IMG/VR virus record: IMGVR_UViG_3300029554_000001
Source of the DNA: a virus
Length of the DNA stretch: 64,000 nt
Reading direction: 5' to 3' (one strand)
Part shown: in pieces, positions 1-64,000 of the stretch
Layout: every line of letters begins with the position of its first letter
How positions within the stretch are numbered: position 1 is the stretch's first letter
The notes under the pieces: model-generated
Told to the model about the DNA's origin: nothing
The model's input: only the letters and a program-made list of their open reading frames with translations
The model's database searches: none
Made by a program: the position numbers and the translations under genes

Positions 1-171
1 CACATCAGATTTAATATTACTACTAATCAAGTTACTACTTCCGTTTATAGTGACCTGACTTAATCCATCGTAACTTGAATCAGGCTTTATATATTGTGTA
101 CTTGAGGATGGTGTAATAGTTTTAGACTATAACTGAGGACTTCCACCAATTGTTTTTACCTAAATAGACAC
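1..171 (-). CDS. tail-fibre/receptor-binding-like protein, N-terminal part (continues past window start)
   Basis: Minus-strand frame is open from GTG 171-169 to the window edge if TAG (plus-strand CTA at 127-129 and 160-162) is sense. Product reads VSIQVKTIGGSPQLQSKTITPSSSTQYIKPDSSYDGLSQVTINGS..., paralogous to the next gene. No ATG and no clear SD. The motif resembles tail-fibre repeats from memory only. Confidence 0.4.
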
Positions 172-208
172 ATCTTGGGCGTTAAAATGCTTCTTTTATA
201 TTTTAAAA

Positions 209-832
209 TTAAATTATTTTAAATAAATAGCAATCTGTAAGAGTGTAAGTATTCCAAACGAAAGCTCTAAAATAAGAGCCAAGCGCCCACAATCTGTATT
301 GAATTGTCATGCCAGTAGAAGAAATAGCGGTTATTTTATTTTCATCGTCATGAGCAAAACCCCAAATTGGGTCAACAATATTGAAATCGCCTGTGGAGGG
401 AGTATATTCTCCTAAATAAAACCGATAATAATTTTGTGTATTTGGCATAGATAATTTAGTAGTATTATTAATATTATTATATTTAAAATAATATTGGTAA
501 AAAATCTAAAATCTACTTGAGGTACTTTCAGAAGAATATCCCAATAAAAATTGGAGTAAATAATTTCTATTCTCCCAATTTTGGTTCTAATAAAAAGAAA
601 CGGACAAAGTAGACAATGCGGTATTTCCAGATGCTTGTTCTACTTTTAAAGTGGTTGGAGATTTCACAAATAAATTTTCATATGTTATAGAATTTGTATA
701 AGCAGAAACAATAACGTTACTTAATCCATCATATCCAGAATCAGCCGTAATGGTCTAGCTATATGTCTAAGGAGATACGGTTTTACTTTGTAATTTGGGA
801 GAACTGCCTGTAGAAAGACATTGTATGCTCAA
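209..832 (-). CDS. tail-fibre/receptor-binding-like protein (paralog of 1-171)
   Basis: Continuous 207-codon minus-strand frame from TTG 832-830 to TAA 211-209, with 4 in-frame TAG (506-508, 587-589, 755-757, 767-769). N-terminus LSIQCLSTGSSPKLQSKTVSPQTYSQTITADSGYDGLSNVIV matches the gene at 1-171. The ORF track shows only its last 79 aa. Confidence 0.5.
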
Positions 833-966
833 TTATTTGGCATTTGGAAGCAACATGCTTTTTGAGAATTGTTTTGAGAACCTAAATTAAAAAAATTTAG
901 ATTTTCAAAAGACCGCTCAAATACGCCCACTTTACTTAAGTAAAGCTGTTGCGTTAGCATCGAAAA

Positions 967-1079
967 ATGCAACAAAAAAGATGCAAGTTGCGCGAAATTC
1001 TCAATTAAATGCAACTTTGAGAAAAATGTGATTTGTTGCACGAAACACCATCAAAAAATGTGCAAGATTTCTTGCACGA
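967..1079. promoter_or_regulatory. operator-like repeat cluster in the divergent intergenic region
   Basis: ATGCAAC/ATGCAAG at 967, 981 and 1009. TGCAAC 1010-1015 is inverted to GTTGCA 1035-1040. Perfect 7-bp inverted repeat GTGCAAG-4nt-CTTGCAC at 1060-1077. Direct repeat AAAAATGTG..TTGCACGA at 1022-1043 and 1054-1079. Confidence 0.45.
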
Positions 1080-1148
1080 TGAAATTAGATGCTGCTGTGA
1101 GATAAATATGATAAATATTTGCTACTTGTGAAAGGAAGGAGAATAATT

Positions 1149-1484
1149 ATGGGAAAAACAAAAATTTCATTGTTTGAAAGATTTAAGCGAGCCATGGAGA
1201 AAACTCCGACCATGAAAAAGTGGGGAATTATCTCTTGGATTGCTACTATAAGCTTGACTGTGCTGTTCGTCATGTATATATTTTTTGGTCCAGTTGGTGC
1301 TGATACCACCTCTTTTGCTACCGTGGTCGGTTTGTCTTGGGGTGAGGTTGCTGTATATAATGCGTGCTATTGTTTTAAAGAGCGTGCAGAAAATAGAATG
1401 AAGATAAGTCTGGCATTTATAAATCAATTGGCAGATAAATATGGTATAGAAGCAATTACTCCTATTATTCAAAGTATTATTTAG
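1149..1484 (+). CDS. holin-like small membrane protein
   Basis: GGAAGGAG SD 6 nt upstream of ATG 1149. 111 aa with a hydrophobic segment WGIISWIATISLTVLFVMYIFFG and a second weaker one. Sits immediately upstream of the endolysin. No TAG. Confidence 0.5.
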   Translation: MGKTKISLFERFKRAMEKTPTMKKWGIISWIATISLTVLFVMYIFFGPVGADTTSFATVVGLSWGEVAVYNACYCFKERAENRMKISLAFINQLADKYGIEAITPIIQSII

Positions 1485-1511
1485 GAGTAAAAATTAAAAG
1501 GAGAAAAAAGA

Positions 1512-2555
1512 ATGAAATTATTAAAATGTCTTTTTACATAGAATAGATGTTATAAAAATGGGGTGAGAATTACTCCAAAAGGGATTATGGTTCATAGTAC
1601 TGGCTGTAACAATCCTAATTTGAAAAGATATGTGCAACCCTCTATTAATGATGCTAATTATAAAACACTGATTTCATAGCTTGGTAAGAATAATGGTGGT
1701 ACAGCTTGGAATAATTCTAATGCAAATGTATGTGTACATGCGTTTATTGGTAAACTTGCTAATGGCGAAATTGCTACTGTTCAAACTTTGCCTTGGAATT
1801 ATAAAGGATGGCATTGTGGTAAGGGAAATAAAGGCAGTCGGAATTCTTCTCATATAAGCTTTGAGATTTGCGAGGACGCGCTGACAGATGCTACTTATTT
1901 TAATAAAGTATATAAAGAGGCTGTTGAGTTCGCAGCTTATCTTTGCCAGCTTTACAATTTCGACCCATTAAAAGACGGAGTAATTATTGGACATTATGAA
2001 GGACACCAAAGAGGTATCGCTTCTAATCATGCCGACCCTCGTAATTGGTTTCCTCGTTTTGGCAAGAGTATGGACATTTTTAGACAAGATGTTGCTGCTA
2101 AGATGGGTAAAAAGGTAGCTCCTACTACCCACACTAATACTGAAACTACTGTGTCTTATTCTGGTATTGTTACCGCTTCTGTTTTGAGAATTCGTAAAGG
2201 TCCTTCTGTTTCTTCTTCTATTGCTGGAACTCTTAAAAAGGGAACGGGGGTCTCTATTATTCTTGAAGATAATGGTTGGGGTAAGTTGGCTGATGGTAGT
2301 GGTTGGGTAAGTTTAACTTATATTAAAAAGAATTCCATTCCAACTAGCACATTTAAAAGTTACCGAGGTAAAATTACAGCATCTTCTGGTGTTAATATAA
2401 GAACTGGTGCTGGTACTAACTACAGTAAAAATGGAGCTTTAACTTATAATTCTGTCGTAACTATTGTTAACGAGAAAAAAGTTTCTGGTATAACTTGGGG
2501 TAAGTTAGCCGATGGTAGAGGTTGGATTAGCCTTGCTTATTTAAAAAAGATTTAA
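1512..2555 (+). CDS. endolysin: N-acetylmuramoyl-L-alanine amidase (amidase_2/PGRP-like) with two C-terminal SH3 domains
   Basis: AAAGGAG SD. ATG 1512 is in frame with ORF 1788-2555 through TAG at 1539-1541 (codon 10) and 1677-1679. Amidase-type motifs GIMVHSTG, WHCGKGN, SFEICED, GHYEGHQRGIASNHADP. Two repeats of the GWGKLADG.GW(V/I)SL.Y SH3 type. Confidence 0.85.
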
Positions 2556-2569
2556 TTTACGATATAAAA

Positions 2570-2596
2570 AGAGGGAGAGTGTTTAACCCTCCCTCT
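2570..2596. terminator. hairpin between convergent endolysin and recombinase genes
   Basis: AGAGGGAG (2570-2577) pairs with CTCCCTCT (2589-2596), flanked by A/T runs. Positioned to terminate both convergent genes. Confidence 0.6.
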
Positions 2597-2612
2597 TGCA
2601 GTTTAATTTTAT

Positions 2613-3320
2613 TCAATCTTCTTCATCAAGCTTAAGAAGTCTATCTTTATATTCTTTTTCAATGCGTTCGCGTTCTAACTTCTCTGCTTTGCGCTGATTT
2701 TTCTCTACAATACTGGGTCTAAAATACCCTCTTTTATCACAAAAACGTTTCATTGTAGAACGATTAACATGAAAAAGTTTTGCTACATCTGCGTAACAGT
2801 TGTCTTGTTCAACAATCAATGCCTTAATGGTCTCTTCGTATTGAGTTAACTTTGTACTTTCTCCTAAAGAACCTTTCGGTCTACCAAGCTTTACTCCACT
2901 TGCTTTTCTCATCGCAAGTGCTTCCTTGGTTCTCTGACTAATAAGATTACGTTCAATTTCAGCAGAAAGTCCAAAAGCAAATGCTAAGACTTTGCTCTGA
3001 ATATCATCGCCTAATACAAATCCATCTTTGATTGTTCTTACTTGACAGCCTTTTTCCATACACAAAGAAAGAATGTCCATAATCATATAAAGACTTCTAC
3101 CAAGACGAGAAATCTCAGAGCAAATAATGATATCTCCACTTTGTACCTTTTTAAGAAGTTTTCCTAACTTACGCTTTTCGGGATTCTTTGTGCCAGAAAT
3201 CGTTTCTTCAATCCAGCCATCAATTTTCATGCCGTGCTTTTCACAATATTGGTTGATTTCAAAACGCTGGTTCTCAACAGTCTGCTGGTCAGTACTTACT
3301 CGAATGTAACCAAAAGTCAT
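2613..3320 (-). CDS. small serine recombinase (resolvase/invertase family)
   Basis: 235-aa ORF. N-terminal catalytic motif GYIRVSTDQQ, then SRLGR and a C-terminal HTH region. No in-frame TAG; stops at TGA. Confidence 0.9.
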   Translation of the reverse strand: MTFGYIRVSTDQQTVENQRFEINQYCEKHGMKIDGWIEETISGTKNPEKRKLGKLLKKVQSGDIIICSEISRLGRSLYMIMDILSLCMEKGCQVRTIKDGFVLGDDIQSKVLAFAFGLSAEIERNLISQRTKEALAMRKASGVKLGRPKGSLGESTKLTQYEETIKALIVEQDNCYADVAKLFHVNRSTMKRFCDKRGYFRPSIVEKNQRKAEKLERERIEKEYKDRLLKLDEED

Positions 3321-3466
3321 AATTAAAAATCTCCTTGTTTATGGTATTTTTTAATTGGATTGTAAATTGATGATACCATAGAGGGGTGAAAAATTCAACA
3401 ACTTAATAGGGAAATAATATGTCTTGTTTGTGCAGATTAATCAATTTTTTGTCGAAATTATCAATT

Positions 3467-3490
3467 GTTAATATTAATTTTAATATTAAC
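3467..3490. repeat. 10-bp perfect inverted repeat GTTAATATTA-ATTT-TAATATTAAC
   Basis: Read directly in the sequence. A third partial copy TTAATATTCA follows. Lies in the divergent region between the recombinase start (3320) and gene 3541. A second inverted repeat, TATGGTAT..ATACCATA, sits at about 3341-3389. Confidence 0.6.
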
Positions 3491-3540
3491 ATGATTAATA
3501 TTCATTATAGAGGACATATTTTAATATAAGGAGTATAACT

Positions 3541-3996
3541 ATGGTCTATAAAATAATCGGTGATTTCAATACCGATAATTTTGAAAATATGCTTTCTAAA
3601 ATTGGAAAGTATTATAAATTTATCTATCAAGATGATAACCTCTATCTTGCTTTGGCTCAATATAAATTTAGAGATGAAGCTTATGCAACTTTAAAAAAAT
3701 CTTTAAAACCAACTCGTAATTTTATTATCAGAGAAGTCAATGAGAAAAATATTATGAATGAAAATGATTTTGTTGTTGAATGGTGTAGAGACAATTTAGT
3801 TGCAATAGAAAAACAAAGATACGAAATAGAAAAGCAACAGAAATTGAGAGATACTATGAAAGTTCTCGATAATTTCGAACATATTTTAGCTGAACAAGAA
3901 AAAGCTAAAAAGTCTGTTAAGACTACAGATATTAATAAGAAGGGAGGAAATAATATTGGATAGTCCAAAAAAAAGAGGAAGACCCAAAAAGGTTGA
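3541..3996 (+). CDS. hypothetical protein
   Basis: AAGGAG SD. 140-aa ORF to TAG 3961-3963. If TAG is sense it runs to TGA 3994-3996, overlapping the portal start. Confidence 0.6.
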
Positions 3997-5146
3997 ATCG
4001 CCTAAAGCTGTTGTAAATGAAGAAGCTAAAATGATTACTATGACTTAGGATAAACCTGAAGAAGATGTTTCATTGAAGGCTATTCAGCAAAGATGGGCTA
4101 CTATTTTTGGTAAATACGCTTCTACTGGTTTTGACAACTTGGCTGGCGCTTGGGCTATGTCTTGGAGTCAATTAAATAATCCGTTTTTGCAGAATCAACG
4201 TATTAAACAAGTTAACGCTAAGGCTCAAAAAGTTCAATCAGAAGACCTTCAAAATGCTTTAAACAATCCAGAAAACTCTGAAATGACTTTTTAGAGAATC
4301 AGTATGTGGCTGTATTATACTAATTATGTTTACAATATTTTAGTAAAACTTAATAGAGATACTCCCTTATTTAATTATTATTATATCCCAGAGTATGTTG
4401 ACTCGAAAGATATGTCTACCGAAGCTTTTAAAAAAGAAAGTCAAAAAGTCGATAAGATTTTAAAAGCTTTTAAACCAAATTTAACTTTAAAAACTATTAC
4501 TACTCAGGTGAGTTTGGAAGGTAAATCTTCTTATTTACCTCGTACAAGCTATGATAAGAATGATGTTAATTTTTTTGTCATGCAGAAACTTAATACTGAT
4601 ATGGTTAAATTGATTGGTTTTGGTAGTAAACAGTAGTTTACTATTGCTTTTAATATGGCAATTTTCCTTCAACCAGCTTATGATGTTAGTCAGTATCCTC
4701 AATTTATTCAGGATGTCTGGAATCAAATGCTGGAAACAGGAATTGTTGTTATAGATTAGAAAACTAAGAAAAAGAGAATTTCTCCTAAAGCGAAACTTCC
4801 CGATGGTCACATCTTGGAAAGCAATGGAGAAAATTATATGTATTGGGTAAGATTGCCTCAAGATTTGTGTTATACATTCTATTTTGATGGCTCTCATCCT
4901 AATGCATTCCCTGATACAATTGGCTTGTTTGATGATTTGACAGACTTGGATGACTATAAATGGTTGCAAGCAAATTTATTAAGTAAAGGTGTTAATAGTG
5001 TTTTAACTGCTGAGGTTCCTATTACGAAGGATGCCAAGGCCCGGTCCGACTCTACTGTTATTACTCCTGATACAATTCTTGGTTATCAGGATTTCTTTGC
5101 GGAGAATATTTCAGGTAATATATTGCCTTTCTTCGCACCATTTAGT
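3956..5146 (+). CDS. portal-like protein, exon 1
   Basis: GGGAGG SD 9 nt before TTG 3956. ORFs 4073, 4304 and 4814 share one frame, joined by TAG at 4046, 4292, 4634 and 4757. The portal call rests on size (633 aa spliced), position at the head-module start and general sequence character only. Confidence 0.55.
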
Positions 5147-6465
5147 TAAGAATTTATATGAATTATAAACGAATAGCTAACGTTCACAGTAATGTGTTCG
5201 AAAAAGCGACAAATTGAATTGCTGGGAAATCCTAAAGTTGATTCAACTACAACGTAATTATGAAATATGAATAAGCGTGAATGTTGCGAAAGCAGAAAAA
5301 ATGAATCAAATATTTACATGGTTAAATCCTAAATAAATATAAATGGGTAATCAGCCGCTAAGTTCTGAAAAAGAAAAAGTTCAACGACTATCTCTGTTAA
5401 AGAGAGTAGAACCAAGTGGTTCGAAGTGGTTTGCCCCTTTTAATTAAGGGTGAAGATATAGTCTGTGCTTTATAGAAATATAAAGAAGTTCATAAGAGAA
5501 CTGCTTAAGTGTAACGAACTTAAGTGACCAATGTTTATTAATAAATTATATTATCAAAAGACATAAAATTTTTTAAAGAAAGGAGGGATAGAATGATTCT
5601 TCACGAAGAAGTGGATATTAATATAAATAACAGAAATATTACTTATTATAAGAATAAAGGATATGATTGTAAATCTGGAGATACATTGAAAGTAAAAGAA
5701 AAAGATATCCTTCCAACAAGCCCTTTAAAAGAAGAAAGAAAATGCGATGTTTGTGGACAAAACTTCATAAGAAGAAGAGATAATAATATTGAATCTTTTA
5801 ATAGATTTGGGAAAGATGTTTGTCCTCATTGTTTTAAAACTAATAAAAATATTAAAGATATAGTTCAACAAAAGAGAGAAAAAACTTTTATAAACAACTA
5901 TGGAGTAAATAATCCTATGTTTGTTCCAGAGTTTGTTGATAAAATTGGAGATACCTTAGAAGAAAAATATGGGGCAAGGAATCCATCTCAAATAGAAGAG
6001 TTTAAAATTAAACAAGAAGAATCTATGTTGGAAAAATATGGTGCTCGTAAAGCTTTGCAAGTAAAGCAGTTTCAAGAAAAATTTATAAAAACCATAAGTG
6101 AGAATTATTCTGTGAAGACCTCTTCTCAATAGGTTGCTTGTTTTAATATGTTAAAAGAGCGTGGATATAATGTTGAATTAAATTATCCTTATTCTACTTG
6201 TTCTTTAGATATTTTAATTATTATGCCAGATGGGACAAAAATTGACTTTGAATATGATGGAAGTCATTGGCATGATGATGAATAGAAAAAAAGAGATAGA
6301 AAACGTGACGAGTTTTTAAAAGGACAGGGTTTTAAAATAATTAGAATGGAATCTAAAAGAAGTATTCCCTCTTGGGAACAAATTGAAGATGAGATAAATT
6401 ATTTAATGGAAAAACCAGAAAGAAAATTTGCTCATTTATGTATTGATAATATAAACAATTGATAG
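5147..6465 (+). mobile_element. group I intron A (portal gene) carrying an endonuclease ORF
   Basis: P1: exon TTAGT (5142-5146) pairs with GCTAA (5176-5180), with U.G at the splice site. P2 hairpin with GTAA loop at 5181-5200. Conserved core blocks shared with introns B and C: TTGCTGGGAAATCCTAAAG at 5219, GGTAATCAGCCGCTAAG, P7 GACTAT 5386-5391 / ATAGTC 5458-5463. A stop lies right after the 5' splice site. The intron ends in G 6465, leaving exon 2 in frame; the 3' junction could instead be G 6471. Confidence 0.7.
5593..6462 (+). CDS. intron-encoded homing endonuclease, PD-(D/E)xK / EDxHD-like
   Basis: AAAGGAGGG SD. 289 aa with TAG at 6130 and 6283. Repeated EKYGA.NP-type modules, then LDILI..IDFEYDGSHWHDD..RD..L...GFKIIR (Vsr/EDxHD-like core). 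Paralog of the ORF in intron B. Confidence 0.65.
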
Positions 6466-7176
6466 ACACAGGAATTCGAATTACACACCTTAGAAAATCA
6501 GCCCGAAGCAATGGATATCATTTATGATAGAACTAGAGATTTAATCGCTACTTCTGGTAATTCTGCTCTTATGAGTATTACTGATAAACCTTCTATCGCT
6601 TCTGTTAAGGCTGCTCAATATATTTAGGCTGCTAGAATTGATTACCTTACCAGACAGTACGAAAGTTTCTTAAATGAAATGATTAATAAGAATTTTGATT
6701 TGAAATTCCAATGGAAAATTTCTCTTTGGGGTGATATCTTTAATATTCGCGAGGATATCAAAATTCTTAGAGAATAGGTTGTGTCTGGTTTAGAAGGTTT
6801 TATTCCTAAACTTCTGTCGGCTAATGGTATGACTGTTGATGATTATCAACAAGCTAAAGCTTACCTTAAAGCTTTAGATATTAAAGTTGAAAAAGTCTTA
6901 GACCAAGAAAATTTAATCGCTAACCCTGTTGGTAGACCAAAGTTGAACGATGATGAGATTACCAACGATAACACTGGTAACTCTTCCAATGCTGGAACTA
7001 ATGTTTCAGACATTAAGGAGTTTTCATATAATATCAAAAAGTGCCAAATTTGCGGAAAAGAACTGAATGAAGATGAAGATGTAATTTGTAACGAATGCTT
7101 GGAAGAAATGTATGAGTCTCGTATTAATGATATGAGTACTTTTACTCACATGATTCCAAAGAAAGTAAAGGATTGA
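6466..7176 (+). CDS. portal-like protein, exon 2
   Basis: Frame of ORF 6781-7176 stays open back to 6466 through TAG at about 6626 and 6775. C-terminal CxxC..CxxC element. Stops at TGA. Confidence 0.55.
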
Positions 7177-7180
7177 AAGT

Positions 7181-7411
7181 GTGAATTTGATTAAAACATT
7201 TAAAGAAAAAAAGTGGTGTATTAAAAAAGACCACACAAATTCTGAACCTTGTTGTAATCATAATCCTTTAGACTCTAATACCACGTTGCAAAAAAGCACG
7301 AAAAAATTAATGGTTTCTCCTGATAAATAGTTTTACATTTGTTCGCAATGTCAAAAATGTTTCGTCTTTAATACAGACGAAAAGGGAGAATTAATAATTG
7401 AGAAAGCTTGA
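7181..7411 (+). CDS. small Cys-rich (zinc-ribbon-like) protein
   Basis: GTG 7181. 76 codons with one in-frame TAG. Contains CC..ICSQCQKC. Stops at TGA 7409-7411. Confidence 0.4.
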
Positions 7412-7453
7412 TTGTTCCCTTTTTTCAGTCTTTCGTAAAGGAGGTCGATTAAA

Positions 7454-7714
7454 TTGGACCCTACAATTATAATTGCTATAATTTCCTTTATCGGAACTTG
7501 TGTTGGTACTATTGGTGGTATCATTACTACCAATAAATTAACCAATTATAAAATCGAGCAGTTGCAACGAAAAGTAGATGCTCACAATAATCTAATTACT
7601 CGTACCTACGAGTTGGAAAAGAATATGGGAATTGTTTTCCAGAAAATAGAGGAAAATAAATCTGATATTCAGGATATTAAAAAAGATGTCAAAGGAATTA
7701 TGGAGAAACTATAA
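7454..7714 (+). CDS. membrane-anchored coiled-coil protein
   Basis: AAAGGAGG SD before TTG 7454. N-terminal TM segment IIIAIISFIGTCVGTIGGIITT followed by a charged helical region. Confidence 0.6.
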   Translation: MDPTIIIAIISFIGTCVGTIGGIITTNKLTNYKIEQLQRKVDAHNNLITRTYELEKNMGIVFQKIEENKSDIQDIKKDVKGIMEKL

Positions 7715-7738
7715 AAAGGAAAGTGAGAGGACAATAAT

Positions 7739-8251
7739 ATGGTAAGTAATAATTATACGCCAGAGATTGTCGAAGCTTTAAATGATTTGTTGAGAAGCTT
7801 CTTTTAGATGAATTCTATTGCAGATAATATGGCTTATTCTCTTGATTGCGAATTGAACTGCCCATAGGCTAGCGAAATTTTTCATCATAAGTTCGCGCAC
7901 GTTTTTCCAAGCGATACTTTTGCTGACAAGTTAAGCGAAATAATGGTTCAAGAAGGCGTTCGTCCTATTCGTAAATCTCTTGAGGCTAATGTGGATATTT
8001 ATGATAATATCGAATTGCTGTTTAATGATGCCTACACAGAAATGGAAAGACTTAAAAAGAAGATTCTTGATGTTATTGAATTTTTAGATTACAACAAGTC
8101 ATGTAAGGTTTTTGTAATTGTTCTGGAAAATATGGCTGAAGTAGCTGGTTCTTTGCTCCATCAGTGTGATACTTGGAGACAAAAAGCTAGACTGTACAGT
8201 ACTTCACCAGAGTTGTTTGACGCTAATTTTGAAGGATTTACAAAAATCTGA
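7739..8251 (+). CDS. hypothetical protein
   Basis: ATG 7739 is in frame with ORF 7943-8251 through two TAG codons. Stops at TGA. Confidence 0.55.
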
Positions 8252-8273
8252 AATATATATAGGTAACTATATA

Positions 8274-8612
8274 ATGGGCTATGTTTATTTTATAACAAAT
8301 GGGGAAAATATTAAAATAGGATATACTAAAAATTCAGTTCAGAAAAGACTAAAACAATTAAATACTGGCAGTGATAAGCAATTATATATCTTAGGATATA
8401 TGAAAGGCACTATGGCTGATGAGGAAAACCTTCATTCTAAATTTTAGCAATATAAAATTAGAAATAATGGAGAATGGTTTGAGCCATCAGATGATATATT
8501 GGACTATATTAATATAGTTAACCTTGTTCCTAATTGCTACGTTCGGAAGAACGAGGCTTGGAATAACAAAGTAATGGCTATGACTTCTGTGCCATTGTCA
8601 TTTACATCATAA
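8274..8612 (+). CDS. T5orf172 / GIY-YIG-like domain protein (free-standing endonuclease-type gene)
   Basis: MGYVYFITNGENIKIGYT..R...L..(27 aa)..E..LH.KF-TAG-QYKIRNNGEWF pattern. TAG at 8445-8447 is read through to TAA 8610-8612. Confidence 0.55.
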
Positions 8613-8634
8613 GGAGAAAGGAGGAAGAAAAATA

Positions 8635-10548
8635 TTGGATAAAAAAGTTCTGAAATTTGAACTTTCTCCGCAAAGTTTGAAAATTAAGAATGTGTTAAAA
8701 AATGACTTTATTGCTATCGACGTTTACGCGATTTCTGATGTCTACCCTAATAGAAATAATAGCTATTTCCCTGTGTCTGCTATGCAAGACGCTAAACCTA
8801 CCTTTTATAATAAACCCGCTCTTGGTGCTTTTGATACTACTCATGATGACTTTAAAGCTCATGAAATGGAATATAGATGGGATAATGAGTTACAACAAGA
8901 TTACTTTGACTTTACTAATGGTAAATGTGAAGTCCCACTTGGCGTAATTCGTGGCGAAGATTTGGTTGAAATTGTCGAACATGACGGTCAAACTTGGGTA
9001 CATTTTACTTGCGTTCTTTGGGCTAAATATGCTTATAAACAAGTTAAAAGATTGCTTAAGGATACTAAAAAGAAAATTTCTGTAGAAATAGAAGTCCTTG
9101 AAAGTCATATAGATGAAAATAAAGTCGAAGTAATAGATAGATTCATTTTTGATGGATTTACTATTCTTGGTTCTGCTGTTACTGAAGCTATCCCTAATGC
9201 ACATTTAACCATTCTTGATAAAATTAATGACGCTGTTTATCAGAAACAGGAAAAATGCTTATCTTTCGCTTATAAAGAGTTGGAAGATAATAACAATAAA
9301 GATAAAAATTCTGGCTCTGATACAGATAATAAAAATGAGGATTTCGATTCCATTATTCCTGATAACGGAATTGTTAATGAAAAAGTGGACGAAATCACGA
9401 TGGATAATGAACAAAGAGGGGAGGAACCAAAAACAATGACCTATGAAGAGAAAAGACAACTTCTCGAATCTTTTCTGAATAGCGGTCTTGATGAGAATGC
9501 TTCTCATTACAGTGTCACGGAAATTAACGACAATGTTGTTTGCTTTAGCCTTGATGATGAAAATTTTAAAGCTACTTATAGCATCAACGAAGAAAATGTC
9601 GCTAATGTTGATATGGACGCTAAAGAAAAGATTGTACTCTCTAAGGATGAAAATCCTGAAGATGAGAGTGGTAAAGAGACTGAATCCAAGGAATGTGAAT
9701 CTGAAGACGGCAAGTGCGAAGTCTGCGGTAACAACCCTTGCACTTGTGCGCATGAAGATGACGATGGTAATAAGGATGACGGTCATAAAGAGAATGAGTC
9801 TGAAGATGACAAAAATGATGATGACCACGACCATGATGATGATAATGATGATAACGACGATGATGATGGCAAAAAGGAAACCGAGGCTGAGGATAACGAT
9901 GGTGAAAAGAAAATCGAAAATTGCGAAGACCCCGCTCAGTTTGCCGCTACTGATGTAACTGTCGATGAATCTCATGCTGACCATGGACAGATTGAAGGTG
10001 AAGAGCTTGGTTCTCCTAAAGTTGATACTGATATCCTCAAAGAACATGATGATGGCAGTATTTTAGTCGGCCAACCTTCTGGTGAAAGTAATGTTATTCA
10101 GGATACCCACTATGCTGTCGGTGATGAACAACTTACTGCTGATGAACTTTATGAGAGATTCAATACTCTTAATACCTCTTTCGCTGAACTGACTGAAAAG
10201 TATAACGCTCTTAATGCTCAGTTTAACGCAAAGAAAAATGCCGAACTTTATGCTTTGGCTTGTTCTTTGGTTGATTCTGAAGAAGATTTGACTGAGGAAA
10301 ATGCTACTAATATTAAGGCATTTATGAAAGAAAATTGTGATAACAGTACTTATGCTTCCGATGAGGAACTTAATGAGGCTGTTGACCATAAAATTGCAGA
10401 TGCTCTTTATGCTCAGAAGAAACTTAGTAGAAAAGCTAAGGAGAAAGAGTTTTCTGCTGATATCGTTAAGGATAAACCTGTTGTTACTGAAGTGAACGAC
10501 AGCGCAAATAACCTTAAAAATGCAATGAAAAATCTTAATAAGATTTAA
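8635..10548 (+). CDS. acidic scaffold-like protein (possible protease-scaffold fusion)
   Basis: AAAGGAGG SD before TTG 8635. 637 aa. Globular N-terminal ~200 aa, an extreme D/E/N tract (about 9700-9900) and a C-terminal coiled coil. Lies between the portal and capsid genes. The protease call is not supported by clear catalytic motifs. Confidence 0.5.
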   Translation: MDKKVLKFELSPQSLKIKNVLKNDFIAIDVYAISDVYPNRNNSYFPVSAMQDAKPTFYNKPALGAFDTTHDDFKAHEMEYRWDNELQQDYFDFTNGKCEVPLGVIRGEDLVEIVEHDGQTWVHFTCVLWAKYAYKQVKRLLKDTKKKISVEIEVLESHIDENKVEVIDRFIFDGFTILGSAVTEAIPNAHLTILDKINDAVYQKQEKCLSFAYKELEDNNNKDKNSGSDTDNKNEDFDSIIPDNGIVNEKVDEITMDNEQRGEEPKTMTYEEKRQLLESFLNSGLDENASHYSVTEINDNVVCFSLDDENFKATYSINEENVANVDMDAKEKIVLSKDENPEDESGKETESKECESEDGKCEVCGNNPCTCAHEDDDGNKDDGHKENESEDDKNDDDHDHDDDNDDNDDDDGKKETEAEDNDGEKKIENCEDPAQFAATDVTVDESHADHGQIEGEELGSPKVDTDILKEHDDGSILVGQPSGESNVIQDTHYAVGDEQLTADELYERFNTLNTSFAELTEKYNALNAQFNAKKNAELYALACSLVDSEEDLTEENATNIKAFMKENCDNSTYASDEELNEAVDHKIADALYAQKKLSRKAKEKEFSADIVKDKPVVTEVNDSANNLKNAMKNLNKI

Positions 10549-10572
10549 TTAAAAAAGGAGGATAACTTTATT

Positions 10573-11100
10573 ATGAAATTTATTGAGAAGATTTTGATGG
10601 CTTCTGAAGATGTTAAAAGCTATCTGGTTTCTGGCGTTTGCAAAGACAAGGAACTCGCTGATGGTTCTTTGGTTGAAATTGGCGACCTCATCGACCATGA
10701 GGTTTATAAGGGTCTGAAGGATATGAATACTCGTGAGATTAAGCCTTACGCTGGTACTGGTCGTGTCGGTATCGTTGACTATGTTGGCGTTTCTAAGGGC
10801 GAAATCATGGGCGTTGTCTACAGTGAGGGTGTTAAGACTTGCGGTCTTCCTTGCCCTGCTGGTGCTCATACTCGCGTTCGTTGCCCCAAGCTTGGTGACG
10901 AGTTCTATCTCGGTGAAGATAACTTTGAGTCTGCTCCTACGGCTGGTCAGTTCGCTGTTGCTGGTTCTGATGGTCAGTGGGCTCCTGCTGCTGTTGCTGC
11001 TGCTGACAAGCTCTGTGTTAAGGTCGAGTTTGGCAAGGATAAGATTATCGGTGTCAAGAACGAGGGTAAGAAGTTCTATTGCACCGTTGTCCACGAGTAA
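10573..11100 (+). CDS. abundant capsid-associated protein candidate (decoration/cement?)
   Basis: AAAGGAGG SD. 175 aa. GC-richer, strongly biased codon choice like the capsid and tail-tube genes. No TAG. Sits directly upstream of the major capsid gene. Confidence 0.45.
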   Translation: MKFIEKILMASEDVKSYLVSGVCKDKELADGSLVEIGDLIDHEVYKGLKDMNTREIKPYAGTGRVGIVDYVGVSKGEIMGVVYSEGVKTCGLPCPAGAHTRVRCPKLGDEFYLGEDNFESAPTAGQFAVAGSDGQWAPAAVAAADKLCVKVEFGKDKIIGVKNEGKKFYCTVVHE

Positions 11101-11106
11101 TTTTAA

Positions 11107-11143
11107 ATTGTTCTTGAATAATTGTTCTTGAATAACTTGAATA
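11107..11143 (+). repeat. tandem 14-bp repeat ATTGTTCTTGAATA x2 plus partial ACTTGAATA
   Basis: Read directly: 11107-11120, 11121-11134, partial copy 11135-11143. Lies just upstream of a promoter-like element and the capsid gene. Confidence 0.7.
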
Positions 11144-11156
11144 GTTTAAAAAAATA

Positions 11157-11184
11157 TTGATATTTACTTTATGATTTTTATAAA
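11157..11184 (+). promoter_or_regulatory. sigma70-like promoter upstream of the major capsid gene
   Basis: TTGATA (11157-11162), 16-nt spacer, TATAAA (11179-11184). Confidence 0.45.
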
Positions 11185-11208
11185 TTAATTAAGGAGGATT
11201 TTGTTATT

Positions 11209-11704
11209 ATGAAACAAATTTTTAGTTATAACAAATTCAACGAAGATGTCGCTGATGGTCTCGTTGAAACTTGCTATTCTTTGGCTCAGAAGTCCATTGA
11301 GGGTAAGAACAACACCCCTGAGTATATTGAAGCTAATAAGACCTTTAACCAAGAGTTTATGAAGTATTGTGTTGAGAACGCTGGCATGAAGTGGAGCGGT
11401 CTCGATATGATTAAGAATCCTATGGTCTACAAGAAGAGTAACTTCCTTGAGACTTTTGATACCATTCTTGCTGGTGCTATCACTCCTGTTGTTCCTACTG
11501 TTGCTGCGTCTGGTTATGAACAGCTTTATGATGTCACTCAGGTTGGTTTCGGTGATGTTGCTAAGTATGAAGTCGATAGCAATGAGCTCTTCATTGTGAA
11601 TAGCCTTGCTGAAGGCATTGCTCGTGGTGGTGTTCAGACTGCTTCTAACACTGAGTATACTATTTCTGCTAAGAGAGAGCAGATTTCTCTCTATGTTGAC
11701 TGGT
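11209..11704 (+). CDS. major capsid protein, exon 1
   Basis: AAGGAGG SD. Biased codon usage. Exon ends in phase 1 at U 11704 (P1 model). Spliced product is 370 aa. The capsid call rests on position, size and expression-type codon bias. Confidence 0.6.
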
Positions 11705-13151
11705 TAAATATAAGTACGTTATAAATAGCTAGGGCGTATAGTAATATGCGTAAAAATATTTCCATTTAATTGCTGGAATACCGTAAAGACAATCAAACTA
11801 CAACGCAAAATTGAAATAGATTTAATCGTGATAGTTGCGAAAGCAGAAAAAATTGATTGTATGATATAAGGTTAAACCCTAAGTATCTTAAAAATTGGTA
11901 ATCAGCAGCCAAGCTTCGAAAAGAAGAAGGTTCAACGACTATCCTCGTAAGAGGAGTAGGAATATAGTCAATAAATTATTCCGAAATGGTGGACATCCTA
12001 TAGGGATGAAGATATAGTCTAAGCTTGTGTGAAAATACAAGAATCCGAAAGGGTTAGAGCGAATTGACGATTCGAAAAATTTAGTGTTTAAATAAAATAA
12101 AAAGGAGGTTTGTATGTTAAAAGAAAATCAATTGATTGAAATTCCTTGGACACAAACCGCTTAGAAATATTTCAATGAAAAAGGTTATAGTCTTTTTAAA
12201 GGGAAGACTATTCATGTTAAACCAGAAGAATTACCAGAAGGAAGCCATAGAGAAGTTGTGGCTGTTTGTGATTTTTGTGGAAAAGAAATAACGGTTCAAT
12301 ACAAAAAATATTTAAAAAGAATAGAAAAGCATGATGGTAAATATTGTTGTAGAGATTGTTGGGGAAAGAATAAAGAGCTAATAGCTCAAAGAAATAATAA
12401 GTCTATAAAAACAAATTTAGAAAAATATGGAGTAGATAATCCTGCTAAAAGTGAAGAAATTAAGGATAAATCTAAAAAGACTTTAAATGAAAAATATGGG
12501 GTGGATAATCCTCGGTAGATTAAGGAAGGTCAAGAAAAAGCAAAACAGACTTGTTTGAAAAAATATGGAGTTGAATATCCAATTTTAACAAAAGAAGCAA
12601 AAGAAAAAGCTGTTAAAACTTGTTTGGAAAAATATGGAGATGTAAATCCTTTTTCGAATAAAGAAGTAAGAGCTAAAGCTATCAACACTTGCAGGGAAAA
12701 ATACGGTTGTGATTATCCCGTACAAAATCCAGAAGTGCGAAAAAGAATGCAAGAAGCATTAGCTAATAAAAAAGAATTAATTCCATGTTCTTCACAACAG
12801 TTAAAAATTTATGAAATGCTTTTAGATGAATATAAAGTAGAGTTGAACTACCCTTTAAGTCAACTCAATTTAGATGTAGCTATTTTTATTGGAGATATTA
12901 AAATAGATTTGGAATATGATGGTTGGTATTGGCATCAAGACCAGTAGAAAGATATAAAAAGAGATAGAGTAGTTCAAAAAATGGGTTACAAAGTCTTAAG
13001 AATAAAAGGAGACCATTCTATTCCAGAAAAACAAGAAATAATTGACAAGATAAATTGGCTATTAAAAGATAATAATTATTATGCTGAAATAATTTTAAAA
13101 GATTATGAATAGCAAAAAGCTAAAAACACTAAATAACTCTTAATATAACTG
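11705..13151 (+). mobile_element. group I intron B (major capsid gene) carrying an endonuclease ORF
   Basis: P1: CTGGT (11700-11704) pairs with GCTAG (11728-11732), with U.G at the splice site. P2 CGTATA-GTAA-TATGCG at 11735-11750. Core blocks homologous to introns A and C (TTGCTGGAATACCGTAAAG at 11770). Terminal G 13151. Splicing joins T + AC into TAC and restores the frame (VDW-Y-HVASG). Confidence 0.7.
12114..13136 (+). CDS. intron-encoded homing endonuclease, PD-(D/E)xK / EDxHD-like
   Basis: AAAGGAGG SD. ORFs 12258 and 12555 share one frame with ATG 12114; 4 in-frame TAG. Five or more EKYG(V/D).NP modules, then LDVAIF..IDLEYDGWYWHQD..RD....MGYKVLRI. Confidence 0.65.
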
Positions 13152-13768
13152 ACCACGTGGCATCGGGTCGCCAAGATTGGGGTAAGCTTCTCCAGAAGAT
13201 TGGTGCTTCTTTTGCCGCTTATATTCAGGCTCGTCTTGCTAAGGTAATGGCTTCTATTATTACCAATAACACTGACGTTGCCACTAACAATCAAGATGGT
13301 ATCGCTGGCTATATGGCTAACGGTCTTACTGATGAAAACTGGCTCAAAGTTGCACGTTTGGTAAAACTTGCTAATGGCGGTGCTGATGTTTATGCTCTTG
13401 GTACTTCTATTGCTCTCGCTTCTGTCCTTCCTGACAGTGCAAAGGGTTTCCGTTATGGTGAGGATAGCGCTATTGTTAGAGATGGCTTCCTGCCTGATTA
13501 CAAGAATGTTCCTATGATTGAACTGGGTAACGCTCTTGTTCCTAACACCATCAATGGTGAGCCTGAAGTCGTTCTTCCTGATGATATTATTTACATGCTT
13601 CCTCTTGGTATGAATAAGCCTATCAAGGTTGTCATGGAAGGTAATACCGTTTCTGTTGAGAAGGACCCCTTGTTTGCTGCTGACCATACTTACGGTTTCA
13701 CCGTTGACATGCGTATGGGTATGGACGCTATTGTAGGTAGCAAGATTGGTGCTATTACTCTTAACTAA
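13152..13768 (+). CDS. major capsid protein, exon 2
   Basis: Frame of ORF 13157-13768. No TAG. The codon-biased region resumes right after the intron's terminal G. Confidence 0.6.
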
Positions 13769-13876
13769 TATCAAATTATAATCTAATTATAAGTAATTAA
13801 TTATAATAATTAGTTAATTTCGTAAATTCTGGTTGCTCCAGATATGTTTAAAAGGTTTAAAAGGAGATTGTAAAAA

Positions 13877-14725
13877 ATGGCTGTAAATAAGAAAACTATT
13901 AAAAATACAGAAGAAGTTGTAAACGAAACTAATAAGGAACAAATTGCTGAGAATGCGGAGACTTCTGTTAAGGAGTCTCCTGCTACTCAGTCTTCTATCT
14001 CGTTAGAAGATATTCAAGCTATGATGGCAAAGTTCCAGTCTACGATTGAATCTTTGAGTAGTGAACTCAAGGAAGAGAAAGCAAAGAACGAAAAGTTGGC
14101 AGAAGCAATCAAAGAATCTACTTTGAATGATAGAGAGGGCGATACAGAAAGTTCTTTTAAGGCAAAAGAAGTACAGGATAATACTTCTAATACAACAGAA
14201 AGACTTTTGGAAATTCTTGGCAATAGAAAGAGTGACAAGGAAATTGTTATTGTTCATAATCGTGAGTTGCTTGGTGGTCTTTCAACCGCTATTCAGCTTA
14301 CTGGTTTGACTATTAATTTCCATACTCTCGGAGAACAGCGTGTTCTTAGTTGGCAACAGTTTGAGGAATGTGTTTCCAAATATCGTAAGTGGTTCGATAA
14401 AGAAATTATTCTTTTGGCTCCCGAATTCGCTGATGTTGCGGAACGCTATAATGTTTCCTGTTTAAAGAGAGAGGGTCATGCTGTTGTTACGAAGGGAGAC
14501 CTCGTAAATATTTACAAGAAGAGTGAGCGTGAACTTGAGGATTACATGAATTCTTTGACTGAAGCTGATAAAGACTTTATTTGTTCTTATTGGCTTGGAA
14601 AGTGCTATGAAAATGATGCTAAATATCGTGTTAGAAGTAAAGTTGAGCTTCTGAACAGAATTTCTAACAAGGGTGTTTTTGACAATCTGTTGGCTCAAAT
14701 GAATTTTGATTCAATAAGACATTAA
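13877..14725 (+). CDS. hypothetical structural-module protein
   Basis: AAAGGAG SD. 282-aa intact ORF with an acidic coiled-coil N-terminus. Confidence 0.6.
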   Translation: MAVNKKTIKNTEEVVNETNKEQIAENAETSVKESPATQSSISLEDIQAMMAKFQSTIESLSSELKEEKAKNEKLAEAIKESTLNDREGDTESSFKAKEVQDNTSNTTERLLEILGNRKSDKEIVIVHNRELLGGLSTAIQLTGLTINFHTLGEQRVLSWQQFEECVSKYRKWFDKEIILLAPEFADVAERYNVSCLKREGHAVVTKGDLVNIYKKSERELEDYMNSLTEADKDFICSYWLGKCYENDAKYRVRSKVELLNRISNKGVFDNLLAQMNFDSIRH

Positions 14726-14744
14726 ACAAATAAGGAGGGTTTAA

Positions 14745-15452
14745 ATGGGCATTTTGTTTAGTGATGTCTATCGAAAAGCAATAGCCTTATTTGATGACCC
14801 AAGGATTACGACAGCGTATGAGACTAATCCTTTGCAATTTAATAAGATAATGTACACCTATTTGCAAAATGCAATATCTATGTTTAACAACCCTCTAAGC
14901 GTTTCTTTACGTTTATCTCAATATAAAGAACCAAAAGGTATCATGCAAGTTTTTGAAGGGGATGGTAAGAATAATAAATTCGAACTTGACCCTGAGTTTG
15001 AGATTCAGGATAATTCAGTATATAATTATATTGAGGGAGAATTATTGGTGCAAGGCTCGATTGATAAAGAAGCTCACACTGTAGAATTCCCTGATGTGTT
15101 ACCTGAAGGCAAGCAATATGCAGTTGAGCAATATTATGTTGGTGAATTTACTGACAATTTTGAAGGCTTAACTAATAAAAATGTAAATGGTACAAGTTTA
15201 GTGGTAGGTTATGTTAAAGATATTCTTGCTCGTTTGCTTGTAAAAGCATGGGGAGAAGAAGAGCGCAATTTGTTATTAGATATTCGCAATTTAATGCAAG
15301 ACAGCGATTTCAAGATTATGTCTAATGACCGTATCTTAAAAGCAAAAAACGAATGGGTAGACCAACTTGATTCAGAAATATACAATTATCAAAATAGACT
15401 TGCGTGGCAAATCCGTTTTATGGGTGGTAGTAAGTTTATAGGAAGGGGGTAA
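14745..15452 (+). CDS. hypothetical protein (head-tail connector candidate by position)
   Basis: AAGGAGG SD. 235-aa intact ORF. Confidence 0.5.
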   Translation: MGILFSDVYRKAIALFDDPRITTAYETNPLQFNKIMYTYLQNAISMFNNPLSVSLRLSQYKEPKGIMQVFEGDGKNNKFELDPEFEIQDNSVYNYIEGELLVQGSIDKEAHTVEFPDVLPEGKQYAVEQYYVGEFTDNFEGLTNKNVNGTSLVVGYVKDILARLLVKAWGEEERNLLLDIRNLMQDSDFKIMSNDRILKAKNEWVDQLDSEIYNYQNRLAWQIRFMGGSKFIGRG

Positions 15453-15454
15453 AG

Positions 15455-15790
15455 ATGGATAAAGACGAAAAGAACTTCAAAGTAGTTTTATCTATTAATG
15501 AGAAAATTATATGCTTAGAAGAAATAGTTTCAAAATTGAAGAAAGTTCTTTATGTATATGACAAATCTCAAGAACCCGATTCCACTTATAATTACCGTGT
15601 GTATTGTGGTGGAATAATGATGTATGTTTCGTCAAGTAATATTCTTTTTGATGGTGAATTAGTAAGTATTATAATTAATATCAATGCTATTTTAACGAAT
15701 CAATTAGATAAAGGACAGATTAAGAAGTTAATATTTGAATCAATCAATTATGCAGAGTATTTATTAAAGAAATACAAAAACGAAGGTTAA
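15455..15790 (+). CDS. hypothetical protein
   Basis: 111-aa ORF tightly packed after the previous gene. Confidence 0.5.
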   Translation: MDKDEKNFKVVLSINEKIICLEEIVSKLKKVLYVYDKSQEPDSTYNYRVYCGGIMMYVSSSNILFDGELVSIIININAILTNQLDKGQIKKLIFESINYAEYLLKKYKNEG

Positions 15791-15807
15791 GGAGATTATG
15801 GATTAAA

Positions 15808-17031
15808 ATGGCGATTTTAAATACTACCGATATTGTTGATAGCAGTATCATGCTCAAAGCTCGTTTAAAGCATAACATGGTTGGAGATAATTATTACATT
15901 CAAAATCTGCAACATAAACGCAATTAGGATTGGGAGTATAGATATAATGTAGTTGATATAGAAGAAGAAAGAGACCGACAAATAGAATATACAACAAAGA
16001 TGCCTGAATATACAGCCTTAGATAGCGTAGTTATAAGGAATGTAAAAGGTGAGCGTGGAGAGGATTTGGGAACAGATTGGGCTGAGATTTCTTTTAGAGA
16101 TTTAAAATATCCAAATCCACTGGGAAAAAGGTATCGTTTTTCTTTGGCGTTTCCTGATATGAAAGAGATGTCAGAAGAAGAAAAACATTATGATACTAGT
16201 GTCTGGATTGCTATTAATAAAGCTCCTATAAATCCACGGAACTCTTGTGTTGTGCGTAGATGCAATGCGAATATTGCGCTACTCGGGTCTCCGACAAACA
16301 ATCAAACCGATGCTACTGAGATAAGGTACGAGCCTATTGTACTGGAAAATGAATTGAAATATATGAACCAGTATTATAACAAAACTTTGGTAATACCTCA
16401 AGCTGAGTGGTATGTTACGATGCAATTAAATTATTTCTCTAACGCTGTTAAGATTAATAGCCGAGTTATTCTTGGTGGAACAAATTAGCAGGATATAGAA
16501 AATAATGCTATATATAAAGTTAAAGCTGTTATAAAGAGTACATCTACAAAAACTTTTGCAAAAAGTGGTTTTACAGGGTTGGAAGACATACCTTTCGTAG
16601 TCTTGGCTTTGGATAAAGACATGTGGAGTGCAGAAGACAATGCGATTACTCGTGTTGCTAATAATGCGCCATTGTATTTTATTCCAAAAAAGGAAGACCT
16701 TCATGATGAGGAGTACCATATTACTCTTAAAAATTGTGATGATTATAAAATAATTCTTGGCAATAGTCAAGAATATGAAACTGAATTAAGTTTCAAAGGT
16801 GGTACGCTTCCTACTCAATTTGAGTATAAAGTTGTGTTAAATGGTATAAAAGAGGAAAACTGGAGCAAATATTATGAGTTTAAACAAACTGGTGACAATA
16901 CTTTTGTTATTAAAAATCTAAAAACCTGTAATAGAGGAACATTGGATGTAATTGCTATATGTGCTGACCCAGATATAGCGGGAGTTACCATTAGTGAAAT
17001 TTTTAGCTTTAAGTTAGGAGGTTTTTATTAA
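15808..17031 (+). CDS. hypothetical structural protein
   Basis: ATG 15808 is in frame with ORFs 16000 and 16579 through TAG at about 15925 and 16486. 407 aa. Confidence 0.55.
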
Positions 17032-17687
17032 TGATTGATTCTAGTTACGCACCTTCAGCTTTTAATAGGTTTGTTAACTTAGATGGAGTAGAAGATAGAA
17101 TAATTTATTATTTGTTATCTCCTAATAAAAAAACCCCCGAAGAATTGGAACAAACTCATATTATTTGGAAACTTTTGTATTATAATGATGCAGATGCTCT
17201 TAATAGAGAATTGCCTACATATCAATAGATTACTTCTTTGATATGTTCTGATGATATAACACAAACCGACAAACGTATTTTTAGAAGTCCTCATTTTGAA
17301 GATGCTTGGACGGTTGAAAGTACATTATTAAAAATTTATATCGACCAAATTATTCCTACAGATAGATACAAAGCTGTTGTTAATTTTGGAATTGATATAA
17401 TTACACATAATAAATGTATTAATATCAATCCAAGTGATGATGATAAAACTTATCCTGTTGATACAGTTGATGGGGTTGAAATTCCTATTACTGGAAAAAG
17501 TCGTGTTTCTACTTTGTTAAAAGCTGTTTTGTTTTTGCTCAATGGCGCTCATGTATAGGGTGTTGGCAATTTAGAGTTTTCAACAATGATGAGTAGATTC
17601 CAATAGGCTCAATATGGAATTTGGAACAACAGAAATTTTGAAGGAATTAAAGTTGTATTAGGATGCTATATGAGTGGGGTGTCTTAA
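17031..17687 (+). CDS. hypothetical structural protein
   Basis: ORFs 17031 and 17238 share one frame. Three TAG are read through to TAA 17685-17687. Start overlaps the previous stop. Confidence 0.55.
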
Positions 17688-18695
17688 TTGGCAATATCTA
17701 AAGAGTTACAAGCTAAAATGGAAATGTACGAACAAGCCTATTTCGGTCTGGATTTACCAGTGCCATTTAAAGGCTTGTTAATTTATCCAGTTTTAACGAA
17801 AGATTACTATAATTTTTATGCTAATTTATCTTGTTTTACTCAAGATAAAAATATTAAAGAAATAAAAGTTGTAGATGAAAATGGAATAGAAACTACTAAA
17901 AAAGTGGCTAATCCTGAAGGTATTGGTATGTCTTATATGGCATATTTAATATAGAATATGGAAAACCAAGAATATGGACCTATGGTTACTTCTTAGGTAA
18001 TTAATATGTTCGAACTTGTGCTCCATGAAAAAAATGGTTTGTTTTGTCCTCATTGTGGATTCAAACGAACTTAGTTTGAAGTTATCAAAGAATATGCTAA
18101 ATTCCAAGAAACATTACCTGATAATTTAAGCGAAACTGAAAAGAAAGTTAAAGCTCTTGAGTTTATTAATAATTATGCTATATGTCCAGAATGTAAAAAC
18201 AAAATGAGAGATATCTATGGAATTCAAACGGGTGCTAATGGCGTGAAAAAATTATATATATACGATATAGTTTTAGAACCAAAAGAACTTGATGAATTTA
18301 TAGCTATTATTACACACCAAAATATTTTGGATTACGATGGAGATAGGTATATCGACCCCAATTTAAGAGAAGAAATGGAATTAAAGGCGAGGATGCAGAA
18401 CAAGAATTACACATCTCCAAGTTTGGAAAAATAGCTTGTCTGTATATCCATTAGTTCTCCATACACTATGGAGATGTTAAAAGAACAAGTAAGTTTGAGA
18501 AAACTTTCTTTAATGCTAAAAACCATTGATGCTAAGGGGTATTATTACGCTTAGATTTAGGGTGCTATGTCTCGGATGGTTTAGTTTAAGGATGGAGACA
18601 TTCACCATTGGATATTTACTGATAACAAGAAGGATATGTCTAAGGAAATTATGACAATGAATGATTTCCAAAAGAAGTTTGCTTCTGTTACATAA
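17688..18695 (+). CDS. hypothetical protein with CxxC..CxxC zinc ribbon
   Basis: ORFs 17688 and 18204 share one frame, with 7 in-frame TAG. Contains FCPHCG and ICPECK. TAA at 18693-18695. Confidence 0.55.
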
Positions 18696-19501
18696 TGGAG
18701 AGAAAAGTGGAAAAATTTACGACTGAAGAAAAACAAAATATTATAAAAGAATATGAGTCTGGATTGTCTTCTGGATAGCTGGCAGAAAAATATCGGTGTA
18801 ATAAATCGACAATTTGCGACATTCTTAAAAAGAATGGAGTTAAAGCAAGAGATGGACATTTTAAGAGATAGTATTCTTTTAATGAACATTATTTTGACAA
18901 AATTGATTCAGAAGATAAAGCTTATTTTTTGGGTTTGTTATTTGCTGATGGATGTAATTTAAAAGAAAGAAATGTAGTTTGTATTGAGTTGGTAAAAACT
19001 GATTCTGCTATATTAGAAAAATTTGCTGAAGTAACTGAAAATAATAGACCATTGTATGATTATAATCACAAAAATGGTTAGACTTCTACAAAATTAAGTT
19101 TTACTAGTAAATATTTTTGTGAAATTCTTGATAAACTTGGATGTGTACCAAGGAAGTCTTTGGTATTGCAATTTCCAGATTATTTAGACAAATCTCTTTT
19201 AAGACATTTTCTTAGAGGATATTTTGATGGAGATGGAAGTATTACTTTATATAGAGGTAAAAGTACGATTAATCGGCAAGCTTCTGTAGTAAGTAGTAAA
19301 GATTTTATAGAATCTCTTAAAGAAAAAATAAACCAAATTAACCCGAACATACATTACATTACTAGGTCAACTGGTAATGGAAGTAGTTTGGTTTTATGTA
19401 GGAAAGATTCTATTAAAGAATTTTTATCTTATATTTATGAAGACTGTTCTATATATTTAGAAAGAAAATTTCTAAGATATCAAGAACTAATAAATAAATA
19501 A
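18695..19501 (+). CDS. LAGLIDADG homing endonuclease, free-standing, directly upstream of intron C
   Basis: ATG overlaps the previous stop (TAATG). Frame of ORF 19160-19501 with 3 in-frame TAG. Two LAGLIDADG-type motifs, YFLGLLFADGC and LRGYFDGDGS. N-terminal HTH-like region. Confidence 0.75.
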
Positions 19502-19515
19502 GGAGGATATATATT

Positions 19516-19522
19516 ATGTTAT
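19516..19522 (+). CDS. major tail protein, 7-nt exon 1 (ATGTTAT)
   Basis: AAGGAGG SD 8 nt upstream of ATG 19516. GTTAT (19518-19522) pairs with GTAAC (19556-19560), with U.G at the splice site. Phase-1 end matches the phase of exon 2. Confidence 0.55.
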
Positions 19523-19916
19523 CGGATGCCGAGTCCGCATTTGCTTGGCTAAAGAGTAACCGTATACAGTGATGTGTATGTAAAAATAGTCTTTGAATTG
19601 CTGGAATTCCCTAAAGCTGTTTATGCTACAACAAAAGGATGAAATATGCCTAATTGTGAATGCTACGAAAGTAAAAAGAAATAAACAGATGATATATGGT
19701 TAAATCCTAAGTGTTGAATAATGGGTAATCAGCCGCTAAGTCTTGAATAAAGAAAAGTTCAACGACCATTTCGAAAGGAAGTATACCACAAGTGATTGGT
19801 GGTAGAAGTGGAGACTGCCTTTTAATAAAAGGTAATGATATGGTCTAATCTTATATGAAAATATAAGGCGAAAGCAAAATAAGAGTAGCGTCTTATTTTA
19901 AATTAAAATGTTTTAG
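19523..19916 (+). mobile_element. group I intron C (major tail gene), ORF-less
   Basis: 394 nt. P2 CGTATACA-GTGA-TGTGTATG at 19561-19580. Core blocks homologous to A and B (TTGCTGGAATTCCCTAAAG at 19598, GGTAATCAGCCGCTAAG, GTTCAACGACCAT). Terminal G 19916. Confidence 0.6.
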
Positions 19917-20938
19917 CTGGTGTAGGCCGCGCCACTCTTCTCGATGGCGAGCGCCTTGTTGCTACTGCAAATACTCTGATTGATTCTAGTATTACTATTG
20001 GAATCAGCTTCGAGGACCTGCGTGCTGGTATGGGCAATAAGCTTTATGGTCGTTATGCGCATACTTCTACTTTTGACCTCAAGCTGACCGATGCCATGTT
20101 CTCTCTTGAGTATCTTGCCATGAATACTGGTTCTGAGGTTGAACTCGGTGGTGACGCTATGAAAGACGAGAAGCTCACTGCTGATGCTACTGGTAAGGTT
20201 ACTTTGTCTTATAAGGCTGTTCCTATGGTTGGTAATACTAATGTTTATGCTTATATTAAGAAGTCTGGCACCGACGAAGGCTATCAGCGTTATGCTGTTG
20301 CTGGCGATGGTGTAAATGAAGTTTCTCTTGGTGAGGCAATGAAGGATGCCGAAGTTTGTGTTCGTTATATGTATCATAATGATATTGCTTCTAAGATTAC
20401 CATTAGCGCTAACTTCATTCCTAAGACTCTGACTTGCATTCTTGAGGCTAATCTTTACAACGGTGGTTCTTGTGATGTTGAGACCTCTACCCTCGCTGGT
20501 AAGGTTATCATTAAGGTTCCTCGTTTCATGCTCAACGGTTCTCAAGAACTCAGCATGAGCGCTTCTGGTGTTTCTAACACTTCTATTGAAGGTTCTGCTC
20601 TTGCTTCTGGTTGTGCTGGCTGCGACGGCGACGGCGTTTATGCTGAAATCGTTCAGGTTCTTGAAAACAAGACCGCCGCTGACATGTTCGCTAGCATTGT
20701 TATTGAGGATAAAAACCAGACCGCAAAGGCTGGCGATAAGATTGAACTTAACGTCTATGCTTGCCCTGTTGATGGTGCTCCTATTAAGTTGAATCCTGAC
20801 CAGTATACGGTTGCTGTTACCACTGGTGCTAGCACTTATGCTAATGGTGTCGTTACCGTTGTGGATACTAGTGTCGTTACTGTTAAGTTTGTCCCTAATG
20901 ATAAGCTTTCCGACACTATGAATATTACTGTTGCTTAA
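19917..20938 (+). CDS. major tail (tube) protein with C-terminal Ig-like domain, exon 2
   Basis: Frame of ORF 20030-20938 is open back to 19907. T + CT makes TCT, giving MLSGVGRATLLDG... Strong codon bias and no TAG. The C-terminal ~90 aa have a Big_2-like pattern. Spliced product is 342 aa. Confidence 0.6.
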
Positions 20939-20967
20939 TTTAATTAACGAACAGGAGATTAAAATAA

Positions 20968-21135
20968 ATGCTTTGCAGTAATGCACAGCAGGAAAATGGT
21001 GGAAGAATAACGTGCAGAGTCGATGGGAAAGAACCTCATCGGCTCTGTCCTTATCAAAAATATTGTCATTAGAAGTGTGCATGGGAAAATTCTCCTGCCA
21101 TGACGAGCTGTGAGAGGAGATTAAGAAATGGATGA
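20968..21135 (+). CDS. small Cys-rich protein
   Basis: AGGAG SD. 55 codons with one TAG. Six Cys, including CPYQKYCH-TAG-KC. Overlaps the next gene by 8 nt. Confidence 0.4.
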
Positions 21136-21499
21136 AATGAACAGCGCTTTTGATATTGAAGTTTCTCCTAAGAAAGAAAACAAGGAGAAGCAGATTCAAT
21201 ATAAGAAGTATGACAAAAACAAGCACAACAAGGGAATTGTAAAAGAAGAAATTGTTGAGTCTGTTAAGCAGGAGTTAGAAAGTGTCGCTGAAGAAGAAGT
21301 TAAGCCTATTGCCGAAAAGTCAAAATTAAAAGAAGGTTGGGCAAGAGGGATTGTACATAGTAAGTGGAAGACTTCTGCTTGGGTAATTCTTGAAAATGGG
21401 AAAGGTCTCACGATGAATAATTTTGGTAAATACTCTATTGGTGAGACTGTTGAATTTGAATTACCTTCTTGGTACAAAGATTTACCGAAGAGTAAGTAA
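21128..21499 (+). CDS. hypothetical protein
   Basis: 123-aa ORF followed by a strong terminator. Confidence 0.55.
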   Translation: MDEMNSAFDIEVSPKKENKEKQIQYKKYDKNKHNKGIVKEEIVESVKQELESVAEEEVKPIAEKSKLKEGWARGIVHSKWKTSAWVILENGKGLTMNNFGKYSIGETVEFELPSWYKDLPKSK

Positions 21500-21512
21500 T
21501 GACAAATAAACT

Positions 21513-21541
21513 GAGGATGGGGTTAATCCCATCCTCTTTTT
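21513..21541 (+). terminator. rho-independent terminator
   Basis: GAGGATGGG (21513-21521) pairs with CCCATCCTC (21528-21536), followed by TTTTT. Confidence 0.8.
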
Positions 21542-21670
21542 AGACGCGAAAGAGAATAAAAAGTGAATTTTATTTGGTGAAACAGGTGTGTTTTTCCCTT
21601 TAAAATCAAGGATTTTGAAAAGTATCTTTTTGATGAAGATTTTATTCGGTAAAGATTTTTCTCAAAGTCC

Positions 21671-21699
21671 TTGACAAAAATTCAAACATTTGGTATATT
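21671..21699 (+). promoter_or_regulatory. near-consensus sigma70 promoter
   Basis: TTGACA (21671-21676), 17-nt spacer, TATATT (21694-21699). Confidence 0.65.
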
Positions 21700-21833
21700 A
21701 AATATGAAAAATATTAAATGGAGGAAGTGAAGGCGAATCTACAACATGAGTTGTATATACTTATATTAATTGTTAATTATTGAAGGTAATAATTAAAAAA
21801 TATAAGTTCCTATAATAAAGTAGGGGGTTAATT

Positions 21834-23282
21834 ATGAGTAAAAGCAAAGACAAGATTAGAGTAAGTTTTAAAAATTCTGGAGCGGCAGAAGATGTAACAG
21901 GTTCTTGTACTGTTATTACATGGGGAAAGCCAGAACGAACAATTCTTGTCGATTGTGGATTGGTACAAGGTAATCAAAGTCTTTTGAAAGAATATCAGGC
22001 TAATAGTGCAAGATTTACATTTAAAGAGAAGAATGTAGATTATGTATTTGTGACCCATTCGCATGTTGACCATTCAGGTCGTTTAAGCCTTTTAACCAAA
22101 AGAGGATTTGATGGAAAAATTATTGTGCCTGATGGTAATAAAGATTTAATTCGAGAATTGCAATTAGATAGTGCTAAGATTATGTTAAGAGATGTTGAAG
22201 ATTTGTCTCGAAAACTTAAAAGGGAATATTCTCCGATTTATGAAGAATCTGATGTAAAAGATATGCTTACTCATATTGAAGAATATCCTTTTAAGGAAAG
22301 AATTAAATTAGACGATGATGTAACATTTGAGTTTATTCCTTCTGGACATATTGTTGGTGCTGCTCAATTGATTCTATATATCAAAAATGGTAGTGTTACC
22401 CGTAAAATAGCGTTTACTGGTGATTTAGGTAATATTAGAACCGAAACTTATTATGCAAATAAGTTTGAACCTATTCAAAATGCAAATTTGTTAGTGGGTG
22501 AATCTACTTATGCCAGCAAAGAAAAAAGTGCTAAAGCAAAAGATAGAGAAAAAGATTTAGAAAAGATTAAAACTTTTGTGTATGATGTTTGTATTGATGG
22601 AAAAGGAAAGTTACTTTTTCCTTCTTTCTCTTTAATGAGAAGTCAAGTAATTTTAACCATTCTTTACGAAATGTTTAAAGATGACGAGAATTTTAATATT
22701 CCTGTTTATGTTGGCTCTCCTTTAACTTGTAAAATTAATAAAATTTTTAATGAAATTTTAGAGGGTGAGCAACTTAAGAGATGGATTGAAGCTTCTTCAT
22801 GGGATAAGGTTAAATTTATCAATAATTATGAAGAGATTGAGCAAATTTTAGTAAAGCCTGACCCAGCAATTTTTATTTCTAGTGCAGGAATGCTTAACGC
22901 TGGTTTTGCTGTAGGTATTGCTGAAAAGCTCCTTCCAAGTGCTAAGAATGGAATTGCATTTATTGGGTATTCTGTTGAAGGGTCTTTGGCTTGGAAAATT
23001 AAACAAAAGAAGACTAAGACCGTTGCCATTAATGGAAAACAAATCCTGAGTCGTTGTAGAGTAATTAACTTAAATAGTTTTTCAAGTCACATGCAAAGAG
23101 ATGAGCTTTGCGATTATTACAGCGGTGGTCTTGGAACTAGCGGTTATGGTAAAGTTGTCCTTCAACATGGTAATATGAAAGATAGAGTTGAACTGAGTAA
23201 AACTTTATCGGAGCTTATTAGTAAAAGAAATAGAACAGACAAAGTTGTTGTAGCTAATAAATCAACAGAAATTTTATTGTAA
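21834..23282 (+). CDS. MBL-fold beta-CASP-type nuclease (RNase J/CPSF/SNM1-like)
   Basis: GGGGG SD. 482-aa intact ORF. Metallo-beta-lactamase motif THSHVDHSG plus downstream D/H motifs. No TAG. Confidence 0.7.
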   Translation: MSKSKDKIRVSFKNSGAAEDVTGSCTVITWGKPERTILVDCGLVQGNQSLLKEYQANSARFTFKEKNVDYVFVTHSHVDHSGRLSLLTKRGFDGKIIVPDGNKDLIRELQLDSAKIMLRDVEDLSRKLKREYSPIYEESDVKDMLTHIEEYPFKERIKLDDDVTFEFIPSGHIVGAAQLILYIKNGSVTRKIAFTGDLGNIRTETYYANKFEPIQNANLLVGESTYASKEKSAKAKDREKDLEKIKTFVYDVCIDGKGKLLFPSFSLMRSQVILTILYEMFKDDENFNIPVYVGSPLTCKINKIFNEILEGEQLKRWIEASSWDKVKFINNYEEIEQILVKPDPAIFISSAGMLNAGFAVGIAEKLLPSAKNGIAFIGYSVEGSLAWKIKQKKTKTVAINGKQILSRCRVINLNSFSSHMQRDELCDYYSGGLGTSGYGKVVLQHGNMKDRVELSKTLSELISKRNRTDKVVVANKSTEILL

Positions 23283-23296
23283 TTAAATAATTGTAT

Positions 23297-23318
23297 AAAA
23301 AGCTTCACAAAGCTTTTT
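23297..23318 (+). terminator. rho-independent terminator
   Basis: AAAAAGCTT pairs with AAGCTTTTT around a 4-nt loop. Confidence 0.65.
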
Positions 23319-23330
23319 AAATAAACCTAT

Positions 23331-23795
23331 TGACACAAGAGGTCAGGGTTGCCAGAGAAGTTGTATATTGGGCTACCATCCAGTGATGCAATGGAGGCTT
23401 ATTAGGGTTGTCAGGTTTCCACAGGGTAGCAATTAAAACTGTCCGACCAACATACTTTCATGCGTGGTTTCAAACGGAAGAGAAAGGCGTTTTAAGGTGT
23501 CGGCATAAACCTTATCATCTTATATACCATGTTGTATATTTAGACCAGCTACGAGGCATAGTCTTGCAGCTTTTTAATGTGGTGTCCATGAGCACAGGAT
23601 AAGGACTTAAAGAAGACCAAATTTACGGGTTCGTAAAACGGGTCTGAGCCATATATCTCATGTACCATGTGTACAAGGAGTTCCTTAAGACGTTAGAGTT
23701 TAGCTTTAGCGTTTTATGCAATGAAAAAGGTGAGACAGGGAGTAGCTACCTTTTGTTTTGCCCCAACAAAACAATTATCATCTTTTTCATTTTTA
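23331..23795 (+). ncRNA. candidate structured non-coding RNA (class unknown)
   Basis: About 460 nt with no credible ORF in a genome otherwise packed with genes. Visibly more G+C than its surroundings. Chain of helices: 23341-47/23442-48 enclosing 23372-77/23425-30; 23472-76/23488-92; 23522-27/23534-39; 23614-18/23641-45 enclosing TTTACG-GGTT-CGTAAA; a 14-bp helix 23686-99/23703-16; 23725-31/23748-54; and the terminator-like 23753-60/23767-74 followed by a T-rich tail. The strand is assumed. Confidence 0.4.
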
Positions 23796-23818
23796 ATTAA
23801 GACTTGGGGGTTTTAGTT

Positions 23819-25069
23819 ATGGGAATACAAGAATTTAATACTGAAACAAAGTTAACTTGTGCGTAGATTAGAGATGGGGAAACTCTATTTTATTCTAAAA
23901 AGACAGGTAATAGAAAACCTATTATATGGGGAGTATATTTTATTAGAAATATGCAAAATAATAAGGTTTATGTAGGTTCCTCCAATGATATAGTTAGAAG
24001 ATGGAAAAACCATTGTAGTGATTTAATTTATTAGAATCATATAAATAAGCATCTATCTGCGGCATGGTTAAAATATGGGCAAGATAGTTTTGTTTTTGAA
24101 TTAAAAGAAATTTATGAACCAAATGATAAATTTGATAAAAAAGAAAATTTAGATTGTCTTCGTAAAAGAGAACAGTATTATATAAATTTATATGATACTA
24201 GTAATAATAAAAAGGGGTATAATGAAAGCAATTTAGCGACAAATCCTTCTATTAATGTTACTGAAAAACTCCTTAATGGAGAACGAGCAATATCTCCGTA
24301 GCAGTTTTACAAAGTTGTTGATTTACTTTTGAATTCTGAGTTGAATTTAAGAGAAATTTCAGATGAAACTGGAGTAAAATATACTACTGTTAAAGATATA
24401 TATTAGAAAAGAGAGTATAAAGAATTATTAACTGGTTATAATTTTCCTGTAAGAAGTAATGATAAAACTGATAAGTTAAAGCGAGAGCATTGGAATGATA
24501 TAATGAATTTATATAATTTGGGAATGCCCGCTGAACAAATCAGCAGAGAAATTAATTGTGGAATTAGCGTGCTAAAAAATCTTTTAAGAAAAGAGGGTAT
24601 TCCGTTTGGTGTGAATAAGCCTCGTTATTTTATTTTTGATTTATATGGTAATTTAATTGGAAGTTATTTTAGTTCTTCTGACGCTGGAAAATTAATTGGA
24701 TAGAAAAGTTAGACTATTGTATCAGCGGCAAATCATGGTTGTTTGGTTGATAAAAAATATAAAATTTCAAAAAATCCAGAACCACCATCTTTCACTGAAA
24801 CAGAAAAAATATTTGGTCATTATATTTCATCTTTTGGGAAAAGTATCATTGCTGTTGCTTATAAAAATGGTAAGCCAGACAAGGTTTATAACGGCATAAG
24901 ACCAACTTTTTCAGATAAAGATGCAGAAAAAATTATAGATGCTTTAAAACAAAATAGCAATGAAGAAATTTTTGGTTATACTTGGAAACGTCTTGAAGAT
25001 GTTCCCGATTTAGACAAATAGATTTTAATGAATAAAAATTTAAAGGTTAAAAAAGGTGTTTTAAAATGA
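23819..25069 (+). CDS. free-standing GIY-YIG homing endonuclease
   Basis: GGGGG SD. ORFs 24503 and 24743 share a frame with ATG 23819, with 7 in-frame TAG. GVYFIRN..NKVYVGSSNDIVRRWKNH motif and C-terminal HTH-like repeats. The real stop, TGA 25067-25069, overlaps the next ATG (ATGA). Confidence 0.75.
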
Positions 25070-25725
25070 GTACTGACAAGTGCAAGAACGATAGTTTGTC
25101 AAATTTAGTTGAACTTATTGATATTGAACCAGAAGGTAATCTTTAGCTTCCAACTCCCTCTCTTCTGCAATATTATTTAGACAGAAAAGAAAGAGTTATT
25201 TGGATTGATAAAGACATTGATGATGATTTGTTTAATGAAATTAGACAAATTATTCAGTATAATAGAGAAGATGAAAAAAATAACATTCCCGTAGAAAACC
25301 GTAAAATTTGTAAAATAATGCTTTAGTCTTATGGAGGAACTTTGGATTCTTGCTTTGCTTTGCTGGATGTAATGAAGATTTCTAAAACTCCTATTTATAC
25401 TTATAATTTAAATGCTTGTATGAGTGCAGCAGCATTAATTTATCTGAATGGACATAAGCGTTTTGCAATGCCAAAATCTACTGTTCTTATTCATGCTGGT
25501 CAGGGAGGTAGCGTTGGTCGGTATGATGCTGTGTTGGCGCAAACAGAAAATTATAAGAGATTAATGGATATGCTTAAAGAAAATGTGCTTGAACATACCA
25601 AAATTGGAAAAGCTTTCTTAAATAAGCAGATGAAGAAAGAATGGTATATTTACATTGATGACCAGATTAAGTATGGAATCACTGATGAAATCATTACTGA
25701 CATTACTCAGATTGTAGGAGAATAA
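25066..25725 (+). CDS. clpP: ClpP-like serine peptidase (S14 family)
   Basis: ATG 25066 is in frame with ORF 25342 through TAG at 25144 and 25324. SYGG, CMSAAALI (Ser), LIHAG (His) and downstream Asp context resemble ClpP. Confidence 0.6.
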
Positions 25726-25727
25726 AA

Positions 25728-27038
25728 ATGGCTTTAGTTACAGATAAAGTACCCGAAGGTTATCTTCGTGAAATGCGTCAATTAATGATGGATATTTCAA
25801 ATGGTGACGCAACTTGGAGTAATGCAAACGATATTCGTAAAAAGTACGGTTTGCCTTCTCTGACTATTGATACAATTCGTAGAGGTGCGCTGCTTTATTC
25901 TGAATTTAATGCTTCAGGATGGGTTAACGAACCTGTTAATAAAAATATTCCTACTAAGAATACTACTACTTTAGATAGGAACGGTGTGAGAACGAGTGAG
26001 AAATTCGTAGCTTTGTCAGAAGATGAGCTTACGGATAAAACTGCTCTTTTAAAAGCACATGGTTATAATCCCGTTCAGTTTGAATTGCTTAATGCTAAGA
26101 ATAGTATTTGGCAACAAGGTGATGGCAAAGGTGGTTTGAAGAATCTTTATTCTTCTCGTATTACTGTAAAGCCTACCGATTGTGGCTTGGATTTAGAAGA
26201 GCTAAGAAAATATTTCGAAGGTTTTAAATCTCCTCGTAAGACAGAACATATTAGAGGAGATATTAGCAACAAACCTAATGTAGTTTTCTTCAGTCATCTT
26301 GATGTACATTTTGGTAGAATTTCTCAGCCTTATGAAACAGGAGTTGAGTATAATATGGAAATTGCAAGATAGAATATGCTTTCTACCACTAAGAAGATGA
26401 TTGATTCTGTTCATTGGAATAATGTGGGAAAGATTATTTATATGGTTGGTAACGATTATCTTAACAGTAGCTTTACTGGTTACACAACAAGTCAATCTCA
26501 CATGCAGGATAACGAAGGAACTTTTAATACTATCTTCAAAAAAGGCACAGAAGCTTTGATTGAAGTTATAGATATGCTTAGTAGAGTGGCGCAAGTAGAA
26601 GTTGTATTTGTTTCTCGGAATCACTCTCGATTTGAAGAATTTGCGTTAATGCAGATAATTGAAGCGTATTATAAAAATGTAGAAGAAATTAAAGTTGATG
26701 CAAGTCCTTTCCCAAGAAAATATATTAGAGTTGGCAAGACTCTTCTTGGTTTGACTCATGGTAGTGATGAAAAAGACCGTATTAATGGTTTGATGCAGAC
26801 CGAAGCTAAAGAAGATTGGGGGCAGACATCTTATCATTATTGGTTGTGTGGTCATTTACATCACAATGATTGGGCTTTAAGAGAAAATTATGGTGTTTCT
26901 ATTTTCATTCTTTCCGCCATGACAAAGATGGATAATTGGACTACAAAGAGTGGATATACTATGGCTGATGCTGGATGCATTGCTTTTGTTTTTGATTATG
27001 ATAAAGGACTTAGTGATATTAAGTTCTATTATGTTTAA
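25728..27038 (+). CDS. calcineurin-like metallophosphoesterase (SbcD/Mre11-like candidate) with N-terminal extension
   Basis: ORFs 25728 and 26376 share a frame, joined by TAG 26370-26372. Motifs LDVHFG, GNDYL, SRNH and GHLHH. Confidence 0.6.
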
Positions 27039-27058
27039 CTAAAAATAAGAGAGAATTT

Positions 27059-27283
27059 ATGGGTAAGAAAAATAAAAATTAGGCTTTTGATTAGTACAGA
27101 GATGATGAATCTGAGGAGAGAAAGCCGTCTAAGAAAAAATAGATAGTGAAGAAGAAAAAAGAAGAAGAGATTTTTGAATTCGAAGAGGATTACGAAAAGA
27201 CTCGAAACAGAAATAGATATGAAAACCGTAAAAAGAAAAAGAAGCATTATGAAGATAATGACTACTATGACGGTTGGAATTAA
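27059..27283 (+). CDS. small highly charged protein, TAG-dense
   Basis: ATG 27059 to TAA 27281-27283. 74 codons containing 4 TAG. K/E/R-rich. Confidence 0.4.
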
Positions 27284-27357
27284 TTGCCCTTACTTAAAGT
27301 TTGTGGTTTAAAAAAGTTTTGAATGATTGAACTGGATAATCAACGTTCATGGGAAAG

Positions 27358-27398
27358 GAGATAGCTTAACTGAGTAAGGTTGGGCTATCTCTTTTTTT
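27358..27398 (+). terminator. rho-independent terminator
   Basis: GAGATAGC (27358-27365) pairs with GCTATCTC (27384-27391), followed by TTTTTTT. Confidence 0.7.
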
Positions 27399-27429
27399 CC
27401 CATTCCAAAAAGGTTAAAAGAGGTGAAAG

Positions 27430-27966
27430 ATGAATAAAGGAAAAGCTTTTGAAAAGGATTTTCAAGAAGCGGCTAAGAATGATGAGCTGTTTGTGTTAAG
27501 GTTACATGATACTTCTTTATCTTGGCAGCATGAAAAAACTTCAAGGTTTCAACCTGAGAACCCCTGTGATTTTTTGGTATATGAACTTCCCAATTTATTT
27601 GCTATTGAGTGTAAAAGCACTTGTTATAAATCTTTGACTATACAGAGAGATATAAAAGATAAAGCTTCTAAGATGATTAAAGCTCATTAGATTAACAGTC
27701 TGGTGAAATTTGCTCAATAGGAGGGGGTATTTGCTGGTTTTTTATTTAATTTTAGAGATGATGAAGACATTTCAAATAATGTAACTTACTGGTTATCTAT
27801 ATAGAATTTTAGTAAATTTTTATGTGAAAATGATAAACAATCCATTAATAAATTAGATTGTATTCAATATGGAGCAATTATAATTGAACAAAAAATAAAG
27901 AGAACTCATTATACTTATAATATAAAGAAAATGCTTGAAGATATTAGAAAGGAGGAAATTAAATAA
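27430..27966 (+). CDS. recU: RecU-like Holliday-junction resolvase
   Basis: AAGAGG SD. Frame continues through 3 TAG to TAA 27964-27966. Contains ENPCDFLVYE..LFAIECKST and then HQINSL..Q-TAG-EGVFAGFLFNF (D..E.K nuclease core). Confidence 0.55.
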
Positions 27967-28946
27967 TGTATAATAAAATTTTTGATGAAGAAAAGTGGAA
28001 ACAAGTAAATTAGGAAAATAAAACCATTATGGAAGATTTTCTTCTTGAATACAAAGCGAGAAAAATGAAAGATTCTACTTTGAAATAGTATAAAAATGAT
28101 TGCAGAATTATTCTTTTGTTTGTATTAGATAATTGTGGTAATAGACCCCTCACAGAATTAAGAAAGAAAGATTTTCGTAATTTAAGTTTGTGGTTAAGTG
28201 ATACTTTAGGGGTATCTAATGCTCGTACTAATAGATTGATGTCATGTTGTCGCTCAATGCTTACATATGTTGAAGAAGATGATGATTATGATTATGATAA
28301 TAATTTAGCAGCTAAAGTAAAAGGTCTTCCCAAGGAACATGTAAGAGATATTGTTTTTTTAGATGATAGTGTTATTTTAGAACTTGTTGATAAGTTAATG
28401 GAAAAGAAAGATTACAAGAAAGCTACATTAGTTGCTTTACTTTACGATTGTGGTTCTCGTAAAAATGAAATTGCGCAAGTCGAAAAAGAAAGTTTTTACG
28501 ATGAAAGCAAAAATCTTACTAACAAACTGATTGGAAAGCGTGGCAAAATTTATAGGGCAGTTTATCATTCTTTAACTAAGAAATGCGTCAAGAAATATTT
28601 AGAAGAGCGTGGAGAAGATGATGTAAAAGAACTGTTTATTACAGAGGGTGGTTTCCCTGCAAGGGCAGAGGTACTTTATGATTGGATTATTTCTTTAAGA
28701 CCAATAGTTGAGGAAATTACTGGTAAGCCTTCAAATCTCAACGTTCATACGTTTCGCCATAGCTTTATTCAGAATTTATCGGATGGAACGCATTATTTAT
28801 GTAGGGAATAGAATTTAGGTAAAGTACCTCTTGATAAAATTAAATTATTAGTGAATCATTCTGATATTTCCACTACAGATTCTTATAGAAAAGATACCAG
28901 TCTTGAAGAGATTGGTGAACTGTTTGGAATTGACATGGATGAATAA
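27966..28946 (+). CDS. tyrosine recombinase/integrase (XerC/D-like)
   Basis: ATG overlaps the previous stop (TAATG). ORF 28116 frame with 3 in-frame TAG. Motifs GSRKNE (Arg), HTFRHSF and LVNHSDISTTDSY (His..Tyr). Confidence 0.8.
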
Positions 28947-28970
28947 AAGGATTAAAAGGAGAGAATAAAA

Positions 28971-29693
28971 ATGGCAGATGAAAACAAACTTTTATCTGAT
29001 GAAAAACAGGTCGATTTGACTCAAAATGAACAGAAAAATGACGAAAAAGTTGAGAAAATTACTCTGGAAGAGCTGATTTACAACGCTTCTAAAATTATTT
29101 CTGGCAAAATTAAACAAGAAGATTTAAATGCTTTTGGAAATAAATTAACAGTTCGTACTTATCTTCCAATTCTTGATAAGATGAGAGCAATGATGACTCT
29201 TATTTTTGATATGAATAATCAAGATGTTGAAATGGAAGAAATTAGAGTTGTATCATTAAGAAAGAATATGTTCTTTAATGTTCTTCTTGCCGAGTATGCA
29301 ATGATTGATGTTTCTAATAAAGATTTACAAACTTATCAAACTTATGATTTACTTTATCCAATTTTTGCTCCTTTTATTTTGCAATATTGCGAAAAAGATT
29401 ATAATGAGATGAAAGAAATGATTCAAGAATCTTTAAATATTTATGCAATGAAAGATTTGGATAGCTTGTTGAATAATATTAATTATCAGACACTTGCGGA
29501 ATCCGCGAAGAAGAATGAAGAGCTTTTAAATAAGATGGCAAGTGATAAAGAAGCTCTTAAGGAAATTAGAGAACTTTATGAAGCATTAAGTAAGTCTCAA
29601 AACGCAGATAAAGCTACAGAAGCTATTAAAAAGTTGACTCAATTAGAAGCTATTAGAACTGATAAAGAGAAAAAAGCAAATAAAAAGGATTAA
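28971..29693 (+). CDS. acidic helical protein (tail assembly chaperone candidate by position)
   Basis: AAAGGAGAG SD. 240-aa intact ORF. Confidence 0.45.
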   Translation: MADENKLLSDEKQVDLTQNEQKNDEKVEKITLEELIYNASKIISGKIKQEDLNAFGNKLTVRTYLPILDKMRAMMTLIFDMNNQDVEMEEIRVVSLRKNMFFNVLLAEYAMIDVSNKDLQTYQTYDLLYPIFAPFILQYCEKDYNEMKEMIQESLNIYAMKDLDSLLNNINYQTLAESAKKNEELLNKMASDKEALKEIRELYEALSKSQNADKATEAIKKLTQLEAIRTDKEKKANKKD

Positions 29694-29712
29694 GCCACAT
29701 TAAATTGTGGTT

Positions 29713-29724
29713 CTCTAGCTAGAG
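29713..29724. repeat. 12-bp perfect palindrome CTCTAGCTAGAG
   Basis: Read directly. Flanked by the small hairpins CCACA..TGTGG (about 29695-29710) and AGATA..TATCT. Confidence 0.7.
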
Positions 29725-29744
29725 ATACATATTATATATCTAAA

Positions 29745-29772
29745 AGAGGGAAGTAAAACGCTTCCCTCTTTA
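29745..29772 (+). terminator. rho-independent terminator
   Basis: AGAGGGAAG (29745-29753) pairs with CTTCCCTCT (29761-29769), followed by TT. Confidence 0.6.
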
Positions 29773-29796
29773 ATAGTTTAAAGAAAGGAAAAGAAT

Positions 29797-30438
29797 ATGA
29801 GTGATTTATCAAATACAGTTTCAAAAGCATTTGAAGATGCTTGTAAAGAAATTGTAAAGAAAATAGAAAAACAAATGCCTCAAAGAATGGCAACTATTAA
29901 GAATGAAGTTTCTTTTGAATATATGTCTTTAGTCAAAAATGTTTTTGAAAGTGTTTTTGATAATTATTACGGGGACAATTATGATAAAGATAGTTTAATG
30001 GATTCTTTGTTTTTTGTTCCGAGTACAAAAAATTTGTGGCCTGATTTAACTTATAATAAAAACAAATTAAAATTTTTAAAGCCTATAGAAAAAGAAAAGA
30101 AAGCATTTAATAAAAATGCAGTAAGAGAATCTACAATAAAACAATTTGGCGATACAGATTTAGTTTTTGATATGGCTACAACTTTATTTAATGAGGCAGA
30201 ATTCGAAGAGGATTTTGCGGGTTTTGATTCATTATCTTAGTGGGATGAAGTGCAAGAATTAACATTCGATTTTTGGAATATGACAAGAGCAAATAATAAT
30301 AGAAACAATTTAAGTCTTTCTCCTATTGAAGAGACTTATAAAATAGCTTATACACGAAGTCAACGAGAATTTGAAAAGCGTTTTAATAAATAGATTAAAC
30401 CGAAAATGCTACAAAAATATGGTATTAAATTAGGATAA
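29797..30438 (+). CDS. hypothetical protein (tail assembly chaperone candidate by position)
   Basis: ORF 29797 is extended through 2 TAG to TAA 30436-30438. Confidence 0.5.
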
Positions 30439-30452
30439 GGAGGAGATTGAAA

Positions 30453-33400
30453 ATGGCTCAAAATCAATACGAAGTAGAAATAAAGCTTGGCTTGGACAAA
30501 AGTACTTAGCTTTTAGACCGAGAAATTGAGAAAATAGATAAAACACTTACTGATAAAATGAGTAAGTTGAATAAACAATTTGAAGAATCTATCAAAGGAT
30601 AGAATTTAACTGCACAAGAAAGATTCGCAAGAAGGTCAGATTTCTTACAAAAAAACAATAGTTCTACTTAGTCTTTACAGTCACAAAAAGAGACTCTTCT
30701 TAGTAAAAAAGCCCAAATTTCTAAAATGTCTGGTGAAATTTCCAATATTGGAAGTGTAAATAGTCAATTTGACACTATTGGAAAATATTTAGCCGAAAGA
30801 GTTGATTTTATTAAACAATTAGATTCTTGGATTGGGCAATATACTAAACAAATCACAGAATTTAAGCCTGTTATTGTTGCTGCCGAGCAACAAAAAGCCT
30901 ATCAACAAAAAATAAAGAAAGAAAGAGAAAAAGCAGCGAAAACAGGCAAAGTAGACTATAAAGCTGAAACCATGGCAAAAAGGAATTTAACTGAGGAATA
31001 GTATAATAAAGAAATTGATGCCATGAGTAAATATTATGAAGCTAACGCAAAAACTAATTAGGCGGAAGAAGATAAAATTACTCGACAGAAAGAGGCTCGT
31101 TTTGCTGAGGAAATGAAAAGGATTGTAACTTAGCAAAAGAAATCTAAAATGTCGGATACGGAGTTTGAGAAACGCCGTCCACAGATAGAAAAAGATGTCA
31201 AAGCATATGTAGATAAGACTCATGCTGGTGGCATAAAAACTTTAGCTGGTTCTGATAAATGGGGTCGAAAAATAGAAGTTAGAGGCTTCCAAGAAGGTTT
31301 TGTAAAAGATTCAGATGACCACTATGTTGATGCTAAAGGCCGTGTTGTAAAAGGTACTGACACTTCTGTTTTAAGAACTACTGCATTTGCTCCTTTTATT
31401 AATAAAGAAGGTGAGTATGTTTCCGCGACTAATTCTGAAGGGCGGCTTAAAAAGTCTATTAGAGTTTATGACCCACGTTTAGCAAATATAGGAAATGTTG
31501 GACAGGTTGGAGATTTAAGAAACCAAACCTATACAGGAATAGAAAATGCATATAATTCTTTGTTGAATCAGCTTAAGATTTTAGAAAGTGGTGGAAAACA
31601 AGGAACTGAGGAATACCAAAAGATTTCTCAACTAGCTTCTTTGATTCCTGAAGTGATTAAAGATGCTTATGCCAATACTTCTTCCAAGGAAATTAAAGCT
31701 GCTTTTGAAGAAGCTTTAACTGGAATGAAAAGTGGTATTACCTCTCTTGAATCTGAGGAGTCCTCGATTGGAGGAGCTTTATATAAAAATAGTGAACTTA
31801 GCGGTGTTTTAAGAGAGCAATTAAAATTAAAAGGTAAAGTATCTAAGATTCAACGGTGGGAAGTGGGGGAGTTACCTGAAATTCCCACACAAGATAAAAC
31901 TGATAGAACAGATGAAAAGCAAATAAAGAGAGACCAAATTAGTGCTAAACAGCAAGAAGTTATTGACCAAAAACATAAAGATGAACTTTGGCATTCAATA
32001 GAAGGGGCCAAAGAAAGTACTTATGATGATAAGGGAGAGCTTTTACAATAGGGTATAAAAGATTTCTTGGCTGGCTTATCTGGTGACAAAGAATAGTTGC
32101 ACAACGCTGTTTTAGCGCTGGTAGAACAAATAGTTCAAACCGCTGGTGTTGATATTGATGCAAAACAGCAAATGAGCGAGGTTATATCTCAACAATCTAT
32201 TAATGTCCCTATAAAATATAAAGGAGAAGAGCGGAATAGTACGTTAGAAAGTGCAATCACTGGAACTTCAAGTGCTAAATATCAAGCTGTTTTAGAAGAA
32301 CAAAGAAGTAAGATGGCTGGAGGGTTATCTGAAGGATTCCAACGTATTCAATCTGCATTAGCATTTCAACAAACTGGAACAGCAGGGGATGAAGCTGTCA
32401 AGCAAGCAGTTGAGAGAATAAATTGGCTCGCTGATATTGTAAGTGAAATAGGTGGCAATTCTGAGCTAGAAGAAGGACTTCGTAAAATAGCAGAAGGTAA
32501 TCCTCGGTTTACTGGAATGGACGCAAACACTATTGCAAATTCTATTTCTAAAATTTATGCTTTTTCCGAGGGGATGGACGCATCTCTTTCTCATAATTTA
32601 AACAATTTAAACCAAGCGAGATAGGCACAAGGACTTAAACCTATCAAAGAAGAAAAATACAGAGAAAAATTCTTCAAAGAAAATCCTGAAATAGCTCAAA
32701 AATATGAAGAATCTAAAGCTGCAAGAGAACGTTATGATTCAGTCGAATCTGACAAGGTAAGTGACAAATTACAAGCGTTCTTTTCTGTTGTTGGACAAAC
32801 AGAAGAAGGGGTTAATAAGTTTATTACAGTTCTTGCTAAAGCTTACGAGAATTTGAACGGAACTATTTCTAAAGTTGTAAAAACAGATGAGGGAGACCGT
32901 AGAGCTACTGCTTCTGCTCAAAGATGGGTGGAAGATACTGTAGAATATAGAGTGAGTTCTTCTGGCAATGCCATTAACCCAAACAAAGGAGTGAATGCTC
33001 CCTATTATCAAAGAGAGGGTATCAGAGGTTAGGATGTAAACTGGGAAGAAATTACAAGTAATCCTTCTCCTGCTTTAACTACCAATTTGTAGAACAAAGC
33101 TGGTTTAACTGGTAATATTTATGATGGTAACAGTCCCCAAGAAAATGCTGAGATTGCAAAAAGTATTCTTGAACAGAAAAAGAAAGAGCTTGCAAGAGTA
33201 CAAGCTTTAGTTGCTAATCCTAAGAGTGAAGCAAGTAAAAATAAAAATTTAAAACGTATTCAAGAAATTTAGGCTGAAATAGATTTTCATTATAAAAACT
33301 GGGATGAACTTGTTATGGCTCAAACCCCAGTTGTTAGAAAAGGTAAAAAGAATACAGGAAAAGATGATTTTAATGTTCCTGTTGCAACGCCCTTGAATCC

Positions 33401-36400
33401 TGAAGCTGAAAGAATCAAGAATTTAAAAGAAAGTGTAAAACAATCTGGTTTTTCTCAAGGGTCTTCTTTTACTGCTAAAAATTCTGTTAGGCGGACTTTT
33501 GGTGGAACAATTACTGGTATAAAAGGAGAAGGAGCTCGGCAAGTTATTGAAGCTCTTTTAGAAGACGGTAAAACTGTTAAATATACGTTTGATAGTTTAT
33601 TAAAATAGCTTATTACTTACTCAGAACAAGCTGCAACAACAGTTGAGGATGTTTCTGAACAAATTAAAACCAATGTAATTCAAGATTCTCAACAAATAGA
33701 ACAAGCAATTGAATCTACTCCTACTATGGCAAATGAAACGTCTCAAACAGAAAAAGCTTTACAACAAGAAGAGGCGGCTATAACCGATGTTAATACTGCT
33801 TTAGATAAACATGAAACAGAAGTTTTATCTGCGGCAGATGCAGAACAACAAAAGATTTTAGTGTCTCAAGATTTAGTTAAATAGTTAACTAAAGAAGAGG
33901 GCGCTTTAGATAAAGTAAGTGAAAGCGCCAAAGAAGCTGAAATTCAAAAAGGTGTTACATATACATATAAAGATTTGCAATCTTATGATGATGCAACACA
34001 TACTTATACCGATACTAATGGTAATAAGTTAAGAAGTATTACTCAACTTGGTGGAGCTTTAAAGGGCTTTATTCCTTCTGCAACAGCTATTGCTGACGAA
34101 AAAGCTTTTATGGCTGCTATTGCTAACACTCCTAAAGGAGAACAATTAACTGCTGAAAAAATTGGCATGACCGCGCAAGACTTTGCTAAAAAGAAAAATG
34201 CAATTATAAGTAGGGAAAAAGGCAATTTAGAGCATGAGGTTTTTGACCTTTTAAGTAAGACTGGATTTTCTGGAGTTGAAGGTTTTGCTGGAAAAGATGT
34301 TGAGGTAAAATGGAACGGTGCTACAGAGATAGTAGATGCTCAAGAACAATTCGCAAGAGTATTAAAAGAAAAAGCAGACCTTTTATCCAAGCTTGGTATT
34401 GACAATGCTGAACAACTTTTATTACAAGCTGTCGAGAGTTATACTAAAGCAATAAATAACGCTCATATTCAATTAACTCCTTTCTCTGAAACTCCTATGG
34501 CTGCGAGTTTTAGTGGTCCAAAAGGAACTTTTGATTATTCTTTTACACCCGACTAGATTGCAAGGAGTTCTGATGGTTCTCCACAGAATTTTATTCTTGA
34601 TACCAAAACTGGTAAGACTTATGGTACAGAAAGTTTCCAACTTGCAGGACAATTGTACGGTGTTTTAGCTAATGCTCAAAACCCTGAATTCCAAAAATTA
34701 TATCAAGAAAGTGGAATTGACACAGATAAAGATTTTTCACTTTTTATCGCCGATGTTAAAGATGGATTTACTCAATTAATTCAACACATGGCTTTAACTG
34801 AAGAGGAATTTTACGACCTCCTTGTTAGAGCAAATGATATTATAGATGGCAAGGCTGAACCTTTAACTAAAGATGAACAAGCAGCTCTCATGAATAGAGA
34901 GATGACCACAGGTAGAGTTTTTGGTAGGTCAGAATCTCCTGTATCTGAAAAAGCTGCTAATAATAATTTTGTTTCTTACGCTCCTGATGAAAATGGTAGC
35001 ATTGATAAAAGAGAGCAAGCTATTATTGGTAGTTATTTAACTGAGTATCAGAAATTAATAAATTATCAAACCCAATTAAATAATTTAAAGAAGCAACAAG
35101 AAGAATTAGCCCAAAATGGTGTCGGTTATACTAGTGAAGAATCACAAAAACTTGAACAACAAATATCGACCATGCAATCTACAGTTAATCTTCAAAAGAA
35201 GATTATGGCGGAAAAGAATCTTGATTATAAGGTTTTAAACACACCTCGGGAAGCTGACAAAGTTGCAATAGGGAATGTTCTTTTATCTGACAAGGGTAGC
35301 AAACTTGCTACGCTGCAATGGGCTAAAATAAATGCGCTTAGTAGTAATAAGCAGAGAAAAAATGACACCAGTGTTACTACTCAGCAAAATACAGAAGCAA
35401 CAAAGGATTTAGATTTACTTTTAAGTCAATATAAAGAACTTCTAAGTCTTCAAAATTAGTTGAAAGAGTCTAACATTAAAGCTGAAAGTTTAACAGGGGA
35501 CAAGCAAGCCGCTCAACAAAATGCTTCTGCTAATTTGCAAGAAAGAATTGATAAACTTCGTGAAATTTCTACTCTTACTGGTGAAATAACAGATGAGAAG
35601 AGAATTGAAGAAGAAATTACAAAAGCCACTTATTTAACTGAGAGTGAAAGAGCTAAGAAATTAAATACTCTTAGAACTACAGTAGGAGAAGCAAATCAAA
35701 AGAATTTAGACATTGACACTAAATATGCTCAAGCGGCAAGAAATAATAACCCAACTCTTCAAAATACTTTAACTGGTTATTATAGAAACCTTGAAGAACA
35801 AGGTAGAATTGAAAGAGAAATTGCTAGAGCAGAAAATAAAGGAATGTCTTTAACTGGAAATGCGGCTATTGAAAATAAATCCTTTATTCATTCTCTGCAA
35901 AGTTAGAAAAACAATTTAGCAAACCAATATAAATATGACGAGCAAAAGAAAACTTTAAATGGTATTGAATTAACAGAAGAGCAAATTAACAAATTAGAAC
36001 AAGAAAGAACTCGTATCTTAAACAACAACCAAATTGAGATGGATAGAGTTGGAAATTCTGTTAATCAAACTAAAGGCTTTTTAACTCAACTTAAGGATAA
36101 TTTTAAAGATAGCTTTTCTCAAATTGGAATGGCTATAATGCAAATATTTTCTTTCCAGTAGATATAGAAAGTATTTAATGATTTTATTTCTGCTACTGAA
36201 AGACTTGACTAGAAAATGGTTGACCTTCAAATTGCAAGTGGTTATACCAAGAGTAATATTCACGATATGATGCTTGAGTTTAATGACTTGGCAAAAGAAA
36301 TCGGTAAAACTACTGAAGAAATTGCTGAAGCTGCAAACGATTGGCTTCGTGCTGGTTACGAAGGACAAGAAGCATCTCAATTAACTAATGCTTCTATGCA

Positions 36401-39400
36401 ATTAAGTACGCTTGGTATGATTAATAGCGCTGATGCTACGAGTTATCTGATTAGTGTGCTTAAAGGATGGAAGTTAGAAGCAACCGAAATTCAAGGAGTA
36501 GTGGACAAATTAACTGCTGTTGACATGCAGGCCGCTATAAGTGCTGGTGATTTGGCAGAAGCTATGTCTCGTGCTAGTAATTCTGCACAAATGGCTGGTA
36601 CAAGTTTAGATAGATATATTGCGTATCTTACCACTATTACAGATGTAACTCAAAAGAGCGCTGCGTCTGTTGGTGAATCTATGAAAACGGTTTATGCACG
36701 TTATTAGAACATTGCCGCTGGTAAATTTGTAGCTGCTGAGTCTGATATTGAAAGCGAGAATTATAATGCCGATGAATGGGCTAACTTAAATGATGTTGAA
36801 AAAGCTCTTGGTGCGTTGGGTATTAATATTAGAGATTCTGTATCTAGCTTTAGAGACTTTGATGATATTATGGATGAAATTGCTAGCAAGTGGAATACAT
36901 ATACAGACGTTCAAAAATCTGGTATTGCTACTTCTCTGGCTGGTGTGAGACAGCGTGAAAACTTGCTTACCTTGTTTGAAAACTGGGACGCTGTTGAAAA
37001 ATTTGAAGAAATTTCTACTAATGCATATGGCACTGCTATTGAAAAAATGAAGTCTTATACTGATAGTGTTGAAGCTGCCAAGAATAGAGTTACTGTTGCT
37101 CTTGAAAAGTGGGTTTTAGCTCTTAATCAGTCTGATACTTTGATTTGGTTCTATAATGCTGTTGCAGACGTTTCTGATAATCTTGTAGCATGGGCGGGAG
37201 CTATTTTACTAGCAACTGCTGCAATGAACTCTGTTGGTTTTGGAAGTACAATGCAAAATGCATGGTCTAAATTTGTTTCATCTTGTATTAATGTTTCTAT
37301 GAAACTTGATAAAATGAATATTTCAACTCAGGGATATTTTACTCAAGGCGGAAGACAAAGTTTAGGAGAATCTTTAAAAGCAAATTATACTGAATCGTTT
37401 AATGTGGCTCTTAAAGAGAATTACGCAAAAAGCTTAACTAATACTATTAATAGTTTAGATAATTTAACTGATAGTACTAAAAAGATATTGGTTGATGGTT
37501 ATGTTCCAATGCAAAATTCCATGCTTAATTACAATACTAAAATAAAAGAAAATATTGCCAGTATTTTAAAAAACACTGCGCTTACCGACGAGTAGGCGGC
37601 ATTACAGCTACGAGAAAATTTGGCTGACCAAAACAATGCATGGGTAGATGCTATGTTGTCTACTATAGATTAGGAAGAGCTTCGTTTAAGGACTGAACAA
37701 ATCACTCAAGGTCAAAGAAGCTTGACTGATGAAGAAAAGCTTTAGATAGCCACAGAAGAATTGGCAAGAAGACGTAATGATGCGGCAGTCAGAACTGTTG
37801 CAGATGATTTAGAAGGCTCTTCTAGGATAAGTCCTCAAAGAGCGGCTTTAAAAGGTGGCGCAACCATGGTTGGGTCTGGTCTTGGTGCTTTAGCTGGTAT
37901 GGCTATTGGAGAAAATCTTCTTGGTGGTGGTTGGGCAACTTCTTTAGGAACCATGATAGGTATGGGTATTGGTGGAAAAGCTACTTCCACTATGGCTCTT
38001 GCATTTGCTGACGCTATGGCGGCAGGAGGTTCTATTTTTACTGGTATGAAGGCAGGCGCAATGGCTTTAGGTCCTGTTCTCGGTATTGGAGTTGCGGCTT
38101 TAGCTATTGGGGCTGGTTATGCTTTGTATAAAAAGCACCAACAAAAAATGATAGAAGAAGCTAAAACTGCTTTTACAGATGCAGCAGAAGAATTAACTAA
38201 TGCCAAATCTTTACAAGCTACCGCTTAGAAATATGATGAACTTTCTAAGGGTGTTGATTCTTTGGGAAGAAATGTTTCTCTTACTGATGAAGAATACGAA
38301 AAATTCCTTGATTATAGTAATCAATTAGTAGAAGCATTTCCTGAATTACGTATTCGTACAGATGAAAATGGCAACGCTATTGCTGATATGGGTAATGAAA
38401 TGGAAACCACTTCTGATAAGGTTAAGGGGTTAATAGATTCTTTACAAACATTGGCAGATTAGAGAATGGTTATGGGTTCTGATGGTGAAAAAGTATTACA
38501 AGATACTTTAGATACTGCGGCTCAGGAATATAAAGATGCGCTTTCAGATTTGAATAATGCAAGGGCTGACAGGGCTAATAATTATACCGATGTAATGGCT
38601 TTACAACAACAAAGAGACCAAGCACAAGAAGAATTAGACAAAGCCCGTGAAGATTACAATGATGCCGAAATAAAACAGCTTCAAGATGAATTAATCAATG
38701 CACAAAATAAATTGGCTGGATATCAGCAAAGACAAGCAAACGGAGAAAAGAATTTAGGTAGTGTCATAGTTCTTGCGCAAGATAATGTTGATAGAGCTAA
38801 AAGAGCTTATGAAAATAAAGTTGGACATCAAGATATTAATACCCTTGAAAATCAAGTTGCTGACCTTGACGTTAAGATAAAAGAAGCTCAAGCTGAAAAT
38901 AACGCTGGTGAAGCTGCTGTTGATGCAGCTCAAAATGCTTATGATAGAGCTATTATAAGTGCTAAAGAAACATTAAGTGAATCTGGTAAGGCTTATGCAA
39001 GACTTATTGGGGCTTATGAAGATGTTGATGATGTAACCAGCAACTTGTTTGATAATGCTATTGGTTCTATTGATGCTGTTGATAAAGCTGGAAATGCCTT
39101 GTCTCCTGAAATGTATAAGCAAAAAGTTAGAGACATGATTAATTCTGTCAATGGTCTTGTTTCTGATGAAACTGTAAAAACTTTAATTGAAGCAACAGAT
39201 GAAAAAATAAACACTGATATGACTGTTGCAGATGCTAATAAAGCTAGAACACAATTAAAGAAATATCTTGAAGATACTTTCCCGAATATTGAAGATGATG
39301 AAAATTTGATGAAAATTGTGGTTGGAATTGGATTTGAAGTTGTTGATGGTGAAATTGTTGATAAATAGAACATAGCACAACAATTTAAAGACAAGTATGG

Positions 39401-42001
39401 ATTTAGTAAACAACCACGGGGTATTACAGAGGATTATTTTAATTCTCTTACTGTTTCTCAAGGTCAAAAACTGTTTAATTGGATGGGTACAGATGGTTAT
39501 TTCTCTAATGGAGTGAATACAAATCAAAGCATTGTTAATTCTATGTTTTACGCAGATAGAGAAACTCCAACTAAATTAACTGGTGAAAATGGGTTAATTA
39601 ATAAATATCTTGAAGATATGAATGCTATGAATGACCTTGAAGCTAAGATTGATGAAGTTTTTAACGGTGATAAATACGATTTAAAGAACTCTAATCTTAA
39701 CGAACTTTTCGCCGAATTTCCTGAAACTGTTAGGAACAGTTTAAGTCAAGTATAGGAAGCCCTTAATAATGGAGACATTGATAAAAATGGATTAGCTGAT
39801 TAGCTGAGGGCGACTTATGATAATGCTTATTCTACTGTTTTGGACGAAGGTAAAAAGATTGCTGAAACTATGTCTTCACAATATTTTTCTGATTTGGAAT
39901 TACCTGACGGCTATATCAAATCTTGGTCTGAATTAAAAGAAGCTTTTTCTGATGTTTCTAGTATTTTTGACCAACTTGCTGATGCAAGAGAGGAAATGGC
40001 CTCTTCTGGCAGATTAAGTATCGAAACCACTCTTGAACTTCTCTCTACAAATGCTGATTATATTAATGCTTTGGAGATTGAGGGAGAGAATATTGTGCTT
40101 AAAACTGACGCCGAAGAAATAATGAATAAAGTTAGACTTTAGACTATTGCTGTTAGTTTACAAGCACAGATTCAAGAAGATAATTTAAGAGTTGCACAAT
40201 TAAAGAATCAACTTCAAACTTTAATGTTGTCTGGTACTTATATTGAAACTTCTGATGCTTTGGTTGAATCTACCAAGGCTAAAGTTTATGCTTATGATTC
40301 AGAAGGAGAAGCTCTTGCTAATTTAGCTAATCAATATTTAACGGCTGCGAATGCTGCTTCTTTGTTGAATAGAGCCCAAAATGGAGAAACAGTAGATATA
40401 GGCAGTGTAAAAGCTGTTAAAACTATTAAGTACACTCCTACAGATAAGTCGGCTTTGGAAAGTAAGACTATTGATTTATCTGGTAATACTGAAGCTCTGC
40501 AAAAATAGATTGAAGTTACCAAGTCTGAGTTGAAAAGTTTGGTTGGTAGTTTTGACGAAGTTGTTACTACAGATAAAACTGGCAAGGTTACTGGTTATGA
40601 TGTTAAATTTAAGACCCATACTGATAAAGATGGAAATATTCATTATGATGAAGGTAATATTGCTATGCGTGAGCACTTGCTTTATAGTGTTTAGGACATG
40701 CTTGAGTCTGGTAATTTAGCTAAAGCGTTCAAGAAAGGTTATACAAAACCAATAAAGAGTGCTGGCAAAGCTGCGAAAGATACTAAAGATAAAGTTCTTG
40801 ACCTTCTCAAAGCTTATGATTCTTTAATCGACAAAGAATGGGAAGCAATGAAAGTATTTGATGAAAATACTTTAACTCCTACTGGATATACCCAATATTT
40901 TGAAAAGAAGAGAGCAAGTCTTGAAAAATTAGCGGCTTATTATGAAGGTATGATGCAAAATACCAATCTCACAGAAGAAGAGAGATTAGATGCAGAAAAG
41001 AATTATATTGAGAATCAAAAAGCTATTAATAACCTTGATGATGAAGAGGTTGAAGACAAGTATAAGATTCTTGAATTATATGGAGCTTCTATTAATTCTT
41101 TGATTTTGATGAAGCAGCAATTAGTTAAGACTTCTGACACATATGAAGAACTTCTTGAGAATCAGAAAGACCTTAATAATCTGCTTCAAGACGAGATTGA
41201 TTTGCGTAAAGAGGTTTCTGAATGGCAACAGAAGTTAAGTGACCGTGAACTTGATTATGTAAAAGGAAGCGCGTGGAGTAATAGTTCTGCTTATGATGCA
41301 GCTATGAACGCTTCTCTTGCAGAAATTGAAAAGTAGATTGAAGCTACTAAAGCTTCTATTCAATTTAATTTTAGTCAAGCTGTTTATGGTTATATGACTG
41401 AAGGTATGAGTGAAATGGAAGCTCGTGCTCATGTTGCATTTGGTAATAGTGATTATTCCAAGGCATATCGTGAAGCACAGCAAGAATATCTTGATTTAAT
41501 TGACTCTAAGACTGAATATGTTGTTAATAGAACTTCTGCACAAATTGAAGAACTTTCTAATAAGCTACAACTTCTTGAAGATTCCAAACCTCAAGAGTGG
41601 ATTAGAATTTCTGATATTGAAAGCTACTATGCAAGTAGGAGCACTTTATTGCAAAATCAAGTTAGTGTTTATCAGAAGGCGTTGGAAGATGTGTCTGATT
41701 TAACTGATGAACAAATTAAAGACCTTGTTGATGGCTTAAATGAAGCTACGGTTGCTTTACATGAAGCTAAGATAAATGCTTTGGAAGATAAGACCGAGCT
41801 TCAAGAAAAGCAATATGATGCAATTGTTTATAGAATTAATCTTTATAAGGATGAGCTTCAGGATGCTATTGATGCTATTGAAAAGGCTTATGAAGATGAG
41901 ATAAAACCCTTGGAAGATGCCAATAAAGAGCGTCAAAGAGCTATAGAACTTGAAAATCTTCTCTTGGCTAAAAAGAACGCCAATAAAGAGAAGGAGAGAG
42001 T
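30453..42001 (+). CDS. giant tail tape-measure protein, exon 1
   Basis: AAGGAGG SD before ATG 30453. The 18 ORF-track fragments from 30726 to 41394 are all in frame 0 and separated only by TAG (33 in this exon). TP901-type tape-measure core at about 36216-37100 (AANDWLRAGY..DKLTAVDMQAAISAGDLAEAM). Gly/Ala-rich TM/glycine-zipper region at 37761-38228. Long coiled coils. Confidence 0.75.
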
Positions 42002-43394
42002 GAACCAAAATATGCTCTCTATAAAGATGGCTATATAAGTCAAACGCCAGAGATGGCAGAGACTTAGGAAAGACTTAATATGATTTGGTTTTATTTTAGG
42101 GAAAGGAGGAAATATGGGTTTAATTTATCAAGCTTATTTTAAAACTAATGGCAAAAGTTATATTGGATAGACAAGTAGAAATAATTTAGAAGACAGAAAA
42201 AAAGAACATTTACAAGCTTCTAAAGATAAGCCTTATCTTTTTTATAATGCTATCAGAAAATATGGTTGGAACGACATTGAATGGAGTGTTTTAGAAGAAT
42301 GCGATAATGAAGAATTAAATGAGAAAGAAATTTTTTATATAAAGAAATATAACACTTATATAGGATTTGATAATTGCAATGGTTATAATATGACAGAACG
42401 GGGAGATTGTATTAATCATTGCATGTTTGATACTAAAGATAAAATAAACGAATTGTTAGAAGAATATAAAAAATGTGGTAGTGTAAATGAATTAGCTAAA
42501 AAGCATGATTGCGGCTACACTGTCATTTATAATATTTTAACTGGTATTATTTGTTCCGAATTTACTGGTTTCTATTATAACGATAAAACCTTTTTGAAAA
42601 AATATATGAAAAAAGGCTTGAAATATACTAATGAACAAATAGATGAAGTAATTCAAAGAAATAAAAAAGGAGAATCTAATTCTTATATTTCAGAACAAAT
42701 GAATGTTCCTATTAAATGGGTTCAAGATATTTTATCGGGACGAATTATGTCAAAAAGAACTGGAATTAAACATATCACAAGAAATGAAAGACAATTATAT
42801 AATCCTGTAAATTCAAAGCGTTCTAAAGAAGAAGTTTTAAAGATGGTTGAAGATTATTATACAAACAAGCTATCGTCAAAAAAGATTTGTGAGAAATATA
42901 ATATTGTCTCTGCTCGTTTGAACGAAATCCTATCTGGTAAAACATGGAGTGCAATAACTCATTTAACAGAAGAGGATTACAAAGAAGAAAAATTAAAACG
43001 TAATCCTCCTAAAGAAAAAGCGAAAAAGAAATCCCTTTATTTATATACAGATAAGGATATTTTAGACATGGTAAATTTGTATAAGTTAGGTTATTCTAAA
43101 AAAGAGATAGCTGAAAAATATAATACAACAGAAGGATATATTTACAAAATTGTCACTGGACAAAGAAGAAACGATATAACTCATATTAAATAAATCATAT
43201 TAAGAATCCTAAGAGACTGTAATGGTTTTTATAGTAATATAAAGACCTTCGCCATCGTATTGTTGAAATATACAATATAAGATACAGTCCGAACTTACGA
43301 TATAATCTTGAAATAATAATGAAACGTAAGAGATAGGAAGAAACTCCTATCCGCTATTATTTTAATTAATAATAGTCATTAAAGTAACAGAATG
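42002..43394 (+). mobile_element. group I intron D (tape-measure gene) carrying a GIY-YIG ORF
   Basis: 7-bp P1: AGAGAGT (41995-42001) pairs with GCTCTCT (42014-42020), with terminal U.G. Helices GACTGTA/TACAGTC, CTTACG/CGTAAG and GATAGGA/TCCTATC lie 3' of the ORF. Terminal G 43394. Splicing rebuilds GT+G and changes the frame from 0 to 1, giving an in-frame 4,310-aa product. Confidence 0.65.
42114..43193 (+). CDS. intron-encoded GIY-YIG homing endonuclease
   Basis: AAAGGAGG SD. GLIYQAYF..GKSYIG-TAG-T..R...H motif (TAG 42168-42170). Repeated HTH-like modules at the C-terminus. Confidence 0.8.
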
Positions 43395-44778
43395 GTATAG
43401 AAAAGGCCTTGGTTGGGTGTTCGAATCCAACCCAACAAAATTGCGTGAAGCTCAAAAAGACCTTGACGATTTCTATAAACAAGACCGTCTTGATGACCTC
43501 AACAATACGAAAGATGCAGAGCAACAAATTCTCCAAGACCGTATAGATGCTTGGGACAAATATCTTGAGCAACTTGAATGGGATTATAAGGAATATGAAC
43601 GTCTCGAGAATGAACGCATATTGAAAGAGCTTATGAATGCGAACTCCGAAGAAGAGATTCGTGCTCGTATTACAGCGGATATGCAGAAGTTTAATTCTAA
43701 TGTTCAATAGAACTACAAGAATTATACTACGATATTCCAAGACAACTTACTTACGCCTTATCGTCAAGCCAATGAACAATTAGCAGAATTGCGTAGACAA
43801 AGACTTGAATTATTAGACACTTCTGATTTCTATAATAAGAACAATAATCAAAATGGGTATATTAAAGAAGATGACCTGAACACTTATGATTTCTCTGACC
43901 TTGACATGAATACAGACTATGCTGCAAAAATGTTGGCTGCAAGGGATGAAGGAGAATTTAAGAAATGGGCTGCTTACCGTGATGAAAAAGCTCGTAGAAT
44001 GGGCATTACTCTTGATGGTAGTGGTTATGGTTATGATAAAGCTGGTAACAAGTTTAGATATCAAAGTAATGATGAACTTTATCAGCAATGGCTGTCTGGA
44101 CAGGGAAGGACCAATTCTTCTAATAGTACTCCAAATAGAGTTACTTCTTCTTCAAGTAATTCCAGTAGTAGTTCTAGTAGAAATAATTCTGGTAGTAGTT
44201 CAAGTGGGTCTAATAAAAACACTCCTACAATTGTTAAGCCCTCTCTAGGTGGTAGCGCAAGCAGTTCTTCTTGGGGCGGAAGTGACATTGGTACAGCAAT
44301 GCTCAATGCCAAGACTTCTGAGTAGTTCTGGCGTTTGGCAGACCAAAGAACTGCTAAAATTAAGCAAGCGAAAGCTGCTGGACAAGACACAAGTAAATGG
44401 CCTACGAACCAACAATTGTATGACCAGTGGTTGAAGTTGCATCCTAACACTAACAAATCTGGATTTACTGTAACTCCTTATGCTACTGGTATTGAAGAAG
44501 GACCAGTAACTTATACAGGACTTGCGATGTTACATGGTACGCCTTCTAAGCCTGAGTATGTCTTGAATAGTGACCAAGCTTATAATTTGTTACGCAATAT
44601 GGCAACCACGAGACTTCCTGAGATGGAACGCACTGGAACTGACAATAATTGTGGTACACAGTATATTGTTCAAGGTGATGTTGTACTTGAAGGAGTTAAT
44701 GACCCTGCCAAGTTCTGGAGTGGAGTAACTACAGCAATGGGGTCAAGGTGGAATGTAACTCGTAAAACCAGAGGATAA
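43395..44778 (+). CDS. giant tail tape-measure protein, exon 2
   Basis: ORFs 43417, 43789 and 44335 share frame 1, joined by TAG 43708 and 44323. Ser-rich tract, then a tape-measure-type C-terminus (GPVTYTGLAMLHGTPSKPEYVLNSDQ). Stops at TAA. Confidence 0.7.
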
Positions 44779-44831
44779 ATTTACCAAAAATAAAATCTTC
44801 AAAAAGAGGATAAAAAATTTGGAAAAGGTTA

Positions 44832-44860
44832 TTGACAATTAAATAAAAATAGCTTATAAT
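44832..44860 (+). promoter_or_regulatory. consensus sigma70 promoter
   Basis: TTGACA (44832-44837), 17-nt spacer, TATAAT (44855-44860). Leader hairpin GGTGTGG/CCACACC at 44879-44909. Confidence 0.65.
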
Positions 44861-44950
44861 AAGAGCAAGAAAAAAAGGGGTGTGGTGTGGAACAAAAACT
44901 CGCCACACCTCATCCCTTAGACGAAAAAATAACGAAAGGAGTTAAAAGAA

Positions 44951-47900
44951 ATGATATATAAAGCATCTTCGCTAAGTCCAAACTTGAATGAAATAGATAT
45001 TTTATCTACCACTCGGAACCCATTTTAGGCTTAGGTTAACACCCTTGGAACATCTGTAAAAGCTTATTCTATCAATTTTTTGTCGGGAGATGGCGCTACA
45101 ATGATTCTTAATTAGCCTTCTCAAGCACTAGGACAAGAAATTAGGAATAAAGAGTAGCTTTCTTTAAATTTAACCGTGGATTCTTCTGGTAATTTTGTTA
45201 CTTTTAAAGAAGAAGGGAAAAAAGGATTATCAACGACAGCTTAGTGTGAAGAAAATTAGTCTTTTCAAAACGGAAAAGATTATCAATGGAATATTAGGAT
45301 GTATGAAAATCATTCTCCAAGGACAACAGACGAAGACCCAACAACTTTAGTTTGCTCTGGTTTTACCGTTGGTTCTACTACTTCTGTTATTTGGGTGGAT
45401 TTAAGTGGCATTAGTAGCGAAGAAACTAAGAAATTAGTTAAAGACTAGCTTAAATATGATAGATGGATAGAGATATCTGCTTCAAGTAAAAACGATGGCA
45501 TGATGGCTATCACTCTTCCAAACGAAGATAATTTGGCTTATCCTACTACTTGGCCTTATAGAGAACGTAGACAAATTAACTGGGTTTATACAGATTTAGG
45601 TTGGGATAAAGATGTTATAAAAATTGAACTCACTGAATCTTTTACATATAATTATACAAATGGTAAAACATTTACTCTTTATAACGTTTCTGATTAGCAT
45701 ACTTTAAATAATTTTTATGTCGAGCCCAATGATGATATTGAATTAGGCAATTATATTTCGTTAAATAGCGATGATAGTGTAAAAAGGAAAATTATTGGAT
45801 ATGGGCAAGAAACTGGCGAAATTAGATTATAGGAAGGTTTTGTGACCGTTCCTAAAAATGGAGATACTTATAAACTTTGGACAAAAGATTTGACTTCATC
45901 TTCTTCGCAATTTTCGCAAAAAACTTACCACAGTTCTGCCGAGAGAAAAGTAGGTGGAGCTCCTATTACGAATCCAAATTTTAAAATTATGACTTCTTAT
46001 TGGAATAGTGAAGCAGACCATCAAATTTTTGTTCAGCCAAATATAAATATTAAATCAGATACTTTAAACCCTCCTCAAATTGTTTGGGAAAATGGCGTGA
46101 GGTTAAATATAACACAAAAAATTAGTACATTAGGACAATATGTTGCAGGGAAGAAAACTGATATTACTTTTAATAAACTTGATAATACTCAATGGTTGTT
46201 AAAAGGAAATTGCAAAATTGCAACTCAAAGTACAGGTGATATTTAGCAAATAATTGTTCCTCAAACTGATTACACAGTTTATACTGATTTTATGGATTCT
46301 ATTCCAAATGCTGTTTTATATGCTCGACAAGCGCCAACATTAGGGATTAAATATAAAGATTACCGTGAATTGGATTTGGAAAATATACCGTATATAAGTA
46401 TTGACTAGTCTGTTCCTGCTCCATGGAGAGATGTGGCTTTTTTGGGTACATGGGATTCTATAAATAATGTTGAAATTAAATATTATCATTATTATTTATA
46501 TTCGATTGATAATTATAATAACGAAACTTTAATTGCTGAATCTGATGATATTTACGACTCTTCTCTTGAATGGAATTTTAAAGGTTTTGAGACAAACAAC
46601 TTCTATAAAGTTAGAATAACCATTCATGATAAATATGGTAAAGCATATAGTGAAGAAAATACTTTTTATATTGAATATGCAGTTTATAGCTCTGTAGTTC
46701 CTTTGGCTAATTCTTTGATTTGTGATGAACAAGCCATAAAACTTGAAGTAGTTAGTCCTGTTTATGTTATTTCTACAGATAAAGGCACAGAAAAAACAAT
46801 TACTTCGAATGATGTGTATTTAAGTAGTAATTCAAAATATTATTACGCAGACACAACTTCTGGAAGGGTGTTAAATTACACTCAAGTTGCAGATGCAAAC
46901 AACACCCCCATTTAGATTCCAGAGGTGTTTTCTTTTTTTACAAGATTTAGATTTCCATATATAACTTCTGATAACAAGGTTGGTTTCTTTAATAACATTA
47001 CAGGAACTGATTTAAAAACATTAATGGAAATTGCTCATGCAAGTTATACTCAATTTTATTTAAGTTAGGTAGACACTGTTCTTTATAATGAACTTTATTC
47101 TACTTTATATACAAGACAAGACAATCAAGCTCTTGCAGATGCAATTCCACTTTATCCTGACGGAATTTCTATTGTTTTGTATTCAGATGAAACTACTCCT
47201 ATAAAAGACAGTGATGGTAAAATTGTGTATTATACTTTAAGTAGTTATACAATGTCTTCCACTAAAATTGTCGTAGAAGAGAAAATTGATACTCCTGTTA
47301 CATCTTTTGACCATTATGTTTATTATGATAAGGTTACTAAAGATGAAATTGGTTCGTCAACTTCTTTAAATAATGGATAGCTTGATAGACGTTCGATTTA
47401 TCTTTCTATTTTCTCAGATGAAAATTCTGCGGATGAATACAAAAAATTACTTTCATATAATAAAGAAACAGGAGAACTTGTTATTGAAAGTAGTTTAAAG
47501 AGCGATAGTTATAATAATCTTAATTATAAAGCATACACTCTTAAGTCTGCAAATAATTATATTCCACTGCCATCTTCTACATCAGGTGATATATCTCTTG
47601 GCGGAGATGTTTATACTGTAAAAGTTGGAGGATTGGATTTACTTCTTGTTGACGAAAAAAATAAAATAATTCGTAAAAATCCTAATATGCTTAAAATGCA
47701 AGTATTTAAAAATGGTTCAAATGAACCTTTGGCTTGTTTTAATGGGGGCAAATCTACCAGTTATGATATACAAAGCATGTTAAGTAATATGACTGTTCCT
47801 GATAAATTTGGTTTCGCTCTTCAATACAAATATACAGATTCTAACAAAACTACATTAAAATATATGCTTGTAGAAAAATTTAAAGAAGAACCTGATTACA

Positions 47901-48970
47901 TGGATTAGAATATGGTTTATATTTTAACTAAAGATATTGTTTTTGCTCCTTTCGGGAAAGAAGCGAAAACTTATTATGTTGGTCAATATAAATATATTGT
48001 TAATGCAGATGGTTCTGCTGATTGGATTCTTTAGGTTGATACAGAATATTTGTACCTTGATGAAAGCGGAGATTACAAAGATGAAGAGGGCAAAGCTATT
48101 GATGTTGTAATTGATAAAGATTTGACTGAAGGAGAATCTACTGGTGGTGGTTAGACTTATACTTCTATTGCTACAAATTAGTATGATACTATTTTAGCTA
48201 ATGCTATAGCGGCAACAAAAGAAAATAGAATTTTTACTACAAATGAATATAATGAAGCGTTGGCAAATTATTTATCAGAACATAGCGAGGCTTACATCGG
48301 CTTTGCAATAAACGAAGCTGGAAATTCTATGTATTCTGAAAATGGGGTAATACAAAGATATAAGATTAACTCTTATACAGGAAATGTGTTAACTATAGAA
48401 AAAACCCTTCCTTACACTGGAACAATTTATGCGTATAGGATTTATTCTCGCAATTCAGAGACGGGGAATTATACATATGAAATAGCTTTGACTGTTGGAC
48501 TTACAGACAAAGGGATTGTTCCCAAAACATCTTTAGTGTATCTTTCAGTGACGAATGGCACAACAACATTAATAGATAAAAAGAAAATTTTAACCTACAC
48601 CGCCGATAAAAAATTAACTATTGAGGGTGGAGTTTCTATTTTACTCTCTGATTCTGACCTTAATTCTTTAACTTATACTGCTTATAATTATATCAGCAAT
48701 ACTTACACTGAATTGGGGAAAACTGGTGATGGTAAAATTATTGCAAGTGACCCAACAGGAGGTACTGTTAGTGGGCCTGTTAAATATCGTTGGGGGCCCA
48801 AAAACGGGTCAGGAAAAGAAGAATCAGATTATATTTGGATGCCTGATTCTCAAGCTGTTAAACAAACTAATATGGCTTAGATTTCTTAGAGATGGTTTGA
48901 TTTTAATTTAACAGTAGATAATTCTAAAGAAGTTCCTGTTAATTGTTCTATTGTTTTAGTTACAGAATAA
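44951..48970 (+). CDS. large distal-tail/baseplate structural protein
   Basis: AAAGGAG SD. ORFs 45500, 45842, 46433, 47177, 47633 and 48260 are all in one frame with ATG 44951. 20 in-frame TAG. 1,339 aa, ending at TAA 48968-48970. Confidence 0.65.
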
Positions 48971-48987
48971 AGAAAGGAGGATAATTA

Positions 48988-50007
48988 ATGAATATTAACA
49001 GCTATATTTATTATGCGCCACGGTTAGAAATTCGAGATGTTGGTATTGATACCGATATTACAAAATCTCCTGATACTATTCGTAAAGAAGTTACTGCAAA
49101 ATTGAAAGCTAATCCTTATTCTTCGCCTTTGTCCTCCGACTTGATTTTGTACAATAAATTTAATTTGAAGGATTAGGGTACTGGAACTTCAATTTTAGCT
49201 TATTATTTTCAAAGTTTACTTGGGTCAAATGGTGCTCTTTCTGTTTACAAAAAAGCTCCCGAAGATAGTTTTTATACATATATTTGTGATATGTATGGTA
49301 ACTATAGTATGTTGGATTATAATATTAAAGCCAATGCATTTTATCATTATTTAGTTGCTTATCGTCAAAGCAGTGGGTCTTATAAAATGTATGAGGATAC
49401 CATTGTAAATCTTGACGGTACAACCTCTCCCGCTTATATTTCTACTAAATGGGATTCTTGGACTATTTGTGATATTGAAGAGACTGAAACTGAAAAACTT
49501 TATGTTAAAACTGGCAACATTTGGAAACTTCGTTATAATATGGACAATGGAGAGTTAACTCAAAATAATAGCATTTCTACTTGGGATACTTTGGGACAGT
49601 TTCCAAAATATTCTAAAGGTAAGAAAGATTATATGAGTTCTACTGTTACTTGTTTGTTAGGTGATATTTCTGACTATTCAGAAACAGAAGCTATTACGAA
49701 AGAAGAAAATGGTTCAAGTATTACAACCTTCAAAGTTAAAACTGCAAATGGTTATACAGAACGAGTTAATAAAGAAGATATGTATTCTCGTGAAGTAGAA
49801 AAATATAATGCTTGGAGAGAATTTATTAATAATGGTAGTTTAAAATTATTAAAAGATTACAAAGGAAACTCTTGGGTTATTCAAGTAACTTCTGCTCCTA
49901 CTTATAATATAAATATGCAATCTAATCTTTTGCAAACAACAATTTCTTTCTCTTGGTAGGAAGCTTTAGACGTAGATTCGATTTCTATTGTTTCAAGTGC
50001 CAGATAA
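48988..50007 (+). CDS. tail structural protein (distal tail candidate)
   Basis: AAAGGAGG SD. ORFs 48988 and 49291 share a frame, with 2 TAG. 339 aa. Confidence 0.5.
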
Positions 50008-50016
50008 GGAGGAAAT

Positions 50017-51258
50017 ATGGCTGATAATATTTTTGGCGATGTGTTATTAAGGGATGAAAATGCTATTCCTTTTAACACTTTAAAAAGAATACTTGAGAGA
50101 CCTGTAATTCATCCTCGTTATAGACTATCTATTCTTACTCCTGATGAACAAGTATCATATATTATTCCAGAAAGCGATATTACTTTAGATGGCTTAAATT
50201 ATACTGAATCTTATCAAAATGGGCAAAGAAGAAGTATTACAGTTACTTTAGCAAACGAAAATGGACAATATACTCCTAATATTAATGGTATTTGGGTAAA
50301 TACAAGATTTGGATTTGATGTGGGTATTCAATATCAAGATACAACTATCTGGTTTCCTAAAGGAGTTTATATTTTAGGAGATGTTAGTTTGACAAGGGAT
50401 GATTCGAACAAAACTATTCAACTTCAACTTTCTGATAAATATGCTGTTTTTGAAGGTAAAACAGGTACTCTTGAGACGGCGTATGAAGTTGAATTGGGTA
50501 GCAATATTATTGATGCTGTTAAAGGGGTTTTAAATTTTTCTCTTGGAAATGGCTATATCTTAGATTATAAAGAACCTATTTTTGACCCAAGTTTTATTGG
50601 ATTGAAAACACAGCAAACAATTAGAGCGGAACAAGGAGAGACTTTGGGTTCGATTTTGGATGCTTTAGCAACACAATTATCTGCTGAATATTATTATAAT
50701 ACAGTTGGTAATTTATGTTTTTATCCAATTAACGAAACAGTTGATGACTCTGTTAAACCTGTTATTTGGACTTATCCCAAGCTTAGTAGAGATTTACATA
50801 ATATGGATTTGCAATATCAAAATGAGCAAATTATTAATTGTGTAAAAGTAGTGGGAGATAGTGTGGATTCTACTATTTACACCGCTACGGTTACAAATAA
50901 TAATCCTTCTTCTCCTATTTGTGTAGAACGTATTGGAAGGCGTATGGATGCTCCATATACATCTTCTCAGGTGTGGAGTGATGACTTAGCTTATGATTTG
51001 GCAAATTATTATTTGAGAAAATCAAGTTTTGTAGGAGTGCAATTTTCTGTTTCTGTTAGTTTCAATCCAATTTTGACAGTAAATAATTTATGTGAAGTTG
51101 AAGATGAATTTTTGTCTTTACAACGAGAAAAGTTGTTAATTACTTCTATTTCTTATAATAGTAAAGATGGTAAAATATCATTAAGTTGTTGTAATACTTC
51201 TGACTTACCTACTAATACATCCGAGAAGGAAAGTCAAGGAGAGAAAATAAGATGGTGA
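50017..51258 (+). CDS. baseplate hub / tail-associated protein candidate
   Basis: AAGGAGG SD. 413-aa intact ORF with no TAG. Function is assigned by position after the tape-measure and distal-tail genes. Confidence 0.45.
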   Translation: MADNIFGDVLLRDENAIPFNTLKRILERPVIHPRYRLSILTPDEQVSYIIPESDITLDGLNYTESYQNGQRRSITVTLANENGQYTPNINGIWVNTRFGFDVGIQYQDTTIWFPKGVYILGDVSLTRDDSNKTIQLQLSDKYAVFEGKTGTLETAYEVELGSNIIDAVKGVLNFSLGNGYILDYKEPIFDPSFIGLKTQQTIRAEQGETLGSILDALATQLSAEYYYNTVGNLCFYPINETVDDSVKPVIWTYPKLSRDLHNMDLQYQNEQIINCVKVVGDSVDSTIYTATVTNNNPSSPICVERIGRRMDAPYTSSQVWSDDLAYDLANYYLRKSSFVGVQFSVSVSFNPILTVNNLCEVEDEFLSLQREKLLITSISYNSKDGKISLSCCNTSDLPTNTSEKESQGEKIRW

Positions 51259-51261
51259 TTT

Positions 51262-51594
51262 ATGATAAATCAAAATAACAATTATGACCAATATGCAGAT
51301 GAAATGCTGAATAGAATACTTTAGTGCGTTACAGCAGAAATTAAAAGAACCTCACCGAGAATTGAAAGTGCTACGGTGACAAATGTAAATAGTGATGGTA
51401 CTGTGGATGTTATTTTGCCACGGGAACCTGAAACAGAATTTACAAGAATTCAAAATCAAACTCCTTTTGAATTAAGAGAAGGAGATTCTGTTGAAATAAT
51501 GCTTAAAAAAGGAAGTTTTAATAATTGCTGGGTTATGGCAAAACATGGAACAACAAAACGTTTTGGTGTCGATGATAATGGACTAACCGATTAA
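51262..51594 (+). CDS. hypothetical small tail-module protein
   Basis: ATG 51262 is in frame with ORF 51376 through one TAG. Confidence 0.45.
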
Positions 51595-51612
51595 AAAATT
51601 TTTGCCAAGTAC

Positions 51613-51641
51613 TTGACAAGATGAAAAAACTATGCTATATT
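51613..51641 (+). promoter_or_regulatory. near-consensus sigma70 promoter
   Basis: TTGACA (51613-51618), 17-nt spacer, TATATT (51636-51641). Confidence 0.65.
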
Positions 51642-51693
51642 TTATTCACAACCAAGGTAGGTTGATTTTTTTGAATAATTAGGAGATAGTAAA

Positions 51694-51879
51694 ATGGTTA
51701 ATAATCTTGCGTGTGAAGATTGTCGTTTTTTGGTAAAGTGCTCGGCGTATGCAAAGCTTAAGCCTTTTCTTGAGGACGCTCGAAGAGATTTGGGAGTTAC
51801 TTTGACGTTTGAGGCTTGTAATGATTACAAGTCTATTGACGATGATGACAATGACAACAATGATGAAAATGAAAATTAA
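51694..51879 (+). CDS. small acidic Cys-containing protein
   Basis: AGGAG SD. 61 aa. CEDC motif and a D/N-rich tail. Confidence 0.45.
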   Translation: MVNNLACEDCRFLVKCSAYAKLKPFLEDARRDLGVTLTFEACNDYKSIDDDDNDNNDENEN

Positions 51880-51914
51880 AAATTAAAAGACAAAATTAAA
51901 GGAGTACAAAAATA

Positions 51915-52862
51915 ATGGCTACAAAAAATACTGACCAGATTCGTAGATTGACAAATAGCGTGACTCTTGCGGGTTATCTCGCTGATATTGAGTCCAAGTA
52001 GGGTGTGGACAAGAATGGTGTTGATTACATTCGTATTCGTGGGCAGATTCAGTGCGGCGAAGAAAGTGTAATGACTCGTTCTTTCACGTCTTTTATCAAG
52101 GCGAAGAAAGCTGATGGTACAGATAGTGAGAACTATGAAAAGGTTCTTGACTGGGTTAAAAAAGCAGTTCCTATGACTAAGGATAAGGAAAATGCCACTA
52201 TGGTGAGACTTGTTGGTTCTCTTAGTGCAAATGATTATGTTGGTTCTGATGAACAGCTTCACGAAGGTACTGTTGCTTCTATGCAATTCTTTAATGATTT
52301 TGAAGAATTTGCTTGTGACCTTGATATCGAGGGATATATTAAGAGTATTACTGATGAAGAGCGTGGCTCTGAAGATGATAAGAAGCCTACTGGTAGAAAG
52401 CGTTTAAATCTCATTAGTATGGATTTTTATCATAACGCTCTTGATATTAAGAATATTATTATTCCCAAGGATTTTGTGGATGCTCTTGAAGATAATGGCT
52501 ATGTTAAGGGTGCTACTGCTAAGATGTATGTTAGCTGGAAGCCCAATGAAAAGAGTGAAGCAAAGCCTAAGACCAAGGGTTTTGGTCAGCAGAGAGTAAC
52601 TGAGGGCAAGAGCTATCTTGAAATGGTTCTTACTGGTGGTGATATTGCTTATGATGAAGATGAGCAGGAAGATATGATTATCACTCCTCAGATGTGTAAG
52701 GCTATGCTCAATGAGAGAGCAAGTCGTTTGAAGGAACTTGAGGGAGCAGGATATCAGGGCTCTAAGGGCAGTAATGGTTCTTCTGCACCTACGGGCTTTG
52801 GTAAGAAGGGTTCTGGAAAGATGTCTCCTGTTGTTGATGATGACGATGATATTCCTTTCTAA
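51915..52862 (+). CDS. ssb: single-stranded DNA-binding protein
   Basis: AAAGGAG SD. ATG 51915 is in frame with ORF 52005 through TAG 51999-52001. Gly/Ser-rich linker and the canonical acidic SSB tail DDDDDIPF. Confidence 0.75.
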
Positions 52863-52917
52863 TTTCTAATCGACAACTAAAAATAATTCAAAATTTTTAA
52901 AAGGAGACATTTAAATA

Positions 52918-53937
52918 ATGGGTATTGATATTTTTAGCATTAAGCCTAATGTGGTCACTCGTGACCTTAGTGGTAAGAGTTTTCTCATTTATGGAGAAAG
53001 AAAGAGCGGCAAAACTACAAATGCTTGTAAATTTCCCAAGCCTATTTTGCTTGGTTTCGAAAAAGGCTATGGTTTCTTGGATGGCATTATTGCACAGCCA
53101 ATTAACACTTGGAAAGAAGCTCTTGAAGTAAAGAAGCAGTTACTTAAAGATGCAGATGCGGCTGAAAAAGAAAATAGAGAAACAATCTTTAAAACGGTAA
53201 TTGTTGATACTATTGATATTGCCTACGACCTTTGTGAGAAGTATATCGTAGACAAGGAAGGTGTAGATTATCTTGATGAGACTGAAAAGATGCGTGGCTA
53301 TCGTGCTTTGTCTCGTGAGTATGATAAGTTTTTCCAAGAGATTGTTAAGGCTGGTTATACTTTGATTTGTATTTCTCATGCCACCACTAAGCAGATTAAG
53401 GAAAACGGTGAGAAATATGATAAGACTATTCCTACTGTACCCGACCGTGGATTCCTTGTTGTTTCTCGTCTTGTTGACGTAACTGGTTACGCTTCTTATG
53501 AAACTGATGAACAGGGTAATGTTCATTCCATGCTTACTATGAGAGGCAATAAGCATCTTGAAGCTGGTTCTCGTAGTCCTTATATGTCTGAATGTATTCC
53601 ATTTACTTATGAAGCATTGCGTGATGATATGGCAAAGGCTATTGATAAACAAAAGGCTAATGGTGCGACAGTTGTTGATAATGAGGTTAATCTCTTTAAG
53701 GATAACGAAGTTACCGAAGATGAAAAGAAGAGCGTTGATGAGCTTATTGCTGAAATCGGTAGCTATGTAAAGGCTATTCATAATACTGGTAGTACAGAAT
53801 ATAAGAAGATTATTGCAGAGTATCTTGGAAAGGGTAAGAGTGTAAAAGATTGCGATGAATCTCAATTGGATATGCTTTTACTTATTCTCGATGATTTGAA
53901 GGATTACTGTACTGAAAATAATATTACAGTAGAATAA
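52918..53937 (+). CDS. Sak4-like / RecA-family AAA ATPase (recombination mediator)
   Basis: AAAGGAG SD. Walker A GERKSGKT and Walker B-like VIVDTID. 339 aa, no TAG. Confidence 0.6.
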   Translation: MGIDIFSIKPNVVTRDLSGKSFLIYGERKSGKTTNACKFPKPILLGFEKGYGFLDGIIAQPINTWKEALEVKKQLLKDADAAEKENRETIFKTVIVDTIDIAYDLCEKYIVDKEGVDYLDETEKMRGYRALSREYDKFFQEIVKAGYTLICISHATTKQIKENGEKYDKTIPTVPDRGFLVVSRLVDVTGYASYETDEQGNVHSMLTMRGNKHLEAGSRSPYMSECIPFTYEALRDDMAKAIDKQKANGATVVDNEVNLFKDNEVTEDEKKSVDELIAEIGSYVKAIHNTGSTEYKKIIAEYLGKGKSVKDCDESQLDMLLLILDDLKDYCTENNITVE

Positions 53938-53946
53938 ATAATTATT

Positions 53947-53984
53947 GGGGGATAGTAAAACTAATTACTATTCCCCTTTATTTT
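53947..53984 (+). terminator. rho-independent terminator
   Basis: GGGGGATAGTA pairs with TACTATTCCCC (one bulge), followed by TTTATTTT. Confidence 0.6.
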
Positions 53985-54014
53985 CCGTTTTAATATTTTA
54001 AGAAAGGAGTGAGG

Positions 54015-54710
54015 ATTATAGCACCAAGAAAAAATAGAAAATGTAGTGTTTGTGGCAAAATGTTCCCTTTTGAAGAAATTATCACCGTAAATGGTAAAAA
54101 TTATTGTCCAGTTTGCGGCAAATAGCCTGCCCATGATGCTAAAGATTACAGACTTTTAACAGATTATCTTTGGGATAACTTGGGTATGAGAGAGTGGGTT
54201 AACGCTTCTCTTGTAACCACTTATATAAAAAAGATAAAAGAAAAATATGGTTTGACTAATTCTCAAATTCTTTATACTTTATATTATATGTACGAGTATG
54301 CTGATAATCCAGCTCCTCCCATAAAGACAGAATCAGACATCTTCATGGTTGTACGTTATTTTGCTGAATCCAGAGATTTTTGGCAAAAATATAAAGAAAT
54401 GAAGATGACTAAAACTGAATTAATTGAATATGTTTTAACAAAACAGCCTGTTGCAATAGATGTAGCTCGTTCTGAAATTATTAAAAAGCAGGAAGAAGAA
54501 GAGGAAAGACGTAATAAACGCAATCACAAGGAAGAAATTTCTGCTGAAGATATTATTGATGATGGAATAGTAAACACAGATTTTATAGGAGATTATAATT
54601 TTAGAAAAGATTTGCAAAAGCAAAAGGAAAAAGATAATATGTTTTTATCAGAATTACAAAGAGATGTTCAAGAAATAATGGCTGAACATCCCGAAGAATG
54701 GGAGGCTTAA
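54015..54710 (+). CDS. zinc-ribbon replication-module protein (non-ATG start)
   Basis: Frame of ORF 54180 is open back to 53994. AAAGGAG SD at 54003-54009. Only ATT 54015, ATA 54018 or GTG 54009 are available upstream of the CSVCG..CPVCG ribbon. One TAG. Start assignment is uncertain. Confidence 0.45.
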
Positions 54711-54711
54711 C

Positions 54712-56526
54712 TTGGCGGATTATAGAGATTATCAAAGCAAATCTGCAATTAAAGAAGTTCTTGGCTGTTTACTGTAGAATCCAACTTTATTAACAAGTAA
54801 TAAAATCGACAAAAAAGATTTTGTTGAAGCTTTCCATCAACTTTTATTTGTAGCGATAAACAATCTTTTTTCTCAGGGTGCGGTAAAACTTGACCAATAT
54901 ATTATTGATGACTACTTAAAGAATAATCTTCAATCTCTGTATAATATTTATACAAGGAATAATGGCAATCTTTATGTTGAAAAGGCTAAAGAATTAGCTA
55001 CACCAGAAAACTTTAATACTAATTATCAGGAGATGAAAAAGTTTTCTCTCCTTCGTGCTTATCTCAAGTCAGGTATCGAAGTTGATGAAATTTACAATCC
55101 TGATGAAGAAGACCCTGAAATTGCAGATGAACAAAGATATCAATTTAGTCAAATGACTATTGATGATATACTTAATTATTTTAGGCAAAAAGTATCTAAT
55201 ATTACTCAAGAATACAGCCCCAAAGTTGGGCGTGATAGTGTTAAAGCTGGTAGTGATGAAGCTCGAAAGCAAAAAGAAGAATGGAAGAAAACTCCCGCTT
55301 ATGGTTTATCTTACGCAAGTAATTATATGACTACCGTAACAAGAGGTATGCAACCACGAAGATTTACTGTTTGTTCTGCACGGACAGGTTTAGGAAAAAC
55401 GAGAGTTACTATTGCCAATCTTTGTCATTCTTTTACCCCTAAATATTGGGATTCTAATGTTGGAGAATTCGTAAAAAATCCAAATGGTACTCAAAATGCT
55501 GCTCTTTATATTGGAACAGAAATGGAGCTTATTACAGAGATTGAGCCTATTTTATGGGCCTATATTGCAGATGTTCCTCAGCAACATATTATGACTGGTA
55601 AGTATGTTGGGGATGAAGAAGAAAGAGTTGATGAAGCTATTAGAATTCTTCATGAAGAGGGACATATTTATCTTGAATATGTACCTGACTATGATATCGG
55701 AACTTTAGAGAATGTTATTGAACAACACGTTCTTCAACATGGAATAACTCATGTTTTTTTTGATTATATTCATGTAACAACTGATTTGATTAGTGAGTTC
55801 CAAGCTAATGCCAAAGCAAGAATGCAAATTCGTGAAGACCAAGTTCTTGCAAATTTAAGTTTGAAATTAAAAGACCTTACTCGAAAATACGATATTTGCA
55901 TTGATACTTGGACACAGGTTACGGGGGATTTTAAGAACGAGCAAAATCGTGACCAAACAATTGTGCGTGGTGCTAAAGCCATCATTGATAAAGCTGACCA
56001 TGGAGCAATTTTGTCAGAGGTTACGAAGAAAGAAGAAAAATATTTAGAGAAAATTTTGAGAAGTAAATTCTTAAAATATAAGCCTAATAGATGTTTATCA
56101 GTTTATAAAAATCGTGGTGGAGAATACAATAAAGTTAAAATTTGGTTGTATATTGAATATTCTACAATGCGAGTTCATGATTTGTTTTGTACTGATTATG
56201 ACTATGAACTTTTAGATATTCCTCAAACATTTACTCGTGTTGAAGAAGACCAAAAGGTTCAATTCTTTAACAATAAAGACTTCTTACGAAGTCAAATGAT
56301 TAACGATGCAGTTGATATTGCTCAAACTGCCAAGGAAGAAGGAACTTTTGATGTTTTTGAAGATACGGAAGAAGTAACAAAAAAAATTAAAGAAGCTCTT
56401 GAAAATGAAGAGGACCCATTCTTAGAATCTCCTGAAAACAGGAAATTTAGAATGGTAGAAGATGATGAAGATGATGAAGAAGAAAAGAAAGCTTTATCAA
56501 AAGAGGAAGAAGAAATAGATTATTAA
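54712..56526 (+). CDS. dnaB: DnaB-like replicative helicase
   Basis: GGGAGG SD 8 nt before TTG 54712. In frame with ORF 55033 through TAG 54775-54777. Walker A-like ARTGLGKT and a RecA-fold C-terminal domain with an acidic tail. Confidence 0.7.
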
Positions 56527-56538
56527 TAGAGGTTGTTT

Positions 56539-57735
56539 ATGATAGATAAAGATGAACTGTTGAAGTTGGTAACAGAAAATGTGGTTATTAACATCATGGA
56601 AGAAAATGGTTCTCCTTTATATTCAACTTCTACAGATGGAAGAACACAACAAAAATGTCTTTGGTTTAAAACAATTTGTCATGGTGGAGATAGTCATAAA
56701 CTATGTTTCTTTACTGAAAGCAAAGATTTTTTTTGTTATACAAATTGTGGACGAATGAATTTTTTTGAGTTTATTAAAAGAATTCGTAATGCTAAAGAAG
56801 GAGAATTTTATAGCAAGGTAATTGTTTATATTGCTAAAAAAGTTGGTAAATCATTATCTCGAAGTCGTATTGGTTTTGGAAACGATATTTCACCAGAGTT
56901 GCGTGGACAATTATCTGAAATGGTAAAACAATCAGAAGATATTGAAAGAAGACAACAATTTTATGAAGCTAAAATTACGAAGTTTTATGATGACTATAAA
57001 TGTCTTTTTAATTATTTTGATTGTAATACTTTTTATAAAGGTTGGATTGATGAAGGAATTAGTATTTCTTCTATGGAAAAATTTGGTATTGAATGGTATG
57101 AATATCAAAAATATATAATTATTCCTCATTATAATATAGATGGTCATTTAGTTGGTATTAGACGAAGAAGTTTACAACCAGAAGATTCTAAAAGAAAATA
57201 TATGCCTTTGTTTATGACTGGTAAAGAATTTGACCATCCTCTTGGATTGAATTTATATGGTCTTTACGAGAATAAAGAAAATATAAAAAGATTTAAGAAA
57301 GCGGTTATAGTTGAGGGTGAGAAAAGTGTTTTAAAAGCAGACACTTATTTTAATGGTAAAAGTTGCGTAGTGGCAACTTGTGGCTTTAATGTTTCAGATT
57401 GGCAAATTAGGGCTTTAGAAAAACTTAGAGTAAATACAGTTTATTTAGGTTTTGATAAAGACTTTGATGATAAATATGAAGAAGTATATAAAGCTGACAA
57501 ATTGTTATATGATAACTATTTAAGGTATAATGAACGATTAAGGACTTTAGCTCAGAGACTTGCTTTAAGCTTTAATGTCTTTCTTATTAAGGACACCAAA
57601 GGATTGTTAGATATCAAAGATTCACCTCTTGATAAAGGAAAAGATGTTTACAATCAATTAATAAAATTAGCAAAACCTGTTTATTCTTACGGGGAAAGGC
57701 AAAGTTCTACGAGTATATTTTTAAGAGGTAATTAA
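56539..57735 (+). CDS. dnaG: DnaG-type primase (zinc finger + TOPRIM)
   Basis: GAGG SD 6 nt before ATG 56539. CHC2-like finger (C..H....C-23 aa-C..C), TOPRIM VIVEGEKS and GFDKD. No TAG. Confidence 0.7.
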   Translation: MIDKDELLKLVTENVVINIMEENGSPLYSTSTDGRTQQKCLWFKTICHGGDSHKLCFFTESKDFFCYTNCGRMNFFEFIKRIRNAKEGEFYSKVIVYIAKKVGKSLSRSRIGFGNDISPELRGQLSEMVKQSEDIERRQQFYEAKITKFYDDYKCLFNYFDCNTFYKGWIDEGISISSMEKFGIEWYEYQKYIIIPHYNIDGHLVGIRRRSLQPEDSKRKYMPLFMTGKEFDHPLGLNLYGLYENKENIKRFKKAVIVEGEKSVLKADTYFNGKSCVVATCGFNVSDWQIRALEKLRVNTVYLGFDKDFDDKYEEVYKADKLLYDNYLRYNERLRTLAQRLALSFNVFLIKDTKGLLDIKDSPLDKGKDVYNQLIKLAKPVYSYGERQSSTSIFLRGN

Positions 57736-59774
57736 TGGAAAAATTACTATGGGAGACAAAGTTTTAGAATAACTTTGATGATGAATATGATTTTCTTGAA
57801 ACTATTTTAAAAAGCTATGATATTTAGGATGTAAAGAGTTTTCTTCATCCTGTAAAAAACAAGGTCGTTAATGACCCCTTCCAAATGAAAAACATGGATA
57901 AAGCTGTATAGATTTTTCATGATAATATTAATACTGATAAGAAAATTGCAATTAAAGTGGACCCAGATACGGATGGCTTGACAAGTAGTGTTTTAATGAG
58001 TAAAATTATTAAATATTTTAATCCAGAGGCAAAGATAGAATATATTTTTAGTTTTAATAAAGAGCACGGACTAACCTATAAAGCATTAAGCGAATATTCA
58101 AAAGATGAAATCGGTTTAATTATTATTCCAGATGCTTCAATGATTTGCAAAGATGCAATTCAAATTATTAAAAATTACAATTGTCCTATCATTGTATTAG
58201 ACCACCACTTAGTTGAAATTGAATATTTAGACACTAATACAGGTAAATGGATTTCAAAAAATGAAGCAGACGAGATTAAAGAAAAAGAGTCTGACAGAAT
58301 TAAAGAGGATAGTTATGTTAATTATTGTGTAGCTGTAAATGATACTGATGGACACTATCCCAATCCTACTTTATCTGGTGTTGGTGTAGTTCGCAAATTT
58401 GGCGAAGCTTATTGTGAAAAGTATCACTGTAGTGATAGTTGGCTTGATGAATATCTTGATTTAGTTTCTCTTGGTATTATTGCAGATAGTATGGATTTAA
58501 GAGATTTAGAAACAAGATGGTATGTACTTGAGGGTTTAAAGGTTGAAAATCAAAAGAATGATTTTCTTAATGAACTTCAAGAAAGAATGGCTGATGAAAT
58601 TCATTTTGGTAGAACTATTACAAATGTCGGTTGGGTACTTGCTCCAAGAATTAATGGTGTAGTACGTTATGGTACAGAAAAAGAGCAAAGAGATTTATTT
58701 AGAGCTATGGTTGGGGAACAAGAAACTGTTATTTATCAACCGAGAAGAAAAAAAGCTACCGACCCGAAACCTCTTCCAGAAGAACACACACTTCAGTGGG
58801 AGATGGCGAGAGTAGCTAACAATGTAAAGTCTCGTCAAGATACAGCCGTTCGTAAATTTATGGAGCAAATTGTTGATAAAATTGACAAACAGGGACTAGA
58901 TAAAAATACTATTTTATTTGTCGATTGTACCGACATAGTTGATAAAAAATCTGTTACTGGATTAGTAGCTAATAAGATTGCTTCGAAATATTTGCGTCCA
59001 GTGGTGCTTCTTAAGGAAAGGAGTGCCTCAGAATTCGGTGGCTCCTGTCGCGGATATGATAAAGGAAATATTAAAAACTTGAAGGAGTTTTTAGAGCAAA
59101 CTGGACTTATAAGTTGTGCTGGACATGAAAATGCTGCTGGTGTATTTCTTAAAAAGAAAAATGTTGATGAAGTAATTGAAAAGTGTAACGAAATGCTTCC
59201 TCTTGACCAACTTAAAACTATTTATCCAGTTGATTGGGAAATTCCCGCTAATGAAATGCAAATAAGATTTGTAAAAGAAGTAGCTGAAAATTATGAAGTG
59301 TGGGGTAATACTGTTCCTACTCCTACTTTTGCAATTACAAATCTTCATATAAATGCCAGTCAAATTAATGGCTATGGCGAAACTAAGAGTTTTATTAGAT
59401 TTCAGCATAACGGTATTACTTATATTAAAAAGTATTGTCCTGCTACAGAATTTGATATGATGACTCTTAAGGATAGACATACCTTTGGCGTTAACAAAAA
59501 GAATTTGGTAATGAATTTAATTTGCCAATTCCAGTTAGAGTCTTGGGAAGATAAGATTTATCCAGAAGTTAAAATTTTATATTATGATGTTATGGAGGAT
59601 AAAACAAATGAGACTTCTGATTTAAAAAGTAAGACCAAATCTGACGCTATTCTTAATTCTAAAACGACTTCCTTAAATGCAAAATCTACTACAGATTTTG
59701 ATTGGGGTGAAATTGAAAAGCCTAAGAAGAAAAGAGTAATGTTAGATAAAGATTTAGAAGATTTGGATTTTTAA
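57735..59774 (+). CDS. DHH-family phosphoesterase, RecJ-like exonuclease candidate
   Basis: ATG overlaps the primase stop (TAATG). In frame with ORF 57957 through 3 TAG. Motifs VDPDTDG, IIPDAS, VLDHH and GHENAAG. Confidence 0.65.
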
Positions 59775-59776
59775 GG

Positions 59777-59805
59777 TTGACAAATTAAAAGTAACATGAT
59801 ATAAT
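59777..59805 (+). promoter_or_regulatory. consensus sigma70 promoter
   Basis: TTGACA (59777-59782), 17-nt spacer, TATAAT (59800-59805). 10-bp leader hairpin CCTTGATGGA/TCCATCAAGG at 59817-59842. Confidence 0.65.
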
Positions 59806-59883
59806 GAGATAAGAAACCTTGATGGATTAATTTCCATCAAGGGCTATCTCATATAAAACAAATAAAAAGAAAGCGGGTGTGTT

Positions 59884-61506
59884 ATGGTTTTTTATAAGCC
59901 TGTTACAAATGAATAGGCATCAAAAATAGCAAAAGAATTAAAATTCTTTTCTACGCATAACCATACAGAAGTAAGCAATTTCAGATTGCGAGATTGCATA
60001 ATAAAAATACCCGACCTTATTAATCGTTCTATTGAATTAGGATATAATGGAGTGTGTTGTACAGACCACGAAGCTTTATCTGCTCATGTGCGATTTATTA
60101 GGCGTTACAAAGAAATTAAAGAAAATAAAGAAAAATATGACAAATTAAAAGTAGACAAAACAGAAGAAGAAATAGAATTAGAACTAAATAAAGATGAAAA
60201 TAAATCAATTAAAAAGAATTTAAAATATTATAAGAATTTTGATGGATTTAAAATTGGTTTAGGAAATGAAATTTATTTAGTAGATAGACCTATCGAAGAT
60301 GAAAAAATTAGCAAGTTTTTTCACTTTATTTTAATTGCAAAAGATAAAAAGGGTTATGAACAAATAAAAAGAATTTCTTCTGATAGCGCTTGGAAAAATT
60401 GGTATCGTTCTGGAATAATGGAAAGAGTTCCGACTTATAAAGATGAACTTGAGTCTATTATTGGGGATGAAAAAGGTCATATTATAGCACAATCTGCGTG
60501 TTTAGGTTCAGAATTGGATAATTTAATTCTTGAATATTTAAATACGAACGATAAAAGTATTAAACAAAAAATTGACGCTTTTATTAAATGGTGTATAAAA
60601 ATATTCGGAAAAGAAAATTTTTATTTGGAAATTCAACCTTGTGTAATTAAACAAGACAAAGATGGAAACAATTTACCACATGAACAAGCAATGGTAAATC
60701 AATTTATGTTTGTTTTAAGTAAAGCTTATGGATTGAAAGTCATTTGTAGTACTGATAGCCATTATTTAACAAAAAATGATGCAAAAATTCATGAGGCATA
60801 TTTAAAAGCAGATGACAATGAAAAATCTCGTAACAGAGAAGTGGCTAGTTTTTATGAAACGACTTATATGTTTTCTATAAGTGAACTAGTAGAAACGCTG
60901 TCATATCATTTAACAATTGACCAAATTAAAGAAGCTTTAATAAATACTCAACGTATTTATGATAGTATTGAAGTCTTTGATTTATATCACTCCACTATTG
61001 TTCCTACTGATAAAAAGATTCCTCCATTTAAGGTAAAGCATATTTTTAAAGATTGGTATGATAAATATGAATATTTAAAAAAGTATGCCGAATCTGAGGA
61101 TAAACAAGACCAGTATTTGCTTTATTTGGTAGAACAAGGGTTTGAAAAGAAAAAACAATGGGGAGATTCCTCTTATCATTTTGCCACTTATGATGAAAAT
61201 GGTAAAATTATAGAAGAACATGATAAAATAGTAACTCAAGAAGAAAAAATTGCTCGTATTAATGAAGAGTTTAGTAGCTTTTGGCAAATTTCTGAGCGTT
61301 TAAATCAAAAATTATCTGCATATTATGTACTTGTTAGAGGATTGGTACATGAAGTTATGTGGAAAGTTTCTTTTGTTGGTGTTGCGCGTGGTTCAGCAGG
61401 GGGTAGTTATATTTGCTATCTTTCTGAAATTACTCAAATTAATCCTCTAAAATATGACTTGCCTTTCTGGAGACATAGTTCTCCTTTAAGACCAGAGTTG
61501 CCAGAT
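59884..61506 (+). CDS. dnaE: DNA polymerase III alpha-type replicase (PHP domain), exon 1
   Basis: ATG 59884 is in frame with ORF 59986 through TAG 59914-59916. PHP motif HNHTEVSNFRLRD..CCTDHE. Exon ends at ..FWRHSSPLRPELPD, the first half of the conserved PD-x-D-x-D palm motif. Confidence 0.75.
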
Positions 61507-62209
61507 TAAATTATTCTAACATTTATTTAAATATTTTAATGAAAGGGGGAATTATGAGCGTAGAAATAATAAAAGAAAAAGGAAAATATATTTTTAATCA
61601 AGAAGCTATTGATTGTGTTGTTAAAAAGTATCAAGAACATAAAGGGTCTGTTACAATATAGAAAGAATTAAAAACAGAGTATAATATAGATGTTAGTATT
61701 CATGGTATTTATTTAATTTTACATAATAGAGTAGAAATTAGAGATGACCGTGAATAGGCTTTAAAATATACTTGCGATGATAATTTCTTTAAAGAAATAG
61801 ATACAGAAGAAAAAGCTTATTGGTTATAAATAGGTTTTAAGATTAGTAACTTTACTTTATAAAGACGCTACTATTTATTTGGATAGAAAATATGAAAAAT
61901 ATTTAAAAATGTTAGAAATTAGTCGAGAACAGCAGTAATGTTGTTTGTTAAGTCCTGTAAACCTAAATTGCAATAGGGTGTGCAGAAATGTGCTAACGGT
62001 GAAAGCCTACAGTTAAAATAACCATGGTAATACCGTGCCAAGCTTATATGTAAATATATGAAGGTGTAACGACTAGCCCAAAGGGGCGTAGGGTGGAGAA
62101 GCTGCCACTCGAAAGACGGATACCCTAATAGTTCGGCTAAGGGTAAAAAGATAGTCTACTCCGACTCTGAATAGAGTGTTAAAGTATTAGGAAACTAACG
62201 GTAGTAAGG
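61507..62209 (+). mobile_element. group I intron E (polymerase gene) with a decayed endonuclease ORF
   Basis: A stop (TAA) follows exon 1 immediately. P2 AACAGCA-GTAA-TGTTGTT at 61928-61945. Core blocks are related to introns A-C (GGTAATACCGTGCCAAG; P7 GACTAG / GATAGTC). Terminal G 62209 gives PELPD|IDVDS in frame. P1 is only about 3 bp in this model, so the junctions are the least certain of the five. Confidence 0.55.
61554..61938 (+). pseudogene. LAGLIDADG homing-endonuclease remnant
   Basis: GGGGG SD and ATG 61554. The 91-codon N-terminal piece ends at ..FFKEIDTEEKAYWL-stop, exactly where the first LAGLIDADG motif should start (compare HYFDKIDSEDKAYFLGLLFADG at 18695-19501). A C-terminal tail, LLYKDATIYLDRKYEKYLKMLEI, survives in another frame (61849-61938). 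Confidence 0.55.
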
Positions 62210-64000
62210 ATTGATGTAGATAGTGAGGCTTTAAAACGACCACTTATTTTCCAAAATATGCATGATTATTATGGAGATGAGAATGTTTTAAATACTCTTA
62301 CTTTAAAAACAGAGGGAACAAAATCTACAATTTTAGTGTGTGCTAAAGGGTTTGGAATAAATAATGATGATGCACAACATTTGGCAGATTTGGTTCCTTT
62401 TGAAAGAGGTTCAAACTGGTCATTAAAAGATTGTTTTTACGGGAATGAAGAAAATGGTAGAATGCCTGTAAAAGAATTTATTAATGAAGTAAATAAGTAC
62501 GAAGGGTTGAAAGATACTCTTTTTAAGATTGAAGGACTTATTTGTGGTAGGTCTATTCATGCTTCGGCATCTTATATTTTTGATGCTGGATATATTGTTC
62601 AAAATAGCAAAATGAGAGCGCCGAATGGTACAACTATCACTGCCTATAATATGGAAGATTCAGATTATATGGGTGGTTTGAAGATAGACACTTTGACTAT
62701 TGAAATGCTAGATAAGTTACATACAGCAATAGATTTGCTAATTGAAGCAAAAATAATTGAAGATAAAGGAAGTTATAAAGCTAATTATGATACTTATCTT
62801 CATCCTGATGTGCTTGATTATAATGATTATAAAATGTGGAATTTGTTAGACAAAAACCAAATTTTAGATGCATTTCAATTTGATAGTGCAATGGGACAAC
62901 AAGTTATTACAAAAACTCAACCTCGTTCTATGTTAGAACTTTCTACAGCTAATAGCTTAATGAGACTTATGGCGCAAGAAGGTGCAACAGAAGCCCCTAT
63001 GGATACTTATCGTCGTTATAAAAATAATATTCAATTATGGTATAACGAAATGAAAGAAAATAAATTATCCAACCATGAGCAAGAAATTATGAAGAAACAT
63101 TTAGGTAAACTTTATGGGGTTGCTGATACTCAGGAAAGTATTATGGAAATGAGTATGGACCCTGAAATAAGCGGGTTTGATGTAGTTCTTGCGAATAAGC
63201 TTAGAAAATCGGTGGCCAAAAAAAAGAAAGATTTGATTGCTGCTGTTCATGAAAAATTTTACAAAAAGGGCGCAGAATTAGGCACTTCAAAAGAACTGCT
63301 TAATTATGTTTGGGATGTACAAATTAAAAGACAGCTCGGATATTCTTTTTCAAAAAACCATTGTATGCCCTATACAGCCATTTGTCTTCAGTGTATGAAC
63401 ATTGTACAAAAATATGGGGCGTTATATTGGAATTGCGCTTGTTTAATTGTTAATAGTGGAAGTACAGATGAAGAAAATGTTGATAACAATAGTGGCGTTA
63501 ACTACGGTAGAATTGCTAAAGCTATGGGCAATATGATTAATGCTGGCATTAAAATTTCTTTACCTGATATTAATCGTGCTCGTTTTGGTTTTTACCCTGA
63601 CAAAGACAGCAATGAAATTATTTATGGCTTAAGACCTATTCAGGGATTAGGAGGGAAAATAGCTAAAGCAATCGTAGATAACAGACCTTATGCCTCAGTT
63701 GAAGATTTTTATTCTAAAATGCAAGAATTTAAAGAGTCTGCAAAAGAGAATAAGTTTGGCGATACGGCTATGATTTCTCTTATCAAAGCGCGGTGTTTTG
63801 ATAATCTTGAGAAAAAAGATAGAAGAGCAATTATGGAAGGCTTTATTAGGATTATTTCAAGTCCTGTTAAGTCTCTTAGTATGCCAAATATAGAAGATTT
63901 GGCAAATCTTGATTTATTAACTGAAAATCAAAAAAAGTTTGAATTAAGATTATATAGATTTAGAAACTATGTTTTCCAGAAAAAATTCTTTTATAAACAA
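62210..64000 (+). CDS. dnaE: DNA polymerase III alpha-type replicase, exon 2 (runs off the window)
   Basis: Open frame from 62210 to the window end with no TAG. Pol III alpha motifs: IDVD, SIHASA, GGLKIDTLTI, LDAFQFDS. Confidence 0.75.
   Translation, partial: MDVDSEALKRPLIFQNMHDYYGDENVLNTLTLKTEGTKSTILVCAKGFGINNDDAQHLADLVPFERGSNWSLKDCFYGNEENGRMPVKEFINEVNKYEGLKDTLFKIEGLICGRSIHASASYIFDAGYIVQNSKMRAPNGTTITAYNMEDSDYMGGLKIDTLTIEMLDKLHTAIDLLIEAKIIEDKGSYKANYDTYLHPDVLDYNDYKMWNLLDKNQILDAFQFDSAMGQQVITKTQPRSMLELSTANSLMRLMAQEGATEAPMDTYRRYKNNIQLWYNEMKENKLSNHEQEIMKKHLGKLYGVADTQESIMEMSMDPEISGFDVVLANKLRKSVAKKKKDLIAAVHEKFYKKGAELGTSKELLNYVWDVQIKRQLGYSFSKNHCMPYTAICLQCMNIVQKYGALYWNCACLIVNSGSTDEENVDNNSGVNYGRIAKAMGNMINAGIKISLPDINRARFGFYPDKDSNEIIYGLRPIQGLGGKIAKAIVDNRPYASVEDFYSKMQEFKESAKENKFGDTAMISLIKARCFDNLEKKDRRAIMEGFIRIISSPVKSLSMPNIEDLANLDLLTENQKKFELRLYRFRNYVFQKKFFYKQ

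Follow-up and report, generated by a model that had tools for sequence, protein, structure and literature searches.

Reading of TAG as a sense codon, most likely for glutamine, in a widespread human-gut phage whose lineage encodes a tRNA(CUA)

Genes whose reading frames are repeatedly crossed by TAG raise the question of whether this triplet still terminates translation in the phage that carries them and, if it does not, which amino acid it encodes and what decodes it. Such genes fill the window considered here, namely the whole stretch of 64,000 nucleotides of the IMG/VR record IMGVR_UViG_3300029554_000001, for which an original prediction from the DNA letters had proposed that TAG is a sense codon throughout. 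Using ORF structure, profile searches, related contigs and tRNA searches we arrive at an explanation that we regard as highly probable, i.e. that a gut phage reads TAG as glutamine through its own tRNA(CUA), possibly as part of a late-gene code switch. The features on which the argument draws are the following:

1..64000, nearly all genes on the plus strand: phage segment with lysis, head, tail and replication genes, with TAG read as a sense codon
209..832, minus strand: gene for 207 aa with four in-frame TAG; an equal 207-aa product is called in the ENA contig L013
1512..2555, plus strand: endolysin with Amidase_2 and two SH3_3 domains, TAG at 1539 and 1677, the latter being CAG in other strains
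2616..3320, minus strand: serine recombinase (Resolvase), no TAG
3956..7176, plus strand: portal gene in two pieces, 3956-5149 (four TAG) and 6511-7176 (two TAG), matching phrog_2739 positions 26-285 and 335-498
5593-6462, plus strand: homing-endonuclease ORF between the portal pieces, two TAG
8635..10548, plus strand: YonD-like protein of 637 aa, no TAG
11710..12041, plus strand: group I intron splitting a YonB-like gene (11209-11724 / 13157-13768)
12114-13136, plus strand: endonuclease ORF of the intron in the YonB-like gene, four TAG
17688..18695, plus strand: ORF of 335 aa, seven TAG; contig L002 has another gene layout here, its YomW-YomU interval being about 1.1 kb shorter
18695-19501, plus strand: endonuclease ORF upstream of the next intron, three TAG
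19556..19867, plus strand: group I intron RNA between this endonuclease ORF and the YomU-like gene
ending at 20938, plus strand: YomU-like tail-tube gene, no TAG
21834..23282, plus strand: metallo-beta-lactamase / beta-CASP protein of 482 aa, no TAG
23804..25069, plus strand: free-standing GIY-YIG homing endonuclease, seven TAG, missing in some strains (L002)
25066..25725, plus strand: ClpP-like prohead protease, two TAG, one at the N of the conserved INSPGG
27966..28946, plus strand: tyrosine recombinase, three TAG, one within the Phage_integrase domain
30447..42038, plus strand: tape-measure-like giant protein of 3863 aa, 33 TAG, with a PhageMin_Tail core spanning 36705; its product in the ENA contig L002 is called at 3861 aa
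42114..43193, plus strand: GIY-YIG endonuclease with a TAG (42168) within its YIG-TAG-T motif
44951..48970, plus strand: tail-region protein of 1339 aa, 20 TAG, the top density among the large genes
50017..51258, plus strand: tail protein of 413 aa, no TAG
52918..53937, plus strand: Sak4-like / AAA_24 protein, no TAG
54712..56526, plus strand: DnaB-like helicase, one TAG (54775) in the N-terminal domain
57735..59774, plus strand: DHH/RecJ-like protein, three TAG
59884..64000, plus strand: DNA polymerase III alpha in two pieces, 59884-61509 (one TAG) and 62258-64000 (no TAG), with the break at about 61.5-62.2 kb

When TAA and TGA are set as the only stops, the 49 plus-strand genes contain 125 in-frame TAG, amounting to 0.66% of codons and spread over all kinds of genes, and not a single internal TAA or TGA. 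As had been predicted for the merged genes, they end at TAA (41) or TGA (7) and never at TAG, the remaining one leaving the window. The count of about 130 in-frame TAG made earlier by hand agrees with these 125 together with the four in the minus-strand gene at 209-832. The individual sites then quoted (1539, 1677, 36705, 42168 and 54775, in the amidase, tape-measure, GIY-YIG and DnaB genes) are all TAG and in frame, and the stop-start overlaps are likewise present (ATGA at 25066-25069; TAATG at 18693-18697, 27964-27968 and 57733-57737). The most extreme case is the stretch 30429-42038, a single frame in which 3870 codons include 33 TAG but neither TAA nor TGA; at the rate of the +1 frame within genes (846 TAA/TGA per 19083 codons) about 170 of these would be expected in as many random codons. 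The fragments between 30726 and 42038 do share one frame and are split only by TAG, although their reported number, eighteen, depends on the cut-off (34 pieces, 21 of them of at least 60 aa).

The share of the plus strand covered by ORFs of 100 aa or more, the coding-density comparison recommended with the original prediction, grows specifically under a sense reading of TAG: from 60.0% under code 11 to 85.1%, while the number of ORFs falls from 59 to 47. With TGA as sense the coverage is 60.6%, and the 68.8% reached with TAA as sense is an unspecific gain since the non-coding strand climbs to 70% too. A Shine-Dalgarno (SD)-like motif is found at the next in-frame start after 12 of the 125 TAG as against a background of 17% and 35 of the 49 real starts; such motifs being no commoner than background, the TAG sites are not gene boundaries. 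There is no surplus of TAG close to gene ends (six genes observed versus 4.6 expected). A crude ORF index, computed as total length after omission of one stop, failed to tell recoded and standard loci apart and was discarded.

Domain alignments point the same way. Pfam matches continue through TAG in the amidase (Amidase_2, aa 21-177, with TAG at aa 56), in the two GIY-YIG proteins (1-81 with TAG at 19; 42-135 with TAG at 77), in the N-terminal domain of DnaB (10-72, TAG at 22), in the tape-measure core (PhageMin_Tail, aa 1946-2166, TAG at 2087) and in the tyrosine recombinase (Phage_integrase, 132-311, TAG at 282), and alignments with ClpP structures in PDB continue past the TAG at aa 87. These domains, previously singled out as running through TAG, do so without interruption. 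Two further examples could not be corroborated: in the DHH protein all three TAG lie upstream of the DHH domain, and the product of 27430-27966 finds no match in Pfam or PDB that would back its identification as RecU.

The window is part of a widespread human-gut phage with a genome of about 205-220 kb. It is 100% identical, over the stretches read, to ENA contigs of 216-220 kb, among them ERZ1309208 NODE_21 (216,084 bp) and ERZ1309173 NODE_10 (220,112 bp), and 93-98% identical to IMG/VR contigs bearing a tRNA array. The phage is met very often in gut assemblies from humans; for exact copies of its proteins the number of collection blocks indexed ranges from 128 to 726. The host is probably a Firmicute, one contig having been binned with an uncultured Clostridium MAG. 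A megablast search of GenBank phages with 49 kb of window sequence recovered no relatives, just matches of 57-139 nt. The closest GenBank record, MT835469.1 (176 kb), shows 37% identity in one protein, has a standard-code ORF structure, lacks a tRNA(CUA) over the whole record, and is so distant that only 10 TAG sites can be aligned, too few to be informative.

In agreement with the original prediction, which placed no suppressor tRNA, Gln-tRNA synthetase or release-factor gene in the window, searches of it detected no tRNA gene and neither a release-factor motif nor a class I synthetase motif. The search beyond the window for a tRNA with a CUA anticodon, which had been suggested, was successful: such a gene is present in all 15 sister contigs of the lineage that were read at this site, about 44 kb past the right end of the window, and is split in five of them. 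ARAGORN reports it after tRNA-Arg(UCU) in 10 of the 14 IMG/VR lineage contigs; the remaining four and one Logan contig have the same tRNA gene split by an insertion. In the sister contigs it is the final gene of a tRNA array comprising at least 17 genes, with tRNA-Arg(UCU) directly before it and a hairpin-and-T-run terminator after it. The suppressor tRNA of a sister clade with contigs of 130-160 kb gave no blastn match to the lineage of the window. The tRNA(CUA) of the same lineage, the ORF structure, the domain alignments and the relatives all support reading TAG as a sense codon.

To identify the encoded residue we compared the window with related loci, whose tblastn alignments contain 153 in-frame stops, all of them TAG, with no TAA or TGA. 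Where the window has TAG and a relative another codon (53 sites), that codon specifies Gln at 27 sites, the runner-up being Glu with nine. Conversely, at 85 sites with TAG in relatives only, the window residue is Gln at 46, even though Gln makes up 3.6% of its residues. Expressed as rates, this corresponds to 75 per 1000 Gln positions, a rate that no other residue approaches (6.3 per 1000 or less), and in terms of log-likelihood Gln is ahead of Glu by 67 nats. Changes between strains at TAG are mostly exchanges with CAG or CAA. The INSPGG site of ClpP departs from this pattern, its TAG being aligned with Asn or Phe rather than Gln. The assignment to Gln, which had previously been only inferred, is thereby backed by comparative data, and TAG most likely encodes glutamine (translation table 15), as judged from the comparison of relatives.

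Features of the suppressor tRNA are compatible with this assignment: it has an unpaired 1:72, G73, G10 and G2:C71, which in E. coli direct charging by glutaminyl-tRNA synthetase. With these E. coli identity features as a guide, the tRNA would be charged with Gln. Counting against charging by GlnRS is the absence of this enzyme from many Firmicutes. Sequence similarity yields no isotype, as many other tRNAs of the phage match the suppressor with 64-70% identity.

One has to consider that TAG is a sense codon for another residue, for example Glu, Lys, Trp, Tyr, Leu or pyrrolysine. The failure of similarity to yield an isotype, the class II-like long variable arm of one allele, and the presence of Glu, Lys and Ser opposite TAG could be cited in its favor, as could the theta-ribozyme paper (10.1101/2023.06.13.544163), in which about 30% of phage tRNA(CUA) are predicted to have an isotype other than Gln; ARAGORN even labels the tRNA 'Pyl', though solely from the CUA anticodon. 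Nevertheless, we consider such a residue improbable, given that Gln stands 12-fold above the next residue opposite TAG, with the likelihood margin given above, and that Trp is never found there and Tyr at just two of the 85 sites. CAA, which is two mutations from TAG, is moreover often found among the strain variants, in keeping with an exchange that passes through CAG. Pyrrolysine decoding specifically is not supported, as TAG is frequent and Gln-aligned, Lys occurs at only six of the 85 sites, and the tRNAs fold as ordinary cloverleaves.

The reading of TAG as glutamine does not imply its uniform use. Of the prediction that TAG is sense across the whole window, the sense reading stands but uniformity does not: TAG is missing from 16 of the 49 plus-strand genes, and its share differs among genes (chi-square permutation p<0.0002). 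Among Gln-type codons TAG accounts for 15.4% in the window as against 5.9% in 33 kb of downstream genes, with two endonuclease ORFs excluded from the latter. Structural genes, lysis genes and homing endonucleases are rich in TAG; its level is low or nil in many replication and other downstream genes. Since the tube, 413-aa tail and YonD-like proteins are structural-type products of genes without TAG, and some replication genes have it, the early/late split is a tendency rather than a rule. These patterns fit the 'late-gene code switch' model of Borges et al. Under this model the phage-encoded amber suppressor tRNA(CUA) would decode TAG, leaving only TAA and TGA to terminate. A gene devoid of TAG could be translated by the unmodified host machinery, and the TAG-rich late genes and selfish endonucleases would yield full-length products only after the suppressor tRNA has been made. 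The timing of expression and the competition with host RF1 are inferred parts of the model.

Alternatively, the decoding might be supplied by the host, through its own TAG reassignment or a natural suppressor, with the phage merely mirroring the host code. The failure of motif searches to find a release factor or synthetase gene in about 127 kb of lineage sequence would be in line with this. Yet the lineage has its own tRNA(CUA) in 15 of 15 contigs read at the site and many of its genes avoid TAG, as fits a host that terminates there; we know of no report of a bacterium that reads TAG as Gln. Hence, a host-supplied code appears very improbable. That TAG is still a stop, with the frames being pseudogenes, artefacts of assembly or successions of short genes, has nothing in its favor beyond standard-code gene calls on some public contigs (L001, L006) and is barely credible, as the 125 interruptions are all TAG and conserved in independent assemblies, domains continue through them, and the starts that follow show the sub-background SD-like signal noted above.

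Returning to decoding by the phage's own tRNA(CUA), its gene has a striking structure in the five contigs where it is split. The insertion, 219 nt in length, interrupts the anticodon loop, following either U35 or U33, with U ending the 5' exon and G ending the insertion. In L155 the split pre-tRNA occupies 9578-9880, and accurate removal of the insertion would be expected to give a CUCUAAA loop. In-silico splicing restored a tRNA(cta) recognized by ARAGORN in all four cases run, and the fifth (L170) was judged by eye only. In a small, permissive search of 341 nt the L155 form matched Rfam Intron_gpI with 34.9 bits (E=1.7e-7), which is below the gathering threshold, and the L139 form gave no intron match in Rfam; L139-type and L155-type sequences nonetheless align with shared core blocks and seemingly compensatory changes in a P7-like helix. 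The insertion thus has the hallmarks of a group I intron and is predicted from its sequence to splice. A 19-mer that is invariant in it is shared by 52 IMG/VR contigs, and in many of those with locatable split tRNA exons these exons resemble tRNA-Leu(UAA). The suppressor gene is itself hypervariable, with at least seven alleles and compensatory changes in the anticodon stem, next to a 151-aa protein that is 99-100% identical. A TAG-rich GIY-YIG endonuclease often adjoins the split suppressor gene.

The insertion resembles the group I intron of tRNA-Leu(UAA) from cyanobacteria and plastids (subgroup IC3) in its anticodon-loop site, U-ending exon and terminal G, but differs in that the gene interrupted here is an amber suppressor and in the point of insertion, which in tRNA-Leu(UAA) follows U34. 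We find it conceivable, if somewhat short of an even chance, that in part of the population the code switch depends on self-splicing of a mobile tRNA-Leu(UAA)-type group I intron in the suppressor. The split gene lies outside the window and may also occur in the window's own strain. A full-text literature search found no earlier report of intron-split suppressor tRNAs, and such a gene may be new.

In a broader context, the TAG recoding is real and of a kind already known from crAss-like, Lak and 'gemstone' phages; earlier work reported gut phages that use code 15 and confirmed this by metaproteomics (10.1101/2021.08.26.457843; PMC9523058), with Gln in peptides at TAG shown in two crAss-like phages only (PMC9523058). 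Borges et al. 2021/2022 describe gut phages with code 15, of which the large 'Sapphire' (~201 kb, with a TAG-recoded representative genome) and 'Jade' (~210 kb) clades are of similar size and gut origin. Those phages share with the present one TAG in structural and lysis genes, variably recoded replication genes, a tRNA(CUA) and preferentially recoded intron endonucleases, although the likeness to the Sapphire, Jade and Agate clades is one of genome size and code, and the motif search of ~127 kb found no counterpart of their RF2/synthetase 'code-change module'. The crAss-like phages (Yutin et al. 2020/2021; Peters et al. 2022) are alike in TAG as Gln, late-gene recoding, suppressor tRNAs and, in some groups, a high load of group I introns (PMC9523058). 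They are, however, podovirus-like with Bacteroidetes hosts, in contrast to the giant tape-measure, probable Firmicute host and SPbeta-named Pfam matches found here. The latter are precomputed matches to YonB, YonD_N, YomW, YomU_Tube and YorF, named after the Bacillus prophage SPbeta, and there is a distant tblastn match to Clostridium phage c-st; identity to both is low. SPbeta also has a very long tape-measure-like protein, and both phages use the standard code.

In practical terms, several standard-code gene calls in public records fragment the tape-measure, portal, endolysin and other genes, which table 15 restores. Biologically, this would be a further large phage whose late genes and selfish endonucleases need the decoding of the cell to be changed first. 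Should the intron-split suppressor prove real and functional, stop-codon reassignment would gain a step gated by a ribozyme. If true, such a suppressor would also help explain the apparent lack of a suppressor tRNA in many recoded phages, since split genes escape standard tRNA finders. The intron-split, fast-evolving suppressor may therefore serve as a lead on how such switches are built and on undetected suppressor tRNAs in some recoded phages.

When TAA and TGA are taken as the sole stops, the window holds 49 plus-strand genes, of which 41 end in TAA and seven in TGA, and one runs past the window end. These genes contain 125 in-frame TAG codons and the minus-strand gene at 209-832 a further four, in agreement with the original prediction, which had counted about 130 and proposed that TAG is a sense codon throughout; the coordinates quoted there were also all correct when re-read in the sequence. 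The frame spanning 30429-42038 displays 33 TAG and no TAA or TGA in 3870 codons, as against the ~170 TAA or TGA expected by chance from their +1-frame frequency within genes. Likewise, on the plus strand, ORFs of 100 aa or more cover 60.0% under the standard code (59 ORFs) and 85.1% (47 ORFs) once TAG is read as sense; the same treatment of TGA brings no real gain (60.6%), and that of TAA inflates coverage equally on both strands.

The TAG codons do not conceal boundaries between genes. Only 12 of the 125 precede an in-frame start that carries an SD-like motif, compared to a background of 17% and to 35 of the 49 annotated starts, and gene ends show no enrichment (six genes have TAG within their final 15 codons, versus 4.6 expected). 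Moreover, Pfam and PDB alignments continue through TAG in the Amidase_2, two GIY-YIG, DnaB N, PhageMin_Tail, Phage_integrase and ClpP domains, bearing out the earlier claim that recognizable domains cross these codons, and the alignments thus do not break at TAG. The RecU identity proposed for a further protein was not confirmed. Within the initial 30 codons of genes TAG occurs at twice its expected frequency (20 versus 9.6; p=0.002), which could result from start codons placed too far upstream or could be a real bias, with premature termination being more complete before the code switch.

To examine the amino acid at TAG, we rendered this codon as X in the translated window proteins and ran TBLASTN searches with them against more than 100 related loci from public contigs. 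All in-frame stop triplets of the relatives within the alignments were TAG (153, with 0 TAA and 0 TGA). Among the 53 window TAG sites with another codon in some relative, Gln was found at 27, followed by Glu at 9; at the 85 reciprocal sites, where the relatives have TAG, the window residue is Gln at 46, with Gln constituting 3.6% of residues. This amounts to 75 TAG per 1000 Gln positions, and at most 6.3 per 1000 for every other residue. An empirical-profile likelihood favored Gln over Glu by 67 nats, and TAG<->CAG/CAA is the dominant exchange between near-identical strains. The alignments of relatives, the likelihood and the strain exchanges thereby provide comparative evidence, rather than evidence from protein, that TAG is probably read as Gln, which had previously been only inferred. 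At ClpP codon 87 (25324-25326), TAG occupies the Asn position of the conserved INSPGG motif, and a distant standard-code homolog has Phe there.

The window has a G+C content of 32.8%, with nearly all long ORFs on the plus strand. It codes for an endolysin (Amidase_2 and SH3_3), portal, ClpP-type protease, tail tube and PhageMin_Tail tape-measure protein, for DnaB, primase, DHH/RecJ-like, DNA polymerase III alpha and Sak4-like proteins, and for a serine recombinase, a tyrosine recombinase and several homing endonucleases. Three TAG-free window proteins have exact copies on many 205-222 kb contigs from human-gut metagenomes, and precomputed annotations of contigs sharing exact window proteins include YonB, YonD_N, YomW, YomU_Tube and YorF, Pfam families named after the Bacillus prophage SPbeta. 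The ENA contigs ERZ1309208 NODE_21 (216,084 bp) and ERZ1309173 NODE_10 (220,112 bp) are 100% identical to the window across the stretches compared. In one IMG/VR contig of the lineage a single gene is divided between the two ends, which fits a circular or terminally redundant genome. No close relative was found among GenBank phages; the nearest record, MT835469.1, with one protein at 37% identity, follows the standard code and has no suppressor. The recoding in the window is solidly confirmed, and TAG as Gln is already established in gut phages, namely in the clades of Borges et al., including Sapphire (~201 kb) and Jade (~210 kb), and in crAss-like phages; it has been validated by metaproteomics (PMC9523058), and the proposed Phassvirus genus is a further source.

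TAG makes up 15.4% of the Gln-type codons in the window, and its share differs strongly among genes (permutation p<0.0002). It is frequent in the tape-measure protein (33), a 1339-aa tail-region protein (20), a 335-aa ORF (7) and the homing endonucleases, and absent from the serine recombinase, YonD-like, beta-CASP, 413-aa tail, Sak4-like, primase and tube proteins. Of the 38 genes in the next 33 kb downstream, 25 are without TAG, and its share there is 5.9% when two endonuclease ORFs rich in TAG (GIY-YIG and LAGLIDADG-type) are set aside. As a tendency only, this pattern in the sequence would fit the model of Borges et al., wherein the host code suffices for early genes and the suppressor is required for late genes and intron endonucleases.

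Several window genes are interrupted, and group I introns occur at two sites.

Group I introns in the window
11710-12041: intron (65 bits) splitting the YonB-like gene (11209-11724 / 13157-13768)
19556-19867: intron RNA (58 bits) flanked by an endonuclease ORF (phrog_4645) and the YomU-like tube gene, in the region 18695-20938

The first is followed by an endonuclease ORF (12114-13136; DUF7487/DUF559-type, 4 TAG), and other strains have intron-less alleles, such as the 370-aa YonB in the related contig L002, which is also ~1.1 kb shorter than the window in the region 18695-20938. The portal gene (3956-7176) is in two pieces flanking a homing-endonuclease ORF, and the non-coding stretch 5214-5355, which may be an additional intron unrecognized by Rfam, shows 79-82% identity to sequence that carries no annotation in a Staphylococcus phage and in Lactococcus phages (AM1, LW81 and relatives). 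DNA polymerase III alpha (59884-64000) is also in two pieces; just upstream of the second, a 57-64-nt stretch (~62151-62214) shares 89-91% identity with sequence at or close to the genes for the large terminase in Twort-like Staphylococcus phages, and related strains (L008, L011, L012) have a LAGLIDADG ORF inside this gene. A visibly G+C-richer, non-coding 518-nt region (23283-23800) separates the beta-CASP gene from a GIY-YIG ORF. It holds a match to the 'drum' RNA (23350-23446; 43.6 bits, barely over the gathering score), and the remainder of the region appears structured.

Neither ARAGORN nor Rfam recovered a tRNA in the window, even at permissive thresholds, in line with the absence of a suppressor tRNA originally noted. 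The suppressor locus was reached through IMG/VR contigs of the lineage, which share 93-98% identity with the window. In the 220,795-bp contig taken as reference, a tRNA array, with up to 17 genes called per locus by ARAGORN, starts ~30 kb beyond the right end of the window, and the suppressor lies ~44 kb past that end. This final tRNA of the array, called with anticodon CUA in 10 of 14 contigs, directly follows tRNA-Arg(UCU), precedes a hairpin-and-T-run terminator and is separated by 130-200 nt from a conserved 151-aa gene downstream. All its alleles have in common an unpaired 1:72, G73, G10, G2:C71 and a CUCUAAA/C loop, matching the known E. coli GlnRS identity set, which would suggest recognition by GlnRS. 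Neither a release-factor GGQ motif nor a class I synthetase motif was present in the ~127 kb of lineage sequence read. Matches of 122-138 nt to the Rfam tRNA model, with no ARAGORN call, occur in two lineage loci (L155 3682-3803, 9268-9400; L166 456-593, 2471-2592, 8275-8407), suggesting further array tRNA genes with ~50-60-nt insertions. In a sister group (contigs of 130-160 kb; one protein 77-78% identical) a different tRNA(CUA) occupies another place in the genome, also with a mismatched 1:72 (U1 opposite C72) and G73, and with CCA encoded; in one locus (L085) a comparable position holds tRNA-Gln(UUG).

Suppressor tRNA loci, by public-contig locus
L153 8549-10000: split suppressor gene, outside the window
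L155 9578-9880: split suppressor gene, outside the window
L165 (=L139 19877-20190): split suppressor gene, outside the window
L166 8586-8890: split suppressor gene, outside the window
L170 8586-8890: split suppressor gene (Logan copy), outside the window
L154, L156-L164: hypervariable suppressor loci, outside the window
L059 6705-6779: sister-group tRNA(CUA)
L061 16937-17011: sister-group tRNA(CUA)
L095 16209-16283: sister-group tRNA(CUA)
L097 16253-16327: sister-group tRNA(CUA)

The least expected observation, located outside the window, is that this suppressor is intron-split and hypervariable. In five of the 15 lineage contigs (four from IMG/VR and the Logan copy) a 219-nt insertion interrupts the gene within the anticodon loop, and both ARAGORN and the Rfam tRNA model miss the split gene. 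Once the insertion is removed, ARAGORN again recovers tRNA(cta) in all four contigs tested, the Logan copy having been read by eye. In every split copy U ends the 5' exon and G ends the insertion. One form of the insertion matches Rfam Intron_gpI below the gathering score (34.9 bits, E=1.7e-7 in a 341-nt search); a second form has no Rfam match and aligns to the first with core blocks in common and apparent compensatory changes in a P7-like helix. Four of the five split loci have a TAG-rich GIY-YIG ORF after the tRNA. These sequence features point to a group I-like intron. The tRNA itself has at least seven alleles of 52-87% identity, with compensatory changes in the anticodon stem, while the adjoining 151-aa protein keeps 99-100% identity between contigs; this variability may stem from exchange driven by endonucleases or from selection acting on the tRNA. 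Full-text literature searches turned up no phage suppressor tRNA described as split by an intron. An invariant 19-mer of the intron, GGCTATGGTGACATAGAGT, is present in 52 viral contigs of IMG/VR (L171-L222), and where the split exons could be found many resemble tRNA-Leu(UAA) and a few tRNA(CUA); hence, the intron family seems to be widespread in phage tRNA genes.

Follow-up and report, generated by a model that had tools for sequence, protein, structure and literature searches.

Three paralogous group I introns, predicted to be self-splicing, interrupt three late virion genes of a phage that reads TAG as glutamine; we assign a probability of roughly 90% to this reading, in which both splicing and spread are deduced from sequence. 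The source is an uncultured gut phage of ~215-220 kb with an SPbeta-like virion module, and the window is the 64,000-nt stretch of it that was analyzed; all features described below lie on the + strand. TAG is a sense codon across the late genes of the window, and in alignments its positions coincide with Q in 134 of 204 non-stop cells. The interrupted genes encode the portal, the major capsid protein (YonB-like) and the tail tube (YomU-like). An earlier, sequence-only reading of this DNA had announced three homologous elements in these genes, and they are present where it put them. Its label "major tail" for the third gene is acceptable, tail tube (Pfam YomU_Tube) being more exact, and its description of the hosts as the three most abundant virion genes fails for the portal, which is not among the most abundant virion proteins.

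The exon-intron junctions are fixed by relatives that are 95-99% identical in the host protein. At all three sites, near-identical relatives carry uninterrupted genes whose alignments bridge the junctions, and these intron-less alleles equal the predicted spliced sequence base for base. In the spliced portal and capsid products, matches to portal and capsid-like families of phages run through the junctions, and every spliced product is as long as its homologue from an uninterrupted gene. The intron phases are those first proposed, phase 0 for intron A and phase 1 for introns B and C.

For portal exon 1 (4031-5146; 372 codons, five of them in-frame TAG), a tblastn match to the portal in an intron-bearing relative (L027) ends exactly at residue 372. 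Intron A (5147-6471) comprises a core at ~5147-5500 and a homing endonuclease gene (HEG) in its 3' tail, and exon 2 (6472-7176) was delimited by alignment with intron-less alleles. The spliced portal gene of 606 codons corresponds to a 1,818-nt match in relatives, and its product matches phrog_2739 (portal) over residues 49-550. Alleles that bear intron A read AGT, which pairs with the intron's guide sequence, and alleles that lack it read ACT. The 3' end of intron A had been placed at 6465, which would give the portal an additional Thr-Gln relative to intron-less relatives. Position 6465 is also a G, the splice there would still be in frame, and one wobble pair would let the preceding TA pair with TG in J7/9. 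However, the hexamer ACACAG that such a splice would retain is missing from six aligned intron-less portal alleles (portal proteins 95-98% identical) and likewise from the remaining intron-less alleles tabulated at this site. An end at 6471 instead gives 606 codons, as in relatives, forms a Watson-Crick P9.0 (CA/TG) in register with those of B, C and the intron of L017, and leaves a P10-like pairing (ATTCG/CGAAT) 2 nt from the splice site rather than 8 nt. On the evidence of the intron-less alleles and the 2-bp P9.0, intron A most likely ends at 6471, and use of 6465, whether as the alternative or as an additional site, is unlikely.

For the capsid gene, the boundaries of intron B (11705-13151) stand as originally drawn. 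Exon 1 (11209-11704) ends in phase 1, exon 2 (13152-13768) is defined by homology and intron-less alleles, and the alleles without the intron (L002, L003 and L008) read GACTGGT followed directly by ATCATG. The spliced gene has 370 codons, the same as the 1,110-nt uninterrupted match in L002 and L003; its product matches phrog_4088 at residues 43-368, and Pfam YonB matches the exon-2 product in L001. Like A, intron B consists of a core (~11705-12075) and an HEG in the 3' tail, and a 382-nt version with identical ends and no HEG occurs in L017. TAC is found in every B-bearing allele and TAT in every B-less allele.

The tail tube gene begins with an exon of only 7 nt (ATGTTAT, 19516-19522), followed by intron C (19523-19910; 388 nt), which holds no HEG and no long reading frame, and by exon 2 (19911-20938), which matches Pfam YomU_Tube. 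Exon 2 lacks a start codon: no canonical one lies in frame near its beginning, and the first in-frame ATG is at 20030. The 3' end of this intron, initially given as 19916, had to be moved to 19910. Intron-less L001 reads ATGTTAT followed directly by TTTTAGCTGG, its uninterrupted tube start is ATGTTATTTTTAGCTGG, its tube protein begins MLFLAGVGRA, and the BLAST match between the window and L001 resumes at 19911. The spliced tube protein has 344 aa, the same as P0001 (MLFLAGVGRATLL...), to which the splice as first proposed gave 98% identity. The intron-less sequence of the tube site is AGGAGGATATATATTATGTTATTTTTAGCTGGTGTAGGCC. Because the shifts at the ends of A and C are both 6 nt, a check of the reading frame is blind to these two boundary errors.

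The three introns belong to one family. In a search with Rfam RF00028 (gathering threshold 50 bits), which had been proposed as a check, B (11710-12041, 65.2 bits) and C (19556-19867, 58.4 bits) passed, and A (5250-5485) fell below the threshold with 44.9 bits and a misaligned 5' half. We also made a family profile from the cores of four introns (A, B, C and one relative, so that A is itself among the seeds). Against it, the scores were nearly equal, at 281 bits for A, 288 for B and 280 for C, and a search of the window with this profile found no fourth copy. The cores align at 75% mean column identity, and on this sequence comparison we regard A as homologous to B and C despite its RF00028 score. 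The conserved blocks quoted earlier are present, except that block 2 reads CCTAAA rather than CCTAAG in intron A. All three introns carry a branched P5a/b/c extension and the two extra hairpins typical of subgroup IA, P7.1 and P7.2, which lie between P7 and the 3' strand of P3 and both covary.

Comparison of 17 family members indicates that the proposed fold is maintained by compensatory change. The pairs are formed in 94.4% of cells, versus 38-43% when the partners are slid, and compensatory double changes occur at 44 of 68 pairs, including all eight P5a pairs and all four inner pairs of P6. The conserved core helices P3-P8, with the P3/P7 pseudoknot, are supported by covariation; P7 is 100% paired, with one switch from U-A to C-G in the C type. 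Compensatory changes had been claimed for P1 and P2 and in fact reach further, to P3, P5, P5a, P5b, P6, P7, P7.1, P7.2, P9 and P9.0. The P1 pairings with a U.G at the splice site (TTAGT/GCTAA in A, CTGGT/GCTAG in B, GTTAT/GTAAC in C) and the GNRA loops of P2 on differing stems (GTAA, GTAA and GTGA, respectively) were confirmed. At the tube site, exon and guide change together in P1 (window, GTTAT/GTAAC; L017, GGTAT/GTACC). P9.0 covaries as well (CA/TG in A, CT/AG in B, AT/AT in C and TT/AA in L017), and the intron-terminal G falls at 6471, 13151 and 19910. P10 comprises 6 bp in C (TTTTAG/CTAAAG), is weak and offset with 5 bp in A, and is absent for B. The folding z-score of intron C is -2.49.

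Splicing of A, B and C is predicted from group I chemistry. The last five exon bases would pair with the guide beside P2 and set a U.G at the 5' splice site; guanosine-initiated transesterification would then remove the intron at its terminal G, positioned by P9.0 and, where present, P10, to leave the portal, capsid and tube mRNAs uninterrupted. About 1 kb separates the catalytic core from the 3' splice site in A and in B. Translation running past the 5' splice site would meet a stop codon immediately in A and after six codons in B; in-frame stops in an intron context are discussed in a review (PMC3984707). We also considered that the inserts might be decayed remnants that no longer splice, with the virion genes made as fragments or the genome defective. 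The case for splicing is drawn from sequence, which leaves some room for this view, and the nuclease frames of A and B do appear broken in the standard genetic code. Yet the late genes use TAG as a sense codon throughout, and therefore these frames are intact. Compensatory changes keep the ribozyme helices over 17 copies, tube exon 2 has no canonical in-frame start near its beginning, and the same intron arrangement recurs in several long contigs. Together, these observations make decay very improbable, and we retain the reading of functional self-splicing introns.

The nuclease genes inside introns A and B are paralogues. HEG A (5593-6462; 289 aa, two in-frame TAG) encodes a zinc-finger region, DUF7487 repeats and a DUF559/MTES_1575 nuclease domain (DUF7487, 3.4e-20; MTES_1575, 1.4e-11; DUF559, 2.5e-05). 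HEG B (12114-13136; 340 aa, four in-frame TAG) matches DUF7487 (1.3e-30) and DUF559 (5.9e-07). The two proteins are 32% identical and have one aligned TAG in common. The DUF559 scores of 24.5 and 29.8 bits (cutoff, 20.6) and the DUF7487 scores of 73 and 107 bits (cutoff, 27) all exceed the respective cutoffs. HEG A matches PHROG "homing endonuclease" families, and HEG B matches one of that name, phrog_12131, at 1.8e-28; sequence searches with these HEGs matched no solved structure. By domain match, both are predicted to be intron-encoded homing endonucleases of the PD-(D/E)XK (DUF559/Vsr-like) type.

The introns are evidently mobile. All presence/absence combinations of A, B, C and a free-standing LAGLIDADG gene occur among relatives, and additional insertion sites bring the family to seven or more. 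A and B would move as DNA, each by means of the nuclease that it encodes. These nucleases, with their DUF7487 and DUF559-type PD-(D/E)XK domains, would cut intron-less alleles of co-infecting relatives, for which the presence/absence pattern and the exon differences that go with A and B give indirect support. It has to be asked whether new sites are also reached via RNA, by reverse splicing into transcripts that contain a hexamer complementary to the guide. Such a route is suggested by a core 95% identical to that of intron B at a second site of the capsid gene in L009 (the same site is used in L016), where the upstream exon ends AACTGGT vs GACTGGT at site B. However, P1 must be kept in any functional insertion, and the shared hexamer may have been selected once an insertion at the DNA level had occurred. 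The nuclease in the L009 copy belongs to the same family but has diverged, which fits changed nuclease specificity, and no reverse transcriptase was found among the genes scanned. We consider an RNA route improbable and favor nuclease-driven homing for A and B.

Intron C probably moved with the LAGLIDADG nuclease gene beside it or by ordinary recombination. This gene (18695-19501; three in-frame TAG) ends 21 nt upstream of the intron, encodes a helix-turn-helix and two LAGLIDADG motifs, and matches Pfam LAGLIDADG_3 (1.5e-11) and phrog_4645 (1.1e-61). It is an insertion relative to L001 and is missing from L001, L002, L004, L009, L011 and L014. An ORF-less intron next to a free-standing homing-nuclease gene is the layout of collaborative homing, a mechanism documented in two other phages (PMC3984707); trans homing is also described for mobE of T4 (PMC2790892). 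Applied to intron C, this scheme would have the LAGLIDADG nuclease cleave tube alleles that lack the intron, at its insertion site or close by, with the intron shielding its own genome. Intron C is present in all four contigs that carry this nuclease allele (the window, UViG 152312, 170107 and 3300012662_000030), and a LAGLIDADG homologue lies inside a related intron of the capsid gene in L010. Nevertheless, elements 21 nt apart are co-inherited anyway and these genomes do not count as independent. In L011, intron C is present and the nuclease gene is not, five genomes have a divergent LAGLIDADG gene beside an intact, sequence-identical intron-less site and no intron C, and the nuclease may be directed at the intergenic point where its own gene inserted. 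We thus regard mobilization in trans as a tentative addition to the main explanation, with the balance of these observations somewhat against it. The likeness to collaborative homing systems lies in the layout and in co-occurrence among relatives; the nuclease here differs in being of the LAGLIDADG type, intron C also occurs alone in one genome, and the cleavage site is putative.

Introns A, B and C are new members of an intron family that is already common in phages. Cores 70-77% identical over 64-87% of intron C were found in 164 cultured-phage records, and the core is shared by RF00028-type group I introns of Firmicutes phages, namely, Staphylococcus Kayvirus and Sextaecvirus phages and phages of Enterocloster, Bacillus, Clostridium (c-st) and Lactococcus (949 group). 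In Staphylococcus phage vB-SscS-F1, a related intron likewise splits a virion gene ("major tail protein"); in SapYZU04, one splits the gene following that for the tail sheath; in Enterocloster phage CB457P2, one interrupts an early structural-region gene and is accompanied by an I-TevI-like nuclease; and in Lactococcus phage AM1, one lies in the DNA polymerase III alpha gene. Unlike these cases, the phage described here has three paralogous copies in one virion module, TAG read as Gln, and TAG-bearing nuclease genes. Most related introns in cultured phages carry no intron annotation.

Phage T4 has introns in td, nrdB and nrdD, and Staphylococcus phage Twort has multiple introns. As in our phage, these genomes hold several related subgroup IA introns each, with nuclease frames placed either in a peripheral loop or downstream of the core, presence that varies among relatives, and stop codons shortly after the 5' splice site (PMC2988022, PMC3984707). 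The T4 introns differ in interrupting nucleotide-metabolism genes and in encoding GIY-YIG or HNH nucleases, not the DUF559 type. The closest parallel in gene content, which together with the 164 records shows that "unusual" was too strong a word for our case, is provided by Cluster J mycobacteriophages, in which capsid and tail introns are spliced, as proved by RT-PCR and N-terminal sequencing (PMC3706429). There too, the major capsid intron has a nuclease gene and the tail introns have none, the copies share sequence and are present in some cluster members only, exon 1 ends with U and the intron ends with G. The differences are that splicing is predicted here, that Cluster J phages have high-GC hosts and the standard code, and that their introns are of two types, whereas ours belong to a single family that occupies at least seven sites.

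Recoding may also bear on when these elements act. Agate phages possess an intron-encoded homing nuclease with in-frame reassigned stops, and the authors propose that recoding delays the nuclease until late infection (bioRxiv 10.1101/2021.08.26.457843). In Agate phages, TGA is read as Trp and the host gene is early, whereas here TAG is read as Gln, the hosts are late virion genes, and two paralogous nucleases share one aligned TAG. Complete translation of the three TAG-bearing nuclease genes of the present phage probably has to wait until TAG is being suppressed.

The sequence-only reading had recognized three homologous group I introns in the portal, major capsid and major tail genes, here called introns A, B and C, and we hold that this finding is real, at a probability of about 90%, with the boundaries corrected at two places. 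The cores of the three introns align with a mean column identity of 75%, and a family profile built from these cores and that of one relative (four copies in all) scores them at 281, 288 and 280 bits, respectively. Introns B (65.2 bits at 11710-12041) and C (58.4 bits at 19556-19867) both exceed the 50-bit threshold of the Rfam model RF00028, but intron A reaches only 44.9 bits at 5250-5485 when 5100-5620 is scanned alone, its 5' half being misaligned, and it was dropped by the speed filters of a whole-window scan at E <= 1. For this reason we relied on the family profile instead, which revealed no fourth copy in the window; the whole-window Rfam scan likewise found no introns of other types there. 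The conserved core blocks are present as described, except that the second block of intron A ends in A and not G. All three introns carry the proposed 5-nt guide that pairs with the exon end and places a U.G at the splice site, and their P2 stems are capped by GNRA loops. Inteins were considered as the identity of the inserts and rejected, since the inserts fit an RNA model and contain stops in the reading frame of the host gene.

Alleles of related contigs that have no insert at a given site define the intron ends exactly or nearly so. The limits of intron B, 11705-13151, are confirmed: intron-less alleles (contigs L002, L003, L008 and others) read GACTGGT joined to ATCATG, compared with GACTGGT joined to ACCACG in the spliced window sequence, and contig L017 has at this site a 382-nt intron version with no nuclease gene whose ends are identical to those of intron B. 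The other two 3' ends had to be moved. Intron C, previously given as 19523-19916, now spans 19523-19910, as contig L001 reads ATGTTAT joined to TTTTAGCTGGTG and its BLAST match resumes at 19911. Uninterrupted tube homologues start with MLFLAGVGRA, and the spliced tube protein, at 344 aa, has the length of the homologue P0001. An end of intron A at 6465, as first proposed (5147-6465), would give the junction TTTAGT joined to ACACAGGAA; the hexamer ACACAG is missing from the intron-less portal alleles of relatives, and an end at 6471 yields a 606-codon portal gene, equal to those of relatives, so that intron A most likely spans 5147-6471. The predicted spliced junctions are CCATTTAGT joined to GAATTCGAA for intron A, GTTGACTGGT joined to ACCACGTGG for intron B and ATGTTAT joined to TTTTAGCTGG for intron C. 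Independent support for the boundaries comes from P9.0, which joins the two nucleotides just 5' of the terminal G to the final two of J7/9: CA/TG in intron A (end 6471), CT/AG in intron B, AT/AT in intron C (end 19910) and TT/AA in the tube intron of L017. Intron C also has a P10 helix of 6 bp (TTTTAG/CTAAAG).

The RNA structure of these introns is under selection. Using the sequence of intron C, we defined helices P2 to P9, among them P5a, P5b, P5c, P7.1, P7.2 and the P7 pseudoknot, and counted pairs explicitly across 17 members of the family, drawn from the window and from relatives and aligned by nhmmer profile; gaps in the alignment at P8 led us to keep only the four outer pairs of that helix. 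Standard pairs occupy 94.4% of cells, compared with 38 to 43% when the partners are shifted by one to three columns, and 44 of the 68 pairs have changed on both sides. P5a occurs as nine distinct sequences that each pair 8/8, the inner part of P6 as ten variants that each pair 4/4, and in introns of the C type a U-A pair of P7 is replaced by C-G. At the tube site, P1 and the exon covary (GTTAT/GTAAC versus GGTAT/GTACC). The compensatory P1 and P2 changes noted earlier hold up, and compensation extends through P9. Thermodynamic folding of intron C alone recovered many of the defined helices (z = -2.49). With its P7.1 and P7.2 hairpins, the intron family falls in subgroup IA.

The genes that host the introns belong to an uncultured phage that reads TAG as glutamine (genetic code 15). 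Long reading frames exist in the window only with TAG as a sense codon (for example, 33 in-frame TAG codons at 30429-42038 and 20 at 44933-48970), and at the TAG positions of the window relatives carry TAG or, in 134 of the 204 remaining cells, Gln. TAG is absent from the capsid (11209...13768) and tube (19516...20938) genes and abundant in the portal gene, the nuclease genes and a tape-measure-sized gene; ARAGORN detected no tRNA genes in the window, including suppressor tRNA genes. Once spliced, the portal aligns with phrog_2739 (portal) across residues 49-550 and the capsid protein with phrog_4088 across residues 43-368; the third host protein matches a virion structural family. In L001, a near-identical contig of 222,624 bp, Pfam labels the neighboring genes YonD_N, YonB, YomW and YomU_Tube, which identifies an SPbeta-like virion module. 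The portal and capsid (YonB-like) assignments stand, and what had been called the major tail gene is the tail tube (YomU-like) gene. Capsid homologues in cultured phages are at most 25% identical, and megablast against cultured phages matched only ~90 to 140 nt of intron core, indicating that the phage, whose related contigs are 150 to 222 kb long, is itself uncultured and without a close cultured relative. Standard gene callers are misled by this genome on two counts, the use of TAG as sense and the interruption of three essential virion genes; with the coordinates corrected, the portal (606 aa), capsid (370 aa) and tube (344 aa) proteins come out at full length. Other genes lie in this region: an Amidase_2 and SH3 endolysin gene upstream of the portal gene (1512-2555, + strand, 2 in-frame TAG), and, within or adjoining the virion module, a serine recombinase gene on the opposite strand (2613-3320, - strand, resolvase domain 3.2e-35, no TAG) and a tyrosine-recombinase-like gene (27966-28946, + strand). 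The Rfam 'drum' RNA (RF02958) scores 43.6 bits against a threshold of 43 at 23350-23446 (+ strand), downstream of a metallo-beta-lactamase / beta-CASP gene (21834-23282).

Introns A and B each carry a homing endonuclease gene in their 3' tail, HEG A at 5593-6462 with two in-frame TAG codons and HEG B at 12114-13136 with four, and intron C contains no comparable nuclease reading frame. The two genes are paralogous (32% identical, E = 3e-44) and share one TAG at the same aligned position. Both encode a Cys-rich region, DUF7487 repeats and a DUF559/MTES_1575 nuclease domain, and the PHROGs families that they match are annotated as homing endonuclease. A sequence search of HEG B against solved structures returned only a chance zinc-finger match and linked it to no solved homing endonuclease; we suspect a link to the EDxHD/Vsr-like I-Bth0305I. 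Next to intron C lies a LAGLIDADG gene (18695-19501; Pfam 1.5e-11; phrog_4645 1.1e-61; three TAG codons), which overlaps by one base the stop codon of the preceding gene, ends 21 nt before intron C and 14 nt ahead of the start codon of the tube gene, and is lacking in L001. Two further nuclease-like genes stand apart from the introns: a free-standing GIY-YIG homing-endonuclease-like gene of 416 aa (23819-25069, + strand, 7 in-frame TAG, Pfam 5.7e-13), within a stretch inserted or replaced relative to L001, and a small T5orf172 / MUG113 (GIY-YIG-like) gene between portal-proximal genes and the YonD-like gene (8274-8612, + strand).

The introns and nuclease genes are polymorphic in presence and absence, and every combination is found across 15 related contigs. 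The window and UViG 152312 have all four elements, 170107 only the LAGLIDADG gene and intron C, 162176 introns B and C with no LAGLIDADG gene, 154761 intron B only, and 175151 none. Five contigs without intron C (L003, L005, L006, L007 and L013) carry, just upstream of the tube gene and in the identical intergenic spot, a ~1065-nt insertion with a divergent LAGLIDADG allele (65 to 80% nucleotide identity to that of the window), and their tube start is identical to that of genomes without either element. Exon sequence tracks intron presence at sites A and B: the first exon-2 codon is TAC in all alleles bearing intron B and TAT in all that lack it, and the site A exon reads AGT, which pairs with the guide, in alleles with intron A versus ACT in those without. 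Copies also occupy other sites. A second capsid-gene site near residue 235 is filled in L009 (8562-10134; also L024) and L016 (10703-11926); its upstream exon reads AACTGGT versus GACTGGT at site B, with the same guide-complementary hexamer, ACTGGT, and the L009 copy combines a core 95% identical to that of intron B with a nuclease that belongs to the same family but has diverged. A third site in the capsid gene, near residue 115, holds an intron with a LAGLIDADG nuclease inside it (L010, ~8700-10000; also L025), and a second portal site ~100 nt upstream of site A holds one with an HNH nuclease within the ribozyme core (L007, 3778-5162; also L028).

Cultured-phage records with cores 70 to 77% identical to that of intron C number 164. 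Among these, unannotated cores lie in gaps between the fragments of split genes: the 'major tail protein' gene of Staphylococcus phage vB-SscS-F1 (L032, MW589261.1 6224-6357), the gene that follows the tail sheath gene of SapYZU04 (L034) and the DNA polymerase III alpha gene of Lactococcus phage AM1 (L031, KY554768.1 82848-82935); in Enterocloster phage CB457P2, a related core comes with an I-TevI-like nuclease. Splicing of capsid and tail introns with shared sequence has been demonstrated in Cluster J mycobacteriophages (PMC3706429), and T4 and Twort are classic examples of phages with several related introns (PMC2988022, PMC3984707). Both features being documented, current understanding is not overturned, and the earlier description of the arrangement as unusual is too strong. 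Less common is the combination seen here: a single virion module with three paralogues, TAG-containing nuclease genes and rich natural polymorphism.

By established group I chemistry, guanosine-initiated splicing would restore the portal, capsid and tube mRNAs. A stop codon directly follows the 5' splice site in intron A and comes after six codons in intron B; such early stops, which have been discussed for introns of this kind (PMC3984707), should hold ribosomes off the core. Under the homing paradigm, the nucleases would cut intron-less alleles in coinfection, and repair would copy the intron across. It is plausible that intron C is mobilized in trans by the LAGLIDADG gene, as in collaborative homing (PMC3984707), and the TAG codons in the nuclease genes are consistent with the idea, put forward for Agate phages, that recoding makes intron nucleases appear later (bioRxiv 10.1101/2021.08.26.457843). 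Copies of the family are associated with DUF559-type, LAGLIDADG and HNH nucleases. A more speculative idea, which we think rather unlikely to be correct as a whole, is that this intron family is actively colonizing virion genes in a TAG-recoded phage clade by exchanging nuclease partners, reusing its guide, drawing on a nuclease in trans and timing nuclease production through TAG; intron C would then rely on the adjacent LAGLIDADG gene, and the TAG codons would restrain nuclease synthesis until a late code switch. The related contigs offer a natural system for intron mobility: they are long, many come from one IMG dataset number, and those with host proteins 95 to 99% identical differ only in the introns and nuclease genes that they carry. 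They are suited to studying homing, the trans-mobilization of a nuclease-less intron and the movement of a core to a second site that shares the hexamer, and to asking whether in-frame TAG delays nuclease production until the code switch. If the colonization idea were true, the introns would be late-acting weapons between coinfecting strains and not neutral passengers.

Follow-up and report, generated by a model that had tools for sequence, protein, structure and literature searches.

Predicted group I intron seven nucleotides into the tail-tube gene of a TAG-recoded phage, and the free-standing LAGLIDADG endonuclease gene next to it

Free-standing endonucleases and their partner introns

Collaborative (trans) homing has been defined for phage introns in the literature (PMC6083498, PMC3984707, PMC2790892). 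One described pair, from cyanophage S-PM2, consists of F-CphI and the psbA group I intron, which is ORF-less (Zeng, Bonocora & Shub 2009, as outlined in PMC6083498 and PMC3984707). In these outlines, F-CphI is modelled as cleaving alleles that lack the intron, at its insertion site, with self-cleavage blocked by the intron, and the same model is considered here for a phage tail-tube gene. F-CphI is Endo VII-like and its cleavage was shown experimentally, whereas the endonuclease of the present locus, HEG-B, is a predicted HTH-LAGLIDADG nuclease, and it needs TAG read-through. The host gene is also different. It is psbA in the outlined S-PM2 case and a tail tube here, with the intron 7 nt into the coding sequence. 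In T4, the free-standing HNH endonuclease MobE promotes trans homing of the nrdB intron with a defunct I-TevIII (PMC2790892). In both cases a free-standing endonuclease adjoins an intron-bearing gene and mobilises an intron unable to move alone, which is experimentally supported for MobE and putative here. However, the nrdB intron still holds its dead ORF, the nuclease belongs to the HNH family, and its target is adjacent nrdA/nrdB sequence and not demonstrably the insertion site itself. A T5orf172 endonuclease is found beside the N-terminal exon of the terminase gene of ICP1, and there are further examples in T3/T7-like phages (PMC10448857). Like the ICP1 enzyme, HEG-B is encoded outside the intron and adjoins a short exon for the N-terminus of an essential late protein, and as in ICP1 and the T3/T7-like phages several endonuclease classes cluster at one essential locus. 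The nuclease family is another one, the exon here is only 7 nt long, and at the present locus separate assortment of the intron and of three endonuclease types is visible from population polymorphism.

The intron itself resembles the phage subgroup IA introns (T4 td/nrdB, SPO1, Twort and SPbeta types; RF00028) in its P3-P9 core, the extra hairpins predicted between P7 and P3', the U.G pair at the 5' splice site and the terminal G. Its core motif, GGTTAAATCCTAA...AATGGGYAATCAGC, is common to at least 119 IMG/VR phage contigs. It differs from these introns in that it has no internal ORF, its P1 overlaps the start codon, and the large P1 loop (33 nt) has a hairpin of its own. A group I ribozyme at a translation start region is also known from Clostridioides difficile, where it is combined with a c-di-GMP riboswitch (as outlined in PMC3984707). 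In that outline, as here, splicing determines what the ribosome can initiate on. The C. difficile splice is located in the 5' UTR, depends on a ligand and creates the RBS; in contrast, here the Shine-Dalgarno sequence and the AUG both precede the splice site, and there is no sign of a ligand sensor.

The arrangement itself is therefore already known, and the locus adds a natural example of the collaborative homing set-up. It offers an unusually well-resolved view of an ORF-less intron and free-standing endonucleases assorting at one site, with intron-only, endonuclease-only and combined alleles all circulating among related gut phages. Therefore, collaborative homing is directly testable at this locus. 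If that reading is true, collaborative homing would be extended to an HTH-LAGLIDADG family without a solved or characterised member, and to stop-codon-recoded phages.

The split tail-tube gene

The window (the whole 64-kb stretch of phage DNA analysed) reads TAG as a sense codon, probably Gln. The ORF total of its + strand rises from 12.1k to 18.4k aa once TAG is taken as sense, a single 3869-aa ORF contains 33 TAGs, and TAG and CAA/CAG are exchanged among endonuclease copies. Contigs related to this phage are about 215 kb long. A megablast search of 18000-21000 against GenBank phages gave no match. The locus is arranged as follows.

17688..18695, + strand: upstream gene, about 335 aa with 7 TAG codons read through; kept in relatives
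18693-18695, + strand: TAA stop codon of the upstream gene, overlapping the endonuclease ATG (sequence TAATG)
18695-19501, + strand: HEG-B, free-standing homing endonuclease gene, 268 aa; N-terminal HTH followed by a two-domain LAGLIDADG region
19502-19506, + strand: Shine-Dalgarno sequence GGAGG of the tube gene, directly after the stop codon of the endonuclease, 9 nt ahead of the ATG
19516-19522, + strand: exon 1 of the tube gene, ATGTTAT, 7 nt, from alignment with the intron-less allele L001
19523-19910, + strand: predicted group I intron, 388 nt, ORF-less, subgroup IA-like (Rfam RF00028); precisely absent from intron-less alleles
19911-20938, + strand: exon 2 of the tube gene, 0 TAG codons, 44% GC

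In every relative, the tube gene is preceded by this same upstream gene. The tube gene is of the YomU type and is predicted to be split after nucleotide 7 by the intron. Exon 1 is made up of the first two codons and the first base of the third, and its last five bases form P1. Across the site, the intron-less allele L001 reads ATGTTAT followed by TTTTAGCTGGTGTAGG, and its wider sequence is ...GGAGGATATATATTATGTTAT up to the junction and TTTTAGCTGG after it. Intron-less alleles differ by exactly 388 nt, and precise removal of these restores the tube reading frame. In the predicted splicing ATGTTAT is joined to TTTTAGCTGG, which restores a 344-aa tube protein starting MLFLAGVGRATLL. This protein is 338/344 (98%) identical to the intron-less homologue P0001. 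Because L001 and P0001 fix the boundaries, the intron is placed at 19523-19910 and the N-terminus is read as MLFLAGVGR. The full-length intron-less homologues all begin MLFLAG, MYFLAG or MVFIAG. In intron-bearing alleles, codons 3-40 in exon 2 are conserved and their changes are synonymous, which lends indirect support to the predicted splicing.

[quoted passage not shown] The start that it chose, with the ATG at 19516, uses the same GGAGG and ATG as the intron-less homologues, the GGAGG being identical in alleles with and without the intron. Its 5' splice site after ATGTTAT, between 19522 and 19523, agrees with the L001 alignment and with the P1 pairing. Its intron end at 19916 and the resulting N-terminus MLSGVGR were off by 6 nt, which is two codons. 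The 3' splice site between 19916 and 19917 is ruled out by L001, which places it between 19910 and 19911, after AAAATG.

The tube identity rests on a precomputed Pfam match (PF27173, YomU_Tube), on PHROG 2729 (virion structural protein) and on a PDB match to a tail tube protein (8k98_A, E 1.9e-5). A local Pfam scan of the tube protein found nothing. Gene callers cut the tube protein to 302-337 aa in intron-bearing genomes, and the TAG codons make them split up the endonuclease as well.

RF00028 matched 19556-19867 over the full model (1-253); the score was 58.4 bits, above the gathering score of 50 (E 3.1e-12). The intron copy of a second phage lineage, in L021, reached 67.7 bits. The introns of L019, L153 and L156, although 97-98% identical, were missing from the Rfam results at the gathering threshold, which was treated as a filter or sensitivity effect and not as decay. 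The elements of the predicted ribozyme that bear on splicing are as follows.

19518-19522, + strand: 5' strand of P1, GUUAU, holding the G of AUG and ending at the splice-site U
19549-19553, + strand: P10 partner CUAAA, pairing with exon-2 UUUAG at 19912-19916
19556-19560, + strand: internal guide sequence GUAAC, the 3' strand of P1, pairing with GUUAU
19561-19580, + strand: P2 hairpin, whose loop holds UGA 19570-19572 (Rfam and RNAalifold)
19764-19845, + strand: P7, GACCAU 19764-19769 with AUGGUC 19840-19845; RNAalifold pairs with C-G to U-A covariation, and Rfam alignment

U is the final base of the 5' exon and G19910 that of the intron, and the wobble pair at the splice site is U19522.G19556. 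Where the exon sequence differs from one phage lineage to the other, P1 and P10 change with it. In the second lineage, P1 is GGUAU/GUACC, a compensatory change from U-A to G-C, and the P10 equivalent AAUAA pairs with exon-2 UUAUU. All five P1 pairs, with U.G at the splice site, are kept in 21/21 distinct sequences. RNAalifold with 16 variants gave 95 pairs, 33 of them with compensatory double changes, and a covariation term of -13.7 kcal/mol. MAFFT/RNAalifold misaligned exon 1 between lineages, and P1 and P10 were checked separately by explicit pairing. Single-sequence MFE folding of the intron was uninformative for a pseudoknotted ribozyme. In the predicted fold, P7 encloses two extra hairpins (P7.1/P7.2-like), P3' (19810-19816) and P8. 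The Rfam alignment and RNAalifold place the two putative hairpins, which co-vary, between GACCAU (P7) and GGAGACU (P3'). The same insertion site is occupied in tube genes that are only 67% identical.

The first-pass reading of the intron as free of an ORF was borne out, with no plausible ORF inside it in either code. The one long stop-free stretch, 109 codons on the antisense strand, needs 5 TAG read-throughs and looks like noise. The 21 distinct intron copies are all 386-390 nt long, and no ORF remnant is visible in any of them.

The endonuclease gene

The stop codon of HEG-B (19499-19501) lies 14 nt before the tube ATG and 21 nt before the intron insertion site. Its features are given below.

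18713-18832, + strand: HTH DNA-binding domain, residues about 7-46; Pfam CENP-B_N (E 1e-5) and HTH_23
18776-18778, + strand: in-frame TAG, codon 28, read as sense (Gln); lineage-2 and HEG-D homologues have Q there
18869-18871, + strand: in-frame TAG, codon 59, with TAG conserved in 8/8 HEG-B copies examined
18923-18955, + strand: LAGLIDADG motif 1, YFLGLLFADGC, acidic residue D85; L79, G80, D85 and G86 invariant in 46 homologues
19079-19081, + strand: in-frame TAG, codon 129, read as sense
19208-19237, + strand: LAGLIDADG motif 2, FLRGYFDGDG, acidic residue D180; G179 and G181 invariant, D178 and D180 at least 90% conserved in 46 homologues

HEG-B matched PHROG 4645 ('endonuclease', E 1e-61) and Pfam LAGLIDADG_3 (E 1.5e-11, residues 169-247). 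Its ORF is complete only because the phage reads TAG as sense. The complete double-motif LAGLIDADG gene that had been proposed at 18695-19501 is thus confirmed as an HTH and two-motif ORF, and its completeness has to be qualified since it contains three in-frame TAGs. A pseudogene with three stops is ruled out by the TAG-recoded window, the conserved TAGs matching Gln and a dN/dS of about 0.1. This dN/dS value was obtained in both lineages, and HEG-B is selectively maintained. A PDB search by sequence found no HEG-B relative. The structural evidence comes from an AlphaFold model of the 94% identical homologue P0121 and not of the window's own protein. The model (pLDDT 93.2) has the pseudo-dimeric alpha-beta-beta-alpha-beta-beta-alpha LAGLIDADG fold and, in the HTH domain, three helices at residues 10-46. 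The top Foldseek matches were I-Tsp061I (E 2.7e-10), I-AniI, the bI3 maturase and the I-OnuI family. HEG-B is therefore a predicted nuclease, of the monomeric two-domain LAGLIDADG homing endonuclease type.

Allelic states and the pairing of intron and endonuclease

The survey of relatives covered 36 distinct homologous loci, which are not phylogenetically independent. Both elements are optional, with at least six allelic states among these loci. Neither element is present in 8, HEG-B and the intron in 10, and the intron alone in 5; HEG-D, another LAGLIDADG gene, stands alone in 7 and with the intron in 4, and a GIY-YIG gene alone in 2. One partial locus has GIY-YIG and the intron. HEG-B is absent from 26/36 loci. 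The intron was present in 10/10 loci with HEG-B and in 9/26 of the others (Fisher p = 4.4e-4), and the Fisher tests on this association gave p = 4e-4 to 2e-3. In 13 loci the same intergenic slot is filled by HEG-D or GIY-YIG, in some of them together with the intron and in others not. These other endonucleases stood beside an uninterrupted site in 9/13 cases, versus 0/10 for HEG-B. Introns about 99% identical occur both with and without HEG-B, and one of them is in L015, whose tube allele is only 89% identical. Exon co-conversion tracts were sought, and the signal was weak: the first 90 nt of exon 2 are 95% alike among intron-bearing loci versus 91.5%.

Collaborative homing would explain the pairing best, with a probability of roughly 0.6. 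In a mixed infection, HEG-B would cut intron-less tube alleles at or near the insertion site (ATGTTAT^TTTTAGC), its putative target being the intron-less sequence ...TATTATGTTATTTTTAGCTGGTGTAGG..., as deduced from co-occurrence only. Repair from the intron-bearing genome would always copy the intron, and HEG-B would be copied too when the conversion tract passes the short shared Shine-Dalgarno and exon-1 segment (about 33 bp). In the carrier genome, the target would be split by the intron, so self-cleavage would not occur. HEG-B would thus supply mobility to the intron, and the intron would supply immunity to HEG-B. The 0/10 count of HEG-B beside an uninterrupted site would fit such protection of the carrier genome, and could also come from linkage or shared ancestry. 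The loci share ancestry, HEG-B and the intron are about 33 bp apart so that tight linkage alone could suffice, and the weak exon-flank similarity also counts against this reading. The comparative data nevertheless back the collaborative homing that the first-pass annotation had proposed, as the elements are separable in relatives and HEG-B keeps company with the intron at every locus where it is found. Its alternative of an ORF that escaped from the intron is not favoured, with HEG-B relatives free-standing and unrelated endonucleases in the slot without the intron.

The tight linkage is the basis of a different explanation, in which HEG-B performs ordinary intron-less homing. HEG-B would recognise a sequence that is replaced when it inserts, either the intergenic region in its HEG-less form or the end of the upstream gene, and the intron would hitch-hike by co-conversion from about 33 bp away and confer no immunity. 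Since the unrelated HEG-D and GIY-YIG use the slot beside an uninterrupted tube gene, the slot itself could be the homing target. Relatives of the HEG-B family are free-standing elsewhere with no intron nearby, and very tight linkage alone would make HEG-B without the intron rare. However, the equally linked HEG-D and GIY-YIG are found with and without the intron and HEG-B never without it. Five intron-only loci retain the intact ancestral intergenic region, and their introns, about 99% identical to those next to HEG-B, would be left unexplained. Ordinary homing with a passenger intron is hence considered rather unlikely. Endonuclease turnover or escape, an alternative raised in the literature for such loci (PMC10448857), would make the pairing only historical: the intron lost or exported its own ORF, and HEG-B arrived later and independently. 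Three endonuclease types do replace one another in the slot, and related introns that share the core motif are very common in phages, some of them with GIY-YIG ORFs. But none of the sampled introns contains a LAGLIDADG ORF from the HEG-B family, the 0/21 count of ORF remnants argues against a lost one, and history leaves the one-sided association unexplained, which makes turnover quite improbable. The maturases I-AniI and bI3 among the structural neighbours, together with the purifying selection on HEG-B, could point to a trans-acting splicing cofactor for the intron or a DNA-binding regulator, not a nuclease, as the main role. In nine distinct loci the intron interrupts an essential gene and HEG-B is lacking, so HEG-B is not needed for splicing, and these intron-only genomes rule out a maturase-only role as a necessity. 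Both catalytic acidic residues are also conserved, and a main role of this kind seems very improbable indeed.

Under collaborative homing, the TAG codons would probably restrict HEG-B synthesis to the infection phase that reads TAG as sense. This argument on timing is borrowed from the literature, and ARAGORN found no tRNA, hence no suppressor tRNA(CUA), within the 64-kb window. It is a long shot that the intron and HEG-B act, beyond being selfish passengers, as a timing device that combines a race between splicing and initiation with codon reassignment. P1 takes up the G of AUG together with the four bases that follow, and the Shine-Dalgarno sequence is 9 nt upstream, so that a 30S subunit could not occupy the start site while P1 is folded, nor P1 fold while the subunit is there. 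Ribosomes starting on unspliced RNA would read across the guide and terminate in the loop of P2, where UGA 19570-19572 ends an 18-codon ORF read from the unspliced start codon. The kinetic race would gate synthesis of the most abundant tail protein, while the TAG codons would hold HEG-B back until the recoded phase of infection. Splicing and ribosome binding are predicted to use the same few bases, since P1 includes the G of AUG. With a first exon of 7 nt, the splice helix lies over the start codon, and the locus is therefore convenient for studying initiation alongside group I splicing.

Exon-intron structure and ribozyme of the tail-tube gene

The tail-tube gene of the window was aligned with L001, a relative without intron and endonuclease, whose tube protein P0001 is the closest homologue (98% identity, 344 aa) and begins MLFLAGVGRATLL.

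Elements of the tube locus in the window
18695-19501, + strand: HEG-B, free-standing endonuclease gene; 268 residues, N-terminal HTH and LAGLIDADG_3 (Pfam)
19516-19522: exon 1 (ATGTTAT) of the tube gene
19556-19867, + strand: full-length Rfam match to a group I intron (RF00028, gathering score 50; 58.4 bits, E 3.1e-12)
19911-20938: exon 2; frame closed by TAA 20936-20938, 3' of the intron

No other group I match was found by Rfam in the 64-kb window. The SD, the ATG and ATGTTAT are identical in both sequences. L001 reads AAATAAATAAGGAGGATATATATTATGTTAT followed directly by TTTTAGCTGGTGTAGGCCGC, and the window has 388 additional bases (CGGATGCC...AAATTAAAATG) before TTTTAGCTGGTGTAGGCCGC. Therefore, this alignment places the intron unambiguously at 19523-19910. 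Its last base is G and that of the 5' exon is U. The predicted splice of 19516-19522 to 19911-20938 yields a 344-aa protein that is identical to P0001 at 338 positions. The 5' splice site of the first-pass annotation was thus right. However, its 3' site between 19916 and 19917 lies 6 nt too far downstream, and its MLSGVGR N-terminus is wrong. The corrected anatomy is almost certain. Full-length tube homologues farther off begin MYFLAG... or MVFIAG....

The tube protein belongs to a large phage structural family (351 matches; precomputed Pfam PF27173, 'YomU_Tube'), and matches PHROG 2729 and, by sequence, solved tail tube proteins (8k98_A, E 1.9e-5). Therefore, the earlier label of major tail (tube) gene is correct. 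GC content steps sharply between exon 2 (19911-20938; 44%) and 18695-19910 (intron 34%, endonuclease gene 27%), with 31% in the upstream gene. Gene callers mis-call the intron-bearing alleles as truncated proteins of 302 to 337 aa. A minus-strand 437-aa ORF (19913-21226) was rejected as an artefact of tube-gene codon bias.

Two intron lineages, 70-76% identical to each other, were found among 21 distinct copies from homologous loci; their tube genes are 67% identical and the insertion site is always the same. RNAalifold on 16 copies predicted 95 pairs, and compensatory double changes occur in 33 of them. The predicted structure comprises P2, P4 to P6 (P5 being greatly extended), P7, P8 and P9, and two distal hairpins. 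Two further predicted hairpins, between P7 and P3', would fit the subgroup IA signature. MAFFT misaligned P1, which was therefore examined by explicit pairing. The exon bases GUUAU (19518-19522) pair with GUAAC (19556-19560), and the pair at the splice site is U.G; thus the G of the start codon lies within P1. The lineage 2 exon GGUAU pairs with guide GUACC, a compensatory change, and 5/5 pairs are kept in 21/21 copies. P10 is possible in the window lineage (UUUAG with CUAAA, 19549-19553) and in lineage 2 (UUAUU with AAUAA). Before splicing, an 18-codon ORF begins at the start codon (MLSDAESAFAWLKSNRIQ, then stop), crosses the guide sequence and ends in the P2 loop. As the first-pass annotation had stated, the intron is ORF-less: no credible ORF was found in it in either genetic code. 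The core motif is common to at least 119 IMG/VR phage contigs, so the intron belongs to a common phage intron class. The copies in L019, L153 and L156 (97-98% identical to that of the window) are unlisted by Rfam at the gathering threshold, probably a filter effect; near-identical copies in L015 and L149 score 57-58 bits.

A group II intron (RF02004 + RF00029) also splits the tube gene of several relatives, roughly after codon 232 (L153 3249-4999, L018 3755-5505, L019 3746-5497, L152 3259-5010, L156 3250-5001); it is absent from the window copy. The distant relative L032 (IMGVR_UViG_3300021387_000929) has three group I introns (2862-3190, 4125-4467 and 10926-11326, - strand), two of them elsewhere in or close to its tube gene with a GIY-YIG-like coding sequence between them. 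In this phage group, introns have repeatedly targeted the tube gene.

Genetic code and integrity of HEG-B

The whole window is TAG-recoded, with TAG as a sense codon. This reading raises the long + strand ORF total from about 12,100 to 18,400 residues and merges fragments into genes, such as a 3869-codon ORF with 33 TAGs (30429-42038). Genes free of TAG exist (the tube gene, 8584-10548, 21819-23282 and 50008-51258), and no tRNA gene is encoded in the 64 kb. HEG-B had been described as a complete double-motif LAGLIDADG gene. It is present just upstream of the tube gene, but it contains three in-frame TAGs (18776, 18869, 19079) and is whole only with TAG read as sense. The three TAGs are conserved across eight copies. 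TAG in one copy is exchanged with CAA/CAG (Gln) in others, as in KPTCqVIV vs KPTCQVIV and KYqEL vs RYQEL (CAA), and dN/dS is about 0.1 within both the close and the divergent lineage. Therefore, HEG-B is a maintained coding sequence, and a pseudogene is excluded in this recoded window.

HEG-B matches PHROG 4645 'endonuclease' (E 1e-61), and its motifs LLFADG (D85) and YFDGDG (D180) are both conserved among 46 homologues. The AlphaFold model of a 94%-identical homologue (pLDDT 93.2) has a three-helix HTH and two alpha-beta-beta-alpha-beta-beta-alpha domains. Its Foldseek neighbours are monomeric LAGLIDADG enzymes and maturases (I-Tsp061I, I-AniI, bI3, I-OnuI family; E 1e-8 to 1e-10); no solved relative was found by sequence. 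The family is large (1456 matches), nearly all unannotated, and habitually free-standing; four more remote members have ordinary phage genes on either side and lack a group I intron close by. The start codon of HEG-B shares bases with the upstream gene's stop (TAATG) and has no SD of its own, and the HEG-B stop codon adjoins the GGAGG of the tube gene. In two other phage contigs, L069 (2692-3486 and 4490-4822) and L100 (2735-3490 and 1357-1687), a member of the same HTH-LAGLIDADG family precedes a group I intron by about 1 kb; these may be further pairs of free-standing endonuclease and intron.

Allelic states among homologous loci

Fifty homologous loci from IMG/VR, ENA, JGI and Logan were classified by the distance from the upstream-gene stop to exon 2 and by BLAST, with the intron and the endonuclease as queries. 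Merging near-identical loci left 36 distinct ones.

Allelic states of the tube locus
Neither element: 8/36
HEG-B (or its 48%-identical lineage-2 form) and intron: 10/36
Intron alone: 5/36
HEG-D (a different LAGLIDADG endonuclease, 36-41% identical to HEG-B) alone: 7/36
HEG-D and intron: 4/36
GIY-YIG/NUMOD3 endonuclease alone: 2/36

GIY-YIG with the intron was seen in one contig-end locus. HEG-B never stands beside an uninterrupted insertion site: the intron is present in 10/10 HEG-B loci vs 9/26 loci without HEG-B. For this contrast Fisher p = 4.4e-4, and p = 2e-3 against the other endonucleases in the slot, among loci that share ancestry and with extreme linkage between the two elements. The HEG-less intergenic sequence is whole in 5/5 intron-only loci, so these are not deletion derivatives. 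Near-identical introns (about 99%) are found both beside HEG-B and where it is absent, also in the L015 tube allele, which is only 89% identical to P0001. The intron is an independent module. Exon-flank similarity over the first 90 nt (95% vs 91.5%) gave a weak signal.

A second LAGLIDADG or a GIY-YIG/NUMOD3 endonuclease occupies the slot upstream of the tube gene in L008-L011, L014, L142 and L151 (about 1964-2830), in L153, L160, L162, L168 and L148, in L017 (2101-2925) and in L146 (1-110). These genes also have in-frame TAGs, and each type is found in both intron-bearing and intron-free loci. With three endonuclease types at one place, the slot is therefore a hot spot at which endonucleases turn over. 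The HEG-less ancestral 70-nt spacer (L001 3935-3975) holds a perfect palindrome, CTGATTTAAATCAG, then an A-run. This region is replaced at 18698-19490 in the window, and all three endonuclease insertions have removed the palindrome, which may serve in regulation, act like a terminator or be the target of an endonuclease.

Proposed collaborative homing and its alternatives

Collaborative homing, defined for F-CphI/psbA and related cases (PMC6083498, PMC3984707, PMC2790892), is the simplest account of the locus, and we give it a probability of about 0.6 from the sequence comparisons. HEG-B would recognise the uninterrupted start of the tube gene, and in the carrier genome this target would be split by the intron. 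Repair of the break would transfer the intron every time, and the endonuclease gene only if the conversion tract crossed the segment of about 33 bp shared between HEG-B and the intron. The model predicts that genomes with HEG-B only are absent, because they would cut themselves, that intron-only genomes carry near-identical introns, and that the intron occurs beside other endonucleases. All three were observed. The first-pass annotation had proposed this partnership; intron-only, endonuclease-only and combined alleles all occur among the 36 loci.

In the main rival model, HEG-B homes into the intergenic slot in the ordinary intron-less way, and the intron hitch-hikes. This model accounts for the endonuclease hot spot; however, it leaves unexplained the intron-only alleles and the contrast of HEG-B with HEG-D and GIY-YIG. 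The intron ORF may have escaped, as the first-pass annotation had also offered, or been replaced in the past, but the sequences hold no trace of this. A purely maturase role of HEG-B is unlikely because nine distinct loci have the intron in this essential gene and lack HEG-B.

All the components are of known kinds, and similar arrangements have been published in which the partner is an Endo VII-like (PMC6083498, PMC3984707), HNH (PMC2790892) or T5orf172 (PMC10448857) enzyme. The literature search found no description of this locus, of a tail-tube example or of a free-standing LAGLIDADG partner, and GenBank phage records gave no near match for the region. Peculiar to the tube locus are a partner of the LAGLIDADG-HTH family, its dependence on TAG read-through (already reported from other recoded phages for an endonuclease of an intron), the 7-nt first exon that puts P1 on the start codon, and the wealth of natural allelic states.

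A 'drum' RNA (RF02958) was also found by Rfam at 23350-23446 on the + strand, just above the gathering score (43.6 against 43). It lies downstream of a metallo-beta-lactamase/beta-CASP gene, at the same place as in the relatives L010 (6432-6528) and L015 (6418-6514).

Follow-up and report, generated by a model that had tools for sequence, protein, structure and literature searches.

A mosaic of small structured RNA modules, among them a drum RNA and a new three-hairpin RNA, downstream of a beta-CASP nuclease gene in a gut jumbo phage

In this human-gut jumbo phage (~215 kb, TAG recoded), the ORF-free gap that follows a beta-CASP ribonuclease-type gene is made up of five or six small folded modules, which are kept, lost or swapped between relatives. 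Its 5' module is a drum RNA. The next one, module C, is a new three-hairpin RNA that stays nearly invariant while the adjoining protein falls to 53% identity. Further on, the hairpin that we call E forms with the hairpin after it a two-hairpin unit, which occurs in about 100 unrelated phage contexts and has drum, DUF3800-VIII, tRNA arrays and ROOL among its neighbours there. The order of the island is drum, C, E'/T0, D2, E/T1, F (Table 1; positions are those of the window, i.e. the whole stretch of 64,000 nucleotides that was analysed). An earlier note, made from the sequence alone, had read the gap as a candidate for a large ornate RNA of the ROOL or GOLLD kind or of a new class. The region is indeed structured, on the + strand, and is not a decayed gene. 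The single large ornate RNA and the entirely new class did not hold up: no large-RNA family matches, and the relatives show separable modules.

Table 1. Features of the gap and of the two genes that border it.
Feature	Position	Strand	Description
Metallo-beta-lactamase/beta-CASP ribonuclease-type gene (RNase J/CPSF73 kind)	21834-23282	+	482 aa; no TAG codons
Terminator-like hairpin of the nuclease gene	23297-23318	+	AAAAAGCTT-CACA-AAGCTTTTT, read directly; T-run after the hairpin
Conserved 5' flank of drum	23325-23349	+	ACCTATTGACACAAGAGGTCAGGGT; holds TTGACA (23330-23335)
drum RNA (Rfam RF02958)	23350-23446	+	43.6 bits (gathering score 43) over the full model, 1-112 of 112; E = 7e-5 (window)
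Module C	23441-23516	+	~75-nt RNA; three hairpins, 23446-23468, 23472-23492 and 23494-23513
E'	23519-23543	+	degenerate E copy, CTTATATACCATGTTGTATATTTAG; E pattern with 4 mismatches
T0	23547-23575	+	terminator-like hairpin and T-run after E'; stem 23552-23566, tail CAGCTTTTTA
Module D2	23579-23652	+	closing GUGG/CCAY; inner hairpin 23586-23597; AGACC/GGUCU around the hairpin UUUACG-GGUU-CGUAAA
E	23657-23680	+	hairpin CUCAU-GUAC-CAUGU-GUAC-AAGGAG; exact pattern match; Shine-Dalgarno-like 3' side
T1	23686-23716	+	second of the two hairpins in the E unit; 14 bp, some of them G-U, UUUU end; in the minimum-energy fold
Module F	23723-23795	+	closing GAAAAAGGUGA (23723-33) with UCAUCUUUUUC (23778-88); conserved GACAGGGAGUA-GCUA-CC; inner hairpin 23753-23774; T-run
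Free-standing GIY-YIG homing endonuclease gene	23819-25069	+	in-frame TAG codons; Pfam GIY-YIG 5.7e-13 with TAG read as Gln

The set of modules differs from one relative to the next. L028 carries drum, C, E, T1 and F; L026 drum, C and E; L010 C and E; L027 C and D2; L008 C and F; and L009 C with a plain hairpin. D2 lies directly after C in L027, whereas L028, L010 and L008 lack it, and F lies directly after C in L008. The sole module present in all relatives is C, which is confined to this jumbo-phage family.

Several general properties of the gap agree with what had been described from the sequence. No ORF was found in the 521 nt at 23283-23803, including when TAG is read as sense, which is the usage of this phage. 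The gap had been called the largest of its kind; it is one of the largest on the + strand (TAG as sense), those of similar size being a group I intron at 19502-20029 and a region of small ORFs at 7177-7738. It is richer in G+C than its surroundings (0.406 for 23331-23795, 0.328 for the window), with 0.454 in drum and 0.447 in C. The dense folding seen by eye is found again by computation: the + strand folds at -127.8 kcal/mol (z = -2.36), with 1 of 100 shuffles equally good, versus z = -0.32 for the - strand. The strand is also indicated by covariation that includes G-U pairs, which are A-C on the opposite strand. The region begins, as proposed, after the terminator-like hairpin of the nuclease gene, which is kept in close relatives with changes in the loop only, and it ends in a hairpin and T-run (23753-23795, read directly). 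The bases of the proposed closing helix 23341-47/23442-48 are invariant across relatives. A terminator scan of 23150-23950 found T0 as sole terminator-like site, and a promoter search in the gap found no convincing promoter. Compared with isolate phages, the gap sequence gave only a 46-nt match of E to SPbeta-type phages, and the L010 version of the gap gave none.

The Rfam models of ROOL, GOLLD, HEARO and other large RNAs had no match in the window at the gathering threshold and none in 23200-23900 at E <= 10. RNase P had no match in the gap, and the sole intron match in the window (19556-19867) lies outside it. Besides drum, the families matching 23200-23900 at E <= 10 were TarB and PVT1, at chance level. 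Neither ARAGORN nor the Rfam models detected tRNA or tmRNA in the window, and the model of DUF3800-VIII RNA (RF03075) had no match there.

The earlier note had found no match to tRNA, tmRNA, RNase P or group I cores. The drum model covers the 5' quarter of the gap; part of the gap thus belongs to a known family. Its score exceeds the gathering threshold by only 0.6 bits. In the Infernal alignment the conserved drum blocks GAA, GGAG, GGGUUGU, CCACA and AAAAC are in place, and one pair is non-canonical. Divergent copies with compensatory changes in the stems score 45.6 bits (L014) and 47 bits (L026). Two drum types occur in the phage family, and the differences between them are compensatory both in the first stem (UGCC/GGCU versus UGUC/GACU) and in the second (GUUGUAUAUUGG/CCAGUGAUGCAAU versus GCCAUAUAUGGG/CCGUGUAUGGU). 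The helix GCTACC/GGTAGC, pointed out in the earlier note, is a loop-to-3' pairing inside drum, and it covaries (CUACC/GGUAG, CUAUC/GAUAG and CUAUC/GGUAG). The 5' flank of drum is invariant even where the drum stems have diverged (L014, L026 and L104). No good -10 element is present at the expected spacing after its TTGACA, and this flank is a candidate promoter -35 or a candidate part of the RNA.

Weinberg et al. (2017, PMC5737381) present drum as an RNA that occurs in phage, is not a 5' UTR element and is followed by a Rho-independent terminator; per the supplementary text it is associated with a particular protein domain encoded nearby. In the same paper drum and the DUF3800 RNAs are 'sophisticated' RNAs without known function, with an unexplained mutual link. 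The drum of the window resembles the published one by its full-length model match, its conserved blocks, its stem covariation, its phage setting and its location outside a 5' UTR. It differs in one respect: the published drum has its own terminator, whereas here none follows directly, module C abuts, and ~100 nt separate drum from the first terminator-like hairpin (23552-23575). Stand-alone drums with their own terminator are nevertheless found in the contigs L136-L150. The neighbours of drum are the beta-CASP nuclease gene in the window, a SegE-like GIY-YIG gene and an integrase in L149, and tRNA arrays in L139 and L157; in L139 drum lies inside an array of 32 tRNAs, on the same strand. A literature search on drum, skipping-rope and DUF3800 RNAs found no functional paper beyond Weinberg 2017 and the Rfam notes.

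Module C was analyzed in an alignment of 30 distinct variants, in which 95.8% of the cells are paired, versus 37-56% when the partner is slid. Compensatory change affects seven pairs, with a covariation score that none of 500 shuffles reached, and RNAalifold independently gives the same three hairpins. Two additional interactions are possible, a loop-loop pairing of CUUUC (23455-59) with GAAAG (23482-86) and a pseudoknot of CCG (23443-45) with CGG (23501-03); the bases predicted to pair are invariant in the variants. The covariance model built for C has one match in the window (103.5 bits). Assayed on 85 other loci (distant nuclease homologues and other drum or E loci) it gave no credible match, the best reaching 15.8 bits (E 0.38). 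A degenerate C pattern retrieved one genome contig (a gut MAG) and 33 metagenome contigs, the latter all from the same phage family. The nuclease gene is directly upstream of C in every relative inspected, down to 53-55% protein identity, and C was not found beside nuclease homologues below about 50% identity. In L031 the nuclease is 53% identical, yet the 538-nt gap is 97% identical.

For D2 (22 variants) 80.5% of the cells are paired, versus 29-47% when slid. Compensatory changes are seen in two sequences at 23614/23645 and 23615/23644, and the covariation support is modest. The nested helices AGACC/GGTCT and TTTACG/CGTAAA that had been noticed at the outset correspond to this module, the two compensated pairs leading to GGAAC/GUUCC. 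For F, compensatory changes were judged by eye on seven variants: GGUGA/UCAUC, GACGA/UCGUC, AAUGA/UCAUU and GAUGG/CCAUC in the closing helix; UUGUUUUG/CAAAACAA, UUGUC/GACAA and UUGUUCU/AGGAACAA in the inner stem.

E and E' are the only sites of the E pattern in the 64 kb, on both strands. No start codon stands at the right spacing after the AAGGAG of E. The variants of T0 show mostly one-sided or wobble changes. T1, the 14-bp helix of the earlier note, is homologous to the hairpin after E in SPbeta, and relatives have another palindrome at its position, e.g. ACGTATATTATATAATATACGT.

To describe the E unit we used the pattern (UAG)CUCAU-N4-CAUGN-N4-AAGGAG, with a covarying inner stem of 4-5 bp and a second hairpin 3-5 nt on; the outer CUC/GAG pairs are fixed by the search pattern itself. 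This pattern has more than 118 exact matches in IMG/VR, i.e. 98 distinct contexts on unrelated contigs. Stem pair 6-18 is kept at all 98 sites (CG 61, GC 31, AU 3, UA 2, UG 1) and stem pair 8-16 at 96 (AU 56, GU 32, GC 8; 2 mismatches). RNAalifold recovers the E hairpin. It does not recover the second hairpin, because its length is too variable for the MAFFT alignment, and folding sequence by sequence supports it. The 45 nt after E have a mean of -12.6 kcal/mol versus -7.2 when shuffled, and 69% of them are at -10 kcal/mol or below versus 21%. The second hairpin is followed by a T-run in 35 of 95 units, and a sigma-70-like promoter is positioned for a transcription start at E in 14 of 95. In the folded hairpin the AAGGAG is partly paired with CUC, so ribosome binding would drop. 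The early reading of the gap as structured RNA is backed by covariation in drum, C and E.

The E unit is absent from Rfam, and a literature search found no occurrence of the E sequence. The E. coli genomes gave no match, the 24-nt core being perhaps below the sensitivity of the search. The unit also exists in Vibrio phages. E is followed by drum at a distance of 78 nt in L178 and L207, and by DUF3800-VIII at 93-96 nt in SPbeta-like phages. tRNAs are near E in L156, L157, L165, L196, L216, L220, L221 and L262 (a same-strand tRNA is within 500 nt at 15 of the 98 sites), and ROOL shares a tRNA array with an E unit in L221. What lies downstream of E units varies widely and includes genes for recombinases, YonJ-like exonucleases and small unknown proteins as well as tRNAs. 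The hypothesis that E units serve as leaders for a single class of genes, either terminase or late genes, was rejected on account of the heterogeneity of the first ORF after E.

The E of the window and that of SPbeta-type Bacillus phages are 93% identical over 46 nt. In SPbeta (L001) the E copies are at 3948 and 4008, and the YonO start site lies between primers at 3027-3269, upstream of both. The YonO-driven transcript region has been described as 'an unannotated non-coding RNA' (PMC5467207). Since these published primers place the start ~700-950 nt before the E copies, the idea that E is the YonO promoter of SPbeta was rejected. E as a mark of YonO-type polymerases was also rejected, no YonO or YonJ homologue being found in the window. 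The yonN-yonK leader of SPbeta and the gap have in common E and the next hairpin, within a long ORF-free, hairpin-rich stretch of the sense strand. The SPbeta leader is transcribed from the YonO start site (PMC5467207) and contains two intact E copies, then DUF3800-VIII (RF03075), without drum and without C. The two phages are otherwise unrelated.

The nuclease matches the Pfam families Beta-Casp (9.7e-19) and Lactamase_B (8.7e-13). Its closest solved relatives are Cas14 (type VII CRISPR), CPSF3, TTHA0252 and IntS11, with E from about 1e-36 to 1e-38. Two features recall type VII CRISPR: Cas14 is the best solved relative (E = 1.1e-38), and a beta-CASP nuclease gene stands beside structured non-coding RNA. 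However, no repeats, spacers, Cas7 or Cas5 were seen here, and because CPSF3, TTHA0252 and IntS11 score almost like Cas14, the nuclease is a generic member of the fold. The vicinity of the nuclease had been judged suggestive. Its conserved position is confirmed; a functional link does not follow from it, as the association is positional and might simply reflect gene order shared in a single phage family. Of 60 distant homologues of the nuclease gene, 32 have tRNA genes in the same orientation at 1.5 kb or less. On the other side of the gap a ClpP-like gene is found beyond the GIY-YIG gene. The latter is a mobile insertion and not a part of the RNA island: it is missing at the same site in the close relatives L005 and L112, and L028 and L008 have different GIY-YIG genes there.

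We consider it probable, somewhat beyond an even chance, that small structured RNAs, each evolving separately, form an island on the + strand of the gap and that their products act in trans, with E as a unit of end protection or processing. Transcription would proceed rightward and end at T0 (~23575), T1 (~23716) and F (~23790), which would give two or three short stable RNAs; for this phage we infer the transcript ends, the strand and the stability from the sequence. Drum and C would act in trans, probably as protein-bound RNAs. E, with an exposed Shine-Dalgarno-like AAGGAG, no start codon and a frequent location at transcript starts or module junctions, may serve in end protection or processing. 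Alternatively it might be a leader carrying a conditional terminator ahead of a cargo RNA. The place of E is not fixed, since it is upstream of drum and DUF3800-VIII elsewhere and downstream of drum and C here, and this weakens a single role as 'leader' or '5' cap'. The slot itself would be the stable-RNA slot of the phage, where tRNA genes stand in distant relatives of the same nuclease gene. The nuclease may mature the island RNAs, or these may be built to resist it. A bolder proposal makes E a cross-phylum, uncatalogued organiser of phage stable-RNA islands, acting on the ends, stability or read-through of drum, DUF3800-VIII, C and tRNAs. In this phage family the island would be functionally coupled to the nuclease, with its RNAs as dedicated substrates, or with C or drum as an RNA cofactor by which the nuclease is directed or restrained, like Cas14 by its guide complex. 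We regard this proposal as speculative and improbable.

Could the modules instead be domains of one long RNA (23331-23795), with C as the core and drum, D2, E and F as variable peripheral domains, in the manner of GOLLD or ROOL? The whole stretch beats shuffles on one strand, C is constant, the other pieces always abut C with no coding sequence between, and the last bases of drum overlap the first bases of C (23441-23446). But drum and the E unit are independent genes elsewhere, three internal terminator-like hairpins with T-runs split the region, no pairing between modules is supported, the module sets are radically different among relatives and no large-RNA family matches. A single RNA thus appears quite unlikely. 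Also unlikely, in our opinion, is a cis-acting 5' leader of the ClpP-like operon, in which E and the terminator-like hairpin would be checkpoints of attenuation or antitermination (nut/put-like or lambda PR'-tR'-like), as perhaps in the 1.3-kb late-operon leader of SPbeta. Terminator-like hairpins do follow E units, the SPbeta E units are inside the YonO-driven late-operon leader, upstream of yonK, and in the window the island precedes TAG-containing genes. Such a role is difficult to reconcile with the great diversity of the genes downstream of E units, with E units inside tRNA arrays, where nothing is translated, and with drum as a stand-alone gene elsewhere; moreover, the homing-endonuclease gene stands between the island and the ClpP-like gene with no sign of disruption.

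Other readings do not invoke independent RNAs. C always lies 50-350 nt past the stop codon of the nuclease gene, on the same strand, as would a 3' UTR or autoregulatory target in which C and its neighbours stabilise the nuclease mRNA or are cut by the nuclease. A terminator-like hairpin nevertheless separates the gene from the island, -10-like hexamers (TATAAT, TATGAT) are present upstream of C in relatives without drum, the same C stands beside nuclease alleles only 53% identical, and C is absent from more distant homologues; this explanation is very unlikely. The conservation might also be that of DNA, i.e. of homing-endonuclease targets or recombination hot spots. Relatives have three different GIY-YIG genes at the adjacent site, elsewhere drum and E have HNH or GIY-YIG genes at their side, E' and E bracket the T0-D2 insertion like direct repeats, and a gap 97% identical beside a gene 53% identical could stem from co-conversion during homing. 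Homing may well account for spread and mosaicism, but not for structure: compensatory changes preserve the stems, many of the pairs are G-U and hold for one strand only, and the structure-aware drum model of Rfam matches. As a full explanation we hold a DNA element to be highly improbable. Finally, a decayed or unusually coded protein gene deserves practically no credit. With TAG as a sense codon in this phage, genes could escape an ORF scan under the standard code. But the longest stop-to-stop frames of the gap are at most 71 aa (standard code), 78 aa (TAG sense) and 93 aa (TGA sense), by which ORF scans a coding or decayed gene was ruled out, and conservation does not follow codon third positions, an uninterrupted run of ~50 bases in C being invariant.

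The island of small RNAs that we favour can be compared with known systems. The tRNA region of T4 contains the stable species 1 and 2 RNAs and Seg endonuclease genes. The likeness is that stable RNAs other than tRNAs have their genes in a tRNA slot, next to free-standing homing endonucleases; in our case drum is inside a 32-tRNA array (L139), E and ROOL are in another (L221), and tRNAs flank the distant nuclease homologues. Unlike the T4 cluster, the window has no tRNA gene, and its RNAs are not related in sequence to those of T4. Like ROOL and GOLLD, the gap is phage-borne, ORF-free and hairpin-dense; it differs from them by the absence of a model match and by separable modules of 25-100 nt instead of one unit above 400 nt. 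STAB-SD and polypurine 5' stabilisers are found in Firmicutes, in the cryIIIA leader and in phage SP82. In a STAB-SD, a Shine-Dalgarno-like sequence close to a stable 5' end binds 30S subunits and blocks 5' exonuclease, and it is not translated. By analogy E may work like such a 5' stabiliser, in end protection or processing: it has a strong AAGGAG without start codon in a non-coding RNA, and a promoter is positioned at E in the 14 of 95 units noted above. In contrast to STAB-SD, the AAGGAG of E is partly paired in a hairpin, E is often internal and not 5'-terminal, and E is also found in Vibrio phages, whose hosts are not known to have RNase J.

For those who scan genomes the result carries a caution, as a long hairpin-dense gap need not be a single large RNA and may consist of several small RNA genes that recombination and homing endonucleases have shuffled into a mosaic. 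With module C a new and well-supported motif joins the known RNAs; it hardly varies among gut jumbo phages with diverged flanking nucleases. SPbeta of Bacillus subtilis offers a tractable model: there the E unit is inside a mapped transcript, so that deletion, end-mapping and stability experiments are feasible. Lastly, drum and DUF3800-VIII elsewhere have the same two-hairpin unit ~80-95 nt upstream, in neighbourhoods of tRNA arrays and ROOL, and this gives a handle on what these RNAs have in common.

Between the stop codon of the 482-aa nuclease gene and the start codon of the GIY-YIG gene, open frames reach at most 71 aa in the standard code, 78 aa with TAG as sense and 93 aa with TGA as sense; the scan was redone with TAG, then TGA, as sense because the phage reads TAG as an amino acid. 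The G+C content of this gap is 0.406 vs 0.328 for the window. Its predicted folding energy is -127.8 kcal/mol on the + strand (z = -2.36), and the - strand is not better than shuffles (z = -0.32). Thus the earlier note was right to see here an ORF-free, G+C-rich and structured RNA region. Once TAG counts as sense, only the group I intron and a small-ORF stretch leave + strand gaps of comparable size in the window. The latter, the other ~560-nt gap in the map of ORFs of at least 90 aa, was ruled out as an RNA: its small ORFs include one with a membrane-spanning segment, and it has an ordinary G+C content (0.30).

Coordinates of the features (window positions unless a fetched locus, L-number, is named)
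Feature	Coordinates	Remark
Other ORF-map gap	7177-7738	ruled out as RNA
LAGLIDADG endonuclease ORF	18695-19501	adjoins group I intron
Group I intron	19556-19867	Rfam, 58.4 bits; directly after LAGLIDADG ORF
Group II intron domain V/VI, relatives	L010 968-1052; L028 186-270	58.2 and 54.7 bits; upstream of nuclease gene
Nuclease gene	21834-23282	+ strand; stop codon 23280-23282
drum	23350-23446	RF02958, full length
C	23441-23516	
E'	23519-23543	degenerate
D2	23579-23652	
SPbeta similarity	23652-23695	46 nt, 93% identity
E	23657-23680	intact
F	23723-23795	hexamer at 23741-23750
TAG-as-sense ORFs	23819-25069; 25066-25725; 30447-42038	examples of TAG as sense; first is GIY-YIG gene, start codon 23819
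drum in tRNA array	L139 4833-4864	- strand
YonO start-site primer pair	L001 3027-3269	SPbeta-type locus
ROOL	L221 5801-6394	
abiF RNA	L038 3198-3234; L161 10230-10266	RF03085
Vibrio phage 1.084.O gap with E	L262, record 55086-56151	
Extra modules after E/T1	L010 ~4590-4960	

The region had been taken for one large RNA, but relatives show a mosaic of separable units. With the nuclease protein as query, nine close and 77 wider loci were fetched from IMG/VR; a pattern from the conserved core added a gut MAG with the label Clostridium and 33 metagenome contigs, most of them of human-gut origin. The close relatives, all ~215-kb contigs, are ~95% identical over the gap up to about 23757 and divergent beyond. 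The GIY-YIG gene is missing from them and is hence an insertion. More distant relatives retain only the ~75-nt core C, with varying pieces joined to it (drum+C+E+T1+F in L028, drum+C+E in L026, C+E in L010, C+D2 in L027, C+F in L008 and C with a plain hairpin in L009). In L031 the nuclease is only 53% identical, yet 538 nt of gap align at 97% identity. From such arrangements the gap is judged to behave as a cluster of separable units. Two nuclease alleles of 53-55% identity occupy one position in otherwise similar jumbo phages (L027-L033 relative to the window), and both precede a nearly identical RNA island. Further conserved non-coding modules, 250-300 nt in total, including a CCATCAGGC...TGATGG hairpin and a block AACAAACTTTAGATAGTGGAAGTTAGAAGAGCG..., follow E/T1 in L010 and occur also in L014, L026, L104 and L107; they are not in the window and match no isolate phage.

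The cmsearch against Rfam proposed in the earlier note, which had recognised no known RNA, found drum at 43.6 bits (gathering score 43) and no matching model for C or E. The doubt left by this thin margin is removed by the relatives: their divergent drum copies score 45.6 and 47 bits, and two drum types within the phage family show compensatory differences in both stems. The loop-to-3' pairing, i.e. the GCTACC/GGTAGC helix first seen by eye, is also compensatory (CUACC/GGUAG vs CUAUC/GAUAG). On this comparison, the window copy is assigned as a new member of the known family. In Weinberg et al. 2017 (PMC5737381), drum is one of the motifs whose features are called "sophisticated" and whose function is unknown, with a terminator after it and protein genes associated nearby; the relationship between genes near drum, skipping-rope and DUF3800 RNAs is noted there as unexplained. 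On a 402-kb contig (L139), drum lies within a 32-tRNA array, on the same strand as the tRNAs.

Module C is represented by 30 distinct variants in a gapless alignment. A three-hairpin model leaves 95.8% of the cells paired vs 37-56% with the partners slid, seven pairs change in a compensatory manner (hairpin 1 has four of them, hairpin 3 the other three), and the covariation score was reached by none of 500 shuffles. The same three hairpins are recovered independently by RNAalifold. The loops are invariant; CUUUC in loop 1 is complementary to GAAAG in loop 2, and a 5' CCG to CGG in loop 3. Since the loops do not vary, these tertiary pairings stay a conjecture. The covariance model of C has a single match in the window (103.5 bits); in 85 other loci, among them further drum or E loci and nuclease homologues with less than 50% identity, the best is only 15.8 bits (E 0.38). 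As judged from these searches, C is a new motif restricted to this phage family.

D2 contains two further helices picked out by eye, AGACC/GGTCT and TTTACG/CGTAAA. Its cells are 80.5% paired vs 29-47% when slid, and two pairs are compensatory in two sequences, a modest support for the predicted structure. The closing helix and inner hairpin of F, examined by eye, change compensatorily across seven variants. F ends in a T-run and carries a conserved palindromic hexamer, which shifts from UAGCUA to UAAUUA with the palindrome kept. Such a palindrome would suit loop-loop dimerisation of two RNA molecules.

The only similarity of the gap to isolate phages is with SPbeta-type Bacillus phages, within the 1.7 kb that separates yonN from yonK and carries no annotation; a DUF3800-VIII RNA lies 80 nt further on. 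What the phages have in common is a pair of hairpins, the first being CUCAU-stem-CAUGU-stem-AAGGAG. For this first hairpin, a degenerate 19-base pattern has more than 118 exact IMG/VR matches among those listed, where about one is expected by chance (a rough estimate); the listed matches represent at least 98 distinct contexts, in phages of widely different base composition. Among the 98 contexts listed, stem positions left free by the pattern show clean covariation: pair 6-18 is CG (61), GC (31), AU (3), UA (2) or UG (1), and pair 8-16 is AU (56), GU (32) or GC (8) and is mismatched in 2; the strand follows from the 32 G-U pairs. The 45 nt 3' of the hairpin fold at a mean of -12.6 kcal/mol vs -7.2 when shuffled, 69% vs 21% being at -10 kcal/mol or below. 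A T-run ends the unit in 35 of 95 cases, and a sigma-70-like promoter is positioned to initiate at the hairpin in 14 of 95. The window holds exactly two copies, E' then T0 and E then T1, T0 and T1 each being a terminator-like hairpin. None of the GenBank phage records annotates the unit, and the literature search found no paper containing its sequence. Because E is also present in two Vibrio phages, it crosses the Gram-positive/Gram-negative divide. In Vibrio phage 1.084.O it shares a 1.07-kb unannotated gap with a tRNA, immediately after an HNH nuclease gene. The E unit, widespread and uncatalogued, is the most interesting result.

An Rfam scan of 42 E-bearing loci found drum in three: in L178 and L207 it follows E by 78 nt, and in L157 a tRNA separates the two, which are about 800 nt apart. 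In three SPbeta-like phages, DUF3800-VIII follows E by 93-96 nt. Nine of the 42 loci contain tRNAs, including two large arrays; one of these arrays includes ROOL together with an E unit, and three loci have abiF RNA. The latter recurs in stable-RNA neighbourhoods (L038, L161, L187, L193), between the nuclease gene and tRNA-Lys in L038 and ~140 nt upstream of the E unit in L161. The published YonO start-site primers map upstream of both SPbeta E copies, which indicates that this E unit is transcribed; the YonO authors note that yonK is preceded by a non-coding RNA without annotation (PMC5467207).

The upstream protein is a metallo-beta-lactamase/beta-CASP nuclease whose best solved relatives (Cas14, CPSF3, TTHA0252 and IntS11) have similar scores throughout; it is predicted to be a generic RNA-cleaving beta-CASP enzyme. 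Of 60 more distant homologues, 32 have co-oriented tRNA genes, up to eight in a row, at most 1.5 kb from the gene. In the window the island is followed by the inserted GIY-YIG gene, next by a ClpP-like gene and, at a greater distance, by a tyrosine recombinase. The site just after the island holds three unrelated GIY-YIG genes, one each in the window, L028 and L008 (downstream of module F in the latter two), and none is found there in close relatives; this intergenic site is a hot spot for free-standing GIY-YIG homing endonucleases. HNH or GIY-YIG genes flank drum and E at other loci too. Homing with co-conversion of flanks would reasonably explain near-identical RNA beside differing nuclease alleles. 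Reading TAG as sense raises + strand ORF coverage from 0.63 to 0.86 and reveals a 3863-aa ORF with 33 in-frame TAGs; in the ClpP-like gene, a TAG of some relatives is replaced by CAA or CAG in others ("NLQLP"). TAG is read as sense here, most likely as glutamine. The nuclease gene and three more genes nearby contain none, and no suppressor tRNA was found in the window.

Sequence comparison establishes the identities of the modules, their structures, strand and independent distribution, and the gap as a whole is probably an island of separable small RNAs. Transcription would run rightward, and stops at T0, T1 and F would yield short RNAs, two or three in number; drum and C would act in trans. 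The E hairpin carries a Shine-Dalgarno-like AAGGAG and lacks a start codon. It may be an end-protection or processing unit, or alternatively a leader with a conditional terminator before cargo; any such specific role is held with low confidence, since E has no fixed place among its neighbours.

That the island is a cis-acting leader of the downstream genes seems unlikely; the gene that follows it in the window is itself an insertion. One long multi-domain RNA would account for the + strand fold and is quite unlikely, the pieces around C being exchanged among relatives. A 3' UTR of the nuclease gene would agree with the adjacency of the two; it is improbable, nearly the same RNA following both alleles. 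For a DNA-level element the probability is very low, the compensatory changes and G-U pairs being those of RNA on one strand. Decayed coding sequence has a negligible probability, the open frames of the gap being short also with TAG or TGA as sense. In the favoured island of small RNAs, the shared upstream unit E would be a concrete form of the drum/DUF3800 link remarked by Weinberg et al.; E ties together several enigmatic phage RNAs, in a way that is testable in SPbeta.

Follow-up and report, generated by a model that had tools for sequence, protein, structure and literature searches.

Tail tape-measure proteins (TMPs) are usually regarded as passive rulers and channel formers. Tape measures with an enzymatic module include pb2 of phage T5, which has an embedded muralytic domain. 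The Tmp of TM4 carries an Rpf-like motif (PMC1796659). The closest precedent for an enzyme-bearing tape measure of the kind considered here is gp96 of Thermus phage P23-45, a 5,002-aa protein whose N-terminal virion RNA polymerase is carried in virions within the full-length TMP (PMC10770324). Giant TMPs are also found in the Lactococcus 949 group (Audreyjarvisvirus), among them phiL47 orf166 (3,275 aa) and P1048 gp104 (3,277 aa), and the siphovirus tails of this group are 480-500 nm long (PMC3888941); the phiL47 tail of 480 nm (PMC3888941), divided over its 3,275-aa TMP, yields 0.147 nm per residue over the whole protein. The phAss-1 group, TAG-recoded uncultured phages of the human gut, has TMPs of 3,149-3,209 aa (PMC10607447).

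The tape measure described here is encoded in a 64,000-nt stretch of viral DNA (the window) and, like gp96 of P23-45 and P74-26, it is a giant TMP of more than 4,000 aa with a nucleic-acid enzyme, here a predicted one, within the N-terminal ~1,200-1,900 residues. In both, a single polypeptide has the enzyme on the N-terminal side of its membrane and TMP parts, and an extremely long tail is expected. The enzyme of gp96 is a double-psi-barrel RNA polymerase whereas that of the window is a predicted PD-(D/E)XK nuclease. A polymerase as in P23-45 was considered and rejected, as no DxDxD is conserved in the window protein or in 20 relatives; taking DxDxD as a proxy, the resemblance is one of analogy, not homology. 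Presence in virions and activity have been demonstrated for gp96 and are predictions for the present tape measure, and P23-45 infects Thermus whereas our phage is unrelated to it by source and by coding, with related contigs of 123-220 kb in which TAG specifies Gln. The core has some of its nearest cultured homologues in the 949-group TMPs (23% identity over ~450 aa), but only the core aligns: in these TMPs the part preceding it is ~650 aa rather than ~1,900 aa, there is no nuclease domain and the standard code is used. By description, the phAss-1 phages share with the window the reading of TAG as Gln and very long TMP ORFs that are broken under the standard code, and an encoded DNA polymerase III alpha is listed as a further likeness. 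TM4 Tmp and T5 pb2 resemble the window protein as rulers with an enzymatic module that acts during infection, but their enzymes are small motifs or C-terminal domains directed at peptidoglycan, in contrast to a predicted DNA enzyme in a long N-terminal extension.

The tape measure of 4,310 aa (480 kDa) is read from a single ORF at 30453-44778 with TAG as Gln and a 1,393-nt intron, intron D (42002-43394), removed; these features and the protein regions and signals given below lie on the + strand. Exons 1 and 2 together comprise 12,933 nt, equal to 4,310 codons plus a TAA at 44776-44778. Exon 1 (30453-42001) encodes aa 1-3849 and the first two bases of codon 3850, includes 33 in-frame TAG codons read as Gln, and is colinear with the uninterrupted ORFs of three close relatives that have no intron (L001, L004 and L005; ORFs of 4,289, 4,263 and 4,304 aa). 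Exon 2 (43395-44778) contributes aa 3850-4310 and the TAA, and its sequence reads as C-terminal coiled coils, a Ser-rich tract and a conserved C-terminal end, the last 46 residues being 100% identical in the same three relatives. Read directly from the DNA, a ribosome-binding site, AAGGAGGAG (30437-30445), ends 7 nt 5' of the start codon ATG 30453 and is similar to sites ahead of other genes in the window. Scanning exon 1 for an in-frame Shine-Dalgarno sequence with a start codon recovered only this true start and a weak TTG at aa 3733; the scan was empty near the tape-measure core, which speaks against an internal start there.

Several observations indicate that this uncultured phage reads the stop codon TAG as glutamine (code 15). 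Over the 3,869 codons between 30429 and 42038, frame 2 has 33 TAG and zero TAA or TGA; the latter two make up ~11% of codons in the other frames, so that an open frame 2 by chance is excluded. The whole tape-measure ORF has 35 in-frame TAG codons, found in every essential part including the TMP core, and in alignments they mostly stand opposite CAA or CAG in relatives. The TAG at aa 1368 corresponds to the near-invariant Q of the TPDQ motif in the nuclease domain, and the Q of the YIGQT motif in the enzyme encoded by intron D is likewise specified by TAG. Across the window, TAG as sense adds ~6,300 codons of + strand ORF. A tRNA search of the 64-kb window found none, hence no CUA suppressor tRNA in it; given the 123-220 kb of related contigs, such a tRNA may be located elsewhere in the genome.

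The ends of intron D are defined by its precise absence from L001, L004, L005 and L008. In this alignment T42001 ends exon 1 and exon 2 begins at 43395, and the spliced product reads KERV followed at the junction by YRKGLGW, restoring the frame. Intron D is probably a group I intron. A P1 helix is predicted in which the exon segment AGAGAGU, ending at U42001, pairs with GCUCUCU of the intron, placing a U.G pair at the splice site; G43394 is the final base of the intron, and removal of its ORF leaves an intron whose predicted fold has z = -6.6, with the P1 hairpin present in the MFE structure. Rfam RF00028 retrieved nothing at E values up to 1 in 41500-44000 or up to 10 in 43150-43420, and the TMP introns of five relatives are likewise not recognized by Rfam. 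RF00028 does recognize a different intron in the window (19556-19867). Intron D contains a gene (42114-43193) with its own upstream GGAGG site for a 359-aa GIY-YIG homing endonuclease with helix-turn-helix domains (Pfam PF01541, E 3.8e-8; HTH_28 and HTH_7). The preliminary description of this DNA had proposed a single 4,310-aa ORF at 30453-44778, TAG as a sense codon, an intron in the tape-measure gene and the absence of internal Shine-Dalgarno/start signals: the exon sum matches the length exactly, the recoding accords with the lack of TAA and TGA and the alignment of TAG with Gln codons, the intron is missing exactly from four relatives, and only the weak TTG at aa 3733 qualifies the last point, far from the core. 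From these comparisons we regard the single ORF and the splice junction as established rather than conjectural.

The C-terminal ~2,400 residues have, by profile match and composition, the makeup of a conventional TP901-type tape measure, with core, membrane segment, coiled coils and a conserved C-terminus. The core (aa ~1910-2210; 36180-37082) was matched by Pfam PF10145 at aa 1944-2164 (E 1e-27, 97.8 bits against a cut-off of 33.2) and by NCBIfam TIGR01760, tape_meas_TP901 (E 1.2e-27, 96.9 bits against a cut-off of 28.8), and in tblastn it found annotated TMPs of the Lactococcus 949 group, Bacillus Basilisk and SPbeta-like phages. A glycine-zipper, membrane-spanning-like region at aa 2460-2561 (37830-38135) has 13-14% Gly and 19-residue Kyte-Doolittle windows above 1.4, with a peak of 2.02, and the same scale marks a further hydrophobic segment at aa 2236-2264 (37158-37244). 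The identity as a tape measure is as originally described, both families scoring above their cut-offs; the core starts near aa 1,910 and the glycine-zipper region comes after it. Similarity to the TMPs of cultured phages is confined to the region C-terminal of aa ~1,890. Megablast of 30000-45000 against 50,697 GenBank phages gave no match, and PHROGs gave nothing for six pieces of the TMP.

The ~1,900 residues that precede the core had been characterized as "coiled-coil and other" sequence. Helix-rich stretches are indeed present, but that description missed a RecB/Cas4-like PD-(D/E)XK nuclease domain at aa 1175-1496 (33975-34940), and it is this predicted domain, in a previously unexplained N-terminal region of a giant tape measure, that is new here. 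The AlphaFold (AF2) model of aa 1175-1496, for which the input was a 19-sequence alignment, has a pLDDT of 88.8 and a pTM of 0.84; five near-identical sequences gave a pLDDT of only 58. The top Foldseek matches in the PDB are Cas4-family ACE1 (9iab; E 2.6e-5, probability 1.0), AdnAB, Cas4 SSO0001 (4ic1), AddAB, MGME1 and Exo5, where probabilities of 1.0 to ACE1, AdnAB and SSO0001 are accompanied by modest TM-scores of 0.35-0.47; against BFVD there are 43 matches below 1e-3, most of the named ones being PD-(D/E)XK, RecB-like or Cas4 proteins. By AF2 and Foldseek the domain has the alpha-beta-beta-beta-alpha-beta fold of restriction-endonuclease-like enzymes. Its conserved residues are H1261, E1346, D1367, Q1368 (the TAG codon), D1383, K1385 and Q1396, and the H, E, D, DxK and Q are invariant in all 19 sequences of the alignment (A3, 26-50% identity; E172, D193, D209, K211 and Q222 in alignment numbering correspond to E1346, D1367, D1383, K1385 and Q1396). 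In the model a strand opens with D193 and the one after it closes with DxK, and the helix that follows contains the Q. The dN/dS ratio of the domain is 0.02-0.04. Taken together, the model and the invariant columns suggest that aa 1175-1496 form a nuclease domain with apparently intact predicted catalytic residues.

The assignment is at the level of fold. As a single sequence, the nuclease region retrieved nothing from Pfam or the PDB, with no Pfam PDDEXK_1 match at E values up to 10; PDDEXK_1 matched one of the 19 family members (E 0.015), and a PDB profile search with the nuclease family gave no match. Because PDDEXK_1 fails to recognize the domain we treat it as a fold-level relative and not as a member of a curated family, and because alignment A3 has no conserved Cys, and thus lacks the four Fe-S Cys ligands of Cas4, the domain is not Cas4 proper. 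It shares with Cas4/RecB nucleases (ACE1, SSO0001, AdnAB, AddAB and phage RecB-like exonucleases) a common fold and the D...DxK...Q on matching strands and helix, but those enzymes are free-standing proteins of 20-40 kDa or helicase-nuclease subunits whereas this domain lies inside a predicted virion protein of 480 kDa. No intein-like splice-junction residues were noticed at the domain. Searches with the domain by tblastn against 50,697 GenBank phage records found none, and a word-index homology search found close fragments only; scanning IMG/VR and 185,579 GTDB species genomes with the nuclease alignment of the standard-code subgroup gave nothing, and so no prophage or host clue.

An exhaustive HMMER search detected the nuclease in 20 representative clusters (50% identity level). 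Two of these are short fragments, and PF10145 follows the nuclease in every one of the 17 long distant relatives and also in P0006, a close relative; in each of the 17 relatives with a recognizable core the nuclease is upstream of it in the same ORF. We reject the idea that the domain arose as a mobile insertion or an intein, as no member lacks it and its divergence parallels that of the core (identity across the family of 30-49% for the nuclease and 40-47% for the core). Two distant relatives with the standard code (three loci, L010, L011 and L012, of which the last two encode the identical protein P0021) likewise have the N-extension fused to the core: their single ORFs span 2,049-2,055 codons and are free of in-frame TAG, so that the fusion is independent of the recoding.

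The remaining ~1,550 residues of the N-extension have no assigned fold. Part 1 (aa 1-1174; 30453-33974) is helix-rich, with no Pfam, PHROG, NCBIfam or PDB match; family comparison reveals conserved modules at aa ~270-430 and ~650-1050 that are common to P0008, P0018, P0019, P0023 and P0025. A profile of module B gave only chance coiled-coil matches in the PDB, and low-complexity candidates in the word-index homology search. Part 1 is ~40% identical to its L001/L004 equivalent and of nearly equal length, with a dN/dS of 0.3-0.5 at saturated dS. Between nuclease and core is a linker (aa 1497-1909; 34941-36179), helix-rich by composition and differing among family members in both sequence and length; it is the least conserved part of the protein, and even close relatives match it at 39-59% identity. 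From one relative to another, the spacing of nuclease and core differs by hundreds of residues, as does the length of the N-extension, a variability that fits a ruler and a non-ruler equally well. Along the full length of the tape-measure ORF dN/dS is below 1, indicating purifying selection on the N-extension as well. Because of this selection, the family-wide fusion to the core and the nuclease domain, the N-extension is, on this evidence, neither junk nor a separate gene.

We consider it probable that the locus consists of one gene with one self-splicing intron encoding a composite 4,310-aa tail tape-measure protein and, by analogy with gp96, that the whole chain both measures the tail and carries an enzyme into the host. 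The full-length chain would be loaded in the tail lumen in an extended, metastable form, as proposed from gp96, and would set a very long non-contractile tail of ~630 nm at the phiL47 value of 0.147 nm per residue, or ~650 nm at 0.15. Against this reading, a tail lumen of 4 nm (PMC9022992) is too narrow for a trimer of a folded 320-aa domain (~4 nm), and the nuclease would have to be unfolded or outside the tube. Upon infection, the tape measure would be ejected before the DNA and form the entry channel with its membrane segments; the N-terminal part, adjoining the leading DNA end in the virion, would refold on the cytoplasmic side and supply a DNA-end-directed nuclease before any phage gene expression. 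The target that we favor is DNA ends at the entry site, such that the incoming genome end would be resected or host DNA attacked. More tentatively, the TMP N-terminus may act as a delivery platform for nucleic-acid enzymes, by which this family of mostly TAG-recoded phages injects an active, tethered RecB-like nuclease that works at the DNA entry pore ahead of phage gene expression and resects the leading genome end or immediately cuts host DNA. The preliminary description left the N-terminal third as either part of the ruler or a cargo or processed piece; the apparently catalytic domain favors cargo, and the two roles would be compatible with each other, since the gp96 enzyme sits in the full-length virion TMP and the whole phiL47 TMP scales with the tail.

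An alternative that we judge unlikely, though worth weighing, is that the protein is a precursor that loses its N-terminal ~1,900 residues by cleavage, either ahead of tail assembly or in its course, so that only the C-terminal ~2,400 would measure a tail, of ~350-370 nm, and the nuclease piece would be packed elsewhere (e.g. the head) or be active in the infected cell during assembly. A compact globular nuclease fits badly in a 4-nm lumen (PMC9022992), resemblance to TMPs of cultured phages lies entirely C-terminal to aa ~1,890, low conservation of the linker is as expected for a spacer or cleavage region, and a putative ClpP-like protease gene is nearby (25066-25725). However, no cleavage motif was identified, gp96, the only studied N-terminal enzyme/TMP fusion, is in virions at full length (PMC10770324), the ~650 pre-core residues of phiL47 count in the ruler at 0.147 nm per residue (PMC3888941), and retention of the fusion in 17 of 17 core-retaining relatives is harder to explain if the parts act separately. 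It is improbable that the nuclease fold has been exapted in inactive form, as a plug or pilot that binds DNA ends or as a structural spacer in the ruler: Cas4-derived non-enzymatic virion proteins do exist, TTV1 TP1 being an example (PMC4625639), no curated nuclease HMM recognizes the domain and the Fe-S cysteines are absent, but the residues usually lost in such cases (D1367, D1383 and K1385, with E1346 and Q1396) are invariant in 19 sequences at 26-50% identity and dN/dS is 0.02-0.04. That the ORF is split into two proteins, by inefficient suppression of a TAG stop or by an internal start, is very hard to credit and on the sequence comparisons already largely refuted, for all its 35 in-frame TAG codons and the lack of a suppressor tRNA within the 64-kb window: standard-code relatives are fused without any TAG, TAG aligns with Gln codons including the conserved Gln of the catalytic motif, no Shine-Dalgarno sequence with a start is in frame near the core, and TAGs run throughout every essential part, the TMP core too.

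The P23-45 virion RNA polymerase (2024) is the only studied N-terminal TMP enzyme fusion that we found in the literature. The family described here is a second and unrelated one, with a different predicted DNA enzyme conserved at the equivalent place across 20 clusters (50% identity level), which suggests that the tape measure may be a general vehicle for bringing enzymes into the cell with the genome. If the enzyme-delivering ruler is correct, then together with the P23-45 polymerase enzyme-carrying tape measures would be a recurrent strategy and not a one-off, and resection of the genome end might shield it from host nucleases that depend on DNA ends and also prime recombination or circularization. 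Under the standard code and with introns unspliced, gene calling breaks this gene into dozens of pieces, so that fusions of this kind are invisible to routine pipelines.

Judged from the relatives of the TMP core alone, the tail would be non-contractile. Among the structural genes of the window, a search for sheath and tube gave no sheath family match and no positively identified tube gene. Directly upstream of the TMP are two small genes of 240 aa and 213 aa (28971-30438, + strand) that, from a position conserved in relatives, are candidate tail-assembly chaperones; HMM and PHROG searches with both gave no family match and no frameshift pair was seen. The ClpP-like protease gene near the tape measure was recognized from reading the sequence. 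The order recombinase, ~270 aa, ~220 aa, TMP is conserved in L010 and L011, and downstream of the tape measure the gene at 50017-51258 matches phrog_1887, "tail protein".

A codon count in the frame of 30453 gives 33 TAGs and neither TAA nor TGA across 30429-42038, and hundreds of TAA and TGA codons fall in the remaining two frames of the same region. With TAG as sense, the + strand ORFs of the window add up to 18,974 codons, compared with 12,698 otherwise; reassignment of TGA yields a far smaller + strand gain, and the apparent gain from reassigning TAA lies almost entirely on the - strand. Since the frame stays open despite its 33 TAGs and the + strand gain is large, TAG is a sense codon in the window, in agreement with the preliminary description. 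Comparison with relatives indicates that it is read as glutamine: a TAG of the window that close relatives do not share is most often matched there by CAA or CAG, and TAGs of the relatives that the window lacks show the same pattern. The TAG at aa 1368 of the tape-measure protein (TMP) stands at the nearly invariant Q in TPDQ, a motif also present in standard-code relatives, and the YIGQT motif of the GIY-YIG enzyme likewise has a TAG. The genetic code is polymorphic within the family, with 11-41 TAGs in the TMP gene of the window and of the related loci L001-L009 and L013; the loci L010-L012 have zero in-frame TAGs in their TMP and hence use the standard code.

The TMP gene starts on the + strand at ATG 30453, preceded by AAGGAGGAG; its frame is stopped by a TAA at 42036, reopens in a different frame at ~43395 and ends with the TAA at 44776-44778. 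Comparison was made with eight close relatives from IMG/VR (contigs of 123-220 kb, 96-98% identical to the window over the TMP core). The intervening sequence 42002-43394 (intron D) is absent from related loci L001, L004, L005 and L008, and junction alignment places the last base of exon 1 at T42001 and the first base of exon 2 at G43395, giving a predicted spliced product in which KERV is joined to YRKGLGW where the intron-less genes encode KERVYRQGLGW. The two exons sum to 12,933 nt, or 4,310 codons plus a stop (480 kDa), exactly the single ORF of the preliminary description, and comparable lengths occur in related phages, with uninterrupted TAG-sense ORFs of 4,289, 4,263 and 4,304 aa in the intron-less L001, L004 and L005.

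Intron D contains a 359-aa GIY-YIG endonuclease ORF on the + strand (42114-43193) with its own ribosome-binding site. Its 5' boundary lies directly after the U forming a U.G pair in a 7-bp helix of exon AGAGAGU with intron GCUCUCU, its last base is G, and with the ORF deleted it folds much more stably than shuffled sequence (z = -6.6), the exon-intron 7-bp helix being predicted. The Rfam group I model gave no match to intron D. Its precise absence in relatives, the U.G helix, the terminal G, the folding z and the endonuclease ORF together suggest a self-splicing intron, probably of group I. At or beside the same site, L002 carries an insertion of ~1,065 nt (15847-16910) unlike intron D in length and sequence, and L006 carries an intron with common ends and a different middle; the site has therefore seemingly been invaded or remodeled more than once.

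Several lines of evidence point to translation of the TMP gene over its full length. In all 200-codon windows along the gene dN/dS stays under 1, and the sole in-frame start in exon 1 with a good Shine-Dalgarno is the real one at 30453, so the earlier failure to see internal initiation signals is upheld by the scan. Over aa 1-1167 (30453-33953) the window is only ~40% identical to L001 and L004, yet the sequence remains open, alignable and nearly equal in length. Identity to these two loci changes at sharp mosaic boundaries, rising to 98-100% over aa 1168-1466 and dropping again to 24-40% over aa 2965-3400; such steps with length kept point to recombination between diverged lineages within the TMP gene.

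The most telling evidence for whole-gene translation comes from distant relatives. When 1.84 billion representative proteins were searched exhaustively by HMMER for the conserved N-terminal domain, 20 clusters emerged at 29-49% identity, in which the domain occupies residues ~870-1670 of proteins of 1,560-2,240 aa. Each runs from the domain through a helical stretch to the tape-measure core motif before a sudden end in junk residues, and PF10145 matches near the C-terminal end in 17 of 17 long members. These sudden ends arise because between one and three introns split the core on the relatives' contigs, a DUF7487 endonuclease ORF lying in some of them, and the TMP goes on past these introns; in L011 it can be followed to the contig end, at least to the counterpart of window aa 3817. 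L010, L011 and L012, which represent only two relatives (the P0021 protein is identical in L011 and L012), have no in-frame TAG across 2,049-2,055 codons, and the fusion of extension and core is therefore independent of recoding.

In the relatives, the tape-measure core is a hot spot for introns, with at least four insertion sites besides that of intron D (aa 3850), after window-equivalent aa ~2028-2032, ~2064-2080, ~2113 and ~2165 (L009 7179-8857; L011 11870-15017; L012 6519-9666; L013 5415-5690; L007/L008 at window ~36676-36691). These introns, some with a DUF7487-type endonuclease ORF and some with no ORF, leave micro-exons of 32-86 aa.

The conventional part of the TMP, from aa ~1910, is of the TP901 type with a glycine-zipper region, as first read from the sequence: PF10145 matches aa 1944-2164 (E 1e-27), TIGR01760 (tape_meas_TP901) scores 96.9 bits against a cut-off of 28.8, and aa 2460-2561 are glycine-rich and hydrophobic. 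Resemblance to cultured phages is limited to this core (Lactococcus 949 group, Bacillus Basilisk-like and SPbeta-like phages, 23-30% identity). The N-terminal extension (aa 1 to ~1,909) has no match in sequence libraries. A 19-member alignment of its most conserved stretch, aa 1175-1496, contains invariant G, H, G, E, D, D-x-K-x-G and Q-L columns, and AlphaFold2 used with this alignment gave an ordered model over residues 1-322 (pLDDT 88.8, pTM 0.84). Foldseek matches in the PDB include the Cas4-family protein ACE1 (E 2.6e-5, probability 1.0), the AdnAB and AddAB nuclease domains, Cas4 SSO0001, MGME1 and Exo5, all RecB-family PD-(D/E)XK nucleases; among predicted viral structures there were 43 matches below 1e-3, and most of the named ones are annotated as PD-(D/E)XK, RecB-like or Cas4 exonucleases. 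In the model, the invariant residues occupy the catalytic positions of the fold: D opens one strand, DxK closes the next and Q lies in the helix after (D1367, D1383, K1385 and Q1396 in the window, with E1346 and H1261 upstream). The domain has the lowest dN/dS in the TMP (0.02-0.04). Because Fe-S cysteines are missing, it does not qualify as Cas4 proper; Pfam PDDEXK_1 does not recognize it, and tblastn with it matched 0 of 50,697 GenBank phage records. The ~1,550 residues of the extension outside it include two more conserved modules, at aa ~270-430 and ~650-1050.

Giant tape measures are already known, at 3,100-5,000 aa in P23-45, the 949 group and phAss-1 (PMC10607447). The novelty lies in the conserved and, as modeled, apparently catalytic RecB/Cas4-like nuclease within an N-terminal extension found across the family; the searchable literature yielded no account of a nuclease within a tape measure. 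The closest precedent is gp96 of Thermus phage P23-45, a 5,002-aa TMP that begins with a virion RNA polymerase of ~1,200 residues; particles contain this enzyme within the full-length protein, and its proposed site of action is the entry pore (PMC10770324). The window family would independently provide a second case of a tape measure that carries an enzyme.

The main rival reading is that the extension is removed by proteolysis, leaving a tail of ~350 nm. Two yardsticks argue instead for the whole chain as ruler: tails of P23-45-type phages exceed 800 nm (PMC9022992), so that the enzyme-bearing part is not obviously subtracted, and Lactococcus phage phiL47, placed by its TMP core among the closer cultured relatives, has a TMP of 3,275 aa and a tail of 480 nm (PMC3888941), or 0.147 nm per residue over the entire chain. 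Most likely, then, the full 4,310-aa chain would set a tail of ~630 nm and also deliver the nuclease, which would be kept unfolded inside the 4-nm lumen until ejection and then refold. In siphovirus tail assembly the TMP has its N-terminus toward the head, and the nuclease would therefore adjoin the leading DNA end. Because RecB-family nucleases act at DNA ends, we favor end processing at the DNA entry site as its probable role.

Elsewhere in the window, the portal gene is split into an N-terminal part (4031-5149) and a C-terminal part (6511-7176), both phrog_2739, around an endonuclease ORF with DUF7487 and DUF559/MTES_1575 domains (5593-6462); a similar ORF (12114-13136) precedes a capsid-like C-terminal fragment (13247-13768). 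A group I intron (19556-19867; Rfam RF00028, 58.4 bits) directly follows a LAGLIDADG endonuclease ORF (18695-19501) and precedes a virion structural gene (20030-20938). A borderline match to the 'drum' sRNA lies at 23350-23446 (RF02958, 43.6 bits; gathering score 43). A tyrosine recombinase (PF00589; 27966-28946), an unusual tail-module neighbor, stands just upstream of two small genes and the TMP, a position kept in distant relatives (L010 203-1174; L011 2680-3798). By eye from translation only, a free-standing GIY-YIG-like ORF (23804-25069), a ClpP-like protease ORF (25066-25725) and a phosphoesterase-like ORF (25728-27038) separate the structural genes from the tail genes.
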